Positions 1-58,005 of a stretch of 58,005 nucleotides of DNA are shown here, piece after piece. The stretch spans positions 1-58,005 of the IMG/VR virus record IMGVR_UViG_3300032213_002204. One strand, given 5' to 3'. Numbering within the stretch: position 1 is the first letter of the stretch; each line of letters begins with the position of its first letter. A model generated the notes under the pieces. That model did no database searches, had not been told where the DNA came from, and saw only the letters and a program-made list of their open reading frames with translations. Origin of the DNA: a virus (lineage: Duplodnaviria; Caudoviricetes). The position numbers and the translations under genes were made by a program.

Positions 1-353
1 CTACTGGGTTGCTTTTATTTTTACAAATAGAACCTGGGGGGGCCCCGCGAAGCGGGGGGGGACCAGAATAAGAATCAGCGCAGCAGTCCTGATAAAGGGC
101 TATTGAGTAAAAATTTATTTTTTACGAATAGGCCTAAGGCTGTGAGCAGGATTTCATATTATATGTCATTATAAGAAAAACATATAGAGAGTATATCAAT
201 ACACTCATTTGTTTTTCGCCGGCATATAACAATGAAACTCCCAAACTTATTCCAAAAAATATCATCACATCCACGTTGTAAACGCTGGATAACCTATGAT
301 ATACTAGATCCCAGCAAGGAAATCCCACTCAGAAACTCATAAAGGAGTACAAG

Positions 354-569
354 ATGCCTAAGCAGCATCAATCATCTTCCATGAAGAAAGTCTTGAGAGA
401 ACTCGATAGACTAGGATTCATAGTAGAACGTAAGAAGTCCGGGTCCTATAGTATCTACCCTCCCTCCACGATACTAGGGCCTATGTATACGACTCATGGT
501 ACGGAATCCGCACTCCATCCAATGAGAAGAGACTTCAAACGCCTGTACAACGTTGAGCTATCAGTGTAG
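354..569 (+). CDS. HicA-like small protein (putative)
   Basis: 71 aa; AAGGAG SD; pattern MKKVLRELDRLGFIVERKKSGSY..YPP resembles the HicA fold, but the usual GSH His is Tyr. Confidence 0.4.
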   Translation: MPKQHQSSSMKKVLRELDRLGFIVERKKSGSYSIYPPSTILGPMYTTHGTESALHPMRRDFKRLYNVELSV

Positions 570-877
570 GATTCACCTACTCACTGGGTAGTTGTGGTAG
601 GGTTCAGGTGGTGTCCCTACTACAACTCCTGGTAAAATTGTTGGACAAACAAGTGATACCACCCCATCTCTAGGGGGAACCCATTATAAATCTATATAAT
701 CACCCCCCTCTGCACATCAGGAAATCATATTATGATTACCTACTTACATAGTCTATACAAGAAAAAGATATTACTTATCTTATACTCTCTCTCTATATAA
801 CCAGATTAAAAATTTACTTTGCCGGCGATTTGCTAAAAATCGACCGGCTTTATCTTTATATCCCGAAAGGATAGATT

Positions 878-1099
878 ATGTCCAAACTCTGTATAGAGTA
901 TCTTAAACTTCCCTTGGGAAGTAGAGCTCCTATCATTATGCGGTTCTGCTCATGGTCATGTGCTGAACACTACGCAAAATATGCTCAAACAAATATCTCC
1001 TACTTTCAGGAGAACTATGAACTTACACATAAAGTCGTATGTAGCTATGGCTCATGCGACAATATTATTCTTCCCGCCGACAACTACTTATCTGAATAA
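878..1099 (+). CDS. hypothetical Cys-rich protein
   Basis: ORF with GAAAGGA SD; FCSWSC motif. Confidence 0.5.
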   Translation: MSKLCIEYLKLPLGSRAPIIMRFCSWSCAEHYAKYAQTNISYFQENYELTHKVVCSYGSCDNIILPADNYLSE

Positions 1100-1108
1100 G
1101 GAGAAATC

Positions 1109-1432
1109 ATGTCACAAAACAATATGGTTAACTTCATTACTTTGACCGACCCCGACGGGGACAAGGTCGAACTCAACCCCGCTTTCATCACTATGATGAG
1201 AAGGGATACCTACGAACCTGAAGAAGGCGTCGAAATCCCCATGACAGCTATTTATACTTCATGGGGCTACAAAATGTTCTCTATGGAAACCCCAGAAGAA
1301 GTTGTCAAACTTCAGATGGACGGTATCCAGAACCTAATGAAATCCGTTTTAGAATCCAATATGGCTATATTCCAAAGCATGGATTCAGGCTTAGATATCG
1401 CAAGCCTACTTGAAGGAGATGAAGACGAATGA
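1109..1432 (+). CDS. FlbD-like protein
   Basis: AAGGAG SD; FITLTDPDGDKVELNPAFI...T.I...ETPEEVV resembles the FlbD family pattern; acidic tail. Confidence 0.45.
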   Translation: MSQNNMVNFITLTDPDGDKVELNPAFITMMRRDTYEPEEGVEIPMTAIYTSWGYKMFSMETPEEVVKLQMDGIQNLMKSVLESNMAIFQSMDSGLDIASLLEGDEDE

Positions 1433-1650
1433 TCACTCAAAAACAACTTACCCTTGCAGAGAAAGATCACTTTAAAGCACTTATGGTTAAAGTTATTCTT
1501 TGGGCCGAAATCAACGTACCAAATGAATACTCTTATAACTCCCGTGCTGCCTACTGGGGATCTGCTCTCCGAGCTCAGATCATTACCCAGGATGAATACA
1601 ACCTGGGCCGAAGTCACTACCGTAATCTTTGGGATTATGTAGGAGACTGA
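1429..1650 (+). CDS. hypothetical protein
   Basis: ATGA overlap with the upstream gene. Confidence 0.6.
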   Translation: MITQKQLTLAEKDHFKALMVKVILWAEINVPNEYSYNSRAAYWGSALRAQIITQDEYNLGRSHYRNLWDYVGD

Positions 1651-1652
1651 CT

Positions 1653-1988
1653 GTGCCCAGAAATGCAACAGCACTCAATGAAAAAGTCCACCGCAATCAC
1701 GCTATGTTTCAAGACCATGTATCTGGGAAATCTATTATTAAGATTGCCCGGATATATGGTCTAACATACGACCGTACACGATTCATTATTAAGGAACACA
1801 ATATGAGACAATACTTTGTCGCGGATTTAGCTGACGAATTCATTCTTTTCGAAGGTACTTCCGAAGAATGTGAAACGATTCTTGACCATTATTCTGGCAA
1901 TCTCAGTATCGTAGGATACCGAGATCTTACCCCAGCTATGGTCGAATCTCTCAAGCAACTCCGCAGTAAAACCAAAGAACAACTATGA
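1653..1988 (+). CDS. hypothetical protein with N-terminal HTH-like segment; internal start at 1803 likely
   Basis: GTG start after GGAG; GKSIIKIARIYGLTYDRTRFII is HTH-like; second SD (AAGGA) before ATG 1803. Confidence 0.45.
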   Translation: MPRNATALNEKVHRNHAMFQDHVSGKSIIKIARIYGLTYDRTRFIIKEHNMRQYFVADLADEFILFEGTSEECETILDHYSGNLSIVGYRDLTPAMVESLKQLRSKTKEQL

Positions 1989-2126
1989 CCAACAAAAATA
2001 CCCATGTATGGGTCATCCTTGATGAAACTGATTATCGCTGTATTAACTGCGATATCAGGCATACCCCTGCCAGAAACAATCAAGAATGCTCATACCTAAA
2101 AAAGCCTAAAAACAAGGAGGCATCTC

Positions 2127-2372
2127 ATGCCTAGCATAAATACAAGTCACCACTTAGACTCTCAAGAAATCCCACAACTAACTATCAGTACCCACTATGT
2201 CATCGACAAAGATGGTGTTGAGACTGAAAAGTTAAATTTTCATGTCTTTAAAATTCACACTACTCAGGGTGAATCTAACTACTTCCTTCATACAGATGAA
2301 CAACTTCAGGAATTCATTACGGAGTTGAAACATCTTGTTGAAACAAGAAGCAGAATTTCGGCATATCTCTAA
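2127..2372 (+). CDS. hypothetical protein
   Basis: AAGGAGG SD; TAATG coupling to the next gene. Confidence 0.65.
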   Translation: MPSINTSHHLDSQEIPQLTISTHYVIDKDGVETEKLNFHVFKIHTTQGESNYFLHTDEQLQEFITELKHLVETRSRISAYL

Positions 2373-2608
2373 TGAAAAAATATGACTTTTCATCTACTGA
2401 TTCCATAGTTGAGCAGGTTATTCTTAATAACACCTGCATACACTGTGGAGAAGCTAATCAAATAACTTTGGATGCAGTTGCATTAGCCAATTGGCGTAAT
2501 CGCGAACTCATTCAAAATGTATTCCCTAAATTAGATTATCATCAGCGGGAAATCATTCAAACTGGCATTCATCCTGAATGCTTTGATGCAATGTTCCCAC
2601 CAAAATAA
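2372..2608 (+). CDS. phage hypothetical protein with CxxC...HxxC
   Basis: CIHC ... QNVFP.L...QREIIQTGIHPECFD pattern. Confidence 0.6.
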   Translation: MKKYDFSSTDSIVEQVILNNTCIHCGEANQITLDAVALANWRNRELIQNVFPKLDYHQREIIQTGIHPECFDAMFPPK

Positions 2609-2619
2609 GGAGAACAGCA

Positions 2620-2907
2620 ATGACTACAGCTCACTGCTTTATCTGCAGCAATCACCTTAGCCAACAATGGCCTGAAGGCCTAAATACTGAACCCTCATAC
2701 GAGCCTTGGGAAGATGTCAAAAACGGCATTAGCTTAAAGCTCAATGTTGGTTATGGCTCTGACCATGATGGCGACTATGGTCGTATTCTTATCTGCGATA
2801 ACTGCTATAGTTCTCGCAAAGCAAACGTAATAGACCTAAAAAACTGGATTAACGATAGTATTAAAGATATACATTCAGATGACCTTGAGGTCATCGATCC
2901 TATCTGA
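2620..2907 (+). CDS. hypothetical zinc-ribbon protein
   Basis: AAGGAG SD; CFIC...CDNC. Confidence 0.6.
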   Translation: MTTAHCFICSNHLSQQWPEGLNTEPSYEPWEDVKNGISLKLNVGYGSDHDGDYGRILICDNCYSSRKANVIDLKNWINDSIKDIHSDDLEVIDPI

Positions 2908-2913
2908 TATACT
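2885..2913 (+). promoter_or_regulatory. sigma70/SigA-type promoter for tRNA-Arg
   Basis: TTGAGG-17 bp-TATACT with extended TG, 9 nt before the tRNA. Confidence 0.55.
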
Positions 2914-2922
2914 ATAGTCCGT

Positions 2923-2999
2923 GCTTCCGTAGCTCAGCAGGATAGAGCATCGGACTTCTAATCCGCAGGTCGTACGTTCGAATCGTACCGGGAGCGCCA
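2923..2999 (+). tRNA. tRNA-Arg(TCT), CCA encoded
   Basis: acceptor GCTTCCG/CGGGAGC, anticodon loop CT-TCT-AA, GTTCGAATC T-loop. Confidence 0.95.
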
Positions 3000-3286
3000 T
3001 GACACTTATACACTTAGACATAGCTATTGAAAATAGCACTGAAGTAAGACTAGGAGACATTCGTCAATGGATGAAGGAAGTGGACAAGTTTAACTTGCCC
3101 AATGACTATCCAGTATACGAATGTGCTTTAGCACTAGTCGTCGAAATACCAGAGCATAACATCATTCCATCGGAATGCATGGAATGCCCTCCAGAACAAG
3201 CTAATCATGATGTACTCATTGTATCTCATGATTGCGTCAATCCCGTTAACAATCTAGCCCAGGCATATGACCAGGCTATTGTATAA
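2999..3286 (+). CDS. hypothetical protein; ATG overlaps the tRNA-Arg CCA
   Basis: 95 aa ORF with a CMEC motif. Confidence 0.6.
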
Positions 3287-3372
3287 CAAAAAATATGAAA
3301 TATTTAAATTTCACCATAACTAAACAACCCTATCATTAATCGTATGCTAGTCTTAAGATTAGCATCAAAAGA

Positions 3373-3481
3373 GTTAATTAGTTTCCCGTGAGTTCTACTT
3401 GCCCCCCATGTAAAACTCGCAGTGAAAGTTTAGCCTCCTTTTAACTACACTGCTTTGGTCTCCAAGCGGGAACTGATTAGC
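3373..3481 (+). ncRNA. candidate structured RNA (4-way junction, C-rich loops)
   Basis: closing stem GTTAATTAGTTTCCCG/CGGGAACTGATTAGC encloses three hairpins in an ORF-free gap. Confidence 0.5.
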
Positions 3482-3522
3482 ATTATTCAGTTCACTAATA
3501 AAGGTGGACTGAAAGGACAATC

Positions 3523-3771
3523 ATGAATGATCTAACTTTAATGGAATCTGAAGCTGACGTCTACAAGGCCATCAGCAAATTAATGGATTTCTCTAAAACT
3601 TTAACTGACACCGTTCACCTCTTAAACTTTTCAAGTAAAGAGGAGGAGTCTGCAAAGTTCAGAAATCAATTCTATGAAGTTTTATGTAGCATTCACGAGG
3701 CTCAATTGTCAACAATTAAGCTATTCGAAATGCTCTGCATCGCACATGGAAATCCTCTGTCAAGATCTTAA
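3523..3771 (+). CDS. hypothetical protein
   Basis: GAAAGGA SD; 82 aa. Confidence 0.6.
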   Translation: MNDLTLMESEADVYKAISKLMDFSKTLTDTVHLLNFSSKEEESAKFRNQFYEVLCSIHEAQLSTIKLFEMLCIAHGNPLSRS

Positions 3772-3930
3772 AAATGTTGTACATACAAATTTATACATGT
3801 TGAACCCTTTACATACATAATATTATATAGGTTTGTAACCAACATGTTGCGTTATTGCATTATTATTACGTTTATTCTTTTTTTATGTTCATAAAATATA
3901 TAACTTTATATATGAAAAAATGAGGTAATC

Positions 3931-4149
3931 ATGACAAAGCAACAAAATATACAAGCATATATTGATACCATAATAGGAGGAACTGTTACAACTAAGTCGC
4001 TAGCTTTAGCAACTAGTTGTACCCTTCCTACTCTTTTAACATTTATCAGGAATAACTCTGATAGATTTAAAAAAGTCAAACATGGTACCTATCTAATACT
4101 ATCTCCATCTGTGTCTATTGACATTAATGAAGATATAAATCTCCGTTAG
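3931..4149 (+). CDS. small winged-HTH-like protein
   Basis: GAGG SD; VTTKSLA...FKKVKHGTYLI wing-like pattern. Confidence 0.45.
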   Translation: MTKQQNIQAYIDTIIGGTVTTKSLALATSCTLPTLLTFIRNNSDRFKKVKHGTYLILSPSVSIDINEDINLR

Positions 4150-4285
4150 AATTGGCACTTAGTCAATAAAAACGGTACTATATGTCTTATCGTCTAAATA
4201 AGACGGTAAGCAGGAGTGGCTGTGCATAAGCGGGCGGAACCCTTATGCCACTCATTGAAACCGATCCATTCTTACGGAGGTTAAC

Positions 4286-4447
4286 ATGTCAGATTATTTT
4301 ATGACAAATGGTTTTAAGCAGGATTTTACTAATCTTCTTAAATCTATATTATTAATCTCTAACAGGCTCGAAGACTTAACGAACGAAGTTCGTGCTCTTC
4401 GGGAGCAGAATGCAGTGGATCCTAACAAGGAGAAAACCACTGAGTAA
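4286..4447 (+). CDS. 53 aa coiled-coil hypothetical protein (not in the ORF track)
   Basis: GGAGG SD; MSDYFMTNGFKQDFTNLLKSILLISNRLEDLTNEVRALREQ... Confidence 0.6.
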   Translation: MSDYFMTNGFKQDFTNLLKSILLISNRLEDLTNEVRALREQNAVDPNKEKTTE

Positions 4448-4469
4448 ACCATTGTTACACCACCAAATA

Positions 4470-4650
4470 TGCTATACTAAGTACATGCCCCTCACGGGCA
4501 CGGGATACTAATTCCCACATGTAGCAAGGCAACTTGTGAAATGAGGAAAAACTTACCGCTGCCATAACTAGGCATGTAGTCCTTGTTTCGCAACCTGCGA
4601 TATACACTACTTGGAAGTTCCAAGGAGTGCTTACCGAAAGGAGCGAACCA
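4470..4650 (+). promoter_or_regulatory. extended -10 promoter plus structured ~165 nt 5' leader of the transglycosylase genes
   Basis: TGCTATACT at 4470-4478, then a run of hairpins including GCAA and GAAA tetraloops; the last one overlaps the SD. Confidence 0.5.
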
Positions 4651-5220
4651 ATGCAATTTAGGTTCATTAACATAATCAAGCAATTAAGAAACGATAAGAC
4701 TACTCTCGTCGCTTTCTTAAGTGTCCTAAGCATACTACTCATTACTCTGTTGACATCTTGTGGCAACAAAGTAGAAAGTAGTCAACCACCAATAACAGTA
4801 ACTGTCACTACAACTGTTCCAGTTGTTACAACGGTTCCTGTTCCCGAAACTACTTCGGCACCAACTACAACAATGCCTGATTTATCTGGCGTTGACTGGG
4901 TTGCTCTTGCAAGAGAGCAATATGGCAAGTGTGGCGAATGGCACGATCTTGCTATCTCAGTTGGCTGGCCTGAAGAAGAATGGAAACATCTTCAGCAAGT
5001 CATCTATCGCGAGAGCAGATGTCAAGCTGAAGCTTGGAATGGTTCAGATGGTGGCTTAACCCAAATCAACAGAATCCACACTCAGTGGCTTTCTGATATG
5101 GGTTACAAGTTTCCGGACGACATGTTTGACGCAGAGAAGAATCTCACATTCGCATTTCGTTTATGGGAGACTTCTGGATGGAGACCCTGGAAATCTTCAG
5201 GATCAACATTTGGTGCTTGA
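4651..5220 (+). CDS. lytic transglycosylase (SLT/lysozyme-like) lipoprotein
   Basis: lipobox LTSC, T/P-rich linker, IYRESRC catalytic Glu, GGLTQIN, GWRPW. Confidence 0.85.
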   Translation: MQFRFINIIKQLRNDKTTLVAFLSVLSILLITLLTSCGNKVESSQPPITVTVTTTVPVVTTVPVPETTSAPTTTMPDLSGVDWVALAREQYGKCGEWHDLAISVGWPEEEWKHLQQVIYRESRCQAEAWNGSDGGLTQINRIHTQWLSDMGYKFPDDMFDAEKNLTFAFRLWETSGWRPWKSSGSTFGA

Positions 5221-5222
5221 TC

Positions 5223-5729
5223 ATGACTATCAACAAGATAGTCTCAATCATAACAGCAACATTATTGTCTGCTGTTATTCTAATCACCAATACCAATACA
5301 TCTAATGCCCAAGCCGTACAGACTACTAATCCTCCAGTTGACTTGTCTCAAGTTAATTGGACAGAATTAGGTAGACTTATTTATGGTAAATGTGGCGAAT
5401 ATCACGACCTTGCTATCCAAGCAGGATGGCCAGAATCTCAGTGGCCTACACTGAGTAAAGTCATGTATCGTGAATCTCGCTGCAATACATTATCCTTCAA
5501 TAAGTCAGACCCTAATGGGGGTAGTCGTGGCCTTATCCAGATCAATGGATTCTGGTGTAGAAAAAATCGTTACACTCCCAATGGTTGGCTACAAGACAAG
5601 TCCATCCTCAACACATGTGACGATCTATTTGATCCACTAACTAACCTGCGTGCAGGGTGGTCTATGTGGCAATATAGTCAGGAACATAATCGTTGCGGAT
5701 GGAGACCATGGGCAACTAGATGTAAGTAA
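5223..5729 (+). CDS. secreted lytic transglycosylase, paralogue of the upstream gene
   Basis: signal peptide; YGKCGEYHDLA..GWP, MYRESRC, GLIQING, GWRPW. Confidence 0.85.
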   Translation: MTINKIVSIITATLLSAVILITNTNTSNAQAVQTTNPPVDLSQVNWTELGRLIYGKCGEYHDLAIQAGWPESQWPTLSKVMYRESRCNTLSFNKSDPNGGSRGLIQINGFWCRKNRYTPNGWLQDKSILNTCDDLFDPLTNLRAGWSMWQYSQEHNRCGWRPWATRCK

Positions 5730-5760
5730 AATTTTTAACAAATAATTATACCCAACAAAG

Positions 5761-5797
5761 AGGGGAGCTAGTTCCGAAAGGGACTGCTCCCCTTTTC
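5761..5797 (+). terminator. intrinsic terminator
   Basis: AGGGGAGC/GCTCCCCT stem, GAAA loop, T-run. Confidence 0.75.
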
Positions 5798-5801
5798 GTT
5801 A

Positions 5802-5812
5802 TTCATACAAAA
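5802..5812 (+). promoter_or_regulatory. recurring intergenic motif TTCATACAAAA (also at 6279, 8865, 10457, 41102)
   Basis: five exact intergenic copies, all in the same orientation. Confidence 0.6.
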
Positions 5813-5838
5813 AAAAACTAGAAAGGTTCTACAATATT

Positions 5839-6270
5839 ATGTTTGCTTTCGTCATGATCTTAGCCTTTGCTTCTGCTGTAGTTGAGCTTACCTTTGCTTC
5901 CAAATTTCCAGTTTGGAGAAAAGCAGCTAAACGCAACAAAGCTATTAACCTTGCAATCTCAATTGCTCTTTCATTTGTCTTAGGTATTATGTTTGGTGCA
6001 GCTGGTCTTATCACCATGGCTGCTGCAATCATTTCTACCGTACTTGTTATTCCAGGTTATGCCTTTCTTGAATGGGCATATGATTCCCCACAGGCTCAGA
6101 CTCGTGGAGGTAATCAACTGAAGTATTTCTCAGACAAAACTAAGGAAGTTGTCTCTGACACTTTCAAAATTATTTACAAAATTCTCAGAGTTATTACTTT
6201 CCCAATTTGGGGAAGTCGAATTGCTCGAGATAAATATCGCAATTTCAAATTACGCACCCCACAAAACTAG
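5839..6270 (+). CDS. membrane protein
   Basis: about three hydrophobic helices; GAAAGG SD. Confidence 0.65.
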   Translation: MFAFVMILAFASAVVELTFASKFPVWRKAAKRNKAINLAISIALSFVLGIMFGAAGLITMAAAIISTVLVIPGYAFLEWAYDSPQAQTRGGNQLKYFSDKTKEVVSDTFKIIYKILRVITFPIWGSRIARDKYRNFKLRTPQN

Positions 6271-6317
6271 CTTTATTGTTCATACAAAAAAGCAGGTAAC
6301 TGCCTTAAGGAGGCTTT

Positions 6318-8864
6318 ATGGAAGAAATCTATACACCAAAAGTTCGCTTACAAGCAGAAGTCGATGGACCTTTACGCGGTGGCGAACGCTACCAATTTGG
6401 TTTCTATGACGCTGGTACCCTGCGTCAATCGATTGACACTATTGGGTTCGGAGGGTATAAAGTTTATACCATTCCGGTTCCCAATACTGAACTTCAGTTT
6501 CAAAAAGTTTCCGAAATGATTAATGACCCTAGCGTTCAATATGCTCTCGTAGATAAAGACAAAATTGTTTTTGTTGTTATCGAAAACTCTCCAGGTTGGA
6601 TGAGCTCTATTAATGCTATGGGTTATGAAGTCCATTCAGGACCCAAAACTAATAAAAGATTGAAATCATTCCATCGTCCAACTTTGTTGAACGGTCACTT
6701 TGATAATCTTAATATTAAAATTGTTGAGCCTACTGATTATTCTCGTTATAACTTCTTTGATGAGAATGATGACTGGGGCGTATCGTCCGAATACCGCAAT
6801 CCTGAAGTAATCGACAGATTGCTTGATGGCGGTTTCGTTATCAGTCGTCGTCTTATCCAGGAATCCGTAAAGAATATTCCCTTCCATACTCCCGATAATT
6901 CTCTCGAGGATCATGATTATTATTATGATCCTCGTCTTTATCAGAATATGGTTCAGGAACTTCTTAACTCTACTGTAGTTAATGCCCGCATTATTTACAA
7001 AGATGGATTCCTCAAAGGCAATGCATTCGTAGCAGATCTGCCAGAAGGCATTGACGTTATTACGGCTCGTACTAATATCAAACAGGAAATCACATATCCT
7101 AATGGTTTTCGCTTTCAAGCAGAACCTCAAGGCCCTAAGTCTAGAGTCATCACTGACGATCAGACTGTTATCAATCTTCCTAAACTATTCCGTAAGAGCG
7201 ACATGGAAATGTGGCTCCGCGAAGAGTACAAGAAGATGTTCGAGATGGCAACATCTGGAAATCTTCTAACTAATTGGAAGTATATCTATCAGAGAATGTG
7301 GCGTGAAACAGATACTGCTGAAGACAATGAAGCAAGAGCACGCATGGCATATGTGGGCTATCGCTGGACTGCAGCAGGATTTAGCATTACACAATCTCCT
7401 TGGCTCTTTGAGACAATCTCTACTAGCCACGCTAAGCCTTTGCAGAAGGCAATCATAGTTCCATGTTCAGTCTATGAACAGATCATTCCCGAAAGTCTTG
7501 CTCGCATGGCCGGACATGACCTATTCATTGAAGAGGGAACTATTGTTCGTAGTAACCAACTTGGTTGCCACGTTGTCAATGACATTGACTGGCTGGAAAT
7601 GTATGAAAGCCATGGTGGAATGGATGAGGATGACTTCTTCAAGTTGTTCTATCGAACAATGCAAGGTGGCGAATTCGACACCGAAAAAGTAGTCATCGTT
7701 GCCCGTTCTCCAAATGGCTATGGTGAGTATTCTATCTTCCGCTATGTTGAAGGCTCTTGGGCTCCAACATGGCACATGGCAGATGGAACTCCCGTTATGT
7801 TTCCCGAAGTAAATGGCAGATCATGGCCTAAGCGACTAAGCGAAGTAATTGCTTCAGGCAAAGTAATCCATAAGGGATTACCTTCTGACTCACTTCCTAA
7901 GCCAAAGCGTTCTGGCCCATATAGTCAAGCTGATGTCATTCGTGATATCAAGATTGCTATGGCTGGCGGAAACGTTGGCGGATTTGTTAATGCGGCAATG
8001 GCTCACAGTATGGTGATTTCTAAGCACCGTCCAGAACAACTGTGTACATTGGAAACCGCAATTGACAAGTGCATCAACCCTGATGACACTGCTGACGTTA
8101 TTGCTATCGATGAAGAAGCTAGATTAATGATGCGTGAAGTAATTAGTTCAGGCAAACCTATTGATCAAGACTTCTGGTATTCCCGCGGAATGAAGCGCTT
8201 TCTTAAGCGTGGTGAAACTGTTGAACTTTATGATGGTAAAATTAGTCAATTATATACTCTATGTAATGACTATTATCATCGTTATGTAAACAGCATTCGT
8301 CAATGGTCACAGCAAAATGCTCGACCTGACGATATTGTGCATAAACTTGGTGCACGTTTACGTCATCAAGCTTATCCAGTTTTACGTCAATTCCGCATGG
8401 ACCTATACAATACCAACTCCACTGAAGTAACAAAGAGTTCTGGAGCTATCCAGCGTAACTCTTGGGAAAACTTGTATGTAGGAATTGCAAATAAGATTAC
8501 ATCATATGAACGCATTATTGATTCATATGATTTTGTTATTGCTCTCTATTCCGAATCAATTAATAATCCCACTTCATCTGGAAAGATTACTGATCAGATC
8601 GTAATGAACAGATTCGTATTCCCATATCTTGAAGAAGCTCTTCAGTATTATGGGTTAGCCGCATCTGTTAAACGCGAATTGAACAATAATCGTTTACGTA
8701 TTGTTAATGAGCGTGTGACTAGTTGGATTTGGCAGGATTCTTCTGGCGAAGACGTAGAGTATACTGATCCGCTTGCTTTCCAAGCAGCGCACGCAGAGGA
8801 CTCTCCGATCATCTTCGTCAGTGCAAAACCTGCTCCAAGAAAACTTACACAATCGTTATACTGA
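6318..8864 (+). CDS. single-subunit two-barrel RNA polymerase-like protein (YonO / eukaryotic-RdRP-like)
   Basis: LLDGGFVIS, ARII...FLKGNAFV...NIK, GGMDEDD, ARSPN, NVGGFVN and TAIDK correspond to RdRP/YonO-family motifs; AAGGAGG SD. Confidence 0.7.
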   Translation: MEEIYTPKVRLQAEVDGPLRGGERYQFGFYDAGTLRQSIDTIGFGGYKVYTIPVPNTELQFQKVSEMINDPSVQYALVDKDKIVFVVIENSPGWMSSINAMGYEVHSGPKTNKRLKSFHRPTLLNGHFDNLNIKIVEPTDYSRYNFFDENDDWGVSSEYRNPEVIDRLLDGGFVISRRLIQESVKNIPFHTPDNSLEDHDYYYDPRLYQNMVQELLNSTVVNARIIYKDGFLKGNAFVADLPEGIDVITARTNIKQEITYPNGFRFQAEPQGPKSRVITDDQTVINLPKLFRKSDMEMWLREEYKKMFEMATSGNLLTNWKYIYQRMWRETDTAEDNEARARMAYVGYRWTAAGFSITQSPWLFETISTSHAKPLQKAIIVPCSVYEQIIPESLARMAGHDLFIEEGTIVRSNQLGCHVVNDIDWLEMYESHGGMDEDDFFKLFYRTMQGGEFDTEKVVIVARSPNGYGEYSIFRYVEGSWAPTWHMADGTPVMFPEVNGRSWPKRLSEVIASGKVIHKGLPSDSLPKPKRSGPYSQADVIRDIKIAMAGGNVGGFVNAAMAHSMVISKHRPEQLCTLETAIDKCINPDDTADVIAIDEEARLMMREVISSGKPIDQDFWYSRGMKRFLKRGETVELYDGKISQLYTLCNDYYHRYVNSIRQWSQQNARPDDIVHKLGARLRHQAYPVLRQFRMDLYNTNSTEVTKSSGAIQRNSWENLYVGIANKITSYERIIDSYDFVIALYSESINNPTSSGKITDQIVMNRFVFPYLEEALQYYGLAASVKRELNNNRLRIVNERVTSWIWQDSSGEDVEYTDPLAFQAAHAEDSPIIFVSAKPAPRKLTQSLY

Positions 8865-8876
8865 TTCATACAAAAT

Positions 8877-8918
8877 TGTGGGGGGTCGGCCCTATCCGAC
8901 CTCCCACATTCTATTTCT
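8877..8918 (+). terminator. GC-rich hairpin, probable terminator
   Basis: TGTGGGGGGTCGG/CCGACCTCCCACA stem followed by a T-rich tract. Confidence 0.6.
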
Positions 8919-8936
8919 TAAAAAGGTAACATTAAC

Positions 8937-9473
8937 ATGCAACCTATTAACAAATTTTTATATACAAATTTTAATTGTCCTTATCATACCTTTTCTGGTC
9001 TTACTTCTATAACTAAACAACACTTGCTCCAAGCTGGTTATTTAAATTTTTACGAATGCATTACTGCATCTCTCGATAGTTTTGACTACTACCGTATTCC
9101 TGGATCATCTTATCGTTCTATCTTAAAATGTTTATCAGTTTATAACTTACAAATTGGAATGTCTTCTCAAGAACTTTCCCATGCATTACGTAAACATTCA
9201 AGAGATCACTATAACAATAAAATAATTCCACGTATTCGTGAAGATATTCGTCAAGACAATCTCCGCAAAGAAGAACTTATTCGCCACCAAGAATATCGTA
9301 AAACTGTTTTAGATATTCTTTATTTAGAGTTTACTTATGGCTCTAAGCTTCTTGAGGAAAATTTAGATTCTGATACTCTTTATGAATATTTTAATTATGT
9401 TCATAAATACAGAATATATCATCCTTCTAACTATGATTATTTAACTTATAATCGTCAATATAATTGTTGTTAA
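8937..9473 (+). CDS. protein with an RNAP alpha-CTD-like N-terminal domain (putative)
   Basis: LTSITKQHLLQAGY...SYRSILKCLSVYNLQIGM aligns by eye with the alpha-CTD LTVRSANCL...SLTEIKDVLASRGLSLGM. Confidence 0.4.
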   Translation: MQPINKFLYTNFNCPYHTFSGLTSITKQHLLQAGYLNFYECITASLDSFDYYRIPGSSYRSILKCLSVYNLQIGMSSQELSHALRKHSRDHYNNKIIPRIREDIRQDNLRKEELIRHQEYRKTVLDILYLEFTYGSKLLEENLDSDTLYEYFNYVHKYRIYHPSNYDYLTYNRQYNCC

Positions 9474-9492
9474 TAAATAAAAGGAAATTGTA

Positions 9493-10383
9493 ATGTCAAA
9501 TAAAGTTTATTATTTTAGCAAACAAATAAACAACATTGTTCTTTGTCAGGGATGTGCACATATTGTCTTTGACGAGATCTTGCACGAAGCCAAAACAATA
9601 AAAAACACTATTCAAAAAAATCAAACAATTCTTGATTTTAACTTGTATAAAATCCAAGCCACTCATACAGATGCACCCTGTCAAGGGTCAGCTGCTGTTT
9701 ATGGAACCAATGGACATCCCTGTCACATGTCTCAAGTTGAAACTGTAGTTGAAGACATTGTTTATTTATATGGAGCAAATTTACTTCAAAATTTTGTATG
9801 TTTTTTTAATCCAGTTTCTTCAAACTATAATCAAAACAATTATGACATTGTTCCAATTTATACTTTTAAAATTAACACTCAGCACGCATACGCTCAGAAT
9901 TTAATAAATAAAGAAAAATTACTTGAAAGATGGAAGATAGACAAGTTTGCTGAAGAAAACTATACCTGGAATATCTGTGCTGTCTGTTTAAATTATCTTG
10001 GTCCAATTTGGCTTAATTATTTAGATCAAGTTTTTAAATGTAATTTGCAAACTCAAATGATTTGTTCTGATGCACTTCACCGATTAATTCAAGATTCCAT
10101 TACCGAATACAAAAATAATAATTATTTAAATTATGGAGTTTGTAGTTATGGAAATTGTATGGCAGACTATGTACAATCTTTGCCAGATTCTGACGATCCC
10201 TCATTCAAGGACGCATCATACCAGCTTCATTATAGCAATTTTGATAAAATCAATACCTTTAAAAATAATTTAAATGAGGCTAGTCAAATTATTCATCCTC
10301 AAAGTTCTCAAGAAACAATTGATTATTTTAGACTCAAAGATAAAGAAATTATTTCTTCTGTTATATATAAAGCTACTTTATAA
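9493..10383 (+). CDS. hypothetical Cys-rich protein
   Basis: 296 aa; CQGC and CAVC. Confidence 0.65.
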   Translation: MSNKVYYFSKQINNIVLCQGCAHIVFDEILHEAKTIKNTIQKNQTILDFNLYKIQATHTDAPCQGSAAVYGTNGHPCHMSQVETVVEDIVYLYGANLLQNFVCFFNPVSSNYNQNNYDIVPIYTFKINTQHAYAQNLINKEKLLERWKIDKFAEENYTWNICAVCLNYLGPIWLNYLDQVFKCNLQTQMICSDALHRLIQDSITEYKNNNYLNYGVCSYGNCMADYVQSLPDSDDPSFKDASYQLHYSNFDKINTFKNNLNEASQIIHPQSSQETIDYFRLKDKEIISSVIYKATL

Positions 10384-10402
10384 CCACATCAATTAATATA
10401 CT

Positions 10403-10452
10403 AACCCAGTAGTAATGAATCTTCTTCATTGCTGCTGGGTTATTATTTTTTT
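10403..10452 (+). terminator. intrinsic terminator
   Basis: AACCCAGTAGTAATGAA/TTCATTGCTGCTGGGTT stem then T-run. Confidence 0.7.
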
Positions 10453-10499
10453 ATAGTTCATACAAAAATGCAATATTATAAATTAAGAGAGGACATCTT

Positions 10500-11108
10500 A
10501 TGGAAGAATATATTAGAACTATTCCCCCGCAAACCCAACAAGTTATTATTGATTATCTTAATGAATCAATTTATCCTGAAATGATCATTAACCCCCAAGG
10601 CGCAGCTAAGGGTCGTCGTCAGCTCTGGATCCAGACTGCACCTCCCTTAACAGCTACTACTCCTTGGCACGTAGGATATCAAGACGAACGAATTATGAAC
10701 TTCGTTCGCTCTATTGCACCCGAAGGATTTACTCCTGAAGCTGTGCTTGTTACCAAAGGTGGTAACATTAGACGACACCGTGATGCGCGATACGCTGACT
10801 ACCGAGGTATGTCTATTAATCTTGGTAAAGTAAGCTGGTACTACGAGCGTTCTAACGATCAGTACTTTTGGCAACCCGGCATTCCTGAGTCAGTCCCTGC
10901 AGGACGTTATGATTTAACCGGAGGAGAGGTATTTATGTTTAACACTAAGAACCCTCATTGGGTCGAAAACGCTCATCCAGATCGTTGGAGTCTTAATGTC
11001 TGGCAAATCTCTAAGAATACCCGTGATGACTATAATCAATTTATGGATCATCGCGCCAATGGAACTCTTACAGAAGAACAATTAAACTATAAGGTAGCAG
11101 GATACTAA
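10500..11108 (+). CDS. 2OG-Fe(II) oxygenase (AlkB-like fold)
   Basis: IRRHRD (HxD), HWV distal His, RWSLNVW. Confidence 0.7.
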   Translation: MEEYIRTIPPQTQQVIIDYLNESIYPEMIINPQGAAKGRRQLWIQTAPPLTATTPWHVGYQDERIMNFVRSIAPEGFTPEAVLVTKGGNIRRHRDARYADYRGMSINLGKVSWYYERSNDQYFWQPGIPESVPAGRYDLTGGEVFMFNTKNPHWVENAHPDRWSLNVWQISKNTRDDYNQFMDHRANGTLTEEQLNYKVAGY

Positions 11109-11109
11109 A

Positions 11110-11589
11110 ATGAACTTTGAAAATTATATACCCACTAACTTTGATCATGATAAAATGAACGCTTTTAAATTTCTATATCTCTATCGTAGAAAGCAAGCTA
11201 TTCTTGTAGATCTTTTAAAGGTTTGTGACTTAACAAATCTTGAAGATCTTCAAAATAAAAAACCATTCATTAGATCCTACCAGTATATCCAACGCGAAAC
11301 TGGAATGTCTGATGAAGAATTAAGCGAAGCAATATCTATTGGTCTCTGGATTGATGAATACATTAGCTTATCTGAAATGTCTGAAGAAGAATTTCTTAAG
11401 ACTACTTCGGAACTAGAAGCTGATTATGATATTCCTGAAGATATTACTGAAGATCTTCGGGAGCTTCATGAGCAAATTTCTGAAATGCTCCAACATAAAA
11501 ATCAAGATAAAGAAATCTTTAAGGAAATTATAAATGAAAATTATAACGATCAAGAAAAATGGCCAAACGGCCTCCCTCCGTACTCGTAA
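11110..11589 (+). CDS. acidic hypothetical protein
   Basis: 159 aa ORF. Confidence 0.6.
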   Translation: MNFENYIPTNFDHDKMNAFKFLYLYRRKQAILVDLLKVCDLTNLEDLQNKKPFIRSYQYIQRETGMSDEELSEAISIGLWIDEYISLSEMSEEEFLKTTSELEADYDIPEDITEDLRELHEQISEMLQHKNQDKEIFKEIINENYNDQEKWPNGLPPYS

Positions 11590-11737
11590 TAGAGTTAATG
11601 ATAATGGTCCTGATTTTGAGTTTATTGAAAATTCAAATCGACCGGGATCCATTCTACTAAAAAGCCTTAAAACAAATTGGCTTGGATGGCTCCCTGAAAA
11701 TGAAATTATTATATCAAAAAAACAGGAGGTCTTATGA
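11534..11737 (+). CDS. hypothetical protein
   Basis: AAGGA SD; coupled to the next gene. Confidence 0.5.
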   Translation: MKIITIKKNGQTASLRTRNRVNDNGPDFEFIENSNRPGSILLKSLKTNWLGWLPENEIIISKKQEVL

Positions 11738-12054
11738 CCAACGCTATCGATCTCATGAGCATGCAAGCACTCTTGCCAATGCGCTCATCTTATATCTCTA
11801 ATATAGTCATTGAAGTTCCACGAAATGAAACTATTATTCATAAGATTGGAAAGGTAACAGGAAAGATTGTAAGATTCTTTCGTAAGCCACAGACTAGAGC
11901 TACAGCAATGCTTAGCTACTGGGGCGTAGAAACAGTCTTATTCTCAATCATCATGTTAACTGCTCCATCATCTATTGTCTTTGCTAGTGCCTTGTTCCTA
12001 TATCTTTATGGAACATATGCTTTATTCTCAGCAATTAATGTTTTAACAAAGTAA
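11734..12054 (+). CDS. membrane protein
   Basis: AGGAGG SD; two C-terminal hydrophobic helices. Confidence 0.6.
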   Translation: MTNAIDLMSMQALLPMRSSYISNIVIEVPRNETIIHKIGKVTGKIVRFFRKPQTRATAMLSYWGVETVLFSIIMLTAPSSIVFASALFLYLYGTYALFSAINVLTK

Positions 12055-12058
12055 CACT

Positions 12059-12655
12059 ATGACCTACATACTTCAAGACATTAAAGATTTATGCCCAGTT
12101 ATCGATGAAGAACTTCTTGTTCTTCGCGGTACACTGGAAGAAAATGTTTCTCATGGTTACGATTATCGTCCCATGGTTACTTTCTTTAAGTTCCCAGATG
12201 TAAGACAGTGTGCTGTCGTACCTAATCCTCAAGTGGAATTTACAGATACTTTAGCAAGAATTGCAGAAGCATTATATCTTTATCCTGCGTTGGACTCCAG
12301 CTATGCTGTAGTCTCTCTTTTATCTGAATTACATGATGATGATAATAATAAAACCGCAGAATGCCTGAACGTATTTGTTCTAGAAGAGGATAGTGCGCAT
12401 ATGATTAATATGCCCTATACTGTTTCTGATAAAAACGTAAACTGGCTATATGATAAATTCAGTTCTGTTAATGTATCCAATCATGAATATGAAGGAATCT
12501 CAAAGGAAATGATTAACATGTTTTACATGTTCACACACCTAGAGCATCCTCTATACACCGTTCAAGAAATCTTATCTTTCCTTGGAATTTCTGGCGCTGG
12601 CGTCCATGTATTCCCCGGTGTTAATGTTTCTTATTTTAGCGTGGCCCACTCATGA
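12059..12655 (+). CDS. hypothetical protein
   Basis: 198 aa ORF. Confidence 0.6.
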   Translation: MTYILQDIKDLCPVIDEELLVLRGTLEENVSHGYDYRPMVTFFKFPDVRQCAVVPNPQVEFTDTLARIAEALYLYPALDSSYAVVSLLSELHDDDNNKTAECLNVFVLEEDSAHMINMPYTVSDKNVNWLYDKFSSVNVSNHEYEGISKEMINMFYMFTHLEHPLYTVQEILSFLGISGAGVHVFPGVNVSYFSVAHS

Positions 12656-12844
12656 ACAATAAAAAACAAAAAGACTACACTGCAATTACACATTGCGGTT
12701 CTATCAAGTATAAAAAAAGCCATTACATCAAAGCTACTATATCTTCAGATTCTCAATTTGAAGATAAACTAGAAAAGCTTATGTCTTGCGAACATACTCA
12801 AATTAATATAGAATACGTATAACATATCCTGAAAGGGGGACTAC

Positions 12845-14518
12845 ATGTTATCTTTAAGACCTTATCAAGAAGAAGCATTAAAATCAATTAATGATTTTTC
12901 AGAAAAAGGAATTAATAAACAGCTTGTAGTCCTTCCAACAGGCGCAGGTAAAACTGTTATATTCTCACACCTCCCTCAGTTCAAAAAAGACAGTCTCCCT
13001 ATGCTTGTCTTAGCACACCGTGCAGAACTATTATATCAAGCTAAGGAAAAAATTAGCTGGTCTAATCCTGAACTTGATATTCAAATCGAGCAAGCAGATA
13101 ACATAGCAGGATACTGCGATGTCGTGGTTGCCTCAGTCCCAACTTTGGGACGAGCAGAATCAGAACGTATCTTAAAATATCCAAAAGATTATTTTAAATC
13201 TATAGTTATTGATGAAGCACACCACGCTGCTGCTCCTACATATCGGCGCATTTTAGATTACTTTAATGCACCATTTGTACTCGGAGTTACAGCTACTCCT
13301 CAAAGATCTGACAACACTCGCTTGACAGATGTCTTTGATGAAATAGTATACTATAAGACAATACAAGATCTTATCGAGGATGGTTACTTATGTACATTAG
13401 TCGGTTATCGAATCAAGACAGATACAGATATATCTGGAGTTGCAACTAATGAAGGAGATTACGTTGCGTCTCAGCTGGAAGATGCTATTGATACCCCTGA
13501 GCGTAATGCTCACATTGTTGCTGCTTATAATAGTCTGGTTCCAGAATCCAAAGCAATTGTATTCTGCGCGGGTGTCAAACACGCGAACAACTTGGCCACA
13601 TCCTTTGCGTCCGCGCAAATAAAAACGGAGGTAATCCTAGGTGCTACTGACTCAGATTCTCGTAGAGATATTCTGGCGCGTTTCCAAATGGGTACAACAA
13701 AAGTTCTCATCAATGTTGGCGTTCTTACGGAAGGGTTCGACGAACCAACCGTAGAGACTATCATTCTAGCTAGACCAACTAGATCTACTCTATTGTATAC
13801 ACAGATTGTTGGTCGAGGTACTAGACTTCACGAAGGGAAGCCGCATTGTACCGTCCTAGACTTTGCAGACACCACAAGAGGAAAGAAGCCTATTGGCCTT
13901 CCTTCTCTTCTAGGCCTGCCTCCCGAATTCGATTTACAGGGACAAGACCTTATCGAAGTAGCTAAAAAATACAAGGAGCTCGAGGACTATTGTCCAGGCG
14001 AAGCCGTTCGTGTATTAGACCCTAATGATATAGAGTTAGCTTATAAGAGAATTAATCTCTTCATGCCACCCCCACCAAATGAATTTGTTCAACAATATTC
14101 TAGATTTGTGTGGGCTGAAGTTGCCGAAAACGACTATCATCTTGGCGTGGATAATTATAATTCATTTAGAATATACACTGACACACTAGGTAGATGGGTC
14201 GTTGAACATCGTCAGCGTACTTCAGATGGAGTTCAAGTAAAACTTTTAGGACATCCTGAAGATATGCGTGATGCATTTGTCCGTAGTGACAGATGGATCA
14301 TGGCAAAGTTTGATACCAATCTTATTGAATCAGACGCTGCCTGGCGTGCAGATGGTCCAACTGACGCTCAAAGAAAACTCTTAAAGCGTATCGGTGTACC
14401 CGTTACTTCTGATATGACTAAGGGAACTGCTAGTCAAATTATTAGCAAATACTATGAAGCTAATCCTAGACCAGCATGGTTAGATAAAAGAATTAAAACA
14501 ACACGCTCTAAGTGGTAA
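12845..14518 (+). CDS. SF2 DEAD/DEAH-box helicase (Irc3/ResIII-like)
   Basis: LRPYQ, PTGAGKT, IDEAHH, TATP, LTEGFD, QIVGRGTR. Confidence 0.95.
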   Translation: MLSLRPYQEEALKSINDFSEKGINKQLVVLPTGAGKTVIFSHLPQFKKDSLPMLVLAHRAELLYQAKEKISWSNPELDIQIEQADNIAGYCDVVVASVPTLGRAESERILKYPKDYFKSIVIDEAHHAAAPTYRRILDYFNAPFVLGVTATPQRSDNTRLTDVFDEIVYYKTIQDLIEDGYLCTLVGYRIKTDTDISGVATNEGDYVASQLEDAIDTPERNAHIVAAYNSLVPESKAIVFCAGVKHANNLATSFASAQIKTEVILGATDSDSRRDILARFQMGTTKVLINVGVLTEGFDEPTVETIILARPTRSTLLYTQIVGRGTRLHEGKPHCTVLDFADTTRGKKPIGLPSLLGLPPEFDLQGQDLIEVAKKYKELEDYCPGEAVRVLDPNDIELAYKRINLFMPPPPNEFVQQYSRFVWAEVAENDYHLGVDNYNSFRIYTDTLGRWVVEHRQRTSDGVQVKLLGHPEDMRDAFVRSDRWIMAKFDTNLIESDAAWRADGPTDAQRKLLKRIGVPVTSDMTKGTASQIISKYYEANPRPAWLDKRIKTTRSKW

Positions 14519-14538
14519 TTTGATATACTTGTTATATC

Positions 14539-15030
14539 ATGACCATTACTTATAGCCATAATAAATATTCTTCAGTCCATCCTAAAATTACTCCCGAGTA
14601 TTATAAAGCTTTACCAACTCACAAACCCTTTGTTAAAGCCTTATACATATCCTGTAGTGATGGCTATGTTCCATATGCCATTACTGATTCCCCTAATAAT
14701 ATTATTCAATTAATATTTCAAGATAAACAAGTTAGAGTATTAAACCCTAATCCTTATTATCATGTTTATTTTGATTATCTTGAGCAGTCTCAAATAAGTA
14801 GATTTAACTTTACCGCCTCTACATTGCTTCGTAGCAGTTACCTAACTTCTTTAGGAATTGTTACTACTGATGCTATATATGGAGACGTTCTTATTTTTGG
14901 CTCTTATGATTATAATCTTCATACTATTGATGAAGAAGATCATTCTGTTCCCTACGAAGTAGTTGAACAGGTATTGCGAATAGATGCACAGAAATCTATG
15001 TATCAAAAAACATTACCTGAAATTATATAA
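14539..15030 (+). CDS. hypothetical protein (weakly DUF3846-like)
   Basis: IYGDVLIFG...SVP; TGATATACT at 14521 just upstream. Confidence 0.5.
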   Translation: MTITYSHNKYSSVHPKITPEYYKALPTHKPFVKALYISCSDGYVPYAITDSPNNIIQLIFQDKQVRVLNPNPYYHVYFDYLEQSQISRFNFTASTLLRSSYLTSLGIVTTDAIYGDVLIFGSYDYNLHTIDEEDHSVPYEVVEQVLRIDAQKSMYQKTLPEII

Positions 15031-15106
15031 TAAATAATATTTATAATAGAATATACAAAGACGTAGGGGGAGAAACACAACAACAATAAAATAGAAGGTT
15101 AAAATT

Positions 15107-15370
15107 ATGTCATTAGCAATCGTCATCGGTTCTGAACCAGAGCACATCGCAAACATTGAAGATACTGTAAGTATCTTAAAATTTACTAGAACTCTTGTAT
15201 CAGACGGCGCAATTAGTTTACCAAATGTATATATGAATGATTCTCCAGCTCAATTTGATTCTGATTATCTTTCAAAAATTATTGATTGGTACACAGGAAT
15301 TTATACACTACTTACTGATCCCTCAGCTATAATGAGTGATCAAGAAGATTTTGATAGCTTCAGCGTATAA
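15107..15370 (+). CDS. hypothetical protein
   Basis: GAAGG SD. Confidence 0.6.
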   Translation: MSLAIVIGSEPEHIANIEDTVSILKFTRTLVSDGAISLPNVYMNDSPAQFDSDYLSKIIDWYTGIYTLLTDPSAIMSDQEDFDSFSV

Positions 15371-15398
15371 CTCATTATATTGCGATGAACAGCATCAG

Positions 15399-15484
15399 GC
15401 CCTGGTGGCGGAATAGGCAGACGCGGGGGGCTTAAACCCCCCTTCCTTACCAAAGGAGTATGGGTTCAAGTCCCATCTTGGGCA
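15399..15484 (+). tRNA. tRNA-Leu(TAA), no CCA
   Basis: GGCGGAATAGGCAGACGC D-arm, GGGGG/CCCCC anticodon stem, long variable arm; one T-T mismatch in the acceptor stem. Confidence 0.9.
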
Positions 15485-15487
15485 CTA

Positions 15488-15537
15488 GGGTGACTCAGAG
15501 TTCTTACCCCTTTCTGACTCTGGGTCATCCGCTTTTT
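15488..15537 (+). terminator. long hairpin with T-run after tRNA-Leu
   Basis: GGGTGACTCAGAGT/ACTCTGGGTCATCC stem, pyrimidine-rich loop. Confidence 0.55.
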
Positions 15538-15569
15538 AAAGTAAATATCACAACCGTAAAGGAAATATC

Positions 15570-15866
15570 ATGAATGATAATAATTTAGAAGAACAATCAG
15601 GACCATTAACAAATCAGGAAATTGCATACTTTTTGCGTCACAAAGAAGTTACCGACACTGATTCACCAAAACAGTCTCAAATGGAAATGGCCGAAGATCT
15701 TATAAATGAGATATGTGCTGACATTGACGAGCTAGAAGAACTTGATCCAATGTTTTTATTGGACATGCTTGGAATTCTTGGACTATCTTTAACTGTTAGC
15801 TCCGAAGCCTCTGAAGCTTTTGTTGAAGAATGCAGAAAAATGCGCAAAACTGCAAAAAGCGTTTAA
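15570..15866 (+). CDS. acidic hypothetical protein
   Basis: AAAGGA SD. Confidence 0.6.
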   Translation: MNDNNLEEQSGPLTNQEIAYFLRHKEVTDTDSPKQSQMEMAEDLINEICADIDELEELDPMFLLDMLGILGLSLTVSSEASEAFVEECRKMRKTAKSV

Positions 15867-15887
15867 GCTTTAAAGTTAATTACGTCC

Positions 15888-15964
15888 GCCTCTTTAGCTC
15901 AGCTGGTTAGAGCAGCGGACTTTTAATTCGTTGGTCCAGGGTTCGAATCCCTGAGGAGGCACCA
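15888..15964 (+). tRNA. tRNA-Lys(TTT), CCA encoded
   Basis: acceptor GCCTCTT/AGGAGGC, anticodon loop CT-TTT-AA. Confidence 0.95.
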
Positions 15965-16128
15965 TGAACAAAGCAACTATTAAACTAGTTACTGATTTAG
16001 TTGATAAAGCTCTTAATGAAATTTCAGGTAGAGAAATTGTCTCTACCGCAGAAATGACTGATCTATTACTTGATATTAGATTGCACATTATGCTTGACCA
16101 AGAGTTAACTACTCCAACTTATCAATAG
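15964..16128 (+). CDS. 54 aa hypothetical protein; ATG overlaps the tRNA-Lys CCA (not in the ORF track)
   Basis: MNKATIKLVTDLVDKALNEISGREIVSTAEMTDLLLDIRLH...; AGGAGG lies 4 nt upstream, inside the tRNA. Confidence 0.7.
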   Translation: MNKATIKLVTDLVDKALNEISGREIVSTAEMTDLLLDIRLHIMLDQELTTPTYQ

Positions 16129-16206
16129 CTTTTAAATTTAATAATAATTTTTTAGGATTAATTCTATACAGAGATATGAAATCCAAATTGATCTACATGG
16201 AGTACG

Positions 16207-16404
16207 ATGCAACCTGATTCTAATATTACCCAAGAAGAACTAGTAATAGTTGCCGAACTCCAGCAAATTCTACACAATATCAGCAATGCCCTTGATCAGT
16301 TACCTGTTCATTTAAAAGAGCATATATTATCTGATATTGAAATATTTAATCAAGAATCTCAATCTTTTAATAGTGCGTTAGATTCTCTAAATACTAAAAA
16401 CTAG
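16207..16404 (+). CDS. hypothetical protein
   Basis: GGAG SD. Confidence 0.55.
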   Translation: MQPDSNITQEELVIVAELQQILHNISNALDQLPVHLKEHILSDIEIFNQESQSFNSALDSLNTKN

Positions 16405-16489
16405 GGCAGCGGTCGTTTCGTACCACCATGCAGTAACTAACGTCAAGTGAAGTGGCCCTATCAAGGCGTGACAGTCGGAGAGACGATAT

Positions 16490-16563
16490 GGGGCGTTAGC
16501 TCAGTTGGTTAGAGCAAGGCACTCATAATGCCTGGGTCGGGGGTTCAAGTCCCTCACGCCCCA
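16490..16563 (+). tRNA. tRNA with CAT anticodon (elongator Met or Ile2), no CCA
   Basis: GGGGCGT/ACGCCCC acceptor with a paired 1-72 (so not initiator); loop CT-CAT-AA. Confidence 0.9.
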
Positions 16564-16663
16564 CTGGGTATTAATGTGAAACCCTAAAAATAAGAATGGT
16601 TAAATCAATTACGGACACATATCATTCGTATCATATTAATACCCACCTTTCAAGGAGACGAAG

Positions 16664-16795
16664 ATGTCACTCGCCAAATTTAGAAAAATCTTTAAAGGCA
16701 ATGCAGAAGTTAGTATCCCTAACCCTCCAAAGCCAACTGAGTCTAAGCCTCAGGATAATAAAGACGACGCTAAAGATAAGCCATACACAAAGTAG
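16664..16795 (+). CDS. 43 aa basic hypothetical protein (not in the ORF track)
   Basis: AAGGAG SD; MSLAKFRKIFKGNAEVSIPNPPKP... Confidence 0.55.
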   Translation: MSLAKFRKIFKGNAEVSIPNPPKPTESKPQDNKDDAKDKPYTK

Positions 16796-16915
16796 TCTAC
16801 CCTTGAAGCCATCGGGTGCTTGTCGTAAAGTAATTATTTTTTATAATCAGATTCCATTTGTGGTGAGTGTTATAAGAAGTAAAGACCTGCAGACAATACA
16901 ATTCAATGGCTTAAC

Positions 16916-16987
16916 GCCGGGTTAGCTCAGTGGTAGAGCAACGCACTTGTAATGCGTAGGTCCTCAGTTCAATCCTGAGATTCGGCT
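16916..16987 (+). tRNA. tRNA-Thr(TGT), no CCA
   Basis: GCCGGGT/ATTCGGC acceptor; ACGCA-CTTGTAA-TGCGT. Confidence 0.92.
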
Positions 16988-17110
16988 CTAGTAGTAGCTA
17001 ACATCCAGTACTCTACCAGAGATGCCGGGGCAACGTAAATCGTGTATAATGTTAGTGGACCCATATCTCCAACACGACTACTACTTTTATTCTGAAAGGA
17101 TAAATACAAA

Positions 17111-17539
17111 ATGAAAAAAATTATTATAGCCACATCTATTTTATTAACACTTACAGCTTGCGGAAGCAAGACTGTATACGTCACCAGCACTGAAGCGCCT
17201 GAGACAACAGTCAAGGTTGTCAAGACAACTGACGCACCAATTGCCACCTCACCAATGGACACTTATGCTCCGCCAGTCACATGGACAGACGAAGACGAGT
17301 TCATTGCAGACATCTACAACGAAAACACTGGCCCCATTTACCTTGAAGACCAAGACCTGATTGACACAGGATATGCCGTTTGCGAAGGATTGCGTAGTGG
17401 CATGAGTGGCTACGACGCCATTAATGCAATCACTTCATCAGCCGAAGGCAATGCTGCTGTAGAAGAACTCCTTATTAATGTTACAGCATCCGCCGTCATT
17501 AACTTTTGTCCCGAACAACAATATAAATTTAATGAATGA
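17111..17539 (+). CDS. DUF732-family lipoprotein
   Basis: lipobox LTAC; DEDEFI...GYAVCEGLRSG...AVINFCPE. Confidence 0.8.
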   Translation: MKKIIIATSILLTLTACGSKTVYVTSTEAPETTVKVVKTTDAPIATSPMDTYAPPVTWTDEDEFIADIYNENTGPIYLEDQDLIDTGYAVCEGLRSGMSGYDAINAITSSAEGNAAVEELLINVTASAVINFCPEQQYKFNE

Positions 17540-17757
17540 GAGATTTTGCAATGACCACTAGAGATACTTATGACATTTTGTCTTATGAACAAGAGCAAAA
17601 CCAGCCCGTAACTGGAATAAACATTCAAATCAATACCCTAATTGATGCAATGATTGACGCTGAAAAATGCTTGTTCCACAATAGTGACTCTAACTTAATG
17701 CCTGTCAATGATTCAATTTTGAATATAGACATTAAAGCTCAACACCCTAGAGGATAA
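17536..17757 (+). CDS. hypothetical protein
   Basis: ORF track; start uncertain. Confidence 0.4.
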   Translation: MRDFAMTTRDTYDILSYEQEQNQPVTGINIQINTLIDAMIDAEKCLFHNSDSNLMPVNDSILNIDIKAQHPRG

Positions 17758-17761
17758 TTAT

Positions 17762-18226
17762 ATGGATCCGTTATTAGATATCTTTAATTCTTTTTTGTCA
17801 GAATATACCAAAACAAATGGATGGGATAGTCCCGCTTCCGTTTGGTTCTGGGATTACGATTCTTCTCAATGGAATTCTATTGAAGAATCTTATCAGGATC
17901 CATATGATTTAATCCCAACGCTTGTCGTCCATGGCTACCATGGTGCAGCTATGTTTGTAGTCCATGGATGGGCAGCTCCCTATAGTGAATATGAATATGA
18001 TGAATATGGAGAACCCACTCGTCCATCTAAGCATCCTGAGAGAATGCGAGTTCGTTCTTTCACTTATCTCAGTGGTGAAAATATTTTAAATTCATATCAG
18101 ATTATGGGCAAACCTATTGAAGAAGTTGAAGCTGAACCCGAAGGTGCTATTATTGATAGCATCATTATTGCCATCCACAAAATGAAAAAATACTTAGCTA
18201 AGGAAGTTTACAGTGAACAAGATTGA
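17762..18226 (+). CDS. hypothetical protein
   Basis: GAGG SD; GWAAP...RPSKHPERMRVR. Confidence 0.65.
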   Translation: MDPLLDIFNSFLSEYTKTNGWDSPASVWFWDYDSSQWNSIEESYQDPYDLIPTLVVHGYHGAAMFVVHGWAAPYSEYEYDEYGEPTRPSKHPERMRVRSFTYLSGENILNSYQIMGKPIEEVEAEPEGAIIDSIIIAIHKMKKYLAKEVYSEQD

Positions 18227-18692
18227 TTCTATTTTAAATAAAATTCTTTATGCTGTTGCTGTTTTATTTTTTCTTATAGCAGCTATTATACTTTTAACTG
18301 GCTGCGCAGTTACTCAAAGTGATACAACTACTACCTTGAAACCTATGCGCCCCACCAATGTTACTGTAGTTATTACTGATCCACAAATTATTCCATCATT
18401 TTCTGGAACAGTCAATAATACTTATATTCAAACTGTTGAGTTTTTTTATCAGGGAACTCCACCAGTTTCTGATCAAGTTATTATGGAATTCGGTGAGCAA
18501 TGGTGTGATCTATTGATAGATGGCATGCAGCCCGATGATGTTATTAACAGAATCCATGAAGGCGCTATTGATAACGACGATGCTCGTATGCACTTTTCAA
18601 TTGTAAATGCTGCTATACTAGAGCTTTGTCCCAGCCAATCCCATAAGTCTGAAGAGATCGCACTTAGATCTTTTCTTCCTAAGGAACAATAA
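18213..18692 (+). CDS. DUF732-like lipoprotein
   Basis: lipobox LTGC; FGEQWCDLLIDG...AAILELCP. Confidence 0.7.
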   Translation: MNKIDSILNKILYAVAVLFFLIAAIILLTGCAVTQSDTTTTLKPMRPTNVTVVITDPQIIPSFSGTVNNTYIQTVEFFYQGTPPVSDQVIMEFGEQWCDLLIDGMQPDDVINRIHEGAIDNDDARMHFSIVNAAILELCPSQSHKSEEIALRSFLPKEQ

Positions 18693-18952
18693 TGATTATT
18701 GATTTATCCAATGATGATCCTATGATTTTAAATCAAAACCGATCTGGATTTTTATTTGATCAAAAAGGATTAGCTCATTTTTTTGATAATCTCGACTATG
18801 CAGAAGATAACGCAGAGTGGCCTGAACATACTGGACCCTTTTATCTTTTGTATTCTAATAACTCAAATTCAGTTCCCACTATGATGGGAATTGAAATTTC
18901 TGATGTTCAATCTATTACATTCAATCGAATACGTGGGCTAGAAGAAATCTAA
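18692..18952 (+). CDS. hypothetical protein
   Basis: TAATG coupling. Confidence 0.6.
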   Translation: MIIDLSNDDPMILNQNRSGFLFDQKGLAHFFDNLDYAEDNAEWPEHTGPFYLLYSNNSNSVPTMMGIEISDVQSITFNRIRGLEEI

Positions 18953-18961
18953 ACTCTTCTA

Positions 18962-19036
18962 GCCCCTGTCGTCTACCGGTTAAGACAACACTCTTATAAA
19001 GTGTTTAACGGAGTTCAACTCTCCGCGGGGGTACCA
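18962..19036 (+). tRNA. tRNA-Ile(TAT), CCA encoded
   Basis: GCCCCTG/CGGGGGT acceptor; ACACT-CTTATAA-AGTGT; CGGAG-TTCAACT-CTCCG. Confidence 0.85.
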
Positions 19037-19308
19037 TGGATCCATTACAATACTTTGATGAAGAATATTCTTCTATCAACTCTTCTATTAATAATATAAC
19101 TTCAATAGTTATTCAGTGCAATGATAATGTCTCTGAAATATTGAAAATCCAAAAAAGACTCCAAACTATATCTAACAATAAAAACATAGACTCTAAGCAG
19201 CTAAAAGAAATTTTAGATATTATATCCTCATTAGCTCAATTGTCTGGCACACTTTTGGAGTGCACTCAAAGCATTAAGTCAAACATTACTTTTGACACCA
19301 ATAATTAA
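19036..19308 (+). CDS. hypothetical protein; ATG overlaps the tRNA-Ile CCA
   Basis: 90 aa helical ORF. Confidence 0.6.
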   Translation: MDPLQYFDEEYSSINSSINNITSIVIQCNDNVSEILKIQKRLQTISNNKNIDSKQLKEILDIISSLAQLSGTLLECTQSIKSNITFDTNN

Positions 19309-19343
19309 TTTGCAGACAATCTCTATGAAAGAAATTAAACTTT

Positions 19344-20105
19344 ATGACTTACCTCAGTAATGATAGCGATCTATTTGAATATGATCCAGAAGAAGATATT
19401 TCTACTCCAGACCTAGAAGAGATTAAAGATAATACTACTAAAAAAAAAACGAATGTTGACGATTTTCTTTCTCAACACAAAGATTTACTAGGTGTCTTAC
19501 AGACTTCTTCTGAACAATTATTAGACGAAAATAAAATTCGTTTAGCTACAGGCCTCCATGCAGCGACTTCTCGCTTCTTCGCTAAGATTGGACCGCCTAC
19601 TTTTGACAAATCAGTTTCAGTTGTTTTAGATAAGTTATCTAATGGAGATTTTTCTTTAATAAATACTTACTACCGGACAGAAGCTTTAATTATACAAAGA
19701 CTTTTATTTATTAGTTTAATGAATACTATTCTTGGTCTTGATTCTGATGAAAAGTCTGAAGATTCTTTTTCTGTAAAAAATCTTCTTGAAGCCTTGGAGT
19801 TTGAAAATGTTGACGATCATATCAAAATATTTTATCAGACATCCCTTAGCATCTGTCAACATACTTTAGTTCACGACAGAATTGTTTATCAACATCTTGG
19901 TGATCGCTTAAATATGCCCGTCAATCCAGATCTTATTGATCCACATTATTCTATTGATATTACCAAGTTAAATAATCCAGTAGTTAATGACTACGCAGAA
20001 AATGCCTATGCCTCAATCATGACAAGCATTGCTCAAGATGGTGTCCTTGAAAAACTCAAAGATACTTTCGGAATACAGATAGGTTATTACTCTAATGAAA
20101 AATAA
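19344..20105 (+). CDS. hypothetical protein
   Basis: 253 aa ORF. Confidence 0.7.
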   Translation: MTYLSNDSDLFEYDPEEDISTPDLEEIKDNTTKKKTNVDDFLSQHKDLLGVLQTSSEQLLDENKIRLATGLHAATSRFFAKIGPPTFDKSVSVVLDKLSNGDFSLINTYYRTEALIIQRLLFISLMNTILGLDSDEKSEDSFSVKNLLEALEFENVDDHIKIFYQTSLSICQHTLVHDRIVYQHLGDRLNMPVNPDLIDPHYSIDITKLNNPVVNDYAENAYASIMTSIAQDGVLEKLKDTFGIQIGYYSNEK

Positions 20106-20550
20106 ATTTTTTAAAAAGATACCTAAATTATTTTGGACCGTATCGAGCCTTGCTGCAGTAGCTGCAATTAACTATGCCTTAATTCCTACTCCATTTGTTT
20201 TTATTGCCCTTATGGTGCTTCTTGTCCATGAGTTGGCTCATTACTTTATGGCTAAAAAATTAGGAGCAGAAGTTACTCTTCCTGTATTCATTCCTTTACC
20301 TTTTATTGCCATAGCCTTTACCAAGATTAAAGGTTTATCCAGTAAATCAAAAATGAAAGTTGCATTGACGGGACCTATTACTGGATTCATTACGGCCTTA
20401 TTGCTTGTTATCCTTAACTCTATATTTAAAATTATATCTCCCGTAGCTTTGATTGTCTTAGCTATGGGTGAAATATTATTTAACTATATCGGCAATGACG
20501 GTAAGAAATATCGTTCTGCAAAGAAAGACATTATATTATGCACTTGTTAA
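20095..20550 (+). CDS. minimal M50 (site-2 protease-like) membrane metallopeptidase
   Basis: LLVHELAHYF (HExxH), VALTGP, distal NDG; hydrophobic. Confidence 0.75.
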   Translation: MKNKFFKKIPKLFWTVSSLAAVAAINYALIPTPFVFIALMVLLVHELAHYFMAKKLGAEVTLPVFIPLPFIAIAFTKIKGLSSKSKMKVALTGPITGFITALLLVILNSIFKIISPVALIVLAMGEILFNYIGNDGKKYRSAKKDIILCTC

Positions 20551-20759
20551 TTTTGCCATTTGTCCTAGCTGGTTTATCTGCGAAAATATTTAATAAAAAA
20601 TTAAATAAAAAATCTCATCCAGAAACCTCAGAAAAGCAGTTAGATATTATTATCTCTAGTTTTTTTACTGATATTACACCGACTGATTTTGGAGATTTTA
20701 AAGATGACAAGAAAGATAAGACGTCAACAAAAAAAGCAAGAGCTTCAATCGAGAGTTAA
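20538..20759 (+). CDS. hypothetical protein
   Basis: hydrophobic N-terminus. Confidence 0.45.
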   Translation: MHLLILPFVLAGLSAKIFNKKLNKKSHPETSEKQLDIIISSFFTDITPTDFGDFKDDKKDKTSTKKARASIES

Positions 20760-20961
20760 TTCTTTTCTTGAAGATTCCTATTTTGACATTCAGGGTTTAT
20801 CCCCTGGATCATTAGGCTCAAGCATAGATGAGCAATATCTAGCTAGAGTTCTTACAAAGTTAGCGATAGGATCTGCCACAGTATGGTGGTCTTTACTAGA
20901 AGTTAAAGATTTTCTTATACTTCGCAAAAAGTCTAAAGGATTAAAAAATGACCCATTCTGA
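20689..20961 (+). CDS. hypothetical protein
   Basis: ORF track; probable start at MTRK after GGAG. Confidence 0.5.
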   Translation: MEILKMTRKIRRQQKKQELQSRVNSFLEDSYFDIQGLSPGSLGSSIDEQYLARVLTKLAIGSATVWWSLLEVKDFLILRKKSKGLKNDPF

Positions 20962-21352
20962 AAACTCCCCTAAACCATCTAATACTTCTATAGATTCTTT
21001 TAACTTTTCTTTTTCCCTTCTAGATAAAGCTCGTGAAGATATACAATCTGATTATGATTCTTTATCTCAACGCATTGAGACTATTGTCGATTCTGAAAAA
21101 TTTTATGTAAATAACTTTCCAGTTCTTAAACAAATTCTTATGATTGGCGCTAAAAAGAATGATCTTAAAAAATTATCTAAAGCCCTTTCTAGATTGTCCG
21201 AACTTGTTGAAATACATTCTCAGCTTGAAGACAAACTAAGCGTTATGAATACTCTTGCTGATCAACCTCATTGGTTCACTTCTACCTTTGGTGATTTCTC
21301 TAAAGAGATTGATGCTGGTATTGAAAGTATATTTAGAGACTTAGAAGATTAA
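20948..21352 (+). CDS. coiled-coil hypothetical protein
   Basis: AAGGA SD. Confidence 0.6.
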   Translation: MTHSENSPKPSNTSIDSFNFSFSLLDKAREDIQSDYDSLSQRIETIVDSEKFYVNNFPVLKQILMIGAKKNDLKKLSKALSRLSELVEIHSQLEDKLSVMNTLADQPHWFTSTFGDFSKEIDAGIESIFRDLED

Positions 21353-21384
21353 TTTTATTATTACTGAATAGGATTTTATTTAAT

Positions 21385-22779
21385 ATGCAAAATGTTAACT
21401 ATACATTTATTAACAACGAAGGCAACTTTGTCTTTCGTTCTAATATCAATTCATTTGGCTTAGACCATGTAACTGATAAAGACGTTACTTCTTTTTATAC
21501 TAATTTTTCTTCTTCATCTTATTTTGACACTGGCTTATTGCCTGTGGATGGTACTGGTTTACTCTCTATTAGAAAAGCTGGCAATCACACTCAGATTGCT
21601 TATCAGCATGCTCCCGGTAAATACTATATTAACTGGGGTTCCTATGAAGGCGACCATGAAGCTAGGAAGTATTATGTAGCTCAGCCTTACCGTATTGTTG
21701 TTGCTGACTTACTTAATGGCAATATATATGGCGCTAGAACTTACTACAGTCCAACGCCCATCACCTATCCACAAGCTCCTCTGTATCATGTTAATCTTCC
21801 CAATATTAACTGTAAAGGATATAGAGGAAATAGCGTTGGATGGATATGCCTTTATCATAATGAAGATATCTCAGCTTATCCATTCAATGAAAAACTTGTT
21901 AAAATCTTAGATCGCTGCTCAGGTACTGAAACCTATAATGATAATAACATGAGTGAAACTGATGGTCCATGTTTTTATCGTGAAAACTATAAGCCTAATT
22001 ACTTAACTAATCCTCAATATTGGCAAGACTATTCAGACCAAAATGGTTATGAATGGACTTTAGATCCAGAACTTTGGATTCCAATTCTAGTCGAAGGCAG
22101 AGACAATCAAGATAAACATTATTCTAATGGCCAACCTTTGACATTCGCTGATGCAATCATTGGCAATTACCAATGTTATTACACCGACAATTTAATTCCT
22201 AAGCCTGTCAATCGCATCGTCAGATCAGATTATTCTTTAAATTCTAATTTAGTTTTTGAATGGTTCAGAAACTCTTACAATGAATCGCAACAATCACAAC
22301 AACCTCAACCGTCTATAGATCCTTACTCTAGTAGTTTAGCTGTTAAAGAAACTCTTTCTTTGGCTGCTCCTGCTTTTGTAAATCAACAAGACGAAGACGA
22401 AGATGAACAAGAGGATGAAGACTCTTGGTATTGTGAATCTTGTCATGAAACTTTTTCTGAATCTAATCATAAACCAGTACTTGATTACAACTCAAGATAT
22501 ACTTGTCAAGACTGTATTGATGAGTCTTATTCATTTGCCGTGAATACTCAATCCTATCATCATGATGATGATGTTTTATGGCTTAGTCTCAGTGAAGTAT
22601 ATATTTTCCCTGATACTTTAACATATGCCCTTGAATATAAAATCTGCACTATTTGCAGTCAAGGAATGTATTACAATCATAAAGACTTTAATTCTTTTAT
22701 GCCACTCACAGTTACGTATCCTGATACATGCCAAACTTGCATTCATACACTGACCAATCCTTCCGAACAACTATTTTGA
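21385..22779 (+). CDS. prokaryotic E2-like protein (Prok-E2 family D / PRTRC-B-like) with Cys-rich C-terminus
   Basis: QPYRIVV...PLYHVNLPNIN...GWICL; acidic linker; four CxxC pairs; adjacent to JAB, E1 and Ubl. Confidence 0.65.
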   Translation: MQNVNYTFINNEGNFVFRSNINSFGLDHVTDKDVTSFYTNFSSSSYFDTGLLPVDGTGLLSIRKAGNHTQIAYQHAPGKYYINWGSYEGDHEARKYYVAQPYRIVVADLLNGNIYGARTYYSPTPITYPQAPLYHVNLPNINCKGYRGNSVGWICLYHNEDISAYPFNEKLVKILDRCSGTETYNDNNMSETDGPCFYRENYKPNYLTNPQYWQDYSDQNGYEWTLDPELWIPILVEGRDNQDKHYSNGQPLTFADAIIGNYQCYYTDNLIPKPVNRIVRSDYSLNSNLVFEWFRNSYNESQQSQQPQPSIDPYSSSLAVKETLSLAAPAFVNQQDEDEDEQEDEDSWYCESCHETFSESNHKPVLDYNSRYTCQDCIDESYSFAVNTQSYHHDDDVLWLSLSEVYIFPDTLTYALEYKICTICSQGMYYNHKDFNSFMPLTVTYPDTCQTCIHTLTNPSEQLF

Positions 22780-22818
22780 TTAATCAAAGAACTAGAAAAC
22801 ATTATAACAGGAGAAAAA

Positions 22819-24489
22819 ATGTCTGAACAAATTTCTTTTGATGACCTTCCCGTCATCTGGATGGAAGATGGTCTTCCTTGTTTCATGGGAGACCGTGCTG
22901 ATATCTGTGACCTCGCAGAATCCTTTGGATTTAATATATACTATCTATTAGCTAATCAAGCTAAAGAGGTCAAGCCTACACCTCCTCCGTCTAACACCAC
23001 TTATGGCAAACCCGCTGCTACTGCCTTGGCTGTTGCTCCTCCTACTTTTGTGAGAAATTCTCAAATCTATCGAGTAGTTAATAACTTTGTAGGTAGAACA
23101 GTTACTGTTTGTTCTCCTTCTTTTCCTCAATCATTTATTGATGTTGAAGAAGAAGCTACTTATTCGATGCCTGCTATTCCGCATATCTTAATCGATAAGC
23201 TAGATCAGTTCTTTAGACTCGTTGATGCACAACACGGTGCTGAATCTATTGTCATGCTTACCTATGACACCACTAAAGAAGGATCAGAAGGATGGGGCAT
23301 TCTTGTTCCCGATCAAACCAATACTTCTGTTCACTGTAATTATGATCCAGACAGCATCGCTCAAGTTAAGCCTGATGAAGTTATGATTGTAGGATCAGTT
23401 CACAGTCATCCTGGAATGTCTGCGTATGCTTCCGGAACAGACCATGCTGATCAAGCAGATTTTGATGGAATCCATATTACTTTTGGCTGGCAAAAGACAG
23501 TTAACAATGGTGCTACTCAATACTACGCTGAACTTCAAATGGCTGGCAAAGCCTATAAGCTTGACATCGAAGATGTCTTTGAAGAATATATTATTGAAAA
23601 AGCTCCTGATCCTGAAGTAGTAGGTTGGACTGAAAAAGTAAAAAAAGCCAACCCCCCCAAAGCGGGGGGTTCGGTTACGGTAACTACTGGGGCGGCGTAT
23701 CAGGCCCCTCGTCCAAACACGAATCAAGGGACTCCGGCCTCTACGGTAGCTGGTACTCTCCCTAAGAATCAATATTATATAGATTATCCTTCTCATATTA
23801 AAAATATAACACATGATGTTATAGATATTGACAATGATAATATTCTAGTTTGCGAGGTTGTTGGTAACTATGAAAACAAAACCTACAATTGTCCAGGTTG
23901 CTTCTCCATTATTGCTAAGCATGATGTGTATGCTAGTAACTGTTGCCCTTTTTGCGATATACCCTTATCTGAACAGGATACAACAGCAGACCAAATAATT
24001 TGGGATATGTTTCAATATTGCAATGATAGAAAAATTCCCACTAATGCTTCTCTGTATTTACTAACTGCAGATCTTGACAATTCTCCAATGCTTCTTAGGC
24101 TTACTGCAGAAACAATGGACGCTTATTCAGATTCTGCTTGGATAGATATAGAAGATAAAGCTTTAGATGTCGATCCTAGGTTGACGCTCTGCTGCAGCAT
24201 GATTCCAGAAAACTGCATGTGCCCTACTCAGGTTGTCACTTATGACTCTATGGATTTTGATCAATTCATGGGCAAGTCTTCAGTTTATGTCGCTAGTTCT
24301 GCTTGTGAAGTATGCAATTATTACTACGATACAAATTGTCCTAGCTATAGCAAAGCTATTGTAGATTTTAAATCAAATACAAATCAATCAGACAACAAAG
24401 ATAAATACGAAGATTCTATCGATGGAGTCAATTGCGACTTCTTTTCCGAATACACCTATTCTACTTCCGAGGATATTTATAATTCATGA
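22819..24489 (+). CDS. JAB/MPN+ metallo-isopeptidase with Cys-rich C-terminal extension
   Basis: upstream Glu (AESIV), IVGSVHSHPGMSAYASGTD (HxHx7Sx2D), GIHITFG. Confidence 0.9.
   Translation: MSEQISFDDLPVIWMEDGLPCFMGDRADICDLAESFGFNIYYLLANQAKEVKPTPPPSNTTYGKPAATALAVAPPTFVRNSQIYRVVNNFVGRTVTVCSPSFPQSFIDVEEEATYSMPAIPHILIDKLDQFFRLVDAQHGAESIVMLTYDTTKEGSEGWGILVPDQTNTSVHCNYDPDSIAQVKPDEVMIVGSVHSHPGMSAYASGTDHADQADFDGIHITFGWQKTVNNGATQYYAELQMAGKAYKLDIEDVFEEYIIEKAPDPEVVGWTEKVKKANPPKAGGSVTVTTGAAYQAPRPNTNQGTPASTVAGTLPKNQYYIDYPSHIKNITHDVIDIDNDNILVCEVVGNYENKTYNCPGCFSIIAKHDVYASNCCPFCDIPLSEQDTTADQIIWDMFQYCNDRKIPTNASLYLLTADLDNSPMLLRLTAETMDAYSDSAWIDIEDKALDVDPRLTLCCSMIPENCMCPTQVVTYDSMDFDQFMGKSSVYVASSACEVCNYYYDTNCPSYSKAIVDFKSNTNQSDNKDKYEDSIDGVNCDFFSEYTYSTSEDIYNS
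23640..23765 (+). other. candidate -1 ribosomal frameshift cassette with a 39-codon alternative tail
   Basis: in-frame A AAA AAA heptamer; AACCCCCC/GGGGGGTT hairpin just downstream; -1 frame reads SQPPQSGGFGYGNYWGG...WYSP*. Confidence 0.6.
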
Positions 24490-25247
24490 ACTCACAACCA
24501 AAACGCTTTATACTAGTTGGAGCAGGTGGCATTGGCACTTGGCTTGCAGCAGGTCTTGTTAGACTTCTTGAATGGAAGTTTCCTGGATCTGCTCTTATCA
24601 TCGTTGACGGTGATACCTATGAGGAAAAAAATAAAGAACGACAAGACTTTACTAAGCTTGGCAATAAAGCCGTAGTTAAAGCTACTGAACTTGTTCCTCA
24701 ATTTCCCAAAACTACAATTATACCTGTAGCTAAATGGGTAGTGGCCGATGATTATTCTGGTGTCACTGACGAAGAAAGTCCTAAGATTACAGCTTCTCAA
24801 CTTATACGTGAAGATGATGTAGTCTTTGCAGTCGTTGACAACTTTGCTGCTAGAAAAATTATATTTGATGCTGCCGCTAAGTTGAACAATATTGACGTCT
24901 TTACTGGCGGTAATGATGATGACCTTTTTGGTTCTATCTATCATTACCAAAAGCGAGATGGTTACGAAGTAACCGTTCATCCAGCTGAGTTCCATCCAGA
25001 ATATCACAATCCTCCTGACAAGAATCCCGGTGAGCTTTCTTGCCAAGAGCGTTCAGAGATATCAGGAGGCACTCAACTACTTGCTACTAACATGGCTGTT
25101 TCAGCCTACATTCTAGGACGAGTTCAGAAAACAATCGTGTCCAATCAAAGTCCTGAAGAAACAGAGATTTTCTTTGATCTTGGTCTCGGTAAGTCCGAAC
25201 CCTATAATAGAACCACATCAGCTCTCAATCAACCAACCACAGTATAG
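24486..25247 (+). CDS. E1-like ThiF-family adenylyltransferase
   Basis: VGAGGIG, VDGDTYEEKNKERQ, VDNFAARK, candidate catalytic Cys in LSCQ. Confidence 0.92.
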   Translation: MNSQPKRFILVGAGGIGTWLAAGLVRLLEWKFPGSALIIVDGDTYEEKNKERQDFTKLGNKAVVKATELVPQFPKTTIIPVAKWVVADDYSGVTDEESPKITASQLIREDDVVFAVVDNFAARKIIFDAAAKLNNIDVFTGGNDDDLFGSIYHYQKRDGYEVTVHPAEFHPEYHNPPDKNPGELSCQERSEISGGTQLLATNMAVSAYILGRVQKTIVSNQSPEETEIFFDLGLGKSEPYNRTTSALNQPTTV

Positions 25248-25260
25248 TTAGGAGAATATC

Positions 25261-25515
25261 ATGGAAGCATCAAACGCATCGAACGCTCAGCCAAATCGTT
25301 CAACTGGTATGGCGAATATTCGCTATGGAGTTTACAACCAGCCCAGTAACATTGGTGGAAAGTCCATTCGTGAAGTTCGCGAACAGTTCAGCAAAATTTG
25401 GGGCATTCCCTCTGACGCAGTAGCTTACTGCGGCAAGGACAAGCTCGACGAGAACGCGGTTATTCAGCCAGGTCAAAACGTAGAGTTCCACCGCCGTGCA
25501 GGCGAAAAGGGCTGA
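25261..25515 (+). CDS. ubiquitin-like (beta-grasp) modifier protein
   Basis: GKSIREVR...GIP......LDENAVIQPGQNVEF pattern; exposed C-terminal RRAGEKG; follows E1. Confidence 0.85.
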   Translation: MEASNASNAQPNRSTGMANIRYGVYNQPSNIGGKSIREVREQFSKIWGIPSDAVAYCGKDKLDENAVIQPGQNVEFHRRAGEKG

Positions 25516-25528
25516 TTAACCCATATTC

Positions 25529-25568
25529 GGGGGAGGGTGCTGCTGGCATCCTCCCCCATATTTTTTTT
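25529..25568 (+). terminator. intrinsic terminator after the Ubl gene
   Basis: GGGGGAGGGTGC/GCATCCTCCCCC stem, then ATA and T8. Confidence 0.75.
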
Positions 25569-25603
25569 ATAAAGCCTACAGTTAGTTTGACGGTGAAAAA
25601 ATT

Positions 25604-27214
25604 ATGTTTGACAAAATTAAATTAGGTTATCCTAATATCTGGATTAAGGATTCTGATTCTTCCAGAATTATAGATATCATTACTACTACTCTTCCTAGAG
25701 ATTTTTATACTATTGATTTCCTTTCTGGATTCTCATTGTATTCCAATAATGCTTGGAAGACTGTCTTGGTAGAAAATCCAGCCTTTCAGTTAACTGGCGA
25801 AGACCAGTACATTTCCACCTTTGACCCTCAGGTTTCCTTAGATTATTTATTGCATAATCCTGACCGTCCCAAGAATCCCACAACTCTTATTATTGATGTC
25901 GTAGGTAAGCCCGACTCTGCTTTGGAAAACTATGGTTTATTTCTAAGTCATTTGAAATCTAAATATCGTCAAGCTTTTTGGCAAGATGACATGAGTCTTC
26001 TTCCACTGCAGTTTATTTTTATTTCAACACAGGATTGTCCGGAAGACTATCTTCCTTACTTTAATGTCAATGAAGACGTTATGCCCAATCCTCAAGAGCT
26101 AGCTACTATTGTTACTCATATTAATGAATCTGCACATGACCGCCTTCTCAATAACACTAGCGTCAAAGACGTTGTTAATGCCGGCATTGGACTCACCGAG
26201 TCTCAATTCATTGATCTTTGCTTAACGTCTATCGTTAATACTTCTCAACTTGATCCTAAATTCATTTACGATCAAAAGATGGCCAGCATTAAAAAGAATG
26301 GCATTCTAGAAATTATTAAACCCACTACTTCTTTTGCTGATATTGGTGGACTTAATAATATTAAAGATATCATTCGTCGAACCGCAGTACTCTGGAACGA
26401 TAAAGATCGAGCCAAATCTTTTGGAGTTACTCCTATCCGTAGACTTCTTATGGTTGGAGTTCCCGGCACTGGCAAATCAGCTATATGCCAGGCCACTGCA
26501 AATGAGCTTGGCTTAGACTTGGCACGTACAGGCATCAGTCAAGTTATGAACTCTTTCATTGGTCAATCAGAGGCCAACATGCGTGCCGTATTCAAACAGA
26601 TTAGACTTATGTCTCCCTTATGTGTTTGGATTGACGAGTTCGGTCGTGATCTTTCCGGCGGATCTAGTTCTTCCCATGTAGATGGTGGCACTACTGATCG
26701 TGTTCATGGTGAGTTCTTAACTGGTCTTCAGGAACTTCCAGAGGAAACATTCCTGCTTTGTGCAGCCAATCAACTAGAAGCTCTTCGTCCAGAAATGTTA
26801 CGCGCAGATCGCTTTGACAAAATTATGTTTGTTGGACTTCCTTCTCATGAAGAGCGTAAACATATTTTTCATATTCACTTAGATAAAATTGACACTGATC
26901 ATGATTATGATTATGATTCTTTGGCCGAAGCTTCTAAGTATATGACTGGTGCTGAGATTCTTTCTCTTATCCGTGAAACAAAATTCTATGTAGTTTCAGA
27001 ATCTCTTCGCCCTATAACTACCAAAGATATCCTTAGTTTTATTCCTAAAACCAAAAACACTATTTGGCTCAAACATAATGACATGGTTATGTCCATGTAT
27101 CAGTATGCCTTAGAGCAGTGGGATTGGGCCTCGACAGAACAAATGGAAGATGCTAGAATCATACTAGGAAAGTCTTCTGTTAAAAAACAAACGTCAACAA
27201 TTGCTTGGAAATAA
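25604..27214 (+). CDS. classical AAA+ ATPase (Ycf46/Cdc48-like)
   Basis: SFADIGGL, GVPGTGKS, FIGQSEAN, WIDE, AAN...PEMLRADRFD, TGAEI. Confidence 0.92.
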   Translation: MFDKIKLGYPNIWIKDSDSSRIIDIITTTLPRDFYTIDFLSGFSLYSNNAWKTVLVENPAFQLTGEDQYISTFDPQVSLDYLLHNPDRPKNPTTLIIDVVGKPDSALENYGLFLSHLKSKYRQAFWQDDMSLLPLQFIFISTQDCPEDYLPYFNVNEDVMPNPQELATIVTHINESAHDRLLNNTSVKDVVNAGIGLTESQFIDLCLTSIVNTSQLDPKFIYDQKMASIKKNGILEIIKPTTSFADIGGLNNIKDIIRRTAVLWNDKDRAKSFGVTPIRRLLMVGVPGTGKSAICQATANELGLDLARTGISQVMNSFIGQSEANMRAVFKQIRLMSPLCVWIDEFGRDLSGGSSSSHVDGGTTDRVHGEFLTGLQELPEETFLLCAANQLEALRPEMLRADRFDKIMFVGLPSHEERKHIFHIHLDKIDTDHDYDYDSLAEASKYMTGAEILSLIRETKFYVVSESLRPITTKDILSFIPKTKNTIWLKHNDMVMSMYQYALEQWDWASTEQMEDARIILGKSSVKKQTSTIAWK

Positions 27215-27223
27215 GGAACTATA

Positions 27224-27859
27224 ATGTCTGAATCATATGATAATATTGATGAATTTCTTGCCACTCTAGATAACGATGGAGCTAAAGAAACTTTAAAAAA
27301 TATAGATAATAAAGATTATCAACAGGATCTATATAAGAAATGGTTTAGATCCAAGACCCAAAGCGGATTCTTGGCTATTCGTCCTTGGCATCAAGCTTTA
27401 AAGATGAAGATTGATATCGGCAAAACTTCTTCAGAAGGAAAGCTTCAAAGCAGCACTGCAGTCTTTGTTGACTCAGTCGACTTTGCTGCCTATTTGCGAA
27501 GCGTAGCTAACGGCACAGCTACTGTAAATTATCCTCAAAACGAAAGAACAGGAGCTCCAACTAATGAAGCTTTTGTTTCTTATGGTGGTGCTACTATAGA
27601 CGGTAAGCCTGTTTCAAGAATATTCAAAGCTCATTACTGGCAGTCCGCTGAGACTACAGACGAAACTGCTTTTGTTTGGAAGTGTGGCCACTTTGCTGCC
27701 CGCAAATCTGATAGCGGAGCTTTTATTCCTGACATGAAGTCTCCTTTATCTATTGATCAAATTAAAGTAACTCGTCAAGACATATGCTCTATTGCATATC
27801 TTATGGATCTTTCCATGAATTCCCATGTCACTAACAATCAAGATTGGTATGAAATATGA
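27224..27859 (+). CDS. hypothetical protein
   Basis: AAGGA SD; 211 aa. Confidence 0.7.
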   Translation: MSESYDNIDEFLATLDNDGAKETLKNIDNKDYQQDLYKKWFRSKTQSGFLAIRPWHQALKMKIDIGKTSSEGKLQSSTAVFVDSVDFAAYLRSVANGTATVNYPQNERTGAPTNEAFVSYGGATIDGKPVSRIFKAHYWQSAETTDETAFVWKCGHFAARKSDSGAFIPDMKSPLSIDQIKVTRQDICSIAYLMDLSMNSHVTNNQDWYEI

Positions 27860-28242
27860 GCGATGACAATGAACACCTAGATCAGCATACTGCTGAATTC
27901 ATGACTAAGTTTTTCCAAGATATCATTGGGGGCTTAGCTTCTCAAATAGAAGATCGTCTTTCTGTCTTGGAAACTTCTATTGAAGCTATTGAAAAGCAAA
28001 TTGCAACTTTAATTATAAGCTATGGCGAACAAGCAGTTTTTACTGAAGCTCTTGTTGGCCAAATGGCTTTCGCTTCCGATGAAGCTCGTAAAGCATTCCA
28101 TGAGGCATTGAGTGAATCTCGTAAAAATATGTTGGAGGTTATGCAGAATGCATCCAAAGGAATCTTGGCTGATGAGAATCCAGGAGTTGCCTCAGCCCTT
28201 ACAAACATGGCTACAGAAAAGTTATCTGACACAGACCTCTGA
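27856..28242 (+). CDS. coiled-coil hypothetical protein
   Basis: ATGA coupling. Confidence 0.65.
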   Translation: MSDDNEHLDQHTAEFMTKFFQDIIGGLASQIEDRLSVLETSIEAIEKQIATLIISYGEQAVFTEALVGQMAFASDEARKAFHEALSESRKNMLEVMQNASKGILADENPGVASALTNMATEKLSDTDL

Positions 28243-28435
28243 TGGTTCTTGTGTCTTATTCGTAACTCTTTCTAATCAAGATTTTTTAAACAACTTTTCA
28301 TACTTAAGTCAGATATATCCTTTAGTTAAAGATATATATCCTGACGCTACATCACTGTATGTTACTTTCAGTTCTTTCCAGGATTTTATTAAAAGTGGGA
28401 AAATGGAAGTCTATTCTATCGAGGCAACAAAATGA
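28112..28435 (+). CDS. hypothetical protein (true start probably about 28208)
   Basis: 3' part fills the gap and is coupled to the next gene. Confidence 0.4.
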   Translation: MNLVKICWRLCRMHPKESWLMRIQELPQPLQTWLQKSYLTQTSDGSCVLFVTLSNQDFLNNFSYLSQIYPLVKDIYPDATSLYVTFSSFQDFIKSGKMEVYSIEATK

Positions 28436-28983
28436 CCATCATTCATCGATTCTCTGATTTGCATGAAATAAATAATTATATTTCATCTTCTATACATAAC
28501 CATTCTATGGTTCAATTACATGTTAATAATATTCAAGAGTATGCAGAAAGATTTTCTTTAAGTCCTTCTCTTATTCATGATATTCAAAACAGTAGTTATG
28601 AATTAATAACTTATCATTTATATATAGGATCTAAAACTTCTTATCGCAAGAATGTTCATAGCAATATTCCTAATGTTCTATATAAGAAGATATATAACTG
28701 TTTTAAATTAAATGGTTATATTCGTGAGGCAAATGGTACCTGCGTAGTTCTTTGTCTTAAGCCGATTACTCAAGAAGTCTATGATCAGATTTCTCATTCT
28801 TCTGATCTAGACAATCAAAAAGTTTTAAATCAACTTATAGATAACTTCTCAAATGTATCTGCTGATAATCAGTATTACATTGATTACATTAAAGCTCTTG
28901 AAAGCAAGTGCGATATTCTTTCTTTTGAAAATGAGAATTTAAAAACTCAAATACATAACACTAAAATATCTACATGGTATTAA
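28432..28983 (+). CDS. hypothetical protein
   Basis: 183 aa; C-terminal coiled coil. Confidence 0.65.
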   Translation: MTIIHRFSDLHEINNYISSSIHNHSMVQLHVNNIQEYAERFSLSPSLIHDIQNSSYELITYHLYIGSKTSYRKNVHSNIPNVLYKKIYNCFKLNGYIREANGTCVVLCLKPITQEVYDQISHSSDLDNQKVLNQLIDNFSNVSADNQYYIDYIKALESKCDILSFENENLKTQIHNTKISTWY

Positions 28984-29963
28984 ATTTTGAACTTCATACA
29001 TTAATGCCTTTTCAAAGTCTCAATATATTTAAACAGGAGATTCCTTTTATGTCTACTCATTATATTATTAATCAATTAAGTTCTACTTCTTTATCATTTA
29101 CTTTTCCTGTTTTAGTTCACTCGGAATCAAGTTCTGATGAGCCACCTAGTTATACCATTTATATTAATCATATGGAATCTATTCCTGATGGTGAAATAGT
29201 TTGGGATTATTTTGGATCCGGCGAGACTTACTGCAATTTAAATAAAGTAAATCTTATTCAGGCTAAAGACAATTTTTCTCAGTTGTATTCTAAGTATATG
29301 ATTGCTCATACTAGATTAGGACTTCAACCCCAAGTAGTTGGCCTAACTCCTTACGAATTTGCCCGTTCCGTTGAAGCTCCTTCTGGAAATTTAGCTTGGT
29401 CATTTACTTTGTCAACATTCTTTATTTTTGAGAAAAAAGCTACTGATGACGCTATATGCATCTATCTAACCAGGAAAAACGAAAAGACTACGCTTGTCTC
29501 CAAGCATTATCGTTTTGCTAACATTCCTAATAATGCATGCAATTGCTCTAGTCCTTCTGTTCCGAATTCTCAAACTAAAAATGTTTCTTGCCATTTTAGT
29601 TCCCAAAACTCAGACTGTCCTTTTTATGAGTATGATTCACAAATAGTTTATTCTCAGGATGTCACTCCAATTAACTCATCTCAAGTTTCTTCTTTTGATT
29701 TAGTTTATTATTTATCTATTCAAGGATTTCATACTTTTAAAATTAATAATTCTTCTCTTGGCGTTATTGTTAATACCCTAAAGTATCCATCTACTTTTTC
29801 TTACGATGATTCTTTAGTTGAAGCTATCTCAATTTTCAACCAATATTTGGACAGCTATTCATCTTCTGATTTTTCACTCTCTGAAGTCACAAGAGATACA
29901 CCTCAAGATACAAGCAAAGACATCGAAAAATCTAGCTATATCACTTCTCTTATTTCCTCTTAA
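28974..29963 (+). CDS. hypothetical protein (probable start MSTH after AGGAG)
   Basis: ORF track; CNC...CH...C cluster. Confidence 0.65.
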   Translation: MVLNFELHTLMPFQSLNIFKQEIPFMSTHYIINQLSSTSLSFTFPVLVHSESSSDEPPSYTIYINHMESIPDGEIVWDYFGSGETYCNLNKVNLIQAKDNFSQLYSKYMIAHTRLGLQPQVVGLTPYEFARSVEAPSGNLAWSFTLSTFFIFEKKATDDAICIYLTRKNEKTTLVSKHYRFANIPNNACNCSSPSVPNSQTKNVSCHFSSQNSDCPFYEYDSQIVYSQDVTPINSSQVSSFDLVYYLSIQGFHTFKINNSSLGVIVNTLKYPSTFSYDDSLVEAISIFNQYLDSYSSSDFSLSEVTRDTPQDTSKDIEKSSYITSLISS

Positions 29964-29974
29964 GGAACTACAAC

Positions 29975-31564
29975 ATGCCTAATATATATAACGAAAAGCT
30001 ATATACTACTATTGATAACGTTAACACCAAATCTTATAGTGTATCTACATCTTATGATCCAGTATTTAAAGAAGTTGCTTTTGTAGCTAAAAGATTTCCC
30101 CAGCTTTCATTTGAAGAAGCTTCTCTTTATCATACTTATGCACATGGTCAACATTTGGCTAATCTTGAATTTTCACAAATATCTGATGCCAATTTGCTAC
30201 CTCTTCTCACTGTATCAATTCAAGAAAAACTTTCTTTTGATACTAGTGCACTTATAGCGCAAGCTAATAATAATTCCACTACCCCTGTTATTTCAGATAC
30301 ATACCCTATAGCTACTCGATACATTGACACTAATGGCACTTATTACATTGAGCGACCACCATTCCAAACTGAAGTGGATTACAAAATAGGGGGCGCTAGC
30401 TCTAGAACCAAAAGAAGACTTACCAATATAAAGGTATGGATTCCTTGGACTCTTTTTGTTATTAATCCTAAAACTCAAAAAAGTGCCATGTACTTTTCCC
30501 ATAAGTCATTGACCAATATGGAAGATGTATACTTTGCTACTTATCTTCCTAATACTTATCAAGATGGCAGTATTTGTTATTCGCATAGCATTTCTTCAAT
30601 GCCCGAATATAATGAATTTTCTTCTTTGAGCGTTTCTCAAGTCTATGCTTTTTATATTAATGAGTATTTTGCTGGAGCATGGAACTCTGATTTATCTAAT
30701 CCATGGTCTACAGTGTTTCCTAAGGTATACACAATTATTCGTGATTATTTTCCCGAAGATAAAGATTCTTATCCGATGATGAGAAGATTGTTTGATCCTT
30801 CGGTTGAAGAACTACTTAATATATTTGGAAACAAAACTTCCTATATTAATTCAATTATTTCTTCAAAACAAAATAATTCAGTTAAATCCCTGGCTCACGC
30901 ATCTGCTGTTCCTTTAGAATATTGTGATAGCACTTACGCTCACCACTATATTCTTACGATCTTATCTACTTTTTCTCTTGAGGAAATACTTAATTTACTA
31001 GAAGAGTATTCTTCTATTCACACTCTTGTAACAAATGATTCTGATCATCCATACTGGAAATATTTTAAAAGATATTTCTATCAATATAAAACTAACTTTC
31101 AGCATTATGGCTCTTTCTCAAATGTATTAGAAACTGTACTTGGAAGCTTTTCTTCTTTGTCTCCTACCAATTCAATAGTTGAGATACCTCATGTTCTAAG
31201 AACTTTTGCTTCTGAAAATGAAATTACTGCGCCATATAATTTTATTGACACCCGCTTATTAATTATTAATAACGTTTCCGATACTAGCTCTTGGTCTTTT
31301 AGTCTTAGCTCCACTGCCTTTGATCAGTCTTACTGTTATATACAGGATAACTTTACTCCTTATGAGTACAAGAAGTTATTAGATAAAATCATTAACGATA
31401 GTAAAATAGATCCTCACGCATGTTCAAATAACATTTATTGTTATGATTTTTCGACTAAAGAAATACATGTAATTCCTTATTCAATTCAAACTTACATGGA
31501 TCTACTAAAGCTTTCTATCAATAATCAACTAGATATTGTAGGTTATATTAATGCAACCGTCTGA
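29975..31564 (+). CDS. Prok-E2-D-like protein (paralogue 2)
   Basis: IERPP...IPWTLF...MYFS...LPNTYQDGSICY...WNSDL. Confidence 0.55.
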   Translation: MPNIYNEKLYTTIDNVNTKSYSVSTSYDPVFKEVAFVAKRFPQLSFEEASLYHTYAHGQHLANLEFSQISDANLLPLLTVSIQEKLSFDTSALIAQANNNSTTPVISDTYPIATRYIDTNGTYYIERPPFQTEVDYKIGGASSRTKRRLTNIKVWIPWTLFVINPKTQKSAMYFSHKSLTNMEDVYFATYLPNTYQDGSICYSHSISSMPEYNEFSSLSVSQVYAFYINEYFAGAWNSDLSNPWSTVFPKVYTIIRDYFPEDKDSYPMMRRLFDPSVEELLNIFGNKTSYINSIISSKQNNSVKSLAHASAVPLEYCDSTYAHHYILTILSTFSLEEILNLLEEYSSIHTLVTNDSDHPYWKYFKRYFYQYKTNFQHYGSFSNVLETVLGSFSSLSPTNSIVEIPHVLRTFASENEITAPYNFIDTRLLIINNVSDTSSWSFSLSSTAFDQSYCYIQDNFTPYEYKKLLDKIINDSKIDPHACSNNIYCYDFSTKEIHVIPYSIQTYMDLLKLSINNQLDIVGYINATV

Positions 31565-32750
31565 AATCTCCTTTTTGCGCAATGCTCATTATTCTTTTGG
31601 TGATACGTCTGCTGTCTTGATGGCGGAATCCCAAATCATTGATACAGTATCCCATGCCTCCGTTGAAATTTCTTCCGAAAATGAGCAAGTACTTTCTCGC
31701 TTATCTTCATTTATTATGAATTTAAATTCTGATAATATCTTTTCTAAGGATACGGGCATTATGCCTCCCGGAGTTCTTCATATTGATTCTAATCTTATTA
31801 TCTTTGAAAGACCTCCTCAATATCAAAACATTCAAATAATTCCTCAAATCGTTGATCATATAGATTACGACAGGCATGACACTAAGCTTTACAGACTGCC
31901 AATTCCCTGGCAGTTGTATGTGTGTACCTACAGTATTTATGGTGGTAGATACTATCCTAATTCTGTAAGAATGTATTTCATGAATTCATCCATAACTGGA
32001 TCTGATATCTCAAATCATAGAGTGTATCTTCCCACTCTTCCCAACTTTTATACTTCAGGCCTTCTGTGCAATCCCATGTATGCCTCCATGGAAGATGTTG
32101 AACGCTATGACAATAGCATAGCTGGAGTTATCCAAGCTTCCTATGACTGGATCTGGAATAGTGGAACTAATCTAGATTTAACAATGAATATTGTTGAAGC
32201 TTATTTTCAGTTACTCCCCCTAAAGGCCGAGGGCATTCCTACTGTCTTTGACAAAGACTTAACCTCCTCTGCTTCGCAGGTTCATATATCTTCTTACTTT
32301 TTAGACTTTTCTTCTATTGACTTTTTCTTTAAGCTTTGGGAACAGTTTAATATTCATGAAGTTAGTTCTTTAGCTTGGCCTAATCCTTCTACTTCGGACA
32401 GAGTTGCTACCGAAGTTCGCAGCGTTGGAGAATCATTTCTTCAAGACTTTTTTGCAGAAAATAATATAACAGATCCTCCTTATCGTGTTGAAACTAGTGA
32501 ATGCGATTGTCAATGTGATGACGAAGAATGTGACTGTGAATGTGAATGTGATCTAAGTGAACAAAATGTTTACCTTTACAATCAAGCCCAATATGGAAGA
32601 TACGTTCGTTCAAGACTTTCTTCTATGACAACATGTGGTAAAGTTCTAGATCACATTCGTGCTGCCAATCACGCTTCCAATGCGTATGATGAATATACTA
32701 TATTGAATATTTCTCGAGCAATTATTGCAAATTCATCACTTACAATTTGA
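31551..32750 (+). CDS. Prok-E2-D-like protein (paralogue 3) with a Cys/acidic tract
   Basis: MPPGVL...FERPP...LPIPWQLY...MYFM...LPNFYTSGLLCNP...TNLDL. Confidence 0.6.
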   Translation: MQPSEISFLRNAHYSFGDTSAVLMAESQIIDTVSHASVEISSENEQVLSRLSSFIMNLNSDNIFSKDTGIMPPGVLHIDSNLIIFERPPQYQNIQIIPQIVDHIDYDRHDTKLYRLPIPWQLYVCTYSIYGGRYYPNSVRMYFMNSSITGSDISNHRVYLPTLPNFYTSGLLCNPMYASMEDVERYDNSIAGVIQASYDWIWNSGTNLDLTMNIVEAYFQLLPLKAEGIPTVFDKDLTSSASQVHISSYFLDFSSIDFFFKLWEQFNIHEVSSLAWPNPSTSDRVATEVRSVGESFLQDFFAENNITDPPYRVETSECDCQCDDEECDCECECDLSEQNVYLYNQAQYGRYVRSRLSSMTTCGKVLDHIRAANHASNAYDEYTILNISRAIIANSSLTI

Positions 32751-32775
32751 CTTCACTAGTATTATTTGCTACTAT
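32747..32775 (+). promoter_or_regulatory. sigma70/SigA-type promoter
   Basis: TTGACT-17 bp-TACTAT with extended TG. Confidence 0.65.
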
Positions 32776-32809
32776 ATAATTATATAAACACCGATAAAGG
32801 TAGTAAAAA

Positions 32810-33106
32810 TTGAATAAAATAACTAATCAAGAACCTATTTTTACTAGGTCTGAAGTATCACAAATTCTTAATGTCACTACTCTTACGGTTTCTAATCGTG
32901 AGAAAAATAAAAAGTATCCTCTTCCCCGTAGAGATTTAAATAATTATAGAATCTATACCTTGAATGATGTTTTCAATCTTCAATTGATAACCTATAGTCA
33001 CATCGACCCAAAGCCTATCATATCAATTTTATACGATAAGGGTTACAGTGATATAAAAGCTTTAGGTCAGATGATTGACTCTGCCCTTTCTAAGAGAACA
33101 GGATAA
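32810..33106 (+). CDS. MerR-type HTH DNA-binding protein
   Basis: FTRSEVSQILNVT..TV...E......RDLNNYRIYTLNDV. Confidence 0.8.
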   Translation: MNKITNQEPIFTRSEVSQILNVTTLTVSNREKNKKYPLPRRDLNNYRIYTLNDVFNLQLITYSHIDPKPIISILYDKGYSDIKALGQMIDSALSKRTG

Positions 33107-33109
33107 TAT

Positions 33110-33337
33110 ATGTCAGAAGACAAAAAACATTTACTTGTTGATGAACAACCTGATTTAGTTTCTACTGATATAATAACTGAATTAAAGTCAGGAATATATA
33201 ATCTATTTGTTGCTTTATTTAATCATCAAATAGCATTGCATGGTCCAGAAAAAGCTTTAGAGTTATCTATCCAGTATCTAAAAAATATTATAGCTAACTT
33301 TGAAAATGCGTTACAACAACCAGATGAGGAGAAATAA
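33110..33337 (+). CDS. hypothetical protein
   Basis: AGGA SD. Confidence 0.6.
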   Translation: MSEDKKHLLVDEQPDLVSTDIITELKSGIYNLFVALFNHQIALHGPEKALELSIQYLKNIIANFENALQQPDEEK

Positions 33338-33763
33338 ATGTTAGATCCACAAAACTTAATTAATATTACCGGAGGCCTTATTGCCGATCCGGAAATGGTT
33401 AATGGTAAAATTTTTAAAGCTAGAATTGGTGTCGATTATTCTGGATCAGAAAAAGACTCTGATAATAACTCAGGATACTTTGACATCGTTTATTACTTGA
33501 AGGACAAAGATGGCTTTGTCAGCAAGAATGCTAGCTTTGTTAATGGTCAGCTTGACCAGAGTAAATTGAAAAAGGGTTCAACAGTTTCGATTGTTGGTCG
33601 TTTAGTTCAGGAACGCTGGAAGCAGGATGAGCAATCACGTTCACGTATTGTTATCGTTGTTGAGCACTTGACCTATTCTTCACGTGGCTCAAAGGGAACT
33701 TCAGATTCCTCTAAGGAATCAGCTCCTGCTCAGGCGTCTGCCTCTATTCCTTCAAGTTTCTGA
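33338..33763 (+). CDS. ssb: single-stranded DNA-binding protein
   Basis: INITGGLIADPE...LKKGSTVSIVGRLVQERW...RSRI; C-terminal Phe. Confidence 0.88.
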   Translation: MLDPQNLINITGGLIADPEMVNGKIFKARIGVDYSGSEKDSDNNSGYFDIVYYLKDKDGFVSKNASFVNGQLDQSKLKKGSTVSIVGRLVQERWKQDEQSRSRIVIVVEHLTYSSRGSKGTSDSSKESAPAQASASIPSSF

Positions 33764-34518
33764 TGGAAGAGTTCAATGAGCTTGAGCTAAAGGAACTCAT
33801 TGATTTTGCACTGTCTAAAGCTGACAATTCTCATCCATTTGGAAACTCTGGAAGCTATTTAGGTTTAGCTGAAACGGATATTTTATCTTTTGTTTATTCT
33901 CGTTTAGAAAATAAAATGGCTATATCTCAGATGGCTGAATTATTTCATGATATACGAAATGATATTTTATCTCGAAAAATTTCAACTAACATTCGAGACT
34001 TACATACGATAACTAAAAACTGTCGCAAATGTAAGATCGACGCTACTCCAGAGCTTCCAAAATGGAATGTAGAAAATCCCGATGTAGTGATTGTATTAGA
34101 GTCACCTTCAGTCTCACCTGATGCGATTACCCTTATGATCACTGCATTCAAGAACGCTGGCTTTAACTCTGATCAACTATGTTTAACTTATGTTAATAGA
34201 TGTCCAATTAGGCGTAAATTTGAAAACGAAGAGATAACAAATTGTTCTCCATATTTACATTTGGAATTACAGCTTCTTAATCCTAAGTTAATCATTTGTT
34301 TAGGCGGACTTCCTTCTTCTGTTTTGTTTGGTACTCAAATAAAAATAAAAGACGTCAGAGGTAACATAACATGGTTGGGTTACTGGCCTATAGTTTCTAC
34401 TTACTCTCCTATGTATGTTTTAAAGTCTGGCGGAAATACTCCCAATCAGTTCTCTGCCGACATTAAACAAGCTTATGATTTCGTTGTTTCTAAGAGCAAG
34501 GTCGAAAATGACAATTGA
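33763..34518 (+). CDS. uracil-DNA glycosylase family 4-like, degenerate
   Basis: CRKC, TYVNRC, EI..CSPYL..ELQLLNPKLIICLG; ends TYSP rather than TYHP. Confidence 0.75.
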   Translation: MEEFNELELKELIDFALSKADNSHPFGNSGSYLGLAETDILSFVYSRLENKMAISQMAELFHDIRNDILSRKISTNIRDLHTITKNCRKCKIDATPELPKWNVENPDVVIVLESPSVSPDAITLMITAFKNAGFNSDQLCLTYVNRCPIRRKFENEEITNCSPYLHLELQLLNPKLIICLGGLPSSVLFGTQIKIKDVRGNITWLGYWPIVSTYSPMYVLKSGGNTPNQFSADIKQAYDFVVSKSKVENDN

Positions 34519-34885
34519 TATCTGGACTTTGTCCTCAATACAAAATTTATCTGATGGTGATATAAGTTCTTTTCAAGAAATAGTTCTTCGTGATGTAAAA
34601 GCTAAATTTCTTACTTCTGAAGAACGAACAATACTTGTTAATAATTTAGATCTTTGGCTATTCTGTTTGCGTAATCTTCGCAAGGAAATAGAACTCCAAC
34701 TTACTCAGTCTAAAGTAAATGTTCGCGAAGAAGTTAGACAAATGCAGATTGACTCATTTTCTTCTGACGAAATAGAATCTTATATTATTTCACAAAGTAA
34801 ATGGCGCAGTAATGCAATTAAATTCCTTACTGCTATAGAACGTAAAAACTTATATGTAAAACTTCTTGTAGACGAACAAGATTAA
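34475..34885 (+). CDS. hypothetical protein
   Basis: ORF track; probable start at MTID. Confidence 0.6.
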   Translation: MISLFLRARSKMTIDIWTLSSIQNLSDGDISSFQEIVLRDVKAKFLTSEERTILVNNLDLWLFCLRNLRKEIELQLTQSKVNVREEVRQMQIDSFSSDEIESYIISQSKWRSNAIKFLTAIERKNLYVKLLVDEQD

Positions 34886-34886
34886 T

Positions 34887-35333
34887 ATGAATACATCTCT
34901 TTTCCATATTCTAAGCAATGTCCATTACTTAGAATCGACATTAGATGAAAGTGATTCATATTTCTTTTTGCAGGAATACTATACAGAAAATTACATGCAG
35001 TATAAGTATTCTGCTCCTGACATATATTCATTTGATGAGTTCGATATAATGTGCAATAACTTTTGTATGTTTTATGGCAAAGTGAAAGATTCTTCTGGAA
35101 ATTCTTTTTCTAGTCCAATATCTATCAATAGATTCAGATTCATTTTACTTGAAGATGGATCTTACTCAAACTATTATACTATTAGACGTAAAGCCGGATA
35201 CGTAGTAGAAGGTATGTACTGGTCTAATGGCATGTGCTATCAGGTCCGAGAAGACAAGTCTCACGACTTTTCTATATATCAAAAAGTTCTTTTTCTTGAT
35301 AGCTTAACCAAGAATCTTTACCAATATCCTTAG
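34887..35333 (+). CDS. hypothetical protein
   Basis: 148 aa ORF. Confidence 0.6.
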   Translation: MNTSLFHILSNVHYLESTLDESDSYFFLQEYYTENYMQYKYSAPDIYSFDEFDIMCNNFCMFYGKVKDSSGNSFSSPISINRFRFILLEDGSYSNYYTIRRKAGYVVEGMYWSNGMCYQVREDKSHDFSIYQKVLFLDSLTKNLYQYP

Positions 35334-35342
35334 GAGTATAAT

Positions 35343-35600
35343 ATGACTATCCACGCCTCTAGCGATTTTGATAGTTCTTTTATTAAAACTATTGGTTGGG
35401 ATTCTCTTAATAAGAATCTTATGGTTCACTTTAAAAGTGGTTCTTTCTGGATATATCATAATGTTCCTAAAGCAGATTATCTACAGCTCATTGCTGCCCC
35501 CTCGGTGGGCCAATATTTTAATAAAAATATCAGAGATGTCTATTCTTCCCAGAAGTTTAATATTCAAGACTTACTTCCTTTAGAACACTTTTCTTTGTAG
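35343..35600 (+). CDS. KTSC domain protein
   Basis: SSFIKTIGWD...L.VHFKSG..W.Y.NVP...Y..L..APSVGQYFNKNIR. Confidence 0.9.
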   Translation: MTIHASSDFDSSFIKTIGWDSLNKNLMVHFKSGSFWIYHNVPKADYLQLIAAPSVGQYFNKNIRDVYSSQKFNIQDLLPLEHFSL

Positions 35601-35834
35601 AACTTTATTATTATGAAGAAAAAATATTCTAAAAATAGTAAATTTAGGCAGAGTTTTCCCGCTAAGCGTTACCCTTCCAAAACTACTTACATAGATACTG
35701 CCACTACTTCTGCAGACATACATCTTATTGCCTCTGAAGTTTTTGGATCTTCCTATTATATTAGTCATGATATGTTAACGGTTTTATAGATTTTGTGGTA
35801 TACTTGTATAACACTATAAGTACCAGGAGATATC

Positions 35835-36167
35835 ATGTCTGAAGAAAAACCTAGTGAAGTACCTTCTAAAGAGCTTGAGGTAGCGCCCAAAAAAGTTAAT
35901 GTTAAATCTCCCGTTCCTCACAAGCACAAAGTGTATAAGATTGTTTGGCGCGATGCCTTTTCCGAAATGGACGAATGGCATGACACATCAACTGTTGATA
36001 GAGAAGATTATCTTTGCGAGACTATTGGCTACTTAATTGTCAATAACGGCAAGAAGCAATATTATACTATGGCTTCTACTATTACTGCAGATGGCTTTTT
36101 TTGTTGTGTTATCAACATACCTAAAGCTATGGTTATTTCTAAGCAAAGAATTAATATTACTATTTAA
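35835..36167 (+). CDS. phage hypothetical protein
   Basis: AGGAG SD; IVWRDA...CETIGYL...IPKAMV; TGGTATACT at 35796. Confidence 0.65.
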   Translation: MSEEKPSEVPSKELEVAPKKVNVKSPVPHKHKVYKIVWRDAFSEMDEWHDTSTVDREDYLCETIGYLIVNNGKKQYYTMASTITADGFFCCVINIPKAMVISKQRINITI

Positions 36168-36180
36168 CGAAAGAACTTTT

Positions 36181-36582
36181 ATGAACGAAACTTTAACTTG
36201 TACGGTTTGTTCTAAAAAATGGAAAAGAGAAAAACTTCGTGGCCGTAAACCGCTTTTATGCCCTAAGTGCGTAAAAGATCAAAATATACCTTTGCCCGAA
36301 ATTTCTTCAAAACCTTTACCTATTCCTTTGGTTCAATCAGATGTCAAGAATGATTTAATTACTTCTTCAGATTTTACACTTACTCCCGGCAAAGTTTATA
36401 CTGCACTTCACCCTAAGCCTTCTAACTACAAGGACCTTCTCCAGCAGACCAGAAATGGATCAACATGGAAATGTCCGAATTGTAATCATATATTAATACT
36501 AGAAATACCTGTCTCGGACATTCCCACTCATCGCTGTACTCCAAACATGGTTAGCGTAAAATTATATGAGAGAATAAAATGA
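36181..36582 (+). CDS. zinc-finger protein
   Basis: CTVC..CPKC and CPNC..HRC. Confidence 0.65.
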   Translation: MNETLTCTVCSKKWKREKLRGRKPLLCPKCVKDQNIPLPEISSKPLPIPLVQSDVKNDLITSSDFTLTPGKVYTALHPKPSNYKDLLQQTRNGSTWKCPNCNHILILEIPVSDIPTHRCTPNMVSVKLYERIK

Positions 36583-36875
36583 AGCAATACGTAACTAGGT
36601 ATCCAGAAATTAGAATTAAGAATAATTCTACAACCCACAGTATATTGGAATTTTCTAAGTTCTATGCTAGAAAAATTAAGTTCATTGATCTTCAGTATAT
36701 GAATCCTTCTAAGTATAAAACAGAAAAATCTATTCAAAGATCAATTCTGTCCTTAAAGCTTCATGCGCTTATAGATTGTTATGATGATGATTCCTGGGAA
36801 ATTACTTCTAAAGGAATCGCTGTTCTTTATGATATCACTAATAGGAAACCAAACTATCTAGAATCAAAGGATTGA
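36579..36875 (+). CDS. winged-helix-like hypothetical protein
   Basis: LI.......WEITSKGI wing pattern. Confidence 0.5.
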   Translation: MKQYVTRYPEIRIKNNSTTHSILEFSKFYARKIKFIDLQYMNPSKYKTEKSIQRSILSLKLHALIDCYDDDSWEITSKGIAVLYDITNRKPNYLESKD

Positions 36876-37032
36876 AATGAAAGAAGCCTTTTCATTAAAA
36901 TTTAAATTATTATTAAAAAAAATGATTAAGGCTATTAAAGAATTTCAACAGTTATTGAAACTTTGTGAGATGATTATATCTCTTATAGTTTTTTACCTAA
37001 CTAGAAAAAAAGTTAATTTTTCATAAATTTAT

Positions 37033-37105
37033 TCCGAGATAGCTCAGTTGGCAGAGCAGTTGACTGTTAATCAGCGGGTCGCAGGTTCGAGCCCTGCTCT
37101 CGGAG
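37033..37105 (+). tRNA. tRNA-Asn(GTT), no CCA
   Basis: TCCGAGA/TCTCGGA acceptor; GTTGA-CTGTTAA-TCAGC. Confidence 0.95.
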
Positions 37106-37126
37106 CACATTACTTAGGAGGTCCCT

Positions 37127-37642
37127 ATGGGAATGGACGTTTATGGCTTAAAGCCTAAGACTCAAAAAGGTGAATACTTTCGCAATAACGTTTGGTGGTG
37201 GCATCCTTTATGGAGTTATTGTTGTCATATTTCTCCGGAACTAGCTGGCAAGGTGCAAAATGGTCATGATAATTCTGGAGATGGATTAGATGCAGTCGAT
37301 TCTCGCAAACTAGGTTTTATTGTTCAACAATCAGTTACTAATGGCGCAGCCCAAGAATATGTTAATGAATATAATGAAGATACAGCTACCCTTCCTGACG
37401 AACCATGTTTTTGTGTCAAACAATCTTTAATGGATGTATTAGCTATGTCGGCAGATACTCCATTTGTAGAAGTATCAGGAATTCTAAAATCATCAGAAAA
37501 TAAAATTCCTAATCCCGAATGCAAAAATTGCAAAGGTTCTGGAATGCAGCGCAATTGGAATGCTAACTATTACATAGATGTAGATAACATCCAAAACTTT
37601 GCAGAATTTTTAATTGATTGCGGAGGTTTTCAGATATGTTAA
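37127..37642 (+). CDS. phage protein with a DnaJ-type CxxCxGxG motif
   Basis: AGGAGG SD; GEYFRNNVWWWHPLW...CKNCKGSG...FLIDCGGFQIC. Confidence 0.7.
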   Translation: MGMDVYGLKPKTQKGEYFRNNVWWWHPLWSYCCHISPELAGKVQNGHDNSGDGLDAVDSRKLGFIVQQSVTNGAAQEYVNEYNEDTATLPDEPCFCVKQSLMDVLAMSADTPFVEVSGILKSSENKIPNPECKNCKGSGMQRNWNANYYIDVDNIQNFAEFLIDCGGFQIC

Positions 37643-37896
37643 ATCATCCAGTATGTCCAAGATGTCTTGGCTATATTCCTAACAATCTTATTCCCGGACA
37701 ATACATGGGCGCTCTTTCCCGTGTAGTTAATGAGGAAATTTGTTCAGATTGCGGAGTAGAAGAAGCCGTAGTAGCTCTTATTCCTAGAGATCAATGGCCA
37801 GTTAGTCGTTATGACCACAAGTATACGTCAGATGCCCGCTTTCGCTGGCTCGAAAGAATCCATTTGGAGGAAGAAAATGAAGAGAAAGTCTCTTAA
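37636..37896 (+). CDS. hypothetical zinc-ribbon protein
   Basis: GGAGG SD; CPRC...ALSR...ICSDCG. Confidence 0.65.
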   Translation: MLNHPVCPRCLGYIPNNLIPGQYMGALSRVVNEEICSDCGVEEAVVALIPRDQWPVSRYDHKYTSDARFRWLERIHLEEENEEKVS

Positions 37897-37986
37897 GGAC
37901 ATGCCAATAATAGTTTATATATCACTTGCCTGTGTGGCGGTAGCTACTGTTGCCAGAGCTATCTATCGTAAAGTTAAAGATTACTG

Positions 37987-38232
37987 ATGGACTATCTTGC
38001 TATGAAGCAAGCGATGATTAACGCTCTTCAACAGCAAGTTGTAACACTTGAAAATAATATTAAATATTTATCTGATCTTAATGACGATACAGTTTTAGTT
38101 GGCAACTGCCTAGCAGAGTCTTTAAAAATTATCATTTCTGGAAAACATACTAGTGATGATTTAGAATATGCACAGGACGTTTTGCAGATTTGGAATGATC
38201 ACTATGCAGGCAATTGCGAAGACTGCAAATAA
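37987..38232 (+). CDS. hypothetical protein
   Basis: ORF track. Confidence 0.55.
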   Translation: MDYLAMKQAMINALQQQVVTLENNIKYLSDLNDDTVLVGNCLAESLKIIISGKHTSDDLEYAQDVLQIWNDHYAGNCEDCK

Positions 38233-38479
38233 AGACGCAATTAAGAGTATTGTAGACTCTAATCTTTTGTTGGGATTAGATGGCGCGCTTCAAAGAATTA
38301 CAATTGAGATATGCAAACTTTACAATGTCCCTGCCCCTATGCTGTCAAATGACAAATGTGCAGAAATAGTTAAATTCTTAGATGCTCATAATCTTTTTTT
38401 ATTAAGAGATTCTGTCAATACAGTTGCTAGGATACTCCCTATTACTAGAGTAACTATTTATAAGTATATGAGGATTTAA
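38168..38479 (+). CDS. YheO/DauR-type C-terminal HTH protein
   Basis: IVKFLD..NLFLLRDSVNTVARIL.ITRVTIYKYM. Confidence 0.75.
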   Translation: MHRTFCRFGMITMQAIAKTANKDAIKSIVDSNLLLGLDGALQRITIEICKLYNVPAPMLSNDKCAEIVKFLDAHNLFLLRDSVNTVARILPITRVTIYKYMRI

Positions 38480-38480
38480 A

Positions 38481-38759
38481 ATGAGAAATCGTCCCAAGAC
38501 TGGTTCATTCTGGTCTCGCACTTTAAGTGAAGCTAGAAATGCTAAAGGTTGGACTACGATACCCAGAACCTATAGCATGCGTACTGCTCGTCAATTAGCC
38601 TCAGATATTCGCTGCGCACATAAAAGACCAGCCTCAATAGATCTTGCTGGCGTTCGTCCCGGAGAGATTTGGGAAGCCAAGTGGAGAGCTCCCTATGATC
38701 AATCTAAAAGATATGATTGCACAGTCTCCATACGTCTGGTAGAATCATCTCCAGTATAA
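38481..38759 (+). CDS. hypothetical protein
   Basis: GAGG SD. Confidence 0.6.
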   Translation: MRNRPKTGSFWSRTLSEARNAKGWTTIPRTYSMRTARQLASDIRCAHKRPASIDLAGVRPGEIWEAKWRAPYDQSKRYDCTVSIRLVESSPV

Positions 38760-38768
38760 TACATAGGA

Positions 38769-39011
38769 GTGATTATGTTTCGTGAGCCATTTGAAGAACC
38801 TGACCAAGAAGATTTAATTTCTTCCGCAGAGGATGTTGTTTACACTCTTCTCGATGAGCGTGATGCGTTAATTAAAGAACGTGATCTATTTAAAAAAATA
38901 GCTCATGATCTTTATATGGCTATGGCTAGAATAGACATGCCTCGGCAGTATCGCGAGAAATGCATTCCTGCTATGAATTCCTATCTGGAGGCATTCAGTG
39001 GAACACAGTGA
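38769..39011 (+). CDS. hypothetical protein
   Basis: AGGAG SD. Confidence 0.55.
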   Translation: MIMFREPFEEPDQEDLISSAEDVVYTLLDERDALIKERDLFKKIAHDLYMAMARIDMPRQYREKCIPAMNSYLEAFSGTQ

Positions 39012-39180
39012 TTTTATTGAACTAGAATGTAGACGTTTTAATAAATGTAAAACACTCATTCAAATATCTGCCGTTGAATACGACAGACGTAAAGAAAAAT
39101 TTGGCGAAGACTACAAACCATGGTGCGGTCCCTGCACTTATGAAGAAGATAAAAAGTATCGCACATACCATTCAGACTAG
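38998..39180 (+). CDS. hypothetical Cys-containing protein
   Basis: GGAGG SD; GTG start. Confidence 0.5.
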   Translation: MEHSDFIELECRRFNKCKTLIQISAVEYDRRKEKFGEDYKPWCGPCTYEEDKKYRTYHSD

Positions 39181-39188
39181 GAGTCATT

Positions 39189-39278
39189 ATGAGTTTTTTC
39201 ACAGGATTCTTTTTTGCTACAACTATAATATTGGGTAATTTTGTAGTTATCAAACATTATTTAGATAAAGGCAAATAA
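39189..39278 (+). CDS. 29 aa single-TM microprotein
   Basis: AGGAG SD; MSFFTGFFFATTIILGNFVVIKHYLDKGK; TAATG coupling. Confidence 0.6.
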   Translation: MSFFTGFFFATTIILGNFVVIKHYLDKGK

Positions 39279-39496
39279 TGAATGAGTCACATTCAATTAT
39301 CCAAGATTTACAAGTTTCACTTTCCCGCGCACAAGAAAATTCAAAGTTTTGGGAAAGAGAATCTAAACGTTGGAAAATCGTAGCTGAAGAATATTTTAGA
39401 ATGTGGTATAACGACCTTAGCGGAATCATGGTTACAGACGAACAAGTTAATCATGAAATGTCTATGTTCTATCAAGAAAAATTTGAGGACGACTAA
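39278..39496 (+). CDS. hypothetical protein
   Basis: ORF track. Confidence 0.55.
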   Translation: MNESHSIIQDLQVSLSRAQENSKFWERESKRWKIVAEEYFRMWYNDLSGIMVTDEQVNHEMSMFYQEKFEDD

Positions 39497-39697
39497 ATGG
39501 CTTATGGTAAATATCCTGCTAAATATGAAAAGCCAAGAATTGTCACTGCAGATTATTTAGTTAGGAAATGGCAAAACATTGGAGTACTTGGTTCTCGTTT
39601 AGCCATGGCCATTGAATGTAATGCGCCGCAAAATGAAATTAATAAACTAGCTAAGCAGTACAATGAGATGTATGCTGAAGCCATTAATAAAACTTAG
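39497..39697 (+). CDS. hypothetical protein
   Basis: GAGG SD. Confidence 0.55.
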   Translation: MAYGKYPAKYEKPRIVTADYLVRKWQNIGVLGSRLAMAIECNAPQNEINKLAKQYNEMYAEAINKT

Positions 39698-39943
39698 GAG
39701 TATGTCATGAAAACATGGAGAGACATTGGTGCTGAAAACGCCAAAATTGCAAATGAAGAAATGCGCCTTAAGAGCGAAGCTATAAAAGCTTCTTCTCAAA
39801 CTGCCAGCCTTGCACAAATATGTGCAGATGTTTCAGATATTAAAGTTCTTTTAAAGGAATTAATTAACCATCTTAAAAGAATGTAATCATTTTATTGTAC
39901 AAACAAATAGATAGATAAAATCCACCTATAAGGAGATATTACC

Positions 39944-40285
39944 ATGGCCATTCAACCCAGCGTTGAAACTATGATCCAGTCCAATCCGAGGAAGTATGCT
40001 CTTGCAGAGCCATCAAAGCTTCTTACTCGCATCAAGGGTGAGCCACCCATGAATACCGGTAAGGGTCGTCGTCGCAATCCTGTTATTACCAATATTTACA
40101 ATGAGCTCATCACCAACCGTAATGAATGGTTCCACGTCAATATTCCGATAACATCGAAGCAGCAGCTTGCTTCACTTCGTTCATCCTTGTGCAGCCGCGC
40201 ATTGAAAGACAATTTGACTCTTTCAACATCTTCACTCTTCAATGAGGCAACAAAGATGTTTGATCTTTGGGTTACCCTTAGCTAA
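39944..40285 (+). CDS. basic hypothetical protein
   Basis: AAGGAG SD. Confidence 0.7.
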   Translation: MAIQPSVETMIQSNPRKYALAEPSKLLTRIKGEPPMNTGKGRRRNPVITNIYNELITNRNEWFHVNIPITSKQQLASLRSSLCSRALKDNLTLSTSSLFNEATKMFDLWVTLS

Positions 40286-40453
40286 TATCATTTCTCAGGG
40301 TTACTATCTTCATTGAATCCTTAAATTAAGGAAGGTGTACCTTGGAAAAATATTACATAGAAGTAACAAGATTAGTGTGCATAGAAGCGCAAGATCTCAG
40401 TGAGGCAACTACTCTTGCGCTCTACGCCACTCAATATCCTGACGACTTAGAAG

Positions 40454-40789
40454 GTGTTCATTATGTCAACTACAGATTCCACCATTCATCCAGTTATTTT
40501 GACTTGGATGGACAAAGCGATATGTAAAAATGAAGGCTCTTTGTTTTTCCCTTCATTGTCAGAAAGACCTCAGGCCCGCAAAAGAAGAGAGACTGAGGCA
40601 AAGCTCATTTGTGCACAGTGTCCAGTTAGGGTTGAGTGCAGAGACTATGCTCGAACCAATGGAGAGTATGGAGTCTGGGGCGGAGAATCTGAAATGGACA
40701 GAGAAAAACTTGGATATGCACTACCTCCAAAGTATGTTGCTCGTTCCCGCAAAGTTCGTCAGCTTCAGCAAAAAGATGATATAATATAA
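40454..40789 (+). CDS. whiB: WhiB-family transcription regulator
   Basis: W...AIC...FFP...AKLICAQCPVRVECRDYA...YGVWGG. Confidence 0.93.
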   Translation: MFIMSTTDSTIHPVILTWMDKAICKNEGSLFFPSLSERPQARKRRETEAKLICAQCPVRVECRDYARTNGEYGVWGGESEMDREKLGYALPPKYVARSRKVRQLQQKDDII

Positions 40790-40792
40790 CTC

Positions 40793-41091
40793 ATGCATTC
40801 GGAATTTTTTAGAGGACTATTTACAGGAATGGAGATAATGATAGCCAGCTGGGTTGTCATTAAAGTTCTATCTAAATTTTTCCCTAATGACCCAGAGGAG
40901 TAATAATGGGTGATTTTATATTTGGCCTATTCTTGGCAACGATGATGATATTTATTCCTTGGCTATTTTTTGGTAGAGATTAAACTATTATGACCAGTTT
41001 ATTTTTTATCATTCCATTATCTATTGTTTTTTTTACTTTAACCATTGGAACTCCAGCTTTAATTATCTGGTATTTTTTTGGTAAAGATTAA
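40793..41091 (+). CDS. three tandem single-TM microproteins (40793-40903, 40906-40983, 40990-41091)
   Basis: 36, 25 and 33 aa hydrophobic ORFs; the first starts 7 nt after TGATATAAT; the last two end WLFFGRD and WYFFGKD. Confidence 0.55.
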
Positions 41092-41149
41092 TTTTTTATC
41101 GTTCATACAAAAAAGAGTTTTTTAATATAGACCTTAGATCGGGGCCCCA

Positions 41150-41503
41150 ATGGGAATGTTTGATTCAGTATATGTTGAATATGATCTTCCAGAGATCCTA
41201 TTGGAAGACCAGGAAGTCTTGTTCTTCCCGGGACATGAGTACCAAACCAAAGATATGCACTGCATGCTAGATAGCTATTTGATATCTAGTGTAGGTAAAC
41301 TATTGTATCGAGAAGGTACTTGGTCTGGCAAGCGTGACCTTGAATTATCCGCATATAAAGATACTGAATTCCACGGAATCTTACACTTCTATTCTTCAGC
41401 TGTCTTAGCTAGTGGAAATAGATACTTTATTAATTACTTTGCGAAGTTCACAGATGGTATAATAGTGAATATCAAATATGAAGTAGAGGATTTAAACAAG
41501 TGA
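41150..41503 (+). CDS. phage hypothetical protein
   Basis: MGMFDSV...YQTKD.HC.L..Y...FHG...FY...AKFTDG. Confidence 0.7.
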   Translation: MGMFDSVYVEYDLPEILLEDQEVLFFPGHEYQTKDMHCMLDSYLISSVGKLLYREGTWSGKRDLELSAYKDTEFHGILHFYSSAVLASGNRYFINYFAKFTDGIIVNIKYEVEDLNK

Positions 41504-41727
41504 CATTTAATGAATGGCTCCAAATCGGCATTGATAACAGATGGTGTGGTCCGGCTATTTGCGAGACCCATGATAGCCTACCCCTTACGGAGGATGAGTC
41601 AGAGATGATATGGAGTGGAGATGATCCCTGTATCCACATTATACGCCTCTATGAGAGCCCCGAACACGCTGAGGCTATAGAGCAGTCACATTCTCCATCT
41701 ATGTGGAGAAAACCCTATATAGGGTAA
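41500..41727 (+). CDS. phage hypothetical protein
   Basis: GAGG SD; WCGPAICETHD...GDDPCIHIIRLY. Confidence 0.65.
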   Translation: MTFNEWLQIGIDNRWCGPAICETHDSLPLTEDESEMIWSGDDPCIHIIRLYESPEHAEAIEQSHSPSMWRKPYIG

Positions 41728-41786
41728 ATTTGAAAAAAAATTTTGAAGGCCAAATTCGTTTTAGAAGAAAGTTTAGTTTTTGGAAA

Positions 41787-42395
41787 ATGAATATTAATAT
41801 TGAATCTTTAATAAATTTAAATATATTTACAACAAAACTGTTAGATATTGATAATAATTTTTTGTCTAAAAATATATTAGATAATTTAAACACCCCAAAT
41901 GTGCCAGGATTTTTAGAATCACATAATCATACTTATCACGAAGATACTATTTTAAATGAATCTGAAGAATTAAATAAATTAATAACAGAAATAGCAATTT
42001 TTGCAGGAGATGTAACCAGCAGGAAATATATTTTAGAATCAATTTGGGGACTTGTCTTAAATAAGGGACAGTCAGTTATGATGCACACACATAAATCCAA
42101 TAGGCATATGCACCCGGAGGAATATTATTCAATTGCATATTACCCACAGGTTCCAGAAGGTTCAGCTGACTTGATATTTTCATTAAATTATTGTAATATA
42201 ATTGAGGAAGTAAAAAGAATCAAGCCAGAAGAAGGTCTGCTAGTTATGTTTAATTCTTACATACCACACATGACAAGTGATCATAAGTCGCAAATTCCAA
42301 GAATTGTGATAAGTGCAAATATTGCACCGGAAAATCCAAACACAGAAATAGTACCAGATTGGTCTCCATATAAACTAAGGAATAGCAATGAATAA
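41787..42395 (+). CDS. 2OG-Fe(II) oxygenase-like protein
   Basis: W......HTH, SIAYY, PEEG.LVMFNSYIPH, RIVISAN. Confidence 0.8.
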   Translation: MNINIESLINLNIFTTKLLDIDNNFLSKNILDNLNTPNVPGFLESHNHTYHEDTILNESEELNKLITEIAIFAGDVTSRKYILESIWGLVLNKGQSVMMHTHKSNRHMHPEEYYSIAYYPQVPEGSADLIFSLNYCNIIEEVKRIKPEEGLLVMFNSYIPHMTSDHKSQIPRIVISANIAPENPNTEIVPDWSPYKLRNSNE

Positions 42396-42565
42396 CAATG
42401 TTATGTTTTGTTCAGATCCATATGCGCAAAGCGCAGAATATTATTATGATATTGATTTTAAATATAAAATAATAGCTATAGATAATCTAAATAATATAAT
42501 TGACGAAGCCGCAAAAGAATTCGTTATTCAATGCTCAAGTAACGCACTAGCCTAAGGTTGACCGG

Positions 42566-43246
42566 ATGTTTCTTTTGGATAATTTTATTAAAGATGATCA
42601 ATTAATCTCTGCTATTAAATCTGACAAAGATTTTTTTCCAGATACATCAGATGTAGATAATATTGGTCAATACAATAATCATTTTCATAGTGGTATGTCG
42701 TCATGTCACGCTCCCTACATGTTTTGGGATGGTTGGTGGTCTTCACCAGCTAATACCCTGAGGAAAAAGGTTATTGAAAAAATATGGACCCATACTGATA
42801 CCTTACCAATTTCAATAAAAGAAGTTTGTGGATTTGAGTATTGGTGTAGGACTTTTAAGGAAGGGCAATATTTAGATGTTCATGTGGATGAAGACACATT
42901 TGCCTACTCTAAAGATAAGACATTTAATGCCCCTGTTTATGGGGCAATTTGGTACGGTTTTTCAGAATGCCAAGAAGGTGGATTTTTAGAGATTCATAAG
43001 AATAGCATAGAAGGTTTTCCAAAAAATATATTAGAAAAAGAAAATTTTAATAACTTTATTTCTAGTGCAAATGAAAAAGAAAGAATAGCTTACGTTCCAA
43101 ATAGATTAATAACATTTGATGCCGGAAGACGCGTGCACGAAACTACCAAAATTGTTTCCGGAACTAGGCAAGTTATGGTTATTAATATTTGGCATAAGGA
43201 TTGTCCGCCATCGGCATTAAGAACCGGTGAGTTCTATTATGAATGA
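42566..43246 (+). CDS. 2OG-Fe(II) oxygenase-like protein
   Basis: GFEYW, HVDED, GGFLEI, PNRLITFD...H, R. Confidence 0.8.
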   Translation: MFLLDNFIKDDQLISAIKSDKDFFPDTSDVDNIGQYNNHFHSGMSSCHAPYMFWDGWWSSPANTLRKKVIEKIWTHTDTLPISIKEVCGFEYWCRTFKEGQYLDVHVDEDTFAYSKDKTFNAPVYGAIWYGFSECQEGGFLEIHKNSIEGFPKNILEKENFNNFISSANEKERIAYVPNRLITFDAGRRVHETTKIVSGTRQVMVINIWHKDCPPSALRTGEFYYE

Positions 43247-43757
43247 TGTATTTATTATTAATAACTTTTATAAAAACTGTGACGAAATTTTACAACATAT
43301 ATCTTTTAATCAGAATCTATACACCTTTCATCAAGGAGATAATGCCTATAATTACAGTAGTTTTCCAGAAACAAATGATATAGATTTAATTATTGATTTT
43401 TGTGATAGCATAAGGTATGAAATACAAGACAAATATAATGTTAAATTAAAAAGTAGGAATCATCTTAATGCGTTAATTTATTTAATCGGAGGGCAAAAGG
43501 GTCCACACACAGATGAGTACCATAATGCCGATGACTTAGTCAATAGAAAAAAAATACATGTATATAGTTCAGTTTATTACCCCAATGATGATTACGTTGG
43601 TGGTGAGCTATGTTTTCCAAATATTAATTTAAAAATTAAACCAGAAAAAAATTCTTTAGTTCTTTTCCCTTGCGAATATTTACATTACGTAGAGAAAATA
43701 ACATCAGGAAATAAAATATCAATCACTCACTTTTGGGAGCTTTCAAATGAATTATAA
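43227..43757 (+). CDS. prolyl-4-hydroxylase-like 2OG-Fe(II) oxygenase
   Basis: HTD, YPNDDYVGGELCF, KP..LVLFP...HYV. Confidence 0.85.
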   Translation: MSSIMNDVFIINNFYKNCDEILQHISFNQNLYTFHQGDNAYNYSSFPETNDIDLIIDFCDSIRYEIQDKYNVKLKSRNHLNALIYLIGGQKGPHTDEYHNADDLVNRKKIHVYSSVYYPNDDYVGGELCFPNINLKIKPEKNSLVLFPCEYLHYVEKITSGNKISITHFWELSNEL

Positions 43758-44322
43758 AGGATCTAGTGGACAAGAGCAATTTGTTCTAGAATTATTAAAC
43801 TATAAAAAAAATGGATACTATGTGGAGCTTGGAGCATTTCATTCCACGTTGGGTAGCAATACATATCATTTGGAAAATGATTATGATTGGAATGGTGTCT
43901 CTTTTGAAATAGACGAAAAAAGAAAAGAAGAATTTATTTCAAATAGAAAAAATCCATGTGCCGGAGACGCGTTAAAGTTTAATTATATATCTTATTTTGA
44001 AGAAAATAATTTTCCAAAACAAATAGATTATTTACAAGTAGACATAGATAATGGCTACGATATAGATTGTAAACCCTTTGGCAATCATTACACTACATTA
44101 TTAGGATTGATTAGTGTTCCATTAAGTTTGTATAGATTCACAATTATAACTTTTGAACATGACACAAATATGTACTTTAGAAATAAAGGAATGCGTGACG
44201 CGCAGAGAGAGATTTTAGACTGCCTAGGGTATACGCTTGTAGTGAGAGAACAGCACGAAGACTGGTGGGTAGACTCAAATGTAATACCAATTAATACATA
44301 CAGAAAATATCTTAGATCCTAA
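43747..44322 (+). CDS. FkbM-family methyltransferase-like protein
   Basis: GYYVELGA...SNTY.LE...WNGVSFE, IDYLQVDID, ITFEHD, EDWWV. Confidence 0.8.
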   Translation: MNYKGSSGQEQFVLELLNYKKNGYYVELGAFHSTLGSNTYHLENDYDWNGVSFEIDEKRKEEFISNRKNPCAGDALKFNYISYFEENNFPKQIDYLQVDIDNGYDIDCKPFGNHYTTLLGLISVPLSLYRFTIITFEHDTNMYFRNKGMRDAQREILDCLGYTLVVREQHEDWWVDSNVIPINTYRKYLRS

Positions 44323-45086
44323 AGGGACATGTCCTTGATAAGATTTGGCATCCATATTTTATGTGGATTTTCTTTTCCGACATACTCATCTCCATCAAAC
44401 GATACTCCATAGGAAGATACGCTCAAATAGGCGTAGCGTTCACCGCTTGTTACTGGAAGTACCTCATGTCTTCCTAGGTAATTAGATGGATAAATTGCAA
44501 CCGAACCAGCTTGTGGGCGGTACGTGTAGTCCATATTGGGAAAACGCAACTCCCCACCCTCGTAATGTTCTCCGCAGTTATTTAAGTATAAGTTTATACT
44601 CGTACTATTATATAGAGAAACTTGATTTCCCGGTATCTGACCCCATTCATGAGGCACTTGATCATCGCAGTGAGGACCTATTCTTTGGTCTACGGCATAA
44701 GCAGCTATGTGCCCATGGGGACGCCACCAGGAGGTAGTAGATGCGTCTGGGAAGATCTTACAGTATTGAACAAGGGCAGAATAAATTGCGCTTTCAAATA
44801 GGGAAATTAAATCTAACCACTCTTGCTTTGGTTTGTCTTGACAATTAGCTCCTTTTAAATCTAAAAATCTTTGTGGAGCCATCAATATATCGCTAATATT
44901 AAACTTAAAACCTGTTTTATTTTTAGCGTATTTTACGCCATCTTCTTCGTGAATTGTAAATGTTTCTTCTTGATTATCCTTTAGCCATTGTATATATTCT
45001 GTTAGAATTTTATTATCTACTGAAATAACATCAGTAAGTATAACAACGCCCATACCTATGTGTTCATGTTTCATAATATCACCCAA
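44319..45086 (-). CDS. 2OG-Fe(II) oxygenase (WWxxxGH paralogue)
   Basis: HCD, YLN, YEGGELRF, PSNYLGRHEV..V.SGERY. Confidence 0.85.
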   Translation of the reverse strand: MGDIMKHEHIGMGVVILTDVISVDNKILTEYIQWLKDNQEETFTIHEEDGVKYAKNKTGFKFNISDILMAPQRFLDLKGANCQDKPKQEWLDLISLFESAIYSALVQYCKIFPDASTTSWWRPHGHIAAYAVDQRIGPHCDDQVPHEWGQIPGNQVSLYNSTSINLYLNNCGEHYEGGELRFPNMDYTYRPQAGSVAIYPSNYLGRHEVLPVTSGERYAYLSVSSYGVSFDGDEYVGKENPHKIWMPNLIKDMSL

Positions 45087-45981
45087 AGTTTGTAACCTTA
45101 TATTGATCAGAATATTCTGAGTATCCTTTTGATTTTAAATAACGCCTATAATTATCTCTTAGATCCGGCATATATATATTTGTACCAACAGCTGCTGCTC
45201 CTGGATTTAATACTGGATCACACACTTCTTCATTCACACTTGGATTTGGAGTGCCTTGACTATACCAACCTAAGTACGAAAATCTAACTCCACTACCTAC
45301 TGGCTTTACTTCATGAGCTGCTATATAATTGGATGGAAACATTAATATATCGCCTGCTTTAGGCTTGTATTCTATATCCAAATAATTGAAATAATGATGG
45401 CCTTTCGTATAGTTATATTCATTAAGTTCACTATCTGTATCGACTGAATCATTTAAGTACACTAGCGAAGTAATAACATTTCTTAAGGCTAGCTCATGAT
45501 TTGTTTTATGGACACCATATATATATTCTGCGCTGATATCGGAATGTGAACCCAAATAAACATCTGGCCCATAAGACACTATATGACCTTTCACCTTCCA
45601 CCAAACGCAATTATAAGATAACGGAAACTGCTCAAAGTATCTCAATAAGCACTCATCTTTGAGTCTTTCAATTTCATTAAAAATAGATTTAATATTTGTA
45701 TCTTGTATCTGATGTATTCTAGACGCTCTTTTTGGCATTTCGTCAATTGAATTCTTAGTGAAGATGTACCCACTCTTGTTAAAGTAAATATCATTACCTG
45801 TTTCGGGGTCTACTCCAGGCTGATACATCTCTAAATGTTCATCTTTAATTAGCCCAGAGCATAGAGTGTATACATGATTCCAATCTAAATTAATAGCATT
45901 TTTGAAAACTATTACACCACCACCAAGATTAATTGGCTCAATATTATCTTCCTGCTGCATCAACATCTCTCTTTGTCCCAT
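45079..45981 (-). CDS. 2OG-Fe(II) oxygenase (WWxxxGH paralogue)
   Basis: HSD, YLND, FPSNYIAAHEV...GVRF. Confidence 0.85.
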   Translation of the reverse strand: MGQREMLMQQEDNIEPINLGGGVIVFKNAINLDWNHVYTLCSGLIKDEHLEMYQPGVDPETGNDIYFNKSGYIFTKNSIDEMPKRASRIHQIQDTNIKSIFNEIERLKDECLLRYFEQFPLSYNCVWWKVKGHIVSYGPDVYLGSHSDISAEYIYGVHKTNHELALRNVITSLVYLNDSVDTDSELNEYNYTKGHHYFNYLDIEYKPKAGDILMFPSNYIAAHEVKPVGSGVRFSYLGWYSQGTPNPSVNEEVCDPVLNPGAAAVGTNIYMPDLRDNYRRYLKSKGYSEYSDQYKVTNFG

Positions 45982-46837
45982 GACTATTGTATATTCTACT
46001 TACTGGAAGAAGTAGATCTTTATGATTGTCGCCATACTTGTTTAGTATGTACTCTTTATAATCTACATATAGATCTTTCATCCAAGTTTGCCCGCCGAAA
46101 AAACTTTGCGAGCTTTCCATTATGTCAATTCCTCGATCCTTTTGAGACGAACCCTGACCATAATATTCAAGAAATGCGTAGCGTGTACCATCGGTTACCT
46201 TGCCTACCTGATGTGTCCCCAAGTAATTGGCGGGAAACATTAACACATCACCAGCCTGTGGTGTATATTTAAGGTCAGCGTATGGAAAAGAAATTTCTCC
46301 GCCAACAAAGTTATCCTTATAAGATTCCGATGAGCTAGAATTAAAGTAAGTTATTGCAGCAAGAACGTGGAGTATGCCCAGCTGATAATCTGGTTCAAAA
46401 CCAGGTTGATAATTGATGTCATTATCGCAATGAATTCCCAAGTCTGAGCCCGGATCATAAGCCAACACATGACCAGCAGTTTTCCACCATAAGCATGGTA
46501 ATATTTGTGGATATATTTCTATATATTCTAGTAGGCATTGATACATACTGTTTTGACATTGTGTAAAGAATAATTTTTGTTCATCAGAAGAAAAGTAATT
46601 ATAATAATCAGTAATTCTACTGCAGTTTTTTGTTATATCTTCTTTGGAAAATCTATGGCCACTCTTATTTATGGCGTATAAAAAATTCTTATCTTCATCA
46701 TAGATATTGGTGTAATGATTTTTTATAGAATTTTCTTTTATAGATGAAAGAAAAGAAATTGGATTATATTCATTTAAATTTATTCTATCTTTGAATAATA
46801 CTATTCCATTAGGAAATGTCTGTGTCTTGTCCATCAT
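45944..46837 (-). CDS. 2OG-Fe(II) oxygenase (WWxxxGH paralogue)
   Basis: HCD, FVGGEISF, FPANYLGTHQV...GTRY. Confidence 0.85.
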   Translation of the reverse strand: MMDKTQTFPNGIVLFKDRINLNEYNPISFLSSIKENSIKNHYTNIYDEDKNFLYAINKSGHRFSKEDITKNCSRITDYYNYFSSDEQKLFFTQCQNSMYQCLLEYIEIYPQILPCLWWKTAGHVLAYDPGSDLGIHCDNDINYQPGFEPDYQLGILHVLAAITYFNSSSSESYKDNFVGGEISFPYADLKYTPQAGDVLMFPANYLGTHQVGKVTDGTRYAFLEYYGQGSSQKDRGIDIMESSQSFFGGQTWMKDLYVDYKEYILNKYGDNHKDLLLPVSRIYNSHGTKRDVDAAGR

Positions 46838-47831
46838 TCAATTCTTCAGATATATGAGTTGATCCATACTGCGCAACACAGCGACCTTGAAATACGGGAT
46901 TGATCCCCAGCTCTACTTCGTTCTTTGAATACAGTGAAAATTCAGACTTGCAATAACGCTCATAATCATCATAAATATTATTCATCCACATTCCAGGACA
47001 CCAATCAAAACTTTCATCTGGTTCAACTATATTGATATTTACCTTGTCATCCGGCGATCCTTGCCCAAAGAATGACAGATATGTGTATCTTCGCCCTGCG
47101 GTCATTCTAGTTACATCATGTGACGCAATGTAGTTTGTTGGAAACATAATGACATCACCACGTTGTGGTCTGTATTCAATATCCATATGAAAAAATCTCA
47201 AATGACCACCAACAAAATTGGTCCCATCTAATTGCGATTCGTCATCCACGCAATCATTTAGATAAACCAGCGCCCCACAAGTCTGGCGGGCAGCCATTTG
47301 CCCTCGCGGCATATAGCGAACGCCTCCGGTCACCTTGTAGTTAGTGTCGTTATCGCAATGTGAACCAAGAACTCCGTCATCCACATAGCGAAGAACGTGC
47401 CCACGATTACGCCACCAAACACACCCAACAAGCAGCGGGTAAATATCAATATAGCGGATCAGGCATTTGTAGATAGTTTCTTCTATATTATAAAAAAAAC
47501 AAGCAACATCTTCTGGGGTTGTTTCTTCAACTGGCCGAAGAATTCTTACTGGCGTCGCTGGGATGTCTTCTGGGCGATAGCGAAAACCATCCTCATTAAT
47601 GCCATACTTCTCGCCATCTTCCCCAACTATATAACTCCAGCGATTCTTGTGTGACTCGTCAGCCTTGCTGTCGATGTAATCGAACGCTGTTTTTTGGTCA
47701 AATTGTAAGACGTTTCTAAAAACAATTATCCCAGGACCCAGGATATCAATTTGATAATTTGATATTTCTAATATTTCTTTATCGCCAATATTGGGCGTAT
47801 CTGGATGAGGTTTCATTTTATCATCTAACAT
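46809..47831 (-). CDS. 2OG-Fe(II) oxygenase (WWxxxGH paralogue)
   Basis: HCD, YLND, FVGGHLRF, FPTNYIASHDV...GRRY; TGGTATAAT at 47865-47873. Confidence 0.85.
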   Translation of the reverse strand: MLDDKMKPHPDTPNIGDKEILEISNYQIDILGPGIIVFRNVLQFDQKTAFDYIDSKADESHKNRWSYIVGEDGEKYGINEDGFRYRPEDIPATPVRILRPVEETTPEDVACFFYNIEETIYKCLIRYIDIYPLLVGCVWWRNRGHVLRYVDDGVLGSHCDNDTNYKVTGGVRYMPRGQMAARQTCGALVYLNDCVDDESQLDGTNFVGGHLRFFHMDIEYRPQRGDVIMFPTNYIASHDVTRMTAGRRYTYLSFFGQGSPDDKVNINIVEPDESFDWCPGMWMNNIYDDYERYCKSEFSLYSKNEVELGINPVFQGRCVAQYGSTHISEELNDGQDTDIS

Positions 47832-47894
47832 TTTTATTTATTAACTCCTAATGTCTTACAATAAATTATACCATAAATCAGAGTGGATCTATGG

Positions 47895-48635
47895 TCAATT
47901 CTTGATAATTATATTATAACCATAGTTATTTGTCATGTGATACAAATTAATATCTTGATTATCAGTAATTGAAAATAGATTCATTATAGGATTTATATGA
48001 TACTCTTGATCGTAAAAAAGCGTGCCATCATTTATAGAAAAAATTATCATAATTCCGCCCTTATTTAAGGCTTTAATTAATTTCTCCTGTAATATATCAT
48101 TTATCAATATATCTACAGATGAAAATGTAATCATATCAAAAGTTTCTTCTTCTAAATTTTCTATATCTTGAAGATCGTATACATTGTATGATGAATTAAA
48201 AGGGTAATCATTATTTTTAAGTATAAAATTTTCAAAATTATATAAATATTTATTATTCACAAAAGATAATTCACACCCATCATTAGCAGCTGCCGCAACT
48301 AAACCAAAACTAGCACTAGGAGCATGTACTAATATTTTTTTAGGTTTTTTAATTTGATAAAACATTTGAGAATAGTGTTCCAAATAAACATATAGATTAT
48401 CAAACCATTCAGAAGATGTTGTAGCAAAAACATCCTCTACATACAGGGTGGGGTCTGCACCGGTTGCTATTGCTCTTTTATCATAGGTTAATGTATCATT
48501 AAAAGCTTTTGCAGCGTTTGCAAAGTCTGAGTAAATTGTTTCATAATCTATCTCAAGTCTATCGATTAAATCAACTGATAAATTTCTAGCTAAAACATTT
48601 GATATTAAATACCTATTTCCTAATACCTGATCCAT
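47895..48635 (-). CDS. class I SAM-methyltransferase-like protein
   Basis: KPKKILV, ETFDMI, LNKGGIMII. Confidence 0.5.
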   Translation of the reverse strand: MDQVLGNRYLISNVLARNLSVDLIDRLEIDYETIYSDFANAAKAFNDTLTYDKRAIATGADPTLYVEDVFATTSSEWFDNLYVYLEHYSQMFYQIKKPKKILVHAPSASFGLVAAAANDGCELSFVNNKYLYNFENFILKNNDYPFNSSYNVYDLQDIENLEEETFDMITFSSVDILINDILQEKLIKALNKGGIMIIFSINDGTLFYDQEYHINPIMNLFSITDNQDINLYHMTNNYGYNIIIKN

Positions 48636-48949
48636 TACACCACCTGCTTAGCAAATTGCATCCAAGACCATAGTCTTCTGATGTTTGAAATTACATTTTT
48701 ATTTATTGATTTTAAATACATATCTGAACTTAAGTTTGGGTTTATTTCTCCTAAATCAGTATTTATTATTTTATTGTCATAATAAAATGTATATCTAATT
48801 CTTTCAATAATATCATCTATAGTTATAAAATATAAATCACTTTCATTAAAGCCAATTAGGTAAAATATATATAATATTTGTTCTTCCACATAATTAAGAT
48901 CACTATTAGGACTGTATCCTGGACTATTTTTTGAACAGACTCTTGACAC
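48635..48949 (-). CDS. hypothetical protein
   Basis: coupled ORF. Confidence 0.6.
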   Translation of the reverse strand: MSRVCSKNSPGYSPNSDLNYVEEQILYIFYLIGFNESDLYFITIDDIIERIRYTFYYDNKIINTDLGEINPNLSSDMYLKSINKNVISNIRRLWSWMQFAKQVV

Positions 48950-49215
48950 TATGAGTCCTTTTCCTTGTTCGGATTGATGGTGTCAATTTCGCCATTTTGT
49001 AGGATAGTACAAATATAACTTTGATTCTCAATGCTATTAACGCCATAAGTTTCGGGACTCCATTTGGTTATTGTATCCTGTTTTCCAGGAATGTCGTATG
49101 GTCCGTCTCCTAGTTCGTCTTGCTTTTGCTGCATTAATATACTCATATTAATGTTGATTTTTTCTGCGTGTTGTTTTAAGTTTTCTTTTTTAATTTTAAT
49201 AATTTTATTTTTCAT
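48949..49215 (-). CDS. hypothetical protein
   Basis: AAGGA SD; coupled ORF. Confidence 0.55.
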   Translation of the reverse strand: MKNKIIKIKKENLKQHAEKININMSILMQQKQDELGDGPYDIPGKQDTITKWSPETYGVNSIENQSYICTILQNGEIDTINPNKEKDS

Positions 49216-49228
49216 AAAAAATCCTTAA

Positions 49229-49447
49229 TTAGCTTTTAAGTTTATCTAAATTTTGTTTCATTCTCAATAAGCTTAAGAATGAATTATGTAATAAATCTGT
49301 TTCTTGAACAGGAATTTCATAAGAGTCAGTAAGATCATCTTCATCTACGCCTAACTGTATTGCTAATTGAAAAATGCTCTGCTCTAAAAAAATCATAGCT
49401 TTTTCTTTGGCTTTACTTTTTTGTTGTTCACTTAAAGTATTTGACAT
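49229..49447 (-). CDS. hypothetical protein
   Basis: GAGG SD. Confidence 0.6.
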   Translation of the reverse strand: MSNTLSEQQKSKAKEKAMIFLEQSIFQLAIQLGVDEDDLTDSYEIPVQETDLLHNSFLSLLRMKQNLDKLKS

Positions 49448-49459
49448 AATAACCTCTTT

Positions 49460-50338
49460 TTATCTAAGTTGATTTAACTTTTCTTTATTTTTTAATATCT
49501 TTAGGGAGATTTGATATGCTTGCATTATCTCATACCCAGCTGATGTATTTATCACGCCATTTTGAATGCACCATAACTTAAAAGCTATCGGCATTGGGGG
49601 GTCCGCTGATAGCGTGGATATGGTGTTGCCTTTTATATATTGAGCAACGTACATATCTGGAAGATTCATCAATGAGGTAACTACATCATCTTTTCCATTG
49701 TTTTCAAAATCCAAACCAACATTTATTAAAAATGTATTGCATAGTTTTGCAACAGGCTCTGTATTATTGCAAACCCTATATGCCCACTGCCATTCTAGCA
49801 TTAACTTAAATAGCTCCTGCAGAGTAGGCGCCATTGCGTATGGAAATGTTCCTATTATATTAGAGAAAAAGGAATCATCTTTTGCTTCCATATAAGTTAT
49901 AGTCAGATTTGGTGAGTCGCAGTAAATTACTTTAGTTTTACTCTGGACTTCCTTTGTTCCATTGTTTGATAATATATTTTTTTTACTTTCAATAATAGAA
50001 TCAAAAATTGTCCCATAATATTCCTCTATAACTGGACTAATTCTATGATTAGATCCAGTAAAGCATACCTCTTTTAAGGCTTCTTGTTGAGAGTTTTCTG
50101 GTATTGGCTCAGAAACTTCTTTATTTACCCAAATTTGGAAAGCTCTTTTTAATCTATTCTGAGTCATACCGTCAATGAGCGAAACTTTTTTTTCGATCTG
50201 TTCCAGCAAAAGTTCTGGATCATCAATATATGATAAATCAATATCATATATTGGCAGTATGTGGCAGATGTTGTTTATTAAAACTTCATTTGCCCTTTCT
50301 AAGTATTTTATTTTAGAGAAATTAGATAATGTTGACAT
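49460..50338 (-). CDS. hypothetical protein
   Basis: 292 aa ORF. Confidence 0.65.
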   Translation of the reverse strand: MSTLSNFSKIKYLERANEVLINNICHILPIYDIDLSYIDDPELLLEQIEKKVSLIDGMTQNRLKRAFQIWVNKEVSEPIPENSQQEALKEVCFTGSNHRISPVIEEYYGTIFDSIIESKKNILSNNGTKEVQSKTKVIYCDSPNLTITYMEAKDDSFFSNIIGTFPYAMAPTLQELFKLMLEWQWAYRVCNNTEPVAKLCNTFLINVGLDFENNGKDDVVTSLMNLPDMYVAQYIKGNTISTLSADPPMPIAFKLWCIQNGVINTSAGYEIMQAYQISLKILKNKEKLNQLR

Positions 50339-50377
50339 AATAAACCTTTTCGTTAAGTCTACTTAAGATAGTAACAG

Positions 50378-50998
50378 TTAACCTAGTATTTCGTCTATAG
50401 CTTCCCTAATGGTCCAACTCTCACCAGTAGTCAGTGGCACACTATCTAGTGGCATCGCTTGCCAGTTAAATCTAGTGATAACTTTACCACTTCTAGAAAC
50501 AATAAACTTTTCCCAATTATGAGGAATTCTTGCTAAGTAATCTCCCTCAAGATTTTGTCCATCCTCAGCCTCCTTGGAGCCGTCTGCTCTAGGTGCAGAG
50601 ATATTTCTTTTAACTTTACCCTTAAGGTAAGAGTACAATACATGCTCATCAGGACCATTGACTTTTATTTTTTCTGTTATAGGAAATGTAACAAATGGAT
50701 AATATTGTTTAATAAAAGATAATATTTCTTCATTTTTTCCCGGTTCCATTTGTCCAAACTGATTACATGGTACGCCAACCACGGAAAATCCTCTGTCCTT
50801 AAACTCATCATGGACTTTTTGCAGTTGCCAAAATTGTCTTAACGTTCTAGCATATGACCAAAACTTACTGCAGTGGGGAGTGTATCCATATTTAGAAACT
50901 ATATTAATAAATAATGTAACGCTGCCGTGAAATTGGTCAAGTAAATGTTCTTCTCTATTTAATCCTGATATTTGAATATCATATATGTTTTCCGTCAT
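50378..50998 (-). CDS. glutathione peroxidase family protein, atypical active site
   Basis: LFINIVSKYG, GFSVVGVPCNQFGQMEPG, VTFPI.EKIKVNG..EH.LY.YLK, NWEKFIV. Confidence 0.88.
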   Translation of the reverse strand: MTENIYDIQISGLNREEHLLDQFHGSVTLFINIVSKYGYTPHCSKFWSYARTLRQFWQLQKVHDEFKDRGFSVVGVPCNQFGQMEPGKNEEILSFIKQYYPFVTFPITEKIKVNGPDEHVLYSYLKGKVKRNISAPRADGSKEAEDGQNLEGDYLARIPHNWEKFIVSRSGKVITRFNWQAMPLDSVPLTTGESWTIREAIDEILG

Positions 50999-51279
50999 AC
51001 CTTAACTCTCCCATTTAAATTAACACTAGCAAAATCATCTATCATTATAGTGCCAATAATGATATCGTTATCAATATCACAATTAAAATATAGCTTACAT
51101 TCAAATGGAATGTCTGTTTTAATAATTCCATTAAAATTATTTTCTGATAAATTATAGGTAATAAAATCAGATGAACCACGCTCAATTGATACCGTACATT
51201 TTGTATCCGAGAGCGTTAAATCCGCCAACTCTTGACCAAATGGGGTTTGTATTTCAATTGCATATATATTAGTATTCAT
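50995..51279 (-). CDS. hypothetical beta-rich protein
   Basis: coupled ORF. Confidence 0.55.
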   Translation of the reverse strand: MNTNIYAIEIQTPFGQELADLTLSDTKCTVSIERGSSDFITYNLSENNFNGIIKTDIPFECKLYFNCDIDNDIIIGTIMIDDFASVNLNGRVKV

Positions 51280-51994
51280 ATGGAACCTTAGGTATTATCG
51301 GTTCATTCAATTCTATTAACCCGTCATGTCTTGGTCCAATTTCTTCACCCTTTTCATTTAGGCCAGTTCTGATACCATTCATCCATGTCCATGGTTCTTC
51401 TTTTAATTTTTTCATTTTTGCCTCACTATACGCTACCCTAGAGCTAATAAGCTCTGGTTTATCCCAGAGATTTTCCACATCAATAGACACATTTGGCAAA
51501 ACATTATTTGAATAGATGTAAAAAAATGCAAAGGGCATCCCTGCTGGGAATACTATTTCTTCTTTTTCCTTGGTAATCTTCCAGCTCATTTGCACTTCAT
51601 CAGGCCACCAGTAACTAGGTATGCTAGCCGTCAAGGGAGTGGCTCCATCTAAGAAATAATTGGGTGAACCAGTTAGCCACGTATCATATCCATGCTCAGT
51701 ATTAAATGCCCAACCAATATGAAAGTCTATCATACCAATTTTATTACAATTTGCGATAGTTCTACCTCTAAAAATATCTCCCTCTAATATTCTTGGAACA
51801 GCATTTCCACCATCCCATATCAGTTTAACATCCTGTTGAAGAACGACTTCCCAACCATTAACATTGGCAGCCGATAAGGGAAGGCATCTGTATGCATGTT
51901 TGTTGTAGGTGTCGTCCATCCAGTCTCTTTTTAGGCGTGACTGTCTAATCTCTGGAGAGATTTGATGCGTTCTAACTAGCGTTAACTTTGTCAT
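51269..51994 (-). CDS. DUF6065-family protein
   Basis: RDWMD.T..KHAYRCLPL..AN..GW, GSPNYF. Confidence 0.75.
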   Translation of the reverse strand: MTKLTLVRTHQISPEIRQSRLKRDWMDDTYNKHAYRCLPLSAANVNGWEVVLQQDVKLIWDGGNAVPRILEGDIFRGRTIANCNKIGMIDFHIGWAFNTEHGYDTWLTGSPNYFLDGATPLTASIPSYWWPDEVQMSWKITKEKEEIVFPAGMPFAFFYIYSNNVLPNVSIDVENLWDKPELISSRVAYSEAKMKKLKEEPWTWMNGIRTGLNEKGEEIGPRHDGLIELNEPIIPKVPYEY

Positions 51995-52719
51995 TTAGTA
52001 ATAAATTCCTGTGGAGTTATCGGTCCAGCTAAAGCTGATTGATTAATTGAAGGTTCATATGGTTGATTGTTTGACTGTCCAAAATCTCTAGTAAATCCTC
52101 CATACTTATGGGTATCATCATTGTAGTCGTACATAGTTACTGCAGAATATTTATGTCCACTAGTGACGGGGAGTGCTGCGTGTGCATAGATATACGTTGA
52201 TGGAAAGAAAACTAGATCACCATGTCCTGGTTTCCACTTAATATCTAAATGAGGAAACCATAATTCTCCGCCGTCATAGTTATCGTTTAGATAAAGAATG
52301 CTAGAAACAGTACATACATATGAGAAACCATGATCTGTGTGAACACTAAAGTGCTGATCGGGACCATATTTAACAAAGTTAATTGCTTCCATATAAGTCA
52401 TATTAATGTTATATTTAGATTGATAATAATTCAAATGAATTCGTTGAACATCAGCTATATCAGAATATATTTCAATAACTTCAGCAAAATTCGAAGGAGT
52501 GTTATTGATATATTTATGATCAAATTTAAAATCAACACAATCTCTATACTCTGGCATCTTAGTTCCCTCACCAACCAAGGCTTCATTCCACCTAAAGTAA
52601 GGGTGGGAACTATTTTTTAAAACTTTTTCCAGTCTAGAGCCATAGTCTAATTCTTTTGCTATTACACCCTTAAATAGCATTATCCCCATTTTTGGATCAC
52701 CCAAGAATTCAACAGTCAT
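51991..52719 (-). CDS. prolyl-4-hydroxylase-like 2OG-Fe(II) oxygenase
   Basis: KYG..QHF..HTD, YLNDNYDGGELWF, FPSTYIYAH...V.SG.KY; TTGCAC-18-TACAAT promoter at 52754-52783. Confidence 0.88.
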   Translation of the reverse strand: MTVEFLGDPKMGIMLFKGVIAKELDYGSRLEKVLKNSSHPYFRWNEALVGEGTKMPEYRDCVDFKFDHKYINNTPSNFAEVIEIYSDIADVQRIHLNYYQSKYNINMTYMEAINFVKYGPDQHFSVHTDHGFSYVCTVSSILYLNDNYDGGELWFPHLDIKWKPGHGDLVFFPSTYIYAHAALPVTSGHKYSAVTMYDYNDDTHKYGGFTRDFGQSNNQPYEPSINQSALAGPITPQEFITK

Positions 52720-52892
52720 TATATTTTTTCTCCTATTGTTTAGCTAGGAAATCATTGTAGCACAAGCACACACATAGGTGCAATATCTATTCCTCTATTT
52801 ATCATTAAACTTATGCCAAAAAATTAATGCAGAAACCTCGCTGCTTTCTAAAAAATCAAAAATAATTGTTAGATTTTTATGTTTTAGAAATT

Positions 52893-53525
52893 TCATAACA
52901 AATCAGTTACTGTATAAAATGATGGAGTTGTCCATCTTTCCCCTGAGATAATTTTCTTAACACCATGCAAATAATTAATATCACCAGGGTGAGCAACTGC
53001 TAAACCTGGTTCTGGTTTTATCACAATGTCATGTTCTGGATAATACAATTCGCCACCTTGAAAATTGTCATTATAGTAAATGAGGGAATTGAGGTCGTAA
53101 TCTGGGAAAGGATTGGGCGAGCCGTCATTCAATTGCTTGTCGGCATGTGGTCGTTGTTCTGTGCCAGGTGTCCACTTAATAAGAACTGGTGGCCTATTTG
53201 ATAGTTTTACTGAAAATTGTGTTTCTAAAACTTTTTGCATTTTGTTAATATAATATTCAATAATTTGATAAATATTATTATTTAATTTTTGGATAATGTC
53301 TCCACTGCATTGTCTGTTACGCCAATAATCGGCACTATAGAGGCATGTCCCGTCTTCAGAATATAGACTTTCGCCTGGGTCTACCCATTCGCTGATTGTA
53401 GGCAGGAAGTTTTGTATGGTTTTTAAATCTTCTTTGTCAACAAAATTTTTTATTATAAGAATATTATCGATACCACTACCAAAGTGGCCTGGATCTATTA
53501 AGGATTTTGCTACATTAATATTCAT
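52893..53525 (-). CDS. prolyl-4-hydroxylase-like 2OG-Fe(II) oxygenase
   Basis: HAD, YYNDNFQGGELYY, HGV..I.SGERW; TGATATTAT ends 7 nt before the ATG (leaderless-like). Confidence 0.88.
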   Translation of the reverse strand: MNINVAKSLIDPGHFGSGIDNILIIKNFVDKEDLKTIQNFLPTISEWVDPGESLYSEDGTCLYSADYWRNRQCSGDIIQKLNNNIYQIIEYYINKMQKVLETQFSVKLSNRPPVLIKWTPGTEQRPHADKQLNDGSPNPFPDYDLNSLIYYNDNFQGGELYYPEHDIVIKPEPGLAVAHPGDINYLHGVKKIISGERWTTPSFYTVTDLL

Positions 53526-53543
53526 GCCACATATAATATCATA

Positions 53544-55031
53544 CTATTTAAATGAGGGTGGGAAGAAAGGTGGAAAGAACGGTGGGAAAAAGGGTGGGAA
53601 AAAGGGTGGGAAAAAGGGTGGGAAATATGGTGGGAAATATGGTGGGAAGAAAGGTGGGAAATATGGTGGGAAATATGGTGGGAAGAAAGGTGGGAAATAT
53701 GGTGGGAAATATGGTGGGAAGAAAGGTGGGAAATATGGTGGGAAATATGGTGGGGCTACTGGCGTATGGGGGCCGCCGGTAGAAAATGTTCCACTACGTT
53801 GATAGAAATTATTATATGAATCAATTGATACATAATAGGCAGTGCCATTACTCAATCCAGTAATCGATACCGTATTGCTATTATTTAATCTATCCCATGG
53901 TAAGCCTACATTAAGCGTATAGCCTGCCGTTATTTGCAATGTATACGTAACTTGGTCGGTCGTTGTGTAAATTCTGTATCCGCAACCAGCGTTCAAATTT
54001 CCGCCATATTGGCTGTCTGAGGTTAGTTTATTCCCAGTATCTAAACTGACTGTTATTTCAGCGTTGCCTGCAGTAGCATTGAAGCCGCCAGTAATTTGGT
54101 CTGGTTGTTTGAGCGGAATGATGCTGTTTGAAGAAACCTGTCCGCTTGCTGTAAATGCATTGTTGTATGTGTATATTTTTGCCCAATATGAAGTGCCTGT
54201 AGTTAGTCCTGTGATGGTTGCACTAGTTCCACTTGTTGCCGTCCAGTATGTTGTTGCACTGGTTGTCGTTCCATAGAAAACATAATAGTTTGCGGTGTCA
54301 CCACCACCACTACTAGCAGCGGTCCATGTCACTGTGAAACGACCGGTATTGGTCACCGTAGAGTTTGCTGAATCTGAAACGTTATATCCACCACTTGAGT
54401 CAGTTATTGCAACGTTTGTTGCGTTTGTTGGCGTACCAAGACATGAGGTTGCTGTTCCGGTCGTAGTTCCAGCACTAGAAAAAAGCGAGTTGTTTGTTAC
54501 GACCTTAAAGTAATATGAGTTTCCAACAATAAGGGGGATAGTGGTAGAAGTGGAGGCTGTCGTCGTGTACAACGTCGTTGGGCTTGAGGTAGTCCCATAA
54601 TAAACACTGTAAGTTACGCTCGCAGCACCACCACGACCAGCATTGTCAGCACTCACTGCAGTCCAACTAACCCCAATATTGCCAGACGATGGTCGCGATG
54701 TCGATAATCCAGTTACGTTTGCCGGGGTTGTCAAAGCAGTGACAGCATTTGAAGCACTAGAAGAATCCGATACGACGCCAGTATTCGTGGTTGCCTTAAC
54801 CGTAAACGTGTATGAAGTTCCAGAAGTTAACCCACTGACAGATATAGGACTGGATGCTCCACTGCCAGTATGTCCACCAGAAGAAGTGACCGTATATGAG
54901 GAGATGGTTCCTTTGCCCGCATATGTTGGGGCAGTAAAGGGTACGCTAATAGTTAATACGCTTCCAGCATGCGAAGCGGTACCAATAGTTGGCGTGCCTG
55001 GTTTTTTCCCACCAGAATCAATTAGGGCCAT
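53544..55031 (-). CDS. fibronectin type III repeat protein with a C-terminal PP(F/Y)F repeat (probable virion surface protein)
   Basis: about four FN3-like units (VSGLTSGTSYTFTVKA, ITGLTTGTSYW, ITGLSNGTAYY); TTGCAC-17-TATAAT promoter at 55074-55102. Confidence 0.8.
   Translation of the reverse strand: MALIDSGGKKPGTPTIGTASHAGSVLTISVPFTAPTYAGKGTISSYTVTSSGGHTGSGASSPISVSGLTSGTSYTFTVKATTNTGVVSDSSSASNAVTALTTPANVTGLSTSRPSSGNIGVSWTAVSADNAGRGGAASVTYSVYYGTTSSPTTLYTTTASTSTTIPLIVGNSYYFKVVTNNSLFSSAGTTTGTATSCLGTPTNATNVAITDSSGGYNVSDSANSTVTNTGRFTVTWTAASSGGGDTANYYVFYGTTTSATTYWTATSGTSATITGLTTGTSYWAKIYTYNNAFTASGQVSSNSIIPLKQPDQITGGFNATAGNAEITVSLDTGNKLTSDSQYGGNLNAGCGYRIYTTTDQVTYTLQITAGYTLNVGLPWDRLNNSNTVSITGLSNGTAYYVSIDSYNNFYQRSGTFSTGGPHTPVAPPYFPPYFPPFFPPYFPPYFPPFFPPYFPPYFPPFFPPYFPPYFPPFFPPFFPPFFPPFFPPFFPPSFK
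53550..53753 (-). repeat. 17 x 12 bp coding tandem repeat (PP[FYS]F) with a 36 bp higher-order period
   Basis: (PPYF PPYF PPFF)x4, then PPFF x4 and PPSF. Confidence 0.97.
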
Positions 55032-55151
55032 AATGAAAAATCCTTATATTTTATTATAAATTTATAACGTATAATTATATCAGTAATTTACTTTAAGTGC
55101 AAGCTTATTTAAAGTAAATAGTAATTTTATGAAACTTTTAATAATTTTCTA

Positions 55152-58004
55152 CTACGCCGAGAGGTCGCCCGTTACGACCCAAGTATTGGTGGCACGTTTA
55201 ATCAAGGTAACAGCAGACCACTGGGCCCTAAGTTTGAGCCCTGGCGTACCATTGATAGTGGAAGTTTCTCCACCGCTCGTGGTTCCAGCAATAGTTGTTT
55301 GACCTGAACCAGTTTGCAAAATCATAATCTGTGTTCCGATAGGGAAGGCTATTGAATTATTTGTTGGCACAGTCAATGTGTTGGGCGAACCACCACCAAC
55401 CTCAACTAATTTATCCTTATCTGCCAATACCAATGTATACGAGGCTCCTTGTGCATTTGTTACCAATGTTGATGAAGCAAACTCACGTGCCGTGACACCA
55501 TCACCAACAATAATTTTGTCAGCGGTTGTATCCCACGCTATTCTTCCATCCGTCGTAGACGTTGTTGCTGACAGCGTCAATATGGGAGATGCAATTGTTG
55601 GGTTTGGACCGAACGATGTCAGGCTTGACGCTGTAACGCCGGAACCAAGTGTTGTCGCACTTAATACAGTAGTTCCATTTATTTCGTATACTTTGCCAGT
55701 AAGTAGGTTGAAGTCCTCGGATGATGTCCACGCTGACGTAAGGCTAACCCAGTTAAGCGTCTTGTCCGTGCTTCCTCTAAGCGTAATACCACCGCCATCG
55801 GCAGTCACGTTTGTGGGAGTGGTAACTGAACCGAGTTCAATATTTTTATCATCGACACTTATTGTTGTCGAGTTAATAGTTGTCATCGTGCCTTCAACAG
55901 TGAGGTTGCCCTTAATGTTGACTGTCGCGCCAGTCGTACCACTACCAAGATTAATTGTTGCGGTACTGGCACCGATAGTTAATGTTGTCGCGGCACCAGC
56001 GAAGTTTATGGTTGTTGCCGTTGTATTGATTAAATCAAATGAACTACTAGGAGTTGTTAGGCTAGTCGTAATTGCTGGTGATGTACCGAATACAAGGGCA
56101 CCAGAACCAGTCTCATTAGAAATAACACCAGCAAGTTCTGCGGAGGTGGTTGCCGCAAAGGCACTTAATTTATCTGTTGTTTTTGCGTATGTTGCGTCGT
56201 AGGCCTGAACGTTCGTGCCGATAACAAGACCTAGGGTGGTTCTTGCAGCACTAGCGTCTATATCGTCAATTAGGGAACGCCCAAATGTAGTAAGGGTTGT
56301 TGTGCTGGCAGTTCCAGAACCAGTGAAATATGGTAAGGCATCTGCGGCACTTGTCAATCCTGCGATGGCTAGAAGGTCTGCATCATAAGCCTGGACGTCG
56401 GTACCGATAACGATACCAAGTGTCGTGCGCGCAGTTGAAGAATCCGCATCATCGAGAAGGGTGCGGGCAAAAGAAGTTAACGTCGTTGTACTAGCACTTG
56501 ATGTTCCAGTAAAATATGGGAAAGTGTCACTAGCAGCACTAACGCTAGCAAGGACAGCAAGGTCTGCATCATAAGCCTGGACGTCGGTACCGATAACGAT
56601 ACCGAGCGTGGTTCTTGCAGCGTTGGCATTGGCGTCATCAATCAGCGAACGCCCAAATGTGGTGAGCGTGGTGGTGGCAGCGGTTCCAGAACCAGTGAAG
56701 TATGGCAAAGCGTCTGCGGCGCTTGTTAATCCTGCAATGGCTAGAAGGTCGGCGTCGTATGCTTGAACGTTCGTGCCAATAACAAGACCTAGGGTTGTCC
56801 GTGCGGTACTGGAGTCTATATCGTCAATTAAAGAGCGTCCGAATGTAGTGAGGGTCGCAGTACTGGCGGTTCCAGAACCAGTGAAATATGGCAATGCATC
56901 TGCTGTTGAAGTCAAACTTGCGATGGCAGCAAGTTCGGCGTCATACGCCTGGACATCAGCGCCGATGGCTAGACCGAGCGTGGTGCGTGCAGCACTGGCA
57001 TCTACATTACCAATTAAAGAACGCCCGAATGAGGTAAGGGTTGTAGTACTAGCAGTTCCAGAACCAGTGAAATACGGCAGAGCGTCTGCGCTTGAAGTTA
57101 AACTAGCAATAGCGGCAAGTTCTGCATCATGGGCCTGAACGTCAGTCCCAATGACCAAGCCGAGGTTAGTGCGAGCGCCTGCGGCATCCGTAGCACCGCT
57201 ACCGCCATTAACAACAGCGATGGCGGTAGCACTCCATGTGCCAGTAGTAACGGTACCAAGGGTAGTGATTGTTGATTGACCAACGTAAGTGGAAGCGATA
57301 TCTACGCTATCGGCGTTAACAGTAATTCTGTTGGTCGTACCAATAACATCAATACTGTTTCCAGTTTTGGTCAAACCATCTCCAGCTATAACTGTTGACG
57401 TTCCAGTAAATTGCGTAAATGTTAAATCATCAGTTCCAAGAACGTGTACACCAGATGCACCAGATCCTTGAGATGTTAAAACAAAACCTTGGTTTGAATT
57501 AATTGATCCGCTAATTACAAAAATAGCGTCTCCAGCTTTAACTTGTCCAGTAACACTGTTATTAGAATCTGTAGTCCTTGTTAAAACCCACGCAACACTA
57601 ACTGATCCTTGATCTGTCACTGAGTATATTCCATTGTATGTGGCGTTAGCTTGGTTTTTAACTAGAACTCTATCACCAGTAGTTGCATTTGCTCCGTCTA
57701 TGATAAGTCTTGCATTGGCCGTTGCAGTTAACGTTGCCCCTACGCCAGCGGTACCATTGCTATAGCCAGGCGAATTGGGAAGAACTCCATTAGTTGCATA
57801 CTTGGCTGCTTCGTGCCAATTAATTCCTGATGCAATAGAATCAACATATGCTCTAGTGGCAATAACATTAGTGTCAACATCTCCCTGTGGCCCAGTTGCT
57901 CCTTGGGGACCTGTAGATCCCTGAGATCCCGTTGAACCTTGGGGGCCTGTTGCACCTTGCGCTCCTTGTGAGCCAACTGCACCTTGAGGACCGACGTCTC
58001 CCTG
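55152..58004 (-). CDS. tail fibre protein, 5'-partial, with collagen-like and 62 aa repeats
   Basis: the frame stays open to the window edge: G-X-Y (GPQGA...) repeats, ATRAYVD, GDRVLVKNQ...NGIY, ADALPYFTG repeats, C-terminal YTLVLAD...WVVTGDL. Confidence 0.88.
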   Translation of the reverse strand, partial: QGDVGPQGAVGSQGAQGATGPQGSTGSQGSTGPQGATGPQGDVDTNVIATRAYVDSIASGINWHEAAKYATNGVLPNSPGYSNGTAGVGATLTATANARLIIDGANATTGDRVLVKNQANATYNGIYSVTDQGSVSVAWVLTRTTDSNNSVTGQVKAGDAIFVISGSINSNQGFVLTSQGSGASGVHVLGTDDLTFTQFTGTSTVIAGDGLTKTGNSIDVIGTTNRITVNADSVDIASTYVGQSTITTLGTVTTGTWSATAIAVVNGGSGATDAAGARTNLGLVIGTDVQAHDAELAAIASLTSSADALPYFTGSGTASTTTLTSFGRSLIGNVDASAARTTLGLAIGADVQAYDAELAAIASLTSTADALPYFTGSGTASTATLTTFGRSLIDDIDSSTARTTLGLVIGTNVQAYDADLLAIAGLTSAADALPYFTGSGTAATTTLTTFGRSLIDDANANAARTTLGIVIGTDVQAYDADLAVLASVSAASDTFPYFTGTSSASTTTLTSFARTLLDDADSSTARTTLGIVIGTDVQAYDADLLAIAGLTSAADALPYFTGSGTASTTTLTTFGRSLIDDIDASAARTTLGLVIGTNVQAYDATYAKTTDKLSAFAATTSAELAGVISNETGSGALVFGTSPAITTSLTTPSSSFDLINTTATTINFAGAATTLTIGASTATINLGSGTTGATVNIKGNLTVEGTMTTINSTTISVDDKNIELGSVTTPTNVTADGGGITLRGSTDKTLNWVSLTSAWTSSEDFNLLTGKVYEINGTTVLSATTLGSGVTASSLTSFGPNPTIASPILTLSATTSTTDGRIAWDTTADKIIVGDGVTAREFASSTLVTNAQGASYTLVLADKDKLVEVGGGSPNTLTVPTNNSIAFPIGTQIMILQTGSGQTTIAGTTSGGETSTINGTPGLKLRAQWSAVTLIKRATNTWVVTGDLSA
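56194..57176 (-). repeat. five full and one partial 186 bp (62 aa) repeats
   Basis: ARTxLGLVIGTDVQAYDA.L.AIA.LTSAADALPYFTGSGTA.TTTLT.FGRSLI; first to sixth copy offset is 930 bp. Confidence 0.92.
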
Positions 58005-58005
58005 C

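Follow-up and report, generated by a model that had tools for sequence, protein, structure and literature searches.

In animal mitochondrial DNA, tRNA genes lie between same-strand ORFs with spacers of zero to a few nucleotides, and excision of the tRNAs sets the 5' ends of the mRNAs without any Shine-Dalgarno (SD) sequence, an arrangement known as tRNA punctuation. In the thrU-tufB and tyrT-tpr operons of E. coli, tRNA and protein-coding RNA are likewise carried on one primary transcript and separated by processing. In riboswitch expression platforms and RNA thermometers the ribosome-binding site (RBS) is occluded by RNA structure. A further related case is the t-elements of plant mitochondria, tRNA-shaped structures which are reported to set mRNA ends via the tRNA processing enzymes (PMC1920247). 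For Actinobacteria, three papers describe cuts inside the encoded CCA of P. acnes tRNAs that fall "always between the Cs" (PMC3848588), tRNA 3' cleavage in S. coelicolor mapped between C74 and C75 (PMC4681348), and leaderless transcripts as common (PMC4633059; PMC3848588). In mycobacteria, leaderless initiation requires an ATG or GTG at +1, which is also sufficient for it, and leadered initiation requires an SD (PMC4633059).

The DNA analysed here, called the window, is a stretch of 58,005 nt from a virus of the Caudoviricetes (IMG/VR record IMGVR_UViG_3300032213_002204). A preliminary description had noted that exactly three of its seven tRNAs (Arg, Lys and Ile) encode CCA, that the final A is in each case the A of the next ATG, and that the purine-rich 3' acceptor strand lies 4 nt before that ATG. 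ARAGORN found the seven tRNAs at the coordinates given by that description, and Rfam RF00005 matched all of them with 49-71 bits against a gathering threshold of 29, the model ends coinciding with the discriminators 2996 (Arg), 15961 (Lys) and 19033 (Ile). The 7-bp acceptor stems are paired at 6-7 of 7 positions. With full cloverleaf scores above threshold, these are functional tRNA genes and not tRNA-like elements. The overlap was confirmed in the sequence, in which the acceptor strands can be read directly: GGGAG-CGCC-ATG (Arg), AGGAGG-CACC-ATG (Lys) and GGGGG-TACC-ATG (Ile). The features are as follows.

2923..2999, + strand: tRNA-Arg(UCU), CCA encoded (ARAGORN; Rfam 66 bits); discriminator G 2996; A76 = 2999 = A of ATG
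2990..2994, + strand: GGGAG, SD-like, 3' acceptor strand of tRNA-Arg, 4 nt 5' of ATG; paired in the predicted fold; anti-SD duplex -6.6 kcal/mol
2999..3286, + strand: junction ORF95, 95 aa, Cys-rich, starting at A76 of tRNA-Arg; dN/dS 0.115 against the relative L002
15399..15485, + strand: tRNA-Leu(UAA), end A-C-T-A, without junction ORF (ARAGORN; Rfam)
15888..15964, + strand: tRNA-Lys(UUU), CCA encoded (ARAGORN; Rfam 70.8 bits); discriminator A 15961; A76 = 15964 = A of ATG
15954..15959, + strand: AGGAGG, 3' acceptor strand of tRNA-Lys, 4 nt 5' of ATG; paired in the predicted fold; duplex -12.1 kcal/mol
15964..16128, + strand: junction ORF54, 54 aa, starting at A76 of tRNA-Lys; dN/dS 0.089 against the relative L001
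16490..16564, + strand: tRNA-Met(CAU), end A-C-T-G, without junction ORF in the window; CTATG junction in 6 relatives (ARAGORN)
16916..16988, + strand: tRNA-Thr(UGU), end T-C-T-A, without junction ORF (ARAGORN)
18962..19036, + strand: tRNA-Ile(UAU), CCA encoded (ARAGORN; Rfam 54.4 bits); discriminator A 19033; A76 = 19036 = A of ATG
19027..19031, + strand: GGGGG, 3' acceptor strand of tRNA-Ile, 4 nt 5' of ATG; paired in the predicted fold; duplex -10.0 kcal/mol
19036..19308, + strand: junction ORF90, 90 aa, starting at A76 of tRNA-Ile; dN/dS 0.03-0.17
37033..37106, + strand: tRNA-Asn(GUU), end G-C-A-C; next ORF at +22 with canonical AGGAGG (ARAGORN)

All three junction ORFs of the window are under purifying selection (dN/dS 0.03-0.17) and must therefore be expressed; none of them has an earlier in-frame start. 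ORF95 has homologues in L002, where it starts at +4, and in L004, and it matched no family in PHROG or Pfam. Members of the ORF54 family are found elsewhere behind a tRNA-Asn that lacks an SD-like strand, overlapping an upstream ORF, or after a canonical AAGGAG. The ORF90 junction reads CCATG in the window, L005 and L009 and CTATG in L001-L003. Three junction ORFs lie between two tRNAs, the second of which follows after 5, 7 and 13 nt. Over their first 40 nt, junction ORFs show less structure than the starts of other genes (mean -1.7 vs -3.3 kcal/mol; one-sided Mann-Whitney p = 0.003, on samples that are not independent).

Among 88 distinct tRNA contexts of the phage family, an ORF of at least 40 codons starts exactly 3 nt from the discriminator in 27 (19 C-T-ATG and 8 C-C-ATG). 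One start was found at +4, one at +6 and none at +1, +2, +5 or +7, the rest being scattered from +8, so that +3 accounts for 27 of 30 starts in the tight range from +3 to +8. Behind these junctions, at 5 tRNA species, stand 11 unrelated ORF families, and the ORF54 and Met_L010-type families are each found behind more than one tRNA, without exception at +3. tRNA genes here abut same-strand ORFs with no or minimal spacer, as punctuation of the mitochondrial type requires, and non-junction ORFs carry canonical SDs, e.g. at +16 and +22. In unrelated viral contigs, TG follows CCA in 7 of the 169 CCA-encoding tRNA ends listed and an ORF of at least 40 codons in 1, vs 3/3 CCA-encoding tRNAs in the window, a count that puts the CCA-ATG overlap of the preliminary description above chance. 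A second background set of other compact phages gave no credible junction among 223 tRNAs. The junction is supported as a real, non-random and conserved feature.

The encoded CCA, which the preliminary description took as the key feature, did not hold that place: 19 of the 27 family junctions are CTATG, and TG follows CCA (9/17) and CTA (19/38) with equal frequency. Position 75 is C in some close relatives and T in others, also in tRNA-Leu, which has no junction ORF, and C74 is invariant (88/88 contexts, vs 72 of 117 CCA-less tRNAs in the background sample). The claim that CCA-less tRNAs lack the overlap is true of the window, where the four of them (discriminator and C, followed by TA, TG, TA and AC) have no overlapping ORF, but it fails in the relatives, in which CCA-less (CTA) tRNAs overlap likewise and tRNA-Asn, unlike that of the window, has a junction ORF at +3 in 7 genomes. 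The encoded CCA is incidental to the junction. Even if the anatomy alone holds, the invariant C74, free C/T at 75 and fixed +3 register form a clear, testable sequence signature, pointing to a processing site in a hard-to-culture host group.

We propose, with a probability of roughly 45%, that the processing of tRNA 3' ends sets free a near-leaderless mRNA for the junction ORFs. Because the conserved design (N73-C74-Y75-A76 T G) puts the start of the small protein gene on position 76 of the tRNA, tRNA and mRNA would share one transcript, with neither spacer nor free leader. The host tRNA 3'-end endonuclease would cut directly after the discriminator or after C74, giving a tRNA that ends in C74 and is finished by the host CCA-adding enzyme, and a downstream RNA that begins (C/U)AUG; the leader would measure 1 nt if the cut falls between the Cs and 2 nt if it falls after N73. 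Ribosomes would read this RNA in the leaderless or short-leader mode, which is robust in Actinobacteria, and tRNA and mRNA would both come from the one transcript, as with tRNA punctuation in mitochondria. The G-rich acceptor strands of Arg, Lys and Ile may add an SD function on unprocessed or not-yet-folded precursors, as an add-on and not as the core. The ORF families Met_L006/L426/L433 and Asn_L007/L008/L010, which include SD-less junctions, are nevertheless conserved, and such junctions are consistent with SD-free translation. The preliminary description had itself suggested a processing cut that yields a near-leaderless CCAUG mRNA; that suggestion gives the best fit to the wider family data, with co-transcription, cut site and translation mode inferred. 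In a fuller form, which we hold slightly more tentatively, phage tRNA genes would double as 5' processing signals, and the nuclease cut after C74 would supply a varying group of small early genes with near-leaderless mRNAs. The 3' ends of tRNAs would then be universal "expression sockets" that need no SD and that receive unrelated ORFs by recombination, always at +3, with output tied to tRNA maturation flux in the infected actinobacterial cell.

As to co-transcription, the tRNA-ORF junctions leave no room for a promoter in between. One metatranscriptome contig (X4, record 22) bridges tRNA-Arg and ORF95, but a contig is no proof of a single RNA and may derive from DNA. A weak candidate promoter lies upstream.

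2885..2913, + strand: promoter-like site TTGAGG-17-TATACT with TG, ending 10 nt 5' of tRNA-Arg

The scan found 1 such site vs 3.9 expected by chance; a hexamer resembling TATACT/TATAAT is conserved in L002, L004 and L005. If the promoter is real, tRNA-Arg would be the entire 5' leader of the ORF95 mRNA.

These phages (~170-216 kb, freshwater) probably infect an actinobacterium, because they carry WhiB and DUF732 markers. DUF732 was found twice, and WhiB is present in 4/4 relatives, with Corynebacterium alone matching among 14 control genomes.

40454..40789, + strand: WhiB-like regulator, host marker for Actinobacteria (Pfam PF02467, 62.1 bits)

As in mitochondrial punctuation, the phage tRNAs abut ORFs, three ORFs are bracketed by tRNAs, and excision would set the 5' end at or near the AUG; the differences are that only some genes of a bacterial virus are involved, that processing is a proposal here, that the start codon overlaps position 76 instead of following the discriminator, and that CCA or CTA is often encoded in the phage tRNA genes. 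The E. coli mixed operons resemble the locus in that tRNA and coding RNA are co-transcribed and then split, as would be the case in the phage, but they have spacers and their own ribosome-binding sites, and no start codon overlaps the tRNA 3' end. RBS occlusion is matched by the SD-like strands of Arg, Lys and Ile, which lie beside the AUG in a stable predicted helix, except that a functional tRNA does the occluding in place of a dedicated regulator and that many junctions have no SD. The t-elements are reported to be non-functional tRNA mimics (PMC1920247), whereas the phage tRNAs reach the scores of full tRNAs (49-71 bits). The C74/C75 cleavage predicts the retained, invariant C74 and the free position 75 that are seen here, with a fragment that would start at 75; the papers concern host tRNAs of distant actinobacteria, report no downstream ORF that uses the fragment, and map the cut at CCA, not CUA (PMC3848588; PMC4681348). 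Known leaderless and short-leader mRNAs share the SD-independent AUG at or near the 5' end (PMC4633059; PMC3848588; PMC4681348). Their transcription starts at the AUG, whereas the phage 5' end would be processed, with 1-2 extra nucleotides and a 5' monophosphate; since the mycobacterial work tested a start codon at +1 only, it has to be assumed that (C/U)AUG is translated.

The G-rich acceptor strand could instead be an RBS that tRNA folding hides and maturation removes, capture by the 30S subunit before the stem closes leading to translation, so that each transcript gives tRNA or protein but not both. We consider this either-or switch unlikely. At the three window junctions taken alone an SD reading is possible, as all have good SD-like strands at a spacing used elsewhere: GGAGG with 4-nt spacing also precedes the ordinary phage genes 6318 and 11734. 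In the predicted precursor folds the SD-like strand is fully paired, with the acceptor stem closed in both MFE and centroid structures, and CCAUG and ~20 nt downstream are single-stranded; a motif at functional spacing is thus sequestered in a stable predicted helix. The claim that the acceptor stem hides the SD stands for Arg, Lys and Ile to this extent, but it does not extend to the family, in which SD-like strands occur at Arg, Ile, Lys and some Asn junctions, and 9 of the 28 junctions listed have anti-SD duplexes of -2.4 kcal/mol or weaker. None of these nine has an SD-like acceptor strand: all 6 tRNA-Met junctions give -1.7 to -2.4 kcal/mol, and those of tRNA-Asn in L007, L010 and L430 give +1.2. 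The mean duplex is stronger for junction than for non-junction tRNAs (-6.5 vs -2.8 kcal/mol, not corrected for relatedness), and in L004, where an inserted ORF displaces ORF90, the latter has its own AAGGAG and can thus be SD-driven. Against the switch, the ORF54 family follows AGGAGG (tRNA-Lys) in the window and CTCGCCA (tRNA-Asn) in L430, and in a distant subclade the tRNA-Lys of L426, which has a junction ORF, and those of L010, L428 and L430, which have none, share the acceptor strand AGGGCGC. Clear SDs are found in about half of the ordinary phage genes (47/88) with a modal spacing of 6 nt, from which SD logic predicts starts at +4 to +8, yet the observed starts are almost exclusively at +3.

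Slightly less probable still is a passive history, in which ORFs of a densely packed genome were pushed against the encoded CCA until they shared A76, C75 changed to T neutrally, and cassettes swapped at the tRNA flank inherited the register, with no regulatory meaning and with translation by any low-efficiency route. The C/T flips at position 75, the movement of ORF families between tRNAs and a mobile GIY-YIG-like ORF inserted exactly at the L004 junction would all fit, and the +3 register could be a frozen relic of the CCA overlap. Upstream ORF stops also lie near tRNA 5' ends, mostly 3-21 nt away (three overlap tRNA-Thr by 10 nt), but these distances are broadly spread, vs one sharp spike on the 3' side. 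Selection on the junction ORFs, the identical register of the 11 families and the lack of credible junctions in the other compact phages also speak against it.

Transcription starting at the A of the ATG from a promoter inside the tRNA gene, which would give a true leaderless mRNA independent of processing, of a kind common in Actinobacteria (PMC4633059; PMC3848588), is very improbable, as the region is GC-rich acceptor and T stem that differs between five tRNA species, and as a scan for a -10 element ~7 nt upstream found no promoter-like site 6-8 nt upstream of 2999, 15964 or 19036, a weak negative given the E. coli-type consensus of the scan.

If the proposed processing is right, the junctions would give the bacterial world its own counterpart of tRNA punctuation in mitochondria, would make leaderless mRNAs by RNA processing instead of transcription initiation, and would give a function to the unexplained actinobacterial "cut between the Cs"; they could also explain the presence of small ORFs among the tRNA genes of phages. 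Junction genes will be missed, or given a wrong start, by gene callers and annotation rules under which a tRNA and a CDS may not overlap. In GenBank OQ999401, one junction CDS is annotated from upstream of the tRNA and runs through the tRNA gene.

Seven tRNA genes were identified in the window with ARAGORN, all on the + strand, and all seven are supported by Rfam (49-71 bits), with the model ends falling at the discriminators (N73). The preliminary description held that only tRNA-Arg, tRNA-Lys and tRNA-Ile encode CCA and that the final A is in each case the A of the next ORF's ATG, which ARAGORN, Rfam and the sequence itself confirm:

2923-2999, + strand: tRNA-Arg(UCU) with encoded CCA (ARAGORN, Rfam)
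2999-3286, + strand: ORF95, 95 aa, behind tRNA-Arg, its ATG opening at the A of CCA
15888-15964, + strand: tRNA-Lys(UUU) with encoded CCA (ARAGORN, Rfam)
15964-16128, + strand: ORF54, 54 aa, behind tRNA-Lys, its ATG opening at the A of CCA
18962-19036, + strand: tRNA-Ile(UAU) with encoded CCA (ARAGORN, Rfam)
19036-19308, + strand: ORF90, 90 aa, behind tRNA-Ile, its ATG opening at the A of CCA

The remaining four tRNAs have the discriminator and a C followed by non-CA bases, and no ORF overlaps them. The three junctions read GGGAG-CGCC-ATG (Arg), AGGAGG-CACC-ATG (Lys) and GGGGG-TACC-ATG (Ile), the purine-rich 3' acceptor strand ending 4 nt before the ATG as first written. Compared with their homologues in related phages, the junction ORFs have dN/dS values of 0.03-0.17, the differences cluster at third codon positions, and the N-termini align from Met1; by these comparisons all three are real genes starting at the junction ATG, and none of them has a match in PHROGs or Pfam. 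In the related locus L004 the CCA of tRNA-Ile and the ORF90 homologue are separated by exactly one inserted 97-aa ORF (16885-17190), in which a GIY-YIG-like motif was seen by eye only. The homologue retains the same ATG and is now preceded by an AAGGAG brought by the inserted ORF. Placed exactly at the junction and supplying this AAGGAG, the insertion resembles a mobile element that targets this site.

The window (36.8% G+C) encodes a helicase and a tail fibre. Searched against GenBank phage DNA, the three junction regions gave tRNA-level matches only, or none, and no close isolate. A helicase search of IMG/VR yielded ten related loci (L001-L010) at 69-99% identity, on contigs of up to 216 kb, and more distant ones (L425-L430 and L433) at 60-66%. 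Three genes bear on the host:

40454-40789: WhiB regulator (Pfam)
17111-17539: first DUF732 protein of the tRNA region, also matching a lipoprotein lipid-attachment signal
18213-18692: second DUF732 protein of the tRNA region

DUF732 is typical of mycobacteria and other actinobacteria. WhiB is present in four of four near-complete relatives, and among 14 control genomes Corynebacterium alone matches. The window's glutathione peroxidase had one match among genome contigs (32%, a Ruminococcaceae MAG), which is uninformative on the host. Five metatranscriptome runs contain small parts of the window; four, labelled as freshwater or lake water, were aligned, with contigs 90-99% alike, these being assembled contigs without molecule starts or ends that cannot show processing. 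We take the window and its relatives to form a family of large actinobacterial phages from fresh water, with the host inferred from the markers. In the genomes of two relatives, weak tRNA-like matches of 30.9 bits (G002:183125-183200 and G004:85864-85939) have a WhiB gene within about 40 nt downstream and may be degenerate tRNAs or tRNA-like elements.

A tRNA census of the window and 47 family loci, with identical contexts removed and three tRNAs near locus ends skipped, gave 88 contexts. Position 74 is C in 88/88, and the triplet at positions 74-76 is CTA in 38, CCA in 17 and another C-initial triplet in 33. An ORF of at least 40 codons starts at exactly +3, counted from the discriminator, in 27 of the 88 contexts (19 CTATG, 8 CCATG). 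Other offsets are rare, with +4 once, +6 once, and then a scatter from +8 up. TG follows CCA in 9/17 contexts and CTA in 19/38, so that its association is equal for both triplets; on these counts CCA is incidental to the junction, and the junction is family-wide. At tRNA-Ile, position 75 differs even between the window (CCA) and L001 (CTA; 99% helicase identity), and the same C/T flip is seen at tRNA-Leu, where there is no junction ORF. The junction ORFs belong to 11 families unrelated by BLAST behind five tRNA species (Arg, Asn, Ile, Lys, Met). Two families occur behind more than one species: the ORF54 family follows tRNA-Lys in the window and tRNA-Asn in L430, and the family found behind tRNA-Met in L010 follows tRNA-Lys in L426. 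Relatives of ORF54 elsewhere have a canonical AAGGAG or overlap an upstream ORF, and the next tRNA begins 5, 7 or 13 nt after three of the junction ORFs.

The +3 junction is strongly enriched in the present family, but CCATG shows no excess in phage tRNAs at large. Among the matches listed from unrelated viral contigs, at least 169 tRNA ends encode CCA, with TG next in 7 and a long ORF in 1; as 7/169 is about the expectation from base composition, a general enrichment is rejected. An ATG-ORF at +3 was found in 2 of at least 223 listed tRNAs sampled irrespective of CCA, both discarded as artefacts in which the ORF reads across neighbouring tRNA genes on a contig of 61% G+C. In the same sample 72/117 CCA-less tRNAs have C74, and 8 of the at least 223 listed have CTA. 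Elsewhere, 119 CCATG junctions were collected, 27 of them with at least 40 open codons, an uncurated set in which at least some are spurious. A looser form of the junction is present in DSL-LC01, a metagenome-assembled actinophage in GenBank (OQ999401; locus L306), in which an ORF annotated as a CDS opens 4 nt past the discriminator of tRNA-Arg. Another annotated CDS of that phage (11502-11987) begins upstream of tRNA-Pro (11523-11597) and reads through it; its true start is likely the ATG at 11601, 5 nt past the discriminator. PMC10611076 gives the actinobacterial host of DSL-LC01 as a prediction. In the annotation tables of two soil Gordonia phages no CDS adjoins any tRNA 3' end, and the design is thus not general to actinophages.

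We favour, as an inference, a punctuation-like model in which tRNA 3' processing would free a near-leaderless mRNA. A P. acnes 5'-end mapping study (PMC3848588) describes endonucleolytic cuts within encoded CCA, "always between the Cs", and contains the authors' suggestion that the CCA-adding enzyme repairs the cut tRNA end. A cut after C74 in the phage transcript would free downstream RNA beginning (C/U)AUG, and would account for both the invariant C74 and the C/T freedom at position 75. One transcript could then provide a tRNA and an mRNA, assuming that a leader of 1-2 nt with a 5' monophosphate is translated. Four relatives, whose records are possibly incomplete, showed neither a CCA-adding enzyme (PF01743) nor an RNase Z-type fold (PF12706); on that result maturation must rely on host enzymes. 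Compared with other gene starts, the initial 40 nt of the junction ORFs are richer in AU and form less structure, which is weak support for the model as the samples are not independent. Under this model the phage junctions, which bear a distinctive N73-C-Y-ATG signature, would work like mitochondrial tRNA punctuation combined with actinobacterial leaderless translation. Open-access full text (PMC, bioRxiv) yielded no account of tRNA punctuation in a phage, and none of a start codon that overlaps the 3' end of a tRNA.

One alternative is the either-or switch first proposed, in which folding of the tRNA hides a Shine-Dalgarno (SD) sequence in the acceptor strand. By a crude motif test, 47/88 genes have an SD, the modal spacing being 6 nt, and GGAGG plus 4 nt precedes the ordinary genes at 6318 and 11734; the phage thus uses SDs, and the three window junctions look like usable ribosome-binding sites. 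Predicted precursor folds keep the acceptor stem closed there, with N73-CCAUG and about 20 nt downstream single-stranded, so that for the window the strand is indeed predicted to be paired. The proposal does not extend to the family: the SD-like strand is absent at all six tRNA-Met junctions and at the Asn junctions of L007, L010 and L430, where the anti-SD duplex is +1.2 to -2.4 kcal/mol vs -6 to -12 kcal/mol at the Arg, Ile, Lys and remaining Asn junctions, and the ORFs behind these SD-less junctions are conserved nonetheless. Moreover, with an SD in the acceptor strand, starts between +4 and +8 would be permitted and indeed favoured, and the starts lie at +3. The switch is possible for the window three and cannot be the general rule. 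ORFs that start farther behind tRNAs, at +16 and +22, are preceded by an AAGGAG or AGGAGG of their own, and the sequences suggest two discrete modes, a start exactly at +3 without leader or a normal SD-bearing leader. In the punctuation-like model, the G-rich acceptor strand might serve as an optional second route at the Arg, Lys and Ile junctions. A G-U wobble asymmetry (U in the 5' strand, G in the 3' strand) might have pointed to selection for an SD, but was discarded as evidence because C-to-T opposite G is tolerated in any helix.

The +3 spike, sharp on the 3' side in contrast to a broad spread of distances on the tRNA 5' side, is not accounted for by passive genome compaction and a frozen overlap with CCA, and neither is the register shared by 11 unrelated ORF families. 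An internal promoter inside the tRNA gene is not supported, as scans of the window tRNAs with an E. coli-type consensus found none.

Several neighbouring features of the window were noted. Immediately after tRNA-Leu lies a 13-bp hairpin (15488-15541), kept in L001-L005 and L009 with compensatory changes at four pairs, whose pyrimidine-rich loop has an anti-SD-like sequence (CCCCTTTC / CTCCTTTC); it is followed by a terminator-like T-run in the window and L001-L003, and by tRNA-Lys instead in L004, L005 and L009. A 109-aa ORF (16596-16925; also in L002 and L003) extends 10 nt into tRNA-Thr (16916-16988), its TAG stop occupying tRNA positions 8-10 and mirroring the 3' junction overlap. The non-coding stretch after tRNA-Thr (16989-17110) opens with CTAGTAGTAGC / CTAAGACAGTAGC, kept in 9/9 relatives, after which comes a hairpin-like segment that varies; a small RNA or a processing signal may lie here. 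Adjacent genes at 22819-27214 encode a Prok-JAB domain protein (556 aa; 24.3 bits, just under the 25-bit cut-off), a ThiF/E1-like protein (253 aa) and an AAA+ ATPase (536 aa), which by their domain matches could form a phage ubiquitin-like conjugation or deconjugation module. Nine genes of 2OG-Fe(II) oxygenase families, seven above the curated cut-off, are spread over both strands at 41703-53525, and among them lie the glutathione peroxidase gene (50378-50998, - strand) and a gene for a DUF6065 protein.

Follow-up and report, generated by a model that had tools for sequence, protein, structure and literature searches.

Among the features of cellular RNA polymerases (RNAPs), none is more conserved than the catalytic barrel and its DxDxD and R-x-P motifs, which serve as a signature for finding new members. 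The window analysed here, a 58,005-nt stretch of DNA from a large uncultured freshwater phage, raises the question of what becomes of that signature in an 848-residue protein encoded at positions 6318–8864 (+ strand, ATG start). The protein had been singled out from its motifs as a single-subunit two-barrel polymerase with an apparently permuted catalytic barrel, and as one that automatic annotation could leave hypothetical. The latter expectation was borne out, as the databases searched, Pfam and PHROGs among them, give the product no name.

Fold and domain layout

No sequence method ties the family of this protein to any polymerase. Pfam returned no match at E values up to 1, PF05183 included, and PF00562, PF00623 and PF00940 were likewise absent; the PHROGs search and phmmer against the PDB returned nothing, and the ESM Atlas gave no usable match and no model. 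A tblastn search of 50,697 phage records found no match, whereas YonO of the Bacillus prophage SPbeta, whose relatives fall in PF05183, found 40 records when searched likewise. None of 26 distant family members matched a Pfam polymerase family (PF05183 being searched at E up to 0.01), the best match of the family profile to PDB sequences was an unrelated protein (E 0.12), and a third homologue search, started from the alignment, brought back the close cluster already obtained, with no bridge to PF05183. Comparison of the family (A1, 66 sequences) with the YonO family (A3, 35 sequences) by hhalign was not significant (E 0.11, probability 0.5%). In local hhalign the metal-loop segment failed to align with YonO DNDGD; its best local match, to the last barrel strand and helix of YonO (E 0.016), was not trusted.

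The case for a polymerase rests on predicted structure. The AlphaFold2 model of the protein (pLDDT 91.1, pTM 0.90) yielded 23 Foldseek matches in the PDB at E ≤0.001. The matches listed include QDE-1 of Neurospora (best E value 3.8e-9), plant RDR2, P74-26 gp62 and the gp64 entry 8f72; gp66 of the crAss-like phage phi14:2 comes next (E 1.7e-3) and is the weakest RNAP match among those listed. The modelled fold is, among these matches, most like QDE-1/RDR2 and the phage proteins gp64/gp62, in agreement with the original prediction of a single-chain two-barrel polymerase. [quoted passage not shown] Judged by this model, the protein is most likely a single-chain RNA polymerase that shares the ancient fold of cellular RNAPs.

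The first barrel, which is DPBB-B-like, spans residues ~101–290 (6618–7187, + strand as for all features of the gene; borders approximate). It contains K113-R114 (6654–6659), LLD170-G171-GFVIS176 (6825–6845), K233-G234 (7014–7019) and K255 (7080–7082), the last two forming part of an R224...K233-G234...K255 motif. The order of these basic residues and of the aspartate is that of YonO, in which R152/K154, D249-G250 and K271-G272 are invariant. D170 may be the counterpart of D709, the fourth catalytic aspartate of QDE-1, which is assigned to DPBB1 in passages of PMC9508822. A helical connector joins the barrels (residues ~291–377, 7188–7448; model helices 293–312, 334–352 and 361–376) and could have a clamp-like role, by analogy with the single-chain two-barrel RNAP layout described in PMC10770324.

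The catalytic barrel, DPBB-A-like and with a non-canonical motif order, comprises residues 378–478 (7449–7751). It carries the predicted metal-binding loop, G433-G-M-D436-E-D438-D439 (7614–7634), and R463-S-P465 (7704–7712), a candidate Pro-Gate loop. Helices 537–566 and 578–611 (7926–8150) are the candidate bridge helix and trigger-loop region. Within them lie G554xxxN558 (7977–7991) and D583 (8064–8066) in A581-I582-D583, which, by order and spacing only, may correspond to N1087 in the bridge helix and D1116 in the trigger loop of QDE-1. Residues 612–848 (8151–8861) are modelled as a helical region and a small beta domain. The DGxxxIS, R...KG...K, GxxxN and AID motifs read from the original sequence are all found in these elements, and the GGMDEDD loop falls at residues 433–439 as proposed.

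These motifs do not arise by chance, because they are conserved or invariant in a family alignment of 141 sequences that reaches down to ~20% identity. K113, D436, D438, D439, R463 and P465 are invariant in all 141 rows, so the aspartate cluster, whose loss among homologues would have spoken against a polymerase, is fully retained. R114, D170, G171, K233, G234, K255, Q282, G433 (137 of 141), G434 (127), G469, G554 (137) and D583 (138) are conserved in at least 90% of rows, and N558 is present in 123. The pattern D.DD.{15,40}R.P matches 256 of the 259 family proteins of at least 600 residues. The three that it misses (P0145, P0209 and P0232) are rows of the alignment that carry the motif residues, presumably with the 14-residue spacing that a second pattern found three times. 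At 50% identity the family falls into 233 clusters; the near-complete contigs that carry it reach ~170–210 kb (one is 268 kb). One member, P0267, has a C-terminal HhH DNA-binding domain.

Motif order and connectivity of the catalytic barrel

The quoted signature of two-barrel polymerases is DxDxD (in parts of PMC10770324 and PMC7824862); the phage protein has DxDD, three acidic residues at another spacing. R463-x-P465 is invariant yet lies 24 residues past D439, the end of this triad. The original prediction had noted that this motif (in VIVARSPN) follows the metal loop and that it precedes the loop in known enzymes, and both points were verified. In YonO, R492-S-P494 is upstream of D535-N-D537-G-D539, with both motifs invariant in 35 of 35 family rows, and in QDE-1 the R-X-P loop (962–964) precedes D1007/D1009/D1011 according to passages of PMC9508822. 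The motif is 43–45 residues ahead of the triad in these enzymes (45 in QDE-1), and the phage protein is unlike both of the characterised relatives checked. The same passages report that R-X-P of QDE-1 touches the 2'-OH groups of both the NTP and the 3' end of the RNA, that P964A cripples the enzyme, and that the motif is kept in Pol II (R446, P448) and E. coli (R425).

We analysed strand pairing by covariation (mean-field DCA; 241 sequences, Neff 150), with matched random segment pairs as background. The antiparallel ladder between strands D (440–447) and E (456–463) scores 1.87, with a fraction of 0.013 of random pairs scoring as high; the ladder between E and F (471–478) scores 2.01 (0.010), and 385–391 antiparallel to D scores 1.48 (0.028). 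These pairings support an antiparallel meander 385–391/440–447/456–463/471–478. In the D–E ladder (i+j=904), R463 is paired with F441 and P465 with D439; by this evidence the RSP strand forms a hairpin with the one that exits the Asp loop. Only three to five ladders rise above background. The parallel pairing of 385–391 with 407–413 (0.034) is at odds with our first strand mapping; for the barrel positions of strands 407–413 and 416–421, covariation between B and C, B and F, C and F, and X1 and C is all within background, and there are two alternative mappings.

Because covariation pairs the RSP strand with the strand leaving the Asp loop, the active site is probably conserved in space with its connectivity changed, and RSP would be spatially equivalent to the canonical Pro-Gate loop. 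A canonical double-psi beta-barrel has the strand order b1-b2-a1-b3-b4-b5-a2-b6 and two psi loops. The pairings agree better with a Pro-Gate strand moved to a place after the metal-loop strand than with an exchange of barrel halves. The true circular permutation envisaged at the outset is unlikely, because a tight hairpin, and not a whole beta-beta-alpha-beta unit, joins RSP to the metal-loop strand. Our tentative reading is that these proteins form an unnamed, widespread lineage in ~200-kb freshwater phages with a rewired catalytic barrel, in which the Pro-Gate strand, now behind the metal loop, re-enters by way of a hairpin, one of the psi-loop crossings has disappeared, and the universal DxDxD has become DxDD with the active-site geometry kept. 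Such a barrel would be the first case in nature of altered connectivity in the catalytic barrel of the RNAP superfamily, and the protein would be the sole RNA polymerase detected in these phages.

We consider it doubtful that the barrel is instead canonical, with nothing permuted, and that the RSP hairpin (456–478), inserted past the last barrel strand in this lineage only, just mimics a Pro-Gate, the true one being lost or upstream. A candidate for the latter, R378-x-P380, is 58 residues upstream of D436, a near-canonical spacing; its first position is basic in 112 of the 141 rows and P380 is kept in 97, in contrast to the complete invariance of R463 and P465. Sequential structural alignment lays model residues 383–446 on a whole designed DPBB (7dww_A 4..89; 52 aligned, rmsd 2.5) and on PEX1-N, so the stretch up to and including the metal loop can lie colinearly on a full barrel. 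However, the models show just two strands from helix 392–397 to the metal loop, where a canonical barrel requires three. The best local hhalign match to YonO, of RSP segment on RSP segment, is weak (E 0.003, probability 9.7%), which speaks for an insertion, but RSP followed by 4–6 residues, G-E and a strand resembles YonO RSPHLFREHGV. Covariation also sets R463 and P465 beside F441 and D439, which is where R-X-P acts in the QDE-1 account (PMC9508822, in part), and argues against a mimic.

The phage protein shares with the RNA-dependent RNA polymerases QDE-1 and RDR2 (PF05183) the domain order of first barrel, connector, catalytic barrel and helices, as well as G-G ahead of the Asp loop, the R-S-P motif and a first-barrel aspartate in a D-G motif. 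It differs from these eukaryotic cellular enzymes in being phage-encoded, in having DxDD in place of DxDGD, and in showing no detectable sequence similarity (~10% identity in structural alignment); a dimer-forming C-tail is described on the QDE-1 side. YonO is of similar length (839 residues), phage-encoded and single-chain. Its family has an invariant four-Cys C-terminal motif. In the present family, 40 of 141 members have CxxC...CxxC among their final 110 residues, but the 848-residue protein itself lacks it. From the non-virion RNAPs P23-45 gp64 and P74-26 gp62 and the virion RNAP gp96 of Thermus phages the protein differs in its DxDD and reversed motif order, and it is larger than gp64; gp64 and gp96 were recognised by the DxDxD signature (PMC10770324, in part). 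The virion-packaged RNAP phi14:2 gp66 has a DFDxD motif (10.1101/2020.03.07.982082, in part) and is a 2,166-residue chain in 6vr4. A two-barrel polymerase with DxDD or with reversed motif order is undescribed in the portions of the literature covered, which include parts of PMC7824862, PMC10770324 and 10.1101/2020.03.07.982082; this family might be among the 23 RNAP families aligned in PMC10770324.

Flanking signals and metatranscriptome cover

The polymerase gene is preceded by a ribosome-binding site, AAGGAGG (6307–6313, +), and followed, 13 nt past the stop codon, by a terminator-like hairpin of 13 pairs (9 G-C) with a T-rich tail (8877–8908, +). Motif searching identified a conserved 19-mer upstream, TTTATTGTTCATACAAAAA (6272–6290, +), which may be a promoter or operator shared by a few genes, with 6 matches at up to 3 mismatches against 0.30 expected. 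Its 11-mer core, TTCATACAAAA, is present in five exact copies, all intergenic and on the + strand (5802, 6279, 8865, 10457 and 41102). The core begins 39 nt ahead of the ATG of the polymerase reading frame and likewise precedes the homologue by 39 nt in L003, L004, L005, L015 and L017. Relatives have just 1–4 copies per whole genome, and the core was therefore rejected as a general promoter of the phage. No widely repeated promoter was found, and sigma-70-type promoter matches around the polymerase gene are not enriched (15 against 18.8 expected).

Contigs from four metatranscriptome runs (three studies) cover parts of 6154–8885. Because such libraries can contain DNA, this is a weak hint only that the gene is transcribed, and uncovered stretches, such as 9015–9415 in three of the four runs, carry no weight.

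Genome context and functional role

On the basis of the model, we think it probable that the protein is a single-chain two-barrel (double-psi beta-barrel) polymerase of the clade that includes RDR/QDE-1, YonO and P23-45 gp64, most likely serving as the phage's own DNA-dependent RNA polymerase. Four near-complete relatives (92–100% complete, 194–210 kb, the complete ones 202–210 kb; three with terminal repeats) have no match to PF00562, PolA, PolB or Sigma70_r2, nor to PF00940 (T7-type RNAP), a search with no positive control among 14 control genomes. PF00623 (beta') is absent from three relatives (80–92% complete, 169–194 kb), a set that has only G002 in common with the first and leaves out the three genomes with terminal repeats. 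A transcriptase has an obvious role in these phages because no other RNAP or sigma factor was found in the relatives.

The same genomes bear on other uses of such an enzyme. All four near-complete relatives encode a DnaE-type Pol III alpha (E ~1e-92 to 1e-94) and so already have a replicative DNA polymerase, and none has a match to DNAG_N, Toprim_2, Zn_ribbon_DnaG or Prim-Pol at E ≤0.01. The lack of a recognisable primase leaves room for a priming RNA polymerase that would supply the DnaE-type enzyme with primers and not act as a transcriptase, and the gene has an SF2 helicase within 4 kb (12845–14518) and shares a + strand block with SSB and UDG. We nevertheless regard this role as quite unlikely, since the phage could use host DnaG, a divergent primase may be missed by a search covering four families, and no two-barrel enzyme is known to be a dedicated primase. 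An RNA-templated polymerase, producing not phage mRNAs but dsRNA or small RNAs that help to take over the host or counter its defences, would suit the best structural matches among those listed, RDR2 and QDE-1, the latter being active on DNA and RNA templates (PMC9508822, in part). However, YonO, P23-45 gp64 and gp96 are described, in the portions of the literature covered, as DNA-dependent transcriptases, and the want of any other RNAP or sigma factor found in the relatives makes this role very unlikely. A DNA polymerase built around an RNAP-like core, as in archaeal PolD, is hardly credible: PolD has the two-barrel fold (PMC7708050 and PMC4996933, both in part) and the relatives are without PolA and PolB, but DnaE is present, no PolD chain is among the structural matches listed, and the invariant R-x-P, a 2'-OH contact in QDE-1 (PMC9508822, in part), favours ribonucleotides.

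For the predicted RNA polymerase, we infer catalysis, template and product as follows. The enzyme would transcribe part of the ~200-kb phage genome. The first barrel would provide the basic residues K113/R114, K233 and K255 and the fourth acidic residue, D170, and in the second barrel D436, D438 and D439 would hold two catalytic Mg2+ ions. R463-S-P465 would act as the Pro-Gate loop, sensing the incoming NTP at its ribose 2'-OH and minor groove, with its strand, encoded past the metal loop, coming back to the active site to pair in a hairpin with the strand that exits this loop. In space the active site would thereby be kept, with the barrel connectivity rewired and the Asp triad compressed from DxDxD to DxDD.

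A family that keeps the fold but has reversed motif order and altered Asp spacing escapes signature searches, Pfam and PHROGs. If the protein is active, the barrel tolerates natural rewiring, which would bear on the evolution of the barrel fold, and enzymology would gain a compact new polymerase. Activity would also explain how the genomes of these freshwater phages, in which no sigma factor or other RNAP was found, are transcribed.

An unnamed family of phage proteins

The ATG-initiated open reading frame at 6318–8864 (+ strand) encodes 848 aa and lies between a ribosome-binding site, read from the sequence as AAGGAGG, and a 13 bp terminator-like hairpin at 8877–8908. Its product contains all the motifs of the original prediction: LLDGGFVIS (D170–S176), R224...K233-G234...K255, the metal loop GGMDEDD (residues 433–439, nucleotides 7614–7634), VIVARSPN with R463-S-P465 (nucleotides 7704–7712), G554xxxN558 and A581-I-D583.

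A Pfam search of the protein returned only two sub-threshold, irrelevant matches, and neither PHROGs nor PDB sequences gave any. No match was found by tblastn in 50,697 deposited phage genomes; the approach works, because the SPbeta prophage RNAP YonO recovers 40 records from the same genomes. Metagenome protein collections contain 223 relatives with E values no higher than 0.001, and an exhaustive HMMER scan identified 233 representatives of clusters formed at 50% identity, 142 of which reach E 1e-10 or better. Every metagenome relative is named 'hypothetical protein' and none has a precomputed Pfam domain; two family members in BFVD are entered as 'Uncharacterized protein [uncultured Caudovirales phage]'. 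The family is therefore real, large and unnamed, and automatic annotation passes over it as had been foreseen.

Across a 141-sequence family alignment, in which identity falls to about 20%, K113, D436, D438, D439, R463 and P465 are invariant, and conservation is 90% or higher at R114, D170, G171, K233, G234, K255, Q282, G433, G434, G469, G554 and D583. The Asp cluster is thus conserved in homologues, and the metal loop has the proposed DxDD form. The order D.DD...R.P was matched by regular expression in 256/259 family proteins of at least 600 aa; the three exceptions are alignment rows that nonetheless carry the D.DD and R.P residues. Accessory features vary: a C-terminal CxxC...CxxC motif is present in 40 of the 141 members, one member (P0267) carries a helix-hairpin-helix domain (HHH_5, E 6.4e-12) at its C terminus and another (P0242) a sub-threshold NADAR match.

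Predicted fold and motif order

An AlphaFold2 model built from a 66-sequence alignment (pLDDT 91.1, pTM 0.90) matched QDE-1, the Neurospora RNAP, best in a Foldseek search of the PDB (E 3.8e-9). Maize and Arabidopsis RDR2 and the phage RNAPs P74-26 gp62, gp64 (entry 8f72), P23-45 gp96 and crAss-like phi14:2 gp66 (E 1.7e-3) were also matched, with only unrelated noise beyond the polymerases. VIA-align returned values of 12.1 (577) for RDR2, 10.4 (593) for QDE-1, 9.6 (404) for gp64, 9.2 (401) for gp62, 6.8 (312) for gp96 and 6.8 (507) for gp66, with the next, unrelated match at 4.6 (81). [quoted passage not shown] The first barrel has the motif order of the RDR/YonO clade, a basic K/R followed by D-G and then K-G. 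Two long helices after the catalytic barrel carry the conserved G554, N558 and D583, the spacing of which resembles, by analogy, that of N1087 in the bridge helix and D1116 in the trigger loop of QDE-1.

In YonO (SPBc2), the R-x-P precedes the Asp triad, as ...ILRSPHLFREHG...(about 40 residues)...FDNDGD..., and R492, P494, D535, D537 and D539 are invariant in 35/35 YonO-family rows. In QDE-1, as described in PMC9508822, the R-x-P 'Pro-Gate loop' is residues 962–964 of DPBB2 and is considered equivalent to R446/P448 of Pol II and R425 of the E. coli enzyme; R962 forms hydrogen bonds to the 2'-OH at the RNA 3' terminus and on the incoming NTP, P964 is a minor-groove sensor whose P964A substitution cripples the enzyme, and the catalytic triad is D1007, D1009 and D1011, to which the other barrel adds a fourth Asp, D709. 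Across the enzymes compared (YonO, QDE-1, Pol II and E. coli RNAP), the R-x-P lies about 35–45 residues ahead of the Asp triad. The present family shows the opposite order, with the R-x-P 14–36 residues after the last Asp (most commonly 23–24, from last Asp to Arg; 24 between D439 and the C-terminally placed R463), and has DxDD where YonO has DNDGD. The claimed reversal relative to YonO and QDE-1 is therefore genuine. This invariant combination of DxDD and reversed order is, as far as our searches reach, undescribed in the literature searched.

Probable rewiring of the catalytic barrel

In the AlphaFold2 model, strand 384–391 is followed by helix 392–397, strands 408–412 and 417–420, helix 422–432, the GGMDEDD loop, strand 440–449, a tight turn (G455 in 115/141 rows), strand 457–463 ending in RSP, the loop NGYGE, and strand 472–476. 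Mean-field DCA of 241 family sequences (Neff 150), scored against random segment pairs, supported antiparallel ladders between 456–463 and 471–478 (score 2.01; fraction of random pairs as high 0.010), 440–447 and 456–463 (1.87; 0.013) and 385–391 and 440–447 (1.48; 0.028). The second ladder pairs R463 with F441 and P465 with D439, so that the invariant Arg and Pro would return beside the Asp loop, the site at which the Pro-Gate loop of QDE-1 acts. The best local profile–profile match to the YonO barrel, VARSPNGYGEYSI against ILRSPHLFREHGV, is weak (E 0.003 in a one-template comparison, probability 9.7%). Strands 408–412 and 417–420 received no barrel placement from DCA of the 241 sequences.

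Relative to the canonical strand order of the double-psi barrel, the Pro-Gate strand, together with its successor, would have shifted from before to after the strand–helix–metal loop–strand unit, to which a new hairpin would join them. A barrel 'circularly permuted' in the usual sense, by a whole-half swap, is unlikely, because a mere hairpin separates the metal loop from RSP. What is currently favoured is that the Pro-Gate hairpin was transposed locally; the predicted reversal stands, and the term 'circularly permuted' overstates it. The isolated domain (residues 372–530; model pLDDT 94.4) gave no Foldseek match at E 0.001 or better, a silence that may fit altered connectivity but is only suggestive.

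Genomic setting and predicted role

The most frequent 11-mer of the window outside tandem repeats, TTCATACAAAA, has five exact copies, all intergenic and on the + strand; the longer motif containing it, TTTATNGTTCATACAAAAA, occurs six times when as many as 3 mismatches are allowed, where 0.30 would be expected. One TTCATACAAAA copy begins 39 nt 5' of the polymerase-gene ATG, and in relatives ~75% identical the core lies 39 nt 5' of the homologue; another lies immediately 3' of the stop codon, and two follow terminator-like hairpins (5775–5798, 10402–10442). The motif tags a small gene set, since whole relative genomes hold only 1–4 copies.

Closely 5' of the polymerase gene, two overlapping SLT/lysozyme-like ORFs (4627–5729) share a 54-nt repeat (4921–4974, 5382–5435; 80% identical) and might encode virion-associated wall-degrading proteins. 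Two DUF732-family proteins (17111–18692), the first with a lipoprotein signal (LPAM_1), may hint at an actinobacterial host, the family being known chiefly from actinobacteria. Adjacent + strand genes for a JAB-domain protein (22819–24489; Prok-JAB, E 3.1e-5), a ThiF/E1-like protein (24486–25247; E 5.7e-12) and an AAA+ ATPase (25604–27214) resemble a phage-borne module that conjugates or deconjugates a ubiquitin-like protein. Seven tRNA genes (Arg-tct, Leu-taa, Lys-ttt, Met-cat, Thr-tgt, Ile-tat, Asn-gtt) lie on the + strand within 2923–37106. Nine or more paralogues of 2OG-Fe(II) oxygenase type (phrog_61, phrog_81) occupy both strands of 41703–53525, an unusually large expansion for a phage, and amid them are a glutathione peroxidase (50378–50998) and a DUF6065 protein (51269–51994). 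The minus-strand gene 53544–55031 encodes fibronectin type III domains and has at its 3' end about 20 copies of the 12-nt tandem repeat GGTGGGAAANNN (53521–53790), coding a short peptide repeat. Five 186-nt direct repeats (56193–57236; 66–74% identity) form repeated 62-aa modules within the minus-strand tail-fibre gene 55152–57620.

Nine studies of lakes, rivers and other freshwater sites have metagenomes that contain near-identical DNA. Metatranscriptome contigs of four runs in three studies span parts of 6154–8885, which is compatible with expression of the polymerase gene but does not prove it. Relatives lie on IMG/VR contigs, the near-complete ones of about 170–210 kb and one of 268 kb; three have terminal repeats and a completeness of 100%.

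Six-frame HMM searches of relatives' whole records found a DnaE-type polymerase (PF07733) in 4/4 (G002, G004, G005 and G006, of 194–210 kb; E about 1e-92 to 1e-94), encoded as Pol III alpha in open frames of 933–1114 aa. The same searches gave 0/4 for RNAP beta (PF00562), PolA, PolB, Sigma70_r2 and T7-type RNAP (PF00940, for which no positive control gave a match), and beta' (PF00623) was found in none of a different set of three relatives, 80–92% complete, that shares only G002. Each of four Pfam families of DnaG-type or Prim-Pol primase was likewise matched in 0/4 relatives, and a priming role for the 6318–8864 product is a less likely rival reading. The invariant R-x-P argues for ribonucleotide use by the predicted enzyme. 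Because DnaE is present and other RNAP and sigma genes were not found in the searched relatives, the simplest role predicted for the product is that of the phage's own transcriptase.

What the first reader, a model, noticed from the sequence alone, without database searches (positions are those of the whole stretch)
21385..27214. Complete phage-encoded ubiquitin-like conjugation system coupled to an AAA+ ATPase
Consecutive genes encode an E2-like protein (LPN...GWIC Cys, plus CxxC fingers that could act as an E3-like adaptor), a JAB isopeptidase with an intact HSH..S..D motif, an E1/ThiF with a candidate thioester Cys, an 84 aa beta-grasp protein ending RRAGEKG, and a Cdc48/Ycf46-like AAA+ ATPase. 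The component set and the GxKG end resemble PRTRC and other prokaryotic Ubl operons whose targets are unknown. No sulfur-transfer or cofactor genes are present. Characterised bacterial E1-E2-Ubl-JAB systems (Bil, CBASS Cap2/Cap3) are anti-phage, whereas here the virus owns writer, eraser, tag and a possible unfoldase. Inference: it tags host or phage proteins for remodelling, possibly competing with actinobacterial pupylation or countering defences.
Basis: partly seen in the sequence, partly recalled or inferred. Interest (0 to 1): 0.92.

Follow-up and report, generated by a model that had tools for sequence, protein, structure and literature searches.

The report
Phage-encoded ubiquitin-like tagging cassette
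A large freshwater phage carries its own set of ubiquitin-like tagging genes (tag, activating enzyme, probable carrier enzyme, removing enzyme), a distant relative of the uncharacterised PRTRC cassette; what it tags is unknown.

Summary
Window 21385-25515 encodes four consecutive genes. (1) A 464-aa protein with an invariant Asn140/Cys155 core, remotely homologous to PRTRC protein B (Pfam Prok-E2_D), plus a C-terminal zinc-finger domain. (2) A JAB/MPN peptidase with an intact motif. (3) A 253-aa ThiF-type E1 with an invariant Cys186. (4) An 84-aa protein whose model is a ubiquitin fold ending in an invariant ...AGEKG.

The cassette is conserved in order in every uncut related viral contig, which reach 216 kb. 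Related E2-JAB-E1 cassettes occur in cultured Bacillus, Vibrio, Salmonella, Acinetobacter and Ralstonia phages; the Bacillus phages have head-to-tail poly-Ubl genes.

I read it as a phage-owned Ubl conjugation and deconjugation module, a divergent variant of the PRTRC / Iyer class 6d kind. The E2 assignment rests on weak but consistent evidence.

The claimed coupling to the AAA+ ATPase is not supported beyond adjacency. A conserved terminator hairpin separates the Ubl gene from the AAA gene. AAA homologues occur in 88 other phage records. None of six cultured-phage cassette loci has one nearby.

Targets, host and any link to pupylation are unknown. My literature searches found no functional study of such phage systems.

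The parts
21385..22779 (+). E2-like protein, 464 aa. The N-terminal ~320 aa form a conserved Cys155/Asn140 domain, remotely homologous to PRTRC_B / Prok-E2_D. Residues ~345-460 form a variable multi-CxxC zinc-finger domain.
22819..24489 (+). JAB/MPN+ metallopeptidase, 556 aa. It has an N-terminal domain, an MPN core at ~110-280, a Pro/Thr/Gln-rich linker and a C-terminal Cys-rich domain.
   Evidence: Prok-JAB E 3.1e-5. PRTRC_A E 5.5e-4. E142, H195, H197, S205 and D208 invariant, with conserved CxxC pairs. hhalign vs the PRTRC_A-like set 93.8%, E 1.8e-7.
24486..25247 (+). ThiF-type E1 adenylyltransferase, 253 aa, single domain.
   Evidence: Pfam ThiF 45.7 bits. Best NCBIfam hit PRTRC_ThiF, 1.1e-6. 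GAGGIGT, R52-Q53, D118 and C186 invariant. The Cys aligns with a Cys in the PRTRC ThiF of phage Dina and in the Bacillus phage E1s. It is the most conserved gene of the neighbourhood, 67-100% identity.
25261..25515 (+). Ubiquitin-like tag, 84 aa: a disordered N-terminus of ~15 aa, a beta-grasp core, and a flexible tail ending in Gly84.
   Evidence: AF2 pLDDT 80.6, order beta-beta-alpha-beta-beta-beta. 24 PDB hits at E <= 1e-3; every listed row is ubiquitin, SUMO, NEDD8 or another Ubl domain. hhalign vs the PRTRC_C-like set 93%, E 3.3e-7. C-terminus (A/S)GEKG in 120 of 120 listed relatives; 117 end at the Gly and 3 have 2-residue tails.
25529..25567 (+). Intrinsic-terminator-like hairpin (13-bp stem, 9 G-C pairs) plus T-run, directly after the Ubl stop codon.
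   Evidence: Scan. A stable hairpin at the same position, with different stem sequences, in 12 of 12 relatives folded. Contigs from RNA libraries stop at 25527 and 25570, a weak hint.
25604..27214 (+). Single-ring classical AAA+ ATPase, 536 aa, with an N-terminal domain of no known family. It is an adjacent gene; membership in the system is not shown.
   Evidence: Pfam AAA 1.1e-22 and AAA_lid_3. CDC48, PAN and FtsH families 1e-24 to 1e-36, all far below their cut-offs. phrog_8638 4.1e-64. PADLOC IetA 3.5e-28. GVPGTGKS, VWIDEF, a SFIGQSE pore-loop-like motif and RPEMLRADRFD are read from the sequence; their names are recalled.

Best explanation
Window 21385-25515 is a phage-owned ubiquitin-like conjugation and deconjugation module. 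It is a highly diverged relative of the PRTRC cassette (Iyer et al. 2006, operon class 6d).

Inferred mechanism:
1. The 84-aa beta-grasp tag is made with its reactive Gly84 already exposed. In a few relatives two extra residues must first be trimmed.
2. The 253-aa ThiF-type E1 adenylates Gly84 with ATP and probably takes the tag onto Cys186.
3. The tag passes to Cys155 of the E2-like protein, with Asn140 in the place of the E2 'HPN' asparagine.
4. The C-terminal cross-brace-like zinc-finger domain of the E2-like protein picks the targets, acting as an E2 with a built-in E3-like adaptor.
5. The JAB/MPN+ peptidase removes the tag or trims precursors.

The module looks like a core function of this phage clade rather than an accessory island. 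The neighbouring AAA+ ATPase is not demonstrably part of it.

Shown here: the genes, their motifs, the ubiquitin fold of the tag's model, remote homology to PRTRC components, and conservation.
Inferred: thioester relay, isopeptide formation, the role of the zinc fingers, and the targets.
For: - Gene set and motifs.
- Tag: the model matches ubiquitin, SUMO and NEDD8 (24 PDB hits at E <= 1e-3, probability 1.0, TM about 0.6). No ThiS or MoaD chain is among the listed rows.
- C-terminus: (A/S)GEKG in 120 of 120 listed relatives. 117 end at the Gly and 3 carry 2-residue tails. Among 14 loci, 3 have tails.
- Homology to PRTRC parts: tag 93%, E 3.3e-7. JAB 93.8%. E1 best hit PRTRC_ThiF, with an aligned conserved Cys.
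- E2-like vs PRTRC_B: the probability rose as the profiles were enriched, 6% to 20% to 52.7% (E 1.4e-4). The register stayed the same, LYHVNLPN...GWIC against LHVAPYFNV...GEIC. The score of 37.6 compares with 40 column shuffles at 13.6 +/- 2.4 (maximum 21.2) and a reversed control at 20.3.
- Controls show PRTRC_B = Pfam Prok-E2_D and PRTRC_C = Prok_Ub.
- The Atlas's nearest clusters carry Prok-E2_D on 13-20% of members.
- Independent phage lineages carry E2-JAB-E1 in the same order. In Bacillus phages the tag is a 4-5x head-to-tail poly-Ubl, which passes the PRTRC_C and Prok_Ub cut-offs.
- Core-gene behaviour: E1 is 67-100% and the tag 57-100% identical across relatives whose flanking genes fall to 23-40%.
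Against: - No Pfam or NCBIfam E2 model hits any family member: 0 of 31 and 0 of 73. The PRTRC_B and PRTRC_C models find nothing at E <= 10 in four related contigs.
- The loop before Cys155 (residues 142-150) is modelled at pLDDT below 50.
- PRTRC proteins D, E and F and a ParB-like gene were not found in the window.
- No PRTRC system has a demonstrated conjugation activity that I could find.
- Because 117 of 120 tags already end at the Gly, JAB is rarely needed for maturation, so its real substrate is unknown.
- Synteny within one phage clade is weak evidence for a functional unit.
Confidence: 0.62

Rival explanations
1. The Ubl cassette and the AAA+ ATPase form one pathway: tagged host or phage proteins are recognised and unfolded by the AAA+ ring, and possibly degraded.
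For: - The AAA gene follows the tag gene in all 22 uncut related loci.
- It is a classical-clade AAA with a pore-loop-like motif and an N-terminal domain of unknown family.
- Two cassette-bearing relatives, G002 and the contig of L013, also encode a 203-aa protein that passes Pfam's Proteasome cut-off (29.6 vs 22.4 bits). It starts M-TTIVAL and lies about 8.5 kb downstream of the AAA gene.
Against: - A conserved terminator hairpin separates the tag and AAA genes.
- Homologues of this AAA occur in 88 phage records, such as Mycobacterium, Pseudomonas and Rhizobium phages. None of the phage genera listed there appears in the E1 searches.
- 0 of 6 cultured-phage cassette loci has an AAA homologue.
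- The proteasome-like gene is absent from the window, including its syntenic slot at 35561-36187. No ClpP was found in two near-complete relatives.
- All relatives are collinear, so adjacency carries little weight.
Confidence: 0.15
2. The tag is attached to the phage's own virion or assembly proteins, for decoration, cross-linking or assembly control. Some of the machinery may be packaged in the virion.
For: - Depositors label the poly-Ubl gp211 of Bacillus phage vB_BceM_WH1 'virion structural protein'.
- Depositors label the E2-like gp248c and the E1 gp246c of Salmonella phage Arash 'structural protein', next to baseplate and PAAR genes.
- The tag gene is followed by a strong terminator, as abundant late genes often are (inference).
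Against: - I could not see the basis of these labels; no paper on these phages was found.
- In the window the cassette sits among helicase, SSB and UDG genes, about 28 kb from the tail-fibre gene.
Confidence: 0.12
3. This is not a protein-conjugation system. The E1 activates the tag's C-terminus for sulfur transfer or other acyl-adenylate chemistry, or the Cys155 protein is a different thiol enzyme. Alternatively the cassette is a Bil-like weapon against competing phages.
For: - ThiF enzymes do several chemistries (search listing of PMC12596934 only).
- The characterised bacterial E1/E2/Ubl/JAB systems are anti-phage (passages of PMC10557695).
- The E1 shows weak similarity to CBASS E1-E2 models (6.5e-5).
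Against: - There is no rhodanese domain on the 253-aa E1, and no thiamin or Moco genes among the window ORFs scanned.
- The tag's model matches Ub, SUMO and NEDD8; no ThiS or MoaD chain is among the listed rows.
- It ends GEKG, not the GG that I recall for ThiS and MoaD.
- No PADLOC hit for the E2-like protein, JAB or the tag.
- Strict conservation in every relative is unlike a variable defence island.
Confidence: 0.1

Closest known systems
PRTRC system (NCBIfam TIGR03735-03742; operon class 6d of Iyer, Burroughs and Aravind 2006, PMC1779556), found on plasmids and ICEs and, in canonical form, in Ralstonia phage Dina
   Same: - Gene order E2-like (B), JAB (A), ThiF.
- A small beta-grasp tag ending G-x-K-G.
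- An E2-like protein lacking the classical E2 histidine but with a conserved Cys; His158 three residues after Cys155 is near-invariant in the close family only, not across the 140 representatives.
- A JAB with an extra N-terminal domain.
- A single-domain E1 with an aligned Cys.
(Passages read.)
   Different: - None of the four proteins reaches a PRTRC model cut-off. Two of them, the E2-like protein and the tag, get no HMM hit at all.
- No PRTRC D, E or F (alpha-hel2) and no ParB-like gene.
- The tag gene lies after the E1 gene, not upstream.
- The E2-like and JAB proteins are about twice as long, with C-terminal Cys-rich zinc domains.
- The E2 loop before the Cys carries a 7-residue insert.
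Poly-Ubl / E2 / JAB / ThiF cassettes of cultured large phages: Bacillus phages vB_BceM_WH1, Edson and vB_BauM_KLEB27-3, Vibrio phage D69, Salmonella phage Arash, Acinetobacter phage ME3
   Same: A phage-borne E2-like, JAB and E1 in the same order, with a tag of the Prok_Ub / PRTRC_C kind.
   Different: - In the Bacillus phages the tag is a 4-5x head-to-tail polyprotein of 57-aa units that must be cut. Vibrio phage D69 has a repeat-containing tag-like ORF, supported only weakly (full E 2.7e-4).
- Their E2-like proteins are about 240-290 aa and lack zinc fingers.
- No AAA gene lies nearby.
- Sequence identity to the window's proteins is at most about 27% for the E1.
Bil (BilABCD) and type II CBASS Cap2/Cap3 bacterial anti-phage conjugation systems
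   Same: - The E1, E2, Ubl and JAB logic.
- A conserved Gly, sometimes followed by a few residues.
- An extended loop before the E2 Cys (passages of PMC10557695).
   Different: - Those systems are host-encoded defences.
- The Bil E1 is multidomain (IAD + AAD + CYS) and Cap2 is an E1-E2 fusion. Here the E1 is a 253-aa single domain.
- PADLOC gives no hit for the E2-like protein, JAB or the tag, and only a weak Rossmann-region hit for the E1.
ThiS/MoaD-ThiF/MoeB sulfur-carrier pairs
   Same: A ThiF-fold adenylating enzyme plus a beta-grasp protein with a C-terminal Gly.
   Different: - No sulfurtransferase domain and no cofactor-biosynthesis genes.
- JAB and E2-like partners are present.
- The tag's model is nearer to Ub, SUMO and NEDD8.

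Membership tests
PRTRC system | ThiF protein matching TIGR03736 at its curated cut-off | tested here: not met
   It is the best NCBIfam hit, but at 28.2 bits against a cut-off of 144.75. Remote homology is likely, and the Cys aligns.
PRTRC system | Protein A (DUF2016 + JAB) matching TIGR03735 | tested here: not met
   19.6 bits against a cut-off of 101.8. Profile-profile comparison gives 93.8%, E 1.8e-7, over residues 80-224, so it is a remote homologue, not an equivalog.
PRTRC system | Protein B (Pfam Prok-E2_D) with a conserved Cys | tested here: inconclusive
   No HMM hit. hhalign gives 52.7%, E 1.4e-4, score 37.6, against a shuffle maximum of 21.2. Cys155 aligns with the PRTRC_B Cys.
PRTRC system | Protein C (Pfam Prok_Ub) ending G-x-K-G | tested here: inconclusive
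   No HMM hit. hhalign gives 93%, E 3.3e-7, end to end including the C-terminus.
PRTRC system | Proteins D, E and F and a ParB-related gene in the cassette | tested here: not met
   None among the 49 window ORFs scanned with Pfam or the 10 scanned with NCBIfam.
Ubiquitin-like conjugation system (generic E1-E2-Ubl-DUB) | Beta-grasp modifier with an exposed or exposable C-terminal Gly | tested here: met
   Model and fold search. C-termini of relatives.
Ubiquitin-like conjugation system (generic E1-E2-Ubl-DUB) | E1 with adenylation motifs and a candidate catalytic Cys | tested here: met
   ThiF domain over its cut-off. Invariant GAGGIGT, R52-Q53, D118 and C186. The motif names are recalled.
Ubiquitin-like conjugation system (generic E1-E2-Ubl-DUB) | E2 with a UBC fold and a catalytic Cys after an Asn-containing loop | tested here: inconclusive
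Ubiquitin-like conjugation system (generic E1-E2-Ubl-DUB) | JAB/MPN+ metal site, E...HxH...S..D | tested here: met
   E142, H195, H197, S205 and D208 invariant in 13 of 13.
Ubiquitin-like conjugation system (generic E1-E2-Ubl-DUB) | Formation of thioesters and isopeptide conjugates | not testable with these tools
   This needs biochemistry.
BilABCD / CBASS Cap2-Cap3 | Multidomain E1 (IAD + AAD + CYS) or an E1-E2 fusion; membership in defence-system models | tested here: not met
   The E1 is 253 aa with a single domain. PADLOC gives only weak E1-E2 hits (6.5e-5) over residues 6-86 and nothing for the other three proteins.
ThiS/MoaD sulfur-carrier system | Sulfurtransferase partner and cofactor-biosynthesis genes nearby | tested here: not met
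   None among the scanned ORFs. All equivalog ThiF/MoeB models score far below their cut-offs.
Cdc48/p97 | Two AAA rings (D1 + D2) with a Cdc48 N domain | tested here: not met
   One AAA domain only, residues 281-411. CDC48 model 125.5 bits against a cut-off of 802.65, matching only its D2 part.

The most novel reading that the evidence does not exclude
Large phages run their own ubiquitin-like protein-tagging pathway as a core part of infection. In this clade the tag may feed a phage-encoded AAA+ unfoldase and, in some relatives, a phage-encoded proteasome/HslV-like peptidase. That would be a viral ubiquitin-proteasome-like system in bacteria, the mirror image of host Bil and CBASS defences.
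Probability: 0.15. Interest if true: 0.95.

Novelty: new variant of a known kind. Interest (0 to 1): 0.74.

Why it matters
All experimentally studied bacterial E1/E2/Ubl/JAB systems that I could find are host defences against phages. Here the phage owns the tag, the writer and the eraser. The genes are among the best-conserved genes of a widespread clade of freshwater phages: near-identical DNA was found in runs of 8 studies, and related contigs reach 216 kb.

The E2-like family has 458 clusters and no family annotation in any library searched.

Related cassettes sit in cultured phages, including poly-Ubl precursors in Bacillus phages. The function of the long-unexplained PRTRC kind of cassette could therefore be tested directly in a phage-host pair.

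If the module tags host or virion proteins, it would be a new layer of phage-host conflict. It would also be a new source of orthogonal protein-ligation tools.

Tried and rejected
- Complex prediction on E1 + tag + E2-like N-domain: no answer, score 0.00 in both runs, controls not run. This is evidence neither way.
- PDB sequence-profile searches with the E2-like and tag alignments: nothing meaningful.
- Foldseek against the PDB with the full E2-like model: no hit at E <= 1e-3. The top rows were family-B DNA polymerases at TM below 0.1, which is noise.
- Pfam on 31 and then 73 E2-like family members: no Prok-E2 hit. The Atlas lead to Prok-E2_D therefore could not be confirmed by HMM.
- NCBIfam PRTRC_B and PRTRC_C models against four related viral contigs: no match at E <= 10.
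- The search for homologous proteins with the KLEB27-3 E2-like gp196: only 2 hits, of no use for enriching a profile.
- The profile search over representatives listed only the best 150 of 214 hits, so the most distant ones were not seen.
- DNA search of GenBank phages: no match.
- Whole genome of the window: not held.
- Promoter scan: 47 sites against 39.1 +/- 5.7 expected, so uninformative.
- RNA-library contigs: no contig covers 25620-25850 in any of the four runs. This is not evidence of absence, and contig depth cannot rank genes.
- Literature: searches with phage / ubiquitin-like / ThiF / JAB / jumbo phage / PRTRC / Prok_Ub / 'phage-encoded ubiquitin' found no study of a phage-encoded system. 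No paper was found on phages WH1, KLEB27-3 or Arash.
- ClpP family in two near-complete relatives: none.
Full report
**Context.** The window is low-GC DNA (about 29-48% G+C in 2-kb windows, about 37% on average). It is phage DNA. It holds seven scattered tRNA genes, a tail-fibre gene, a helicase, SSB, UDG, SLT-type lysozymes and an array of 2OG-Fe(II) oxygenase paralogues. It has no DNA match among GenBank phages. Related IMG/VR contigs reach 216 kb; CheckV rates one 100% complete and one of 193 kb 92% complete. Near-identical DNA is held by lake and river metagenomes of 8 studies. No whole genome is held for the window. The host is unknown.

**Observation.** The five ORFs are as described.
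- JAB has Prok-JAB at E 3.1e-5, 24.3 bits against a 25-bit cut-off. The E1 has ThiF at 45.7 bits. The ATPase has AAA at 1.1e-22.
- In NCBIfam the best hits of the JAB protein and the E1 are PRTRC_A and PRTRC_ThiF, both far under their cut-offs.
- The E2-like protein and the tag hit nothing in Pfam, NCBIfam, PHROGs or PADLOC.
- The same order (M50-like, g20948, E2-like, JAB, E1, tag, AAA, g27224, g27856) is kept in 22 of 23 related loci, that is 17 of 18 distinct contigs; the 18th is cut.
- The E1 (67-100% identity) and the tag (57-100%) are the best-conserved genes there. Flanking genes fall to 23-40%.

**The tag.**
- Its AF2 model has pLDDT 80.6, with the core above 90. The order is beta-beta-alpha-beta-beta-beta with a flexible tail.
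- Foldseek finds 24 PDB chains at E <= 1e-3. Every listed row is ubiquitin, SUMO, NEDD8 or another Ubl domain (probability 1.0, TM about 0.6). No ThiS or MoaD chain is among the listed rows.
- The family has 246 clusters. Of the 120 listed, all carry (A/S)GEKG; 117 end at that Gly and 3 have two more residues.
- Profile-profile comparison with PRTRC_C of Ralstonia phage Dina plus the repeat units of the Bacillus phage proteins gives 93%, E 3.3e-7, aligned to the very C-terminus.

**The E1 and JAB.**
- In the E1, GAGGIGT, Arg52-Gln53, Asp118 and Cys186 are invariant in 13 of 13.
- Cys186 aligns with a Cys in the PRTRC ThiF of phage Dina and in the Bacillus phage E1s.
- The JAB metal site (E142, H195, H197, S205, D208) is invariant. 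The protein has an N-terminal domain and a C-terminal Cys-rich domain with conserved CxxC pairs.
- JAB matches PRTRC_A-type proteins at 93.8%, E 1.8e-7.

**The E2-like protein.** This is the weak point.
- The family is large: 458 clusters and 214 representatives at 50% identity. None of the 120 listed carries a family domain or a name beyond 'hypothetical protein'.
- Across 140 representatives the invariant residues include Asn140, Gly152, Trp153 and Cys155. Cys143 and Cys178 are not invariant. Cys155 is therefore the candidate active site.
- No E2 HMM hits any member, and the PRTRC_B model finds nothing in four related contigs.
- hhalign against PRTRC_B-type proteins improved as the profiles grew: 6%, 20%, then 52.7% with E 1.4e-4 over 189 columns.
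- The register was always the same. LYHVNLPN...GWIC falls on LHVAPYFNV...GEIC, with a 7-residue insert in the window's loop.
- Forty column shuffles scored 13.6 +/- 2.4 (maximum 21.2) and the reversed alignment 20.3, against 37.6 for the real one.
- Controls confirm that PRTRC_B is Pfam Prok-E2_D and PRTRC_C is Prok_Ub.
- The AF2 model (pLDDT 79.6; loop 142-150 below 50) has a helix, a beta-meander, a long loop with the Asn, the Cys strand, then helices.
- Foldseek against the PDB found nothing.
- Against BFVD the model hits its own family (1e-47), a 241-aa unnamed phage protein (1.5e-9) and ME3_136 (E 0.037). ME3_136 is the gene beside the PRTRC_A gene of Acinetobacter phage ME3.

**Relatives in cultured phages.**
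- Bacillus phage vB_BceM_WH1 has gp211, gp214, gp215 (JAB) and gp216 (ThiF). gp211 is five 57-aa repeats, each ending ...EFKVQAGTKG, followed by a short tail.
- gp211 and its KLEB27-3 homologue (four repeats) pass the PRTRC_C and Prok_Ub cut-offs. KLEB27-3 gp196 hits PRTRC_B weakly (0.0011).
- Vibrio phage D69, Salmonella phage Arash and Acinetobacter phage ME3 have E2-like, JAB and ThiF by my local profiles.
- Ralstonia phage Dina has a canonical PRTRC cassette, E-C-F-B-A-ThiF.
- The kind is thus widespread in phages, and databases partly annotate it as PRTRC. I found no functional study.
- Iyer et al. 2006 predicted class 6d operons on mobile elements (passages read).

**The AAA+ ATPase.**
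- It is a single-ring classical AAA, IetA-like in PADLOC.
- A 13-bp hairpin with a T-run lies between the tag and AAA genes. A stable hairpin with different stem sequences sits at that place in 12 of 12 relatives.
- Contigs from RNA libraries of relatives (90-95% alike; both contigs from one study, P8) run 22810-25527 and 24478-25570 and stop there. This is a weak hint, since contigs cannot show RNA ends.
- Homologues of the AAA occur in 88 phage records. None of six cultured-phage cassette loci has one.
- Two cassette-bearing relatives do encode a proteasome/HslV-like protein (Pfam Proteasome, 29.6 bits). The window lacks it, also at the syntenic slot.

**Verdict.**
- The interpretation as a phage-owned Ubl conjugation system is the best reading (confidence about 0.6). 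It is a divergent variant of the PRTRC kind.
- The AAA coupling, the targets and the pupylation idea remain speculation.

Noticed in passing
L024:1781-2680 (Bacillus phage vB_BceM_WH1 gp211); L025:7995-8702 (vB_BauM_KLEB27-3 gp199); L029:3379-4179 (Vibrio phage D69): Head-to-tail poly-Ubl genes: 5x and 4x 57-aa units, each ending ...AG(T/V)KG, followed by a short tail. They lie a few genes upstream of JAB and ThiF in cultured jumbo phages. WH1 gp211 is labelled 'virion structural protein' by its depositors. The Vibrio D69 ORF shows only weak repeated matches to the tag's C-terminal part.
   Followed up: partly
G002:C1:102976-103587 (L036/L045) and L041 (the contig of L013): A 203-aa proteasome/HslV-like protein (Pfam Proteasome, 29.6 bits, over the cut-off; starts M-TTIVAL). 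It lies about 8.5 kb downstream of the AAA gene in two cassette-bearing relatives and occurs in 8 viral contigs in all. It is absent from the window's syntenic slot at 35561-36187.
   Followed up: partly
window 41703-53525, both strands: An array of 2OG-Fe(II) oxygenase paralogues. Eight ORFs hit phrog_61 or phrog_81, and one more hits Pfam 2OG-FeII_Oxy_3 weakly.
   Followed up: no
window 2923-37106: Seven tRNA genes scattered among + strand genes: Arg-TCT, Leu-TAA, Lys-TTT, Met-CAT, Thr-TGT, Ile-TAT, Asn-GTT.
   Followed up: no
window 17111-17539 and 18213-18692: Two DUF732 proteins, one with a lipoprotein signal. That the family is mainly actinobacterial is recalled. This is the only hint to the host.
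   Followed up: no
window 20095-20550: A 151-aa membrane protein with an HELAH motif and a partial Peptidase_M50 hit (29.6 bits). It is kept upstream of the cassette in all relatives.
   Followed up: no
window 27224-27859 and 27856-28242: Two well-conserved genes after the AAA gene (56-99% and 44-92% identity) with no family. The Atlas gives only a weak Whirly lead (0.83) for the first.
   Followed up: partly
L026:1501-4536 (Salmonella phage Arash gp248c, gp247c, gp246c): An E2-like, JAB and ThiF cassette beside baseplate and PAAR genes. The E2-like protein and the E1 are labelled 'structural protein' by the depositors; I did not see the basis.
   Followed up: partly
window 50378-50998 and 51269-51994 (- strand): A glutathione peroxidase (GSHPx, 2e-26) and a DUF6065 protein (8.4e-41) inside the oxygenase array.
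   Followed up: no

Follow-up and report, generated by a model that had tools for sequence, protein, structure and literature searches.

A probable programmed -1 ribosomal frameshift site, conserved among homologues, in the linker region of a JAMM/JAB protease gene from a phage

Outside tail chaperones, insertion sequences and dnaX, conserved -1 frameshifts are seldom met with in bacteria and phages, and every such case has brought to light a requirement for two proteins at a set ratio. The locus described here, a JAMM/JAB protease gene of a phage, lies in a DNA stretch of 58,005 nucleotides, the whole of which is called the window. The frameshift signals of dnaX have been described (PMC5389563), and the window gene resembles E. 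coli dnaX (tau/gamma) in having a Lys-Lys, A-rich heptamer with a stable stem-loop a few nucleotides downstream. The likeness extends to the predicted products, as the shifted one would be a C-terminally truncated isoform with N-terminal domains common to the full-length protein. Nonetheless, there are clear differences. The heptamer is A_AAA_AAG in dnaX but A_AAA_AAA here (in 101 of the 102 distinct sequence contexts defined below), which in E. coli is the less shift-prone of the two; the dnaX site is a three-signal site, whereas a conserved upstream Shine-Dalgarno element is missing here; the dnaX shifted frame stops almost at once, whereas here the -1 frame adds a conserved tail of 23-47 residues; and the protein is unrelated, being a phage JAMM protease. 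On its sequence features, the candidate site is a new addition to the -1 frameshift sites of dnaX-like type.

The phage tail assembly chaperones (lambda G/GT) and the IS3-family transposases are similar in that a conserved -1 shift sets the ratio of two proteins with a common N-terminus, and at IS3-type sites A_AAA_AAG is frequently paired with a structure downstream. In both groups, however, the shifted product is a longer fusion while the one predicted here is shorter, and the gene family and pathway are others. With regard to the enzyme itself, the closest described proteins are the JAMM/MPN+ deubiquitinases, namely Rpn11, the Caldiarchaeum Rpn11 homologue and the Bil-type bacterial Ubl-deubiquitinase, whose H-x-H-x7-S-x2-D signature and upstream Glu are intact here, and in whose manner the JAB gene adjoins genes for an E1-like protein, a small Gly-ending protein and a Cdc48-like AAA ATPase. 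It differs from them in being phage-encoded, in having an additional conserved domain at the N-terminus and a Cys-rich region at the C-terminus, and, if our reading is right, in being made as two isoforms by recoding. A literature search at the level of titles and abstracts for frameshifting in any JAB/JAMM gene or in this phage cassette returned nothing relevant.

Motif, profile and modeled fold together support the assignment of the window gene to the JAMM/MPN+ (JAB) metalloproteases, with putative isopeptidase activity. The catalytic residues E142, H195, H197, S205 and D208 were invariant in a protein alignment of 32 sequences, and the match to the Pfam Prok-JAB profile (E 3.1e-5, 24.3 bits) fell just below the curated cut-off of 25. 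The best Foldseek matches of the structural model were to an Rpn11 homologue, a bacterial Ubl-deubiquitinase and AMSH (entries 6fnn_B, 8tyx_B and 5u4p_B; E 3e-5 to 5e-5), and the 42 matches at E <= 0.001 were nearly all JAMM/MPN-domain proteins, with TM-scores to the target of at most 0.67. The name 'JAB', given in an earlier sequence-only reading of this DNA, is thus borne out by the intact motif and the fold matches to Rpn11-type enzymes. The long form consists of an N-terminal domain, the JAMM/JAB domain, a disordered linker and a Cys-rich, zinc-ribbon-like C-terminal region, in that order. A total of 458 homologues were counted; among the 120 of these that were listed, nearly all were 523-625 aa long with query coverage of 92-100%, two were shorter (370 and 426 aa), and the 0 frame was open through to the conserved C-terminal domain. 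Another search returned 168 homologues, of which 80 were kept. No homologue of the JAB gene was found among the GenBank phages searched. The phage that carries the gene is large, uncultured and from freshwater.

The gene belongs to a cassette that encodes, in order, a possible E2-like protein, JAB, E1, a candidate ubiquitin-like protein (Ubl) with Gly as its last residue, and a Cdc48-like AAA ATPase (Table 1). A large group of freshwater phages, all uncultured, have this cassette in conserved form, whereas deposited phage genomes lack the module. The possible E2 nature of the first protein comes from an Atlas feature match (score 0.94) to clusters with Prok-E2_D in 13-20% of their members; this protein gave no Pfam match in 27 members and no PDB sequence match. 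The start of the E1-like gene overlaps the JAB stop codon by 4 nt. In the candidate Ubl, which had no Pfam match, the C-terminal GEKG is conserved, with two extra residues past the Gly in 4 loci, which account for 3 of the 13 distinct C-termini. The ATPase matched a VCP-like ATPase at E 2.7e-55. In PHROGs, none of JAB, E1, Ubl and the 464-aa protein had a family. The cassette proteins also include one of 134 aa. Conserved short motifs were observed at the C-termini of other cassette proteins as well.

Table 1 Positions in the window of the JAB gene, its predicted recoding signals and the neighboring cassette genes
Feature	Position	Strand	Remarks
Upstream gene, 464 aa, possible E2-like N-terminal part and Cys-rich C-terminal part	21385..22779	+	In 49/49 loci
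0-frame ORF, long isoform	22819..24489	+	556 aa, JAMM/JAB protease
JAB/JAMM domain core, residues 129-220	23203..23478	+	E142 and H195-x-H197-x7-S205-x2-D208
Slippery heptamer A_AAA_AAA (Val274-Lys275-Lys276 = GTA AAA AAA at 23638-23646)	23640..23646	+	Phase verified
Spacer GCCAA, heptamer to C-run	23647..23651	+	5 nt
Stimulatory stem-loop (predicted), AACCCCCC / CAAAGC / GGGGGGTT	23650..23671	+	C7/G6
-1 frame extension (predicted), 39 codons, SQPPQSGGFGYGNYWGGVSGPSSKHESRDSGLYGSWYSP and TAA (23763-23765)	23646..23765	+	Joined to residues 1-276 = 315 aa
TGG TAC (Trp-Tyr), conserved C-terminal aromatic motif of -1 tail	23751..23756	+	
E1-like (ThiF family) gene	24486..25247	+	PF00899 E 5.7e-12; in 47/49 loci, 52-100% identity
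Candidate ubiquitin-like protein, 84 aa, ends ...EFHRRAGEKG	25261..25515	+	In 46/49 loci
Cdc48/VAT-like AAA ATPase, 536 aa	25604..27214	+	PF00004 E 1.1e-22; in 45/49 loci

The sequence-only reading had proposed a -1 frameshift at an A_AAA_AAA heptamer at the end of the JAB domain, with conservation in homologues as one of its tests. The heptamer is indeed in the correct phase, and it was so in 129 of the 131 sequences of the comparison set, which comprised the window and 130 fetched loci; the sequences with the heptamer amounted to 102 distinct 300-nt contexts with protein identity down to about 38%. It is to be noted that these contexts are akin to one another, their JAB cores falling into 22 clusters when grouped at 80% identity, and counts over them are therefore not independent events. 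The codon triplet at the site was GTA AAA AAA in 97 contexts and TCA AAA AAA in 4, the latter changing Val to Ser yet keeping the final A of the codon; the remaining one (locus L045) had A_AAA_AAG. The A-run was exactly 7 long in all contexts except one, where it was 8. The three wobble positions of the heptamer, and those of the C-run downstream, carried 1.9-2.0 bits, whereas the upstream wobbles from -48 to -6 carried 0.2-0.9 bits, and once 1.3. Elsewhere in the same genes, AAA made up 68% of Lys codons, GTA 22% of Val, CCC 12% of Pro and GGG 3.7% of Gly. The outgroup locus L130 had neither the heptamer nor the PP/GG runs. As for an upstream stimulator, no conserved Shine-Dalgarno-like sequence was found; GGAG was present at -13 in 31 of the 102 contexts and any 4-nt word of this type in 55, which may act as an optional enhancer in a subset of contexts.

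The hairpin described in the sequence-only reading, with its C-run starting 5 nt past the heptamer, was likewise recovered, and RNAfold lengthened its helix to GCCAACCCCCCC/GGGGGGUUCGGU (23647-23677). It also passed the homologue comparison: 101 of 102 contexts had a C-run of 4 or more that began 3-7 nt past the heptamer and was followed by a G-run of 5 or more, the spacer being exactly 5 nt in 71 of them. Inner extensions of the stem covaried in complement (A/T in 19, GC/GC in 10, GTA/TAC in 7, T/A in 6, and others). In the 40 nt past the heptamer, the median minimum free energy (MFE) was -15.6 kcal/mol, compared to -4.6 (sd 2.9) in 13,620 control windows, just 0.14% of which were as stable as the median site. 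In the window itself, the site scored -19.0 kcal/mol against a median of -3.6, making it the second most stable of the 34 A-runs of at least 7 when the 40 nt downstream of each were folded; the sole A-run with a stronger fold precedes a terminator-like hairpin. The 133-nt fold of the window sequence alone was not significant (z = -1.98), and the significance of the signal comes from its conservation in homologues. Since loop lengths differ, RNAalifold gave no consensus structure for 71 aligned 48-nt segments (the MAFFT alignment being ungapped), and the hairpin was assessed by folding each sequence and by the run-spacing counts. As both frames code for PP and GG, part of the C- and G-run conservation could serve the protein and not the RNA. 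A search of Rfam gave a single match, at chance level and on the opposite strand (rnk_pseudo, E 0.54).

The -1 frame reads as the sequence-only reading had stated, through to its TAA, and the two product lengths given there, 315 aa (276 + 39) for the short form and 556 aa for the long one, are those predicted here as well. This frame was open for 23-47 codons in all 102 contexts, whereas in a null of random in-frame codons the median run was 5 and 3.3% reached at least 27; the +1 frame was open for at least 23 codons in 61 contexts. The predicted short isoform would have the same N-terminal and JAMM domains, followed by a flexible G/S/Y-rich tail. Across homologues the tail starts with the pattern S-x-P-P..G-G and is composed of 18% S, 16% G, 10% Y and 5% W; charged residues account for 5.6%. 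Of 94 distinct tails, 87 had a Trp among their final 5 residues, and the Trp near the C-terminus was at least 90% conserved in the tail alignment; the window tail ends in LYGSWYSP. No other ORF end resembling the tail was found in the window. A profile search of 5.8 billion predicted proteins returned no tail-bearing protein among the 8000 candidates scored, which is weak evidence. An independent gene in the -1 frame was also considered and rejected, as a TGA at 23631-23633 closes this frame and there is no ATG, GTG or TTG between it and the heptamer.

Dual coding of the overlap is apparent in the substitutions. By codon position 1/2/3 of the -1 frame, they numbered 155/79/172, which makes the second position of the 0 frame the most variable, whereas just upstream of the overlap the counts by 0-frame position were 51/29/233, a normal pattern. 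The overlap thus follows the codon positions of the -1 frame, in agreement with the dual-coding signature proposed earlier. The unusual codons on which that proposal was based were also confirmed: in the 0-frame overlap, NCG codons amounted to 20% and GGG to 7.5%, versus 1.0% and 0.2% in 10 other window genes. The -1 frame codons, on the other hand, are not quite as 'ordinary' as had been claimed, their GC3 being 0.70 versus 0.27 in the genome. The GC content was 0.62 at 23650-23749 versus about 0.35-0.40 around it. The 0-frame product of this stretch is the predicted disordered linker (pLDDT 24-29 at residues about 260-315), in which the sole invariant residue, G312 (GGT), shares its bases with the Trp codon of the -1 frame. 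The odd T/A/P-rich 'linker' of the annotated protein is probably for the most part a shadow of the second reading frame.

We consider a programmed -1 ribosomal frameshift, of the kind classical for bacteria and located in the linker of this phage JAMM/JAB protease gene, to be the very probable explanation. Comparison of about 100 distinct homologues shows that selection acts on the predicted frameshift signals as well as on the -1 frame, and the locus combines the sequence features of a canonical -1 site, namely an X_XXY_YYZ heptamer in phase, a predicted stable 3' structure of the sort that usually begins about 5-9 nt past the heptamer, conservation in excess of what the 0-frame protein demands and a coding-like open -1 ORF. 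In the proposed mechanism, two tRNA-Lys would occupy AAA AAA (23641-23646) while the GC-rich stem-loop 5 nt downstream, then at the mRNA entrance, would hinder translocation; on A_AAA_AAA both tRNAs could re-pair perfectly one base back, and a fraction of ribosomes would continue in the -1 frame and terminate 39 codons on. That the shift takes place on the ribosome is what we infer from the anatomy of the site. The same protein would also result, as read from the sequence, if RNA polymerase added one A on the A7/T7 run, giving an mRNA with AAA AAA AAG C.. that is translated by unshifted ribosomes. In 101 of 102 contexts the run consists of A alone, and its final A is 99% conserved, which suits such transcriptional slippage; however, programmed slippage by bacterial RNA polymerases is known from runs of about nine or more A/T, and A7 falls short of this. 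In addition, the stable hairpin that follows at a fixed distance of 3-7 nt in 101 of 102 contexts is a hallmark of ribosomal frameshifting, and a 3' hairpin is not known to play a role in slippage at an upstream run. We therefore regard slippage as quite improbable.

It is also conceivable that there is no recoding at all, and that KVKK-x2-PP-x2-GG is a conserved peptide or RNA element, such as an interdomain pause site or an mRNA stability hairpin, with the open -1 frame a by-product of a GC-rich linker. At the protein level, V274, K275, K276, P279 and P280 were in fact invariant, and G283 and G284 nearly so, in the 32-sequence alignment; GC-rich DNA is poor in stops, with the +1 frame also open as given above; and the number of A7 runs in the window alone was at chance (48, compared to 45.9 expected from shuffles). 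A peptide motif, however, leaves unexplained the invariant wobble bases and the swap of TCA for GTA that keeps the A, as well as the CCC and GGG codons that are rare elsewhere, and the -1 frame that is open in 102 of 102 contexts with its stop always after the conserved Trp motif. The substitutions, moreover, spare the second positions of the -1 frame and fall most on those of the 0 frame. This alternative is, in our judgment, improbable. Mis-assembly of the A7, C7 or G6 run, the true gene being two genes or a single frame, deserves mention since errors are common in homopolymers and the window sequence is of metagenome type, and a homopolymer indel had been named in the sequence-only reading as grounds for abandoning the frameshift. 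Nevertheless, 129 of 131 sequences, drawn from many assemblies, agree in run lengths and phase, two independent DNA contigs from two other studies span the site without a gap or reported indel, and the 0 frame continues to the conserved C-terminal domain in the listed homologues, making such an error scarcely credible.

If the ribosomal frameshift operates as proposed, it would fall in the protease of a phage-encoded ubiquitin-like module (E1, candidate Ubl, JAMM and Cdc48-like ATPase), and the JAB domain with a conserved 23-47 residue tail would be a protein that no gene caller would predict. The isoforms would then provide the deconjugating enzyme with two different C-terminal modules for partners or substrates in a fixed ratio, as in tau/gamma of dnaX, and the two alternative targeting tails suggested in the sequence-only reading would be a reasonable interpretation of them. 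Mutants of the heptamer and the stem would offer a simple experimental handle on the use of ubiquitin-like conjugation by phages. A more specific idea, which we offer tentatively and hold to be unlikely, is that the -1 tail is a docking peptide, in which a flexible G/S/Y spacer and an aromatic C-terminal motif (typically W-Y-x-COOH, of Hb-Y-X type) tether the JAMM domain to a partner of ring shape, which could be the Cdc48-like ATPase of the cassette or a host protease. A C-terminal motif of Hb-Y-X type is used by proteasomal ATPases, and the conserved C-terminal motifs of the other cassette proteins would fit an assembly held together by tails. If this were true, frameshifting would set the stoichiometry of a phage-built, proteasome-lid-like machine of 'Ubl, deubiquitinase, unfoldase', and no earlier case of recoding would be known from a ubiquitin-like pathway in prokaryotes or in viruses that infect them.

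Lastly, contigs from RNA libraries (X15 and X16) matched the JAB gene at 23246-23510, 23792-24036, 23966-24232, 24067-24270 and 24408-24489, all of these segments being outside the frameshift site; this coverage weakly suggests that the gene is present in RNA libraries.

Seven A fall on the GTA AAA AAA codons of the JAB gene, and they therefore form an A_AAA_AAA heptamer in phase for tandem -1 slippage. In the window, RNAfold paired GCCAACCCCCCC with GGGGGGUUCGGU downstream of the heptamer, and the predicted shifted product has 276+39 = 315 aa. GC content is 0.62 at 23650-23749, the gene being otherwise at about 0.35-0.40. The sequence-only reading, which had proposed a programmed -1 frameshift at the end of the JAB domain, was indeed correct in its description of the site, namely the phase, the 5-nt spacer with a C7/G6 hairpin, the 39-codon -1 frame and the two products of 315 and 556 aa. 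The 0-frame codons of the overlap are also as unusual as it had stated, with 20% NCG and 7.5% GGG, compared to 1.0% and 0.2% in ten other window genes; its 'ordinary' -1-frame codons need qualifying, with a GC3 of 0.70 versus 0.27.

Coordinates of the probable JAB frameshift site, its cassette and other features of the window
Feature	Position	Strand	Detail
JAB gene, 0-frame ORF	22819-24489	+	556 aa
Codons 274-276	23638-23646	+	GTA AAA AAA
Slippery heptamer	23640-23646	+	A_AAA_AAA, seven A
Spacer and hairpin	3' of heptamer		5-nt spacer GCCAA, then C7, short loop, G6
-1 frame	read from 23646; stop 23763-23765	+	39 codons, stop TAA
Second A7 run	24625-24631		inside E1-like gene (GAG GAA AAA AAT)
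Hairpin, then T8	25520-25568	+	GC-rich; between Ubl and AAA ATPase genes
Seven-gene cassette	20095-27214		M50-type peptidase, 134-aa protein, 464-aa protein, JAB, ThiF/E1-like, 84-aa protein, Cdc48/VAT-like AAA ATPase
464-aa protein	21385-22779
Ubl candidate	25261-25515		84 aa
DUF732 proteins	17111-17539; 18213-18692	+	E 2.7e-7 and 2.7e-6 (Pfam)
495-aa ORF	53544-55031	-	ends in [FY]FPP repeat run
2OG-Fe(II) oxygenase-like genes	44319-53525	-	in a row
2OG-Fe(II) oxygenase-like genes	41703-42395	+

By itself, the window proves little about a frameshift. A7 occurs 48 times against 45.9 expected, and the local 133-nt fold has z = -1.98. The 40 nt downstream of the heptamer fold at -19.0 kcal/mol, second most stable of the 34 A-runs of at least 7 (median -3.6), and the sole A-run with a stronger downstream fold is part of a terminator-like hairpin with T8 that follows the Ubl gene. 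The hairpin between the Ubl and AAA ATPase genes, at -22.1 kcal/mol the strongest fold beside any A/T run of at least 7 in the window, resembles an intrinsic terminator or attenuator. The six strongest downstream folds listed, which comprise every run below -7.1 kcal/mol, do not include that of the second A7 run.

A protein search with JAB retrieved 458 relatives; among the 120 listed, nearly all had 523-625 aa and 92-100% query coverage (the two shorter ones have 370 and 426 aa), so the fusion in the 0 frame is genuine and conserved. DNA was sampled from 48 viral-contig loci, 80 metagenome loci (best 80 of 168) and 2 MAG loci, some being one contig present in two collections, which together with the window made 131 sequences. 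Conservation of heptamer and hairpin in homologues, named as a check by the sequence-only reading, was indeed found: in-phase A_AAA_AAA or A_AAA_AAG occupies the homologous position in 129 of the 131 sequences, and in 101 of the 102 distinct 300-nt contexts to which these 129 collapse, a C-run of 4-9 begins 3-7 nt 3' of the heptamer (5 nt in 71 contexts, 6 nt in 16), with a G-run of 5-8 coming 1-18 nt beyond it. Clustered by their JAB cores, these contexts fall into 63 groups at 90% identity and 22 at 80%, and the counts therefore represent related sequences rather than independent events. The sequence at the site is AAAGTAAAAAAAG in 90 contexts, GTCTCAAAAAAAG in four, CAAGTAAAAAAAG and AAAGTAAAAAAAT in three each, and AAGGTAAAAAAAG and GTCAAAAAAAAGA in one each; in the four GTCTCA contexts, Val before Lys-Lys is replaced by Ser, the codon still ending in A. 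In the remainder of these genes, AAA makes up 68% of Lys codons, GTA 22% of Val codons, CCC 12% of Pro codons and GGG 3.7% of Gly codons. Over the 102 contexts, the upstream wobble positions (-48 to -6) carry 0.2-0.9 bits (once 1.3), and the three in the heptamer, like the one inside the C-run, carry 1.9-2.0 bits; to judge from these values, conservation acts at the nucleotide level.

The two sequences lacking the heptamer are L048, a locus with a partial JAB match only, and L130, a distant relative that matches at 49% in the JAB part only, lacks the PP/GG runs as well, and has its Cys-rich region separate in a second ORF. The gene is also split in this manner in L045 (3792-3866; 2977-4862), another distant relative (34-41% match) in GC-rich DNA, which has A_AAA_AAG in place of A_AAA_AAA, no C/G hairpin, and a -1 frame of 23 codons ending in ..LAWEYYGYI; its 0-frame linker is itself rich in G/S/T/Y/H.

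The 40 nt 3' of the heptamer have a median fold of -15.6 kcal/mol versus -4.6 (sd 2.9) in 13,620 same-gene windows, only 0.14% of which reach -15.6. The bases just inside the C- and G-runs show complementary variation (A/T 19, GC/GC 10, GTA/TAC 7, T/A 6, G/T 5, and others). RNAalifold on the ungapped alignment found no consensus structure because the loop lengths differ, and Rfam holds no family for the hairpin element.

In all 102 contexts the -1 frame stays open, over 23-47 codons (median 34), whereas -1 runs begun at randomly chosen in-frame codons of these genes have a median length of 5, with only 3.3% extending to 27; the +1 frame of the same GC-rich DNA (overlap GC 0.574 vs 0.369 in the rest of the genes) is open for at least 23 codons in only 61 contexts. 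The 94 distinct tails start with S-x-P-P..G-G, often followed by F-G-Y, and are rich in G/S/Y/T/N; charged residues make up 5.6%, and Cys and Met are absent. Trp is found among the last five residues in 87 of them and an aromatic residue among the last three in 91, typical endings being LYSSWYS, YGGWGI and HTWWQ. Gly312 (GGT), the sole invariant residue of the 0-frame linker, is the shadow of the tail Trp codon (TGG TAC, one base later). When 26 pairs of equal-length tails (70-98% nucleotide identity) were compared, the differences at -1-frame codon positions 1/2/3 were 155/79/172, which makes the second position of the 0 frame the most variable. Over 120 nt upstream, the same pairs showed the normal 0-frame pattern of 51/29/233, and twelve non-overlapping pairs gave 70/35/80 in the tail and 22/15/107 upstream. 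By this substitution pattern, the -1 frame evolves as coding sequence. A tail-profile search against longer proteins returned no in-frame protein with such a tail among 8000 candidates scored.

Ribosomal frameshifting is very probably the correct reading: two tRNA-Lys would slip in tandem by -1 on A_AAA_AAA, with the stem-loop at the mRNA entrance as stimulator, to yield the long and short isoforms in a fixed ratio. That the site is a conserved peptide or RNA motif, with no recoding, is very unlikely, as this would account neither for a -1 frame that is open in every context and has a conserved Trp motif and stop, nor for the codon-position substitution pattern. Transcriptional slippage would yield an identical protein, but is very unlikely to produce the short isoform, since it leaves the 3' hairpin unexplained. 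The RNA-library contigs, which cover parts of the JAB gene outside the site, do not bear on slippage. An assembly error is practically excluded, as contigs of two other studies span the site gap-free and no indel was reported in any of the four runs.

The mechanism of ribosomal frameshifting is of a known kind, and the architecture matches that of the dnaX site (PMC5389563), although the last base of the heptamer differs and the JAB site lacks a conserved upstream Shine-Dalgarno element. In 31 of the 102 contexts, the Trp-Ser codons at position -13 from the heptamer are TGG AGY; the resulting GGAG lies about 10 nt 5' of the heptamer, where dnaX has its Shine-Dalgarno stimulator, and may be an optional enhancer in some lineages. 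Hosts with a separate tRNA-Lys for AAG may explain why AAA is preferred to AAG. The site, gene family and tail appear undescribed so far; a literature search at title and abstract level found nothing on a frameshift in a JAB/JAMM gene or on the cassette.

In the AlphaFold model of the 0-frame protein (mean pLDDT 68), the N-terminal, JAB and C-terminal parts are confident; residues from about 260 to 315 have pLDDT 24-29, which puts the overlap in a predicted disordered linker. The JAB identity held, as the E..HxHx7Sx2D motif is invariant in the aligned homologues and Foldseek groups this part with Rpn11-type enzymes and a bacterial Ubl-deubiquitinase. The N-domain and the protease would be common to both predicted isoforms, with the Cys-rich domain added in the long form; the predicted flexible tail of the short form, with its aromatic C-terminus, resembles a docking peptide.

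The window is phage DNA, with genes for a tail fibre, a DNA helicase and many 2OG-Fe(II) oxygenases; a JAB homologue was absent from deposited phage genomes. The cassette order is conserved, each gene being present in 35-49 of 49 homologous loci (L001-L047, L129, L130), and E1 (52-100% identity) and Ubl (29-100%) were rated far better conserved than JAB (37-99%). In most loci, the C-terminus of the Ubl candidate is ...EFHRRAGEKG; in four, including L042, L045 and L047 (3 of 13 distinct C-termini), the Gly is followed by two further residues (GEKGSL, GEKGNI, GEKGLA), and this extended form looks like a precursor needing processing and is a possible substrate of the JAB enzyme. The 464-aa protein had no Pfam match and no PDB sequence match, with a feature-based lead to Prok-E2_D. 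Most of the 37 distinct C-termini of this protein and its homologues have an acidic-Pro-Phe ending (..EEPF, ..ESPF, ..DDPF), reminiscent of the bacterial SSB tip, and the C-terminus of the AAA ATPase is a conserved aromatic-Lys motif (..AWK, ..SWKI, ..FKW); thus, several cassette proteins have conserved short C-terminal motifs.

Outside the cassette, the 495-aa ORF with the [FY]FPP run (FFPPYFPPYFPPFFPP...) had no PHROGs family. One of the two small DUF732 proteins has a lipoprotein signal; DUF732 is typical of Actinobacteria, so these proteins may hint at the host. The 2OG-Fe(II) oxygenase-like genes number at least seven paralogs.
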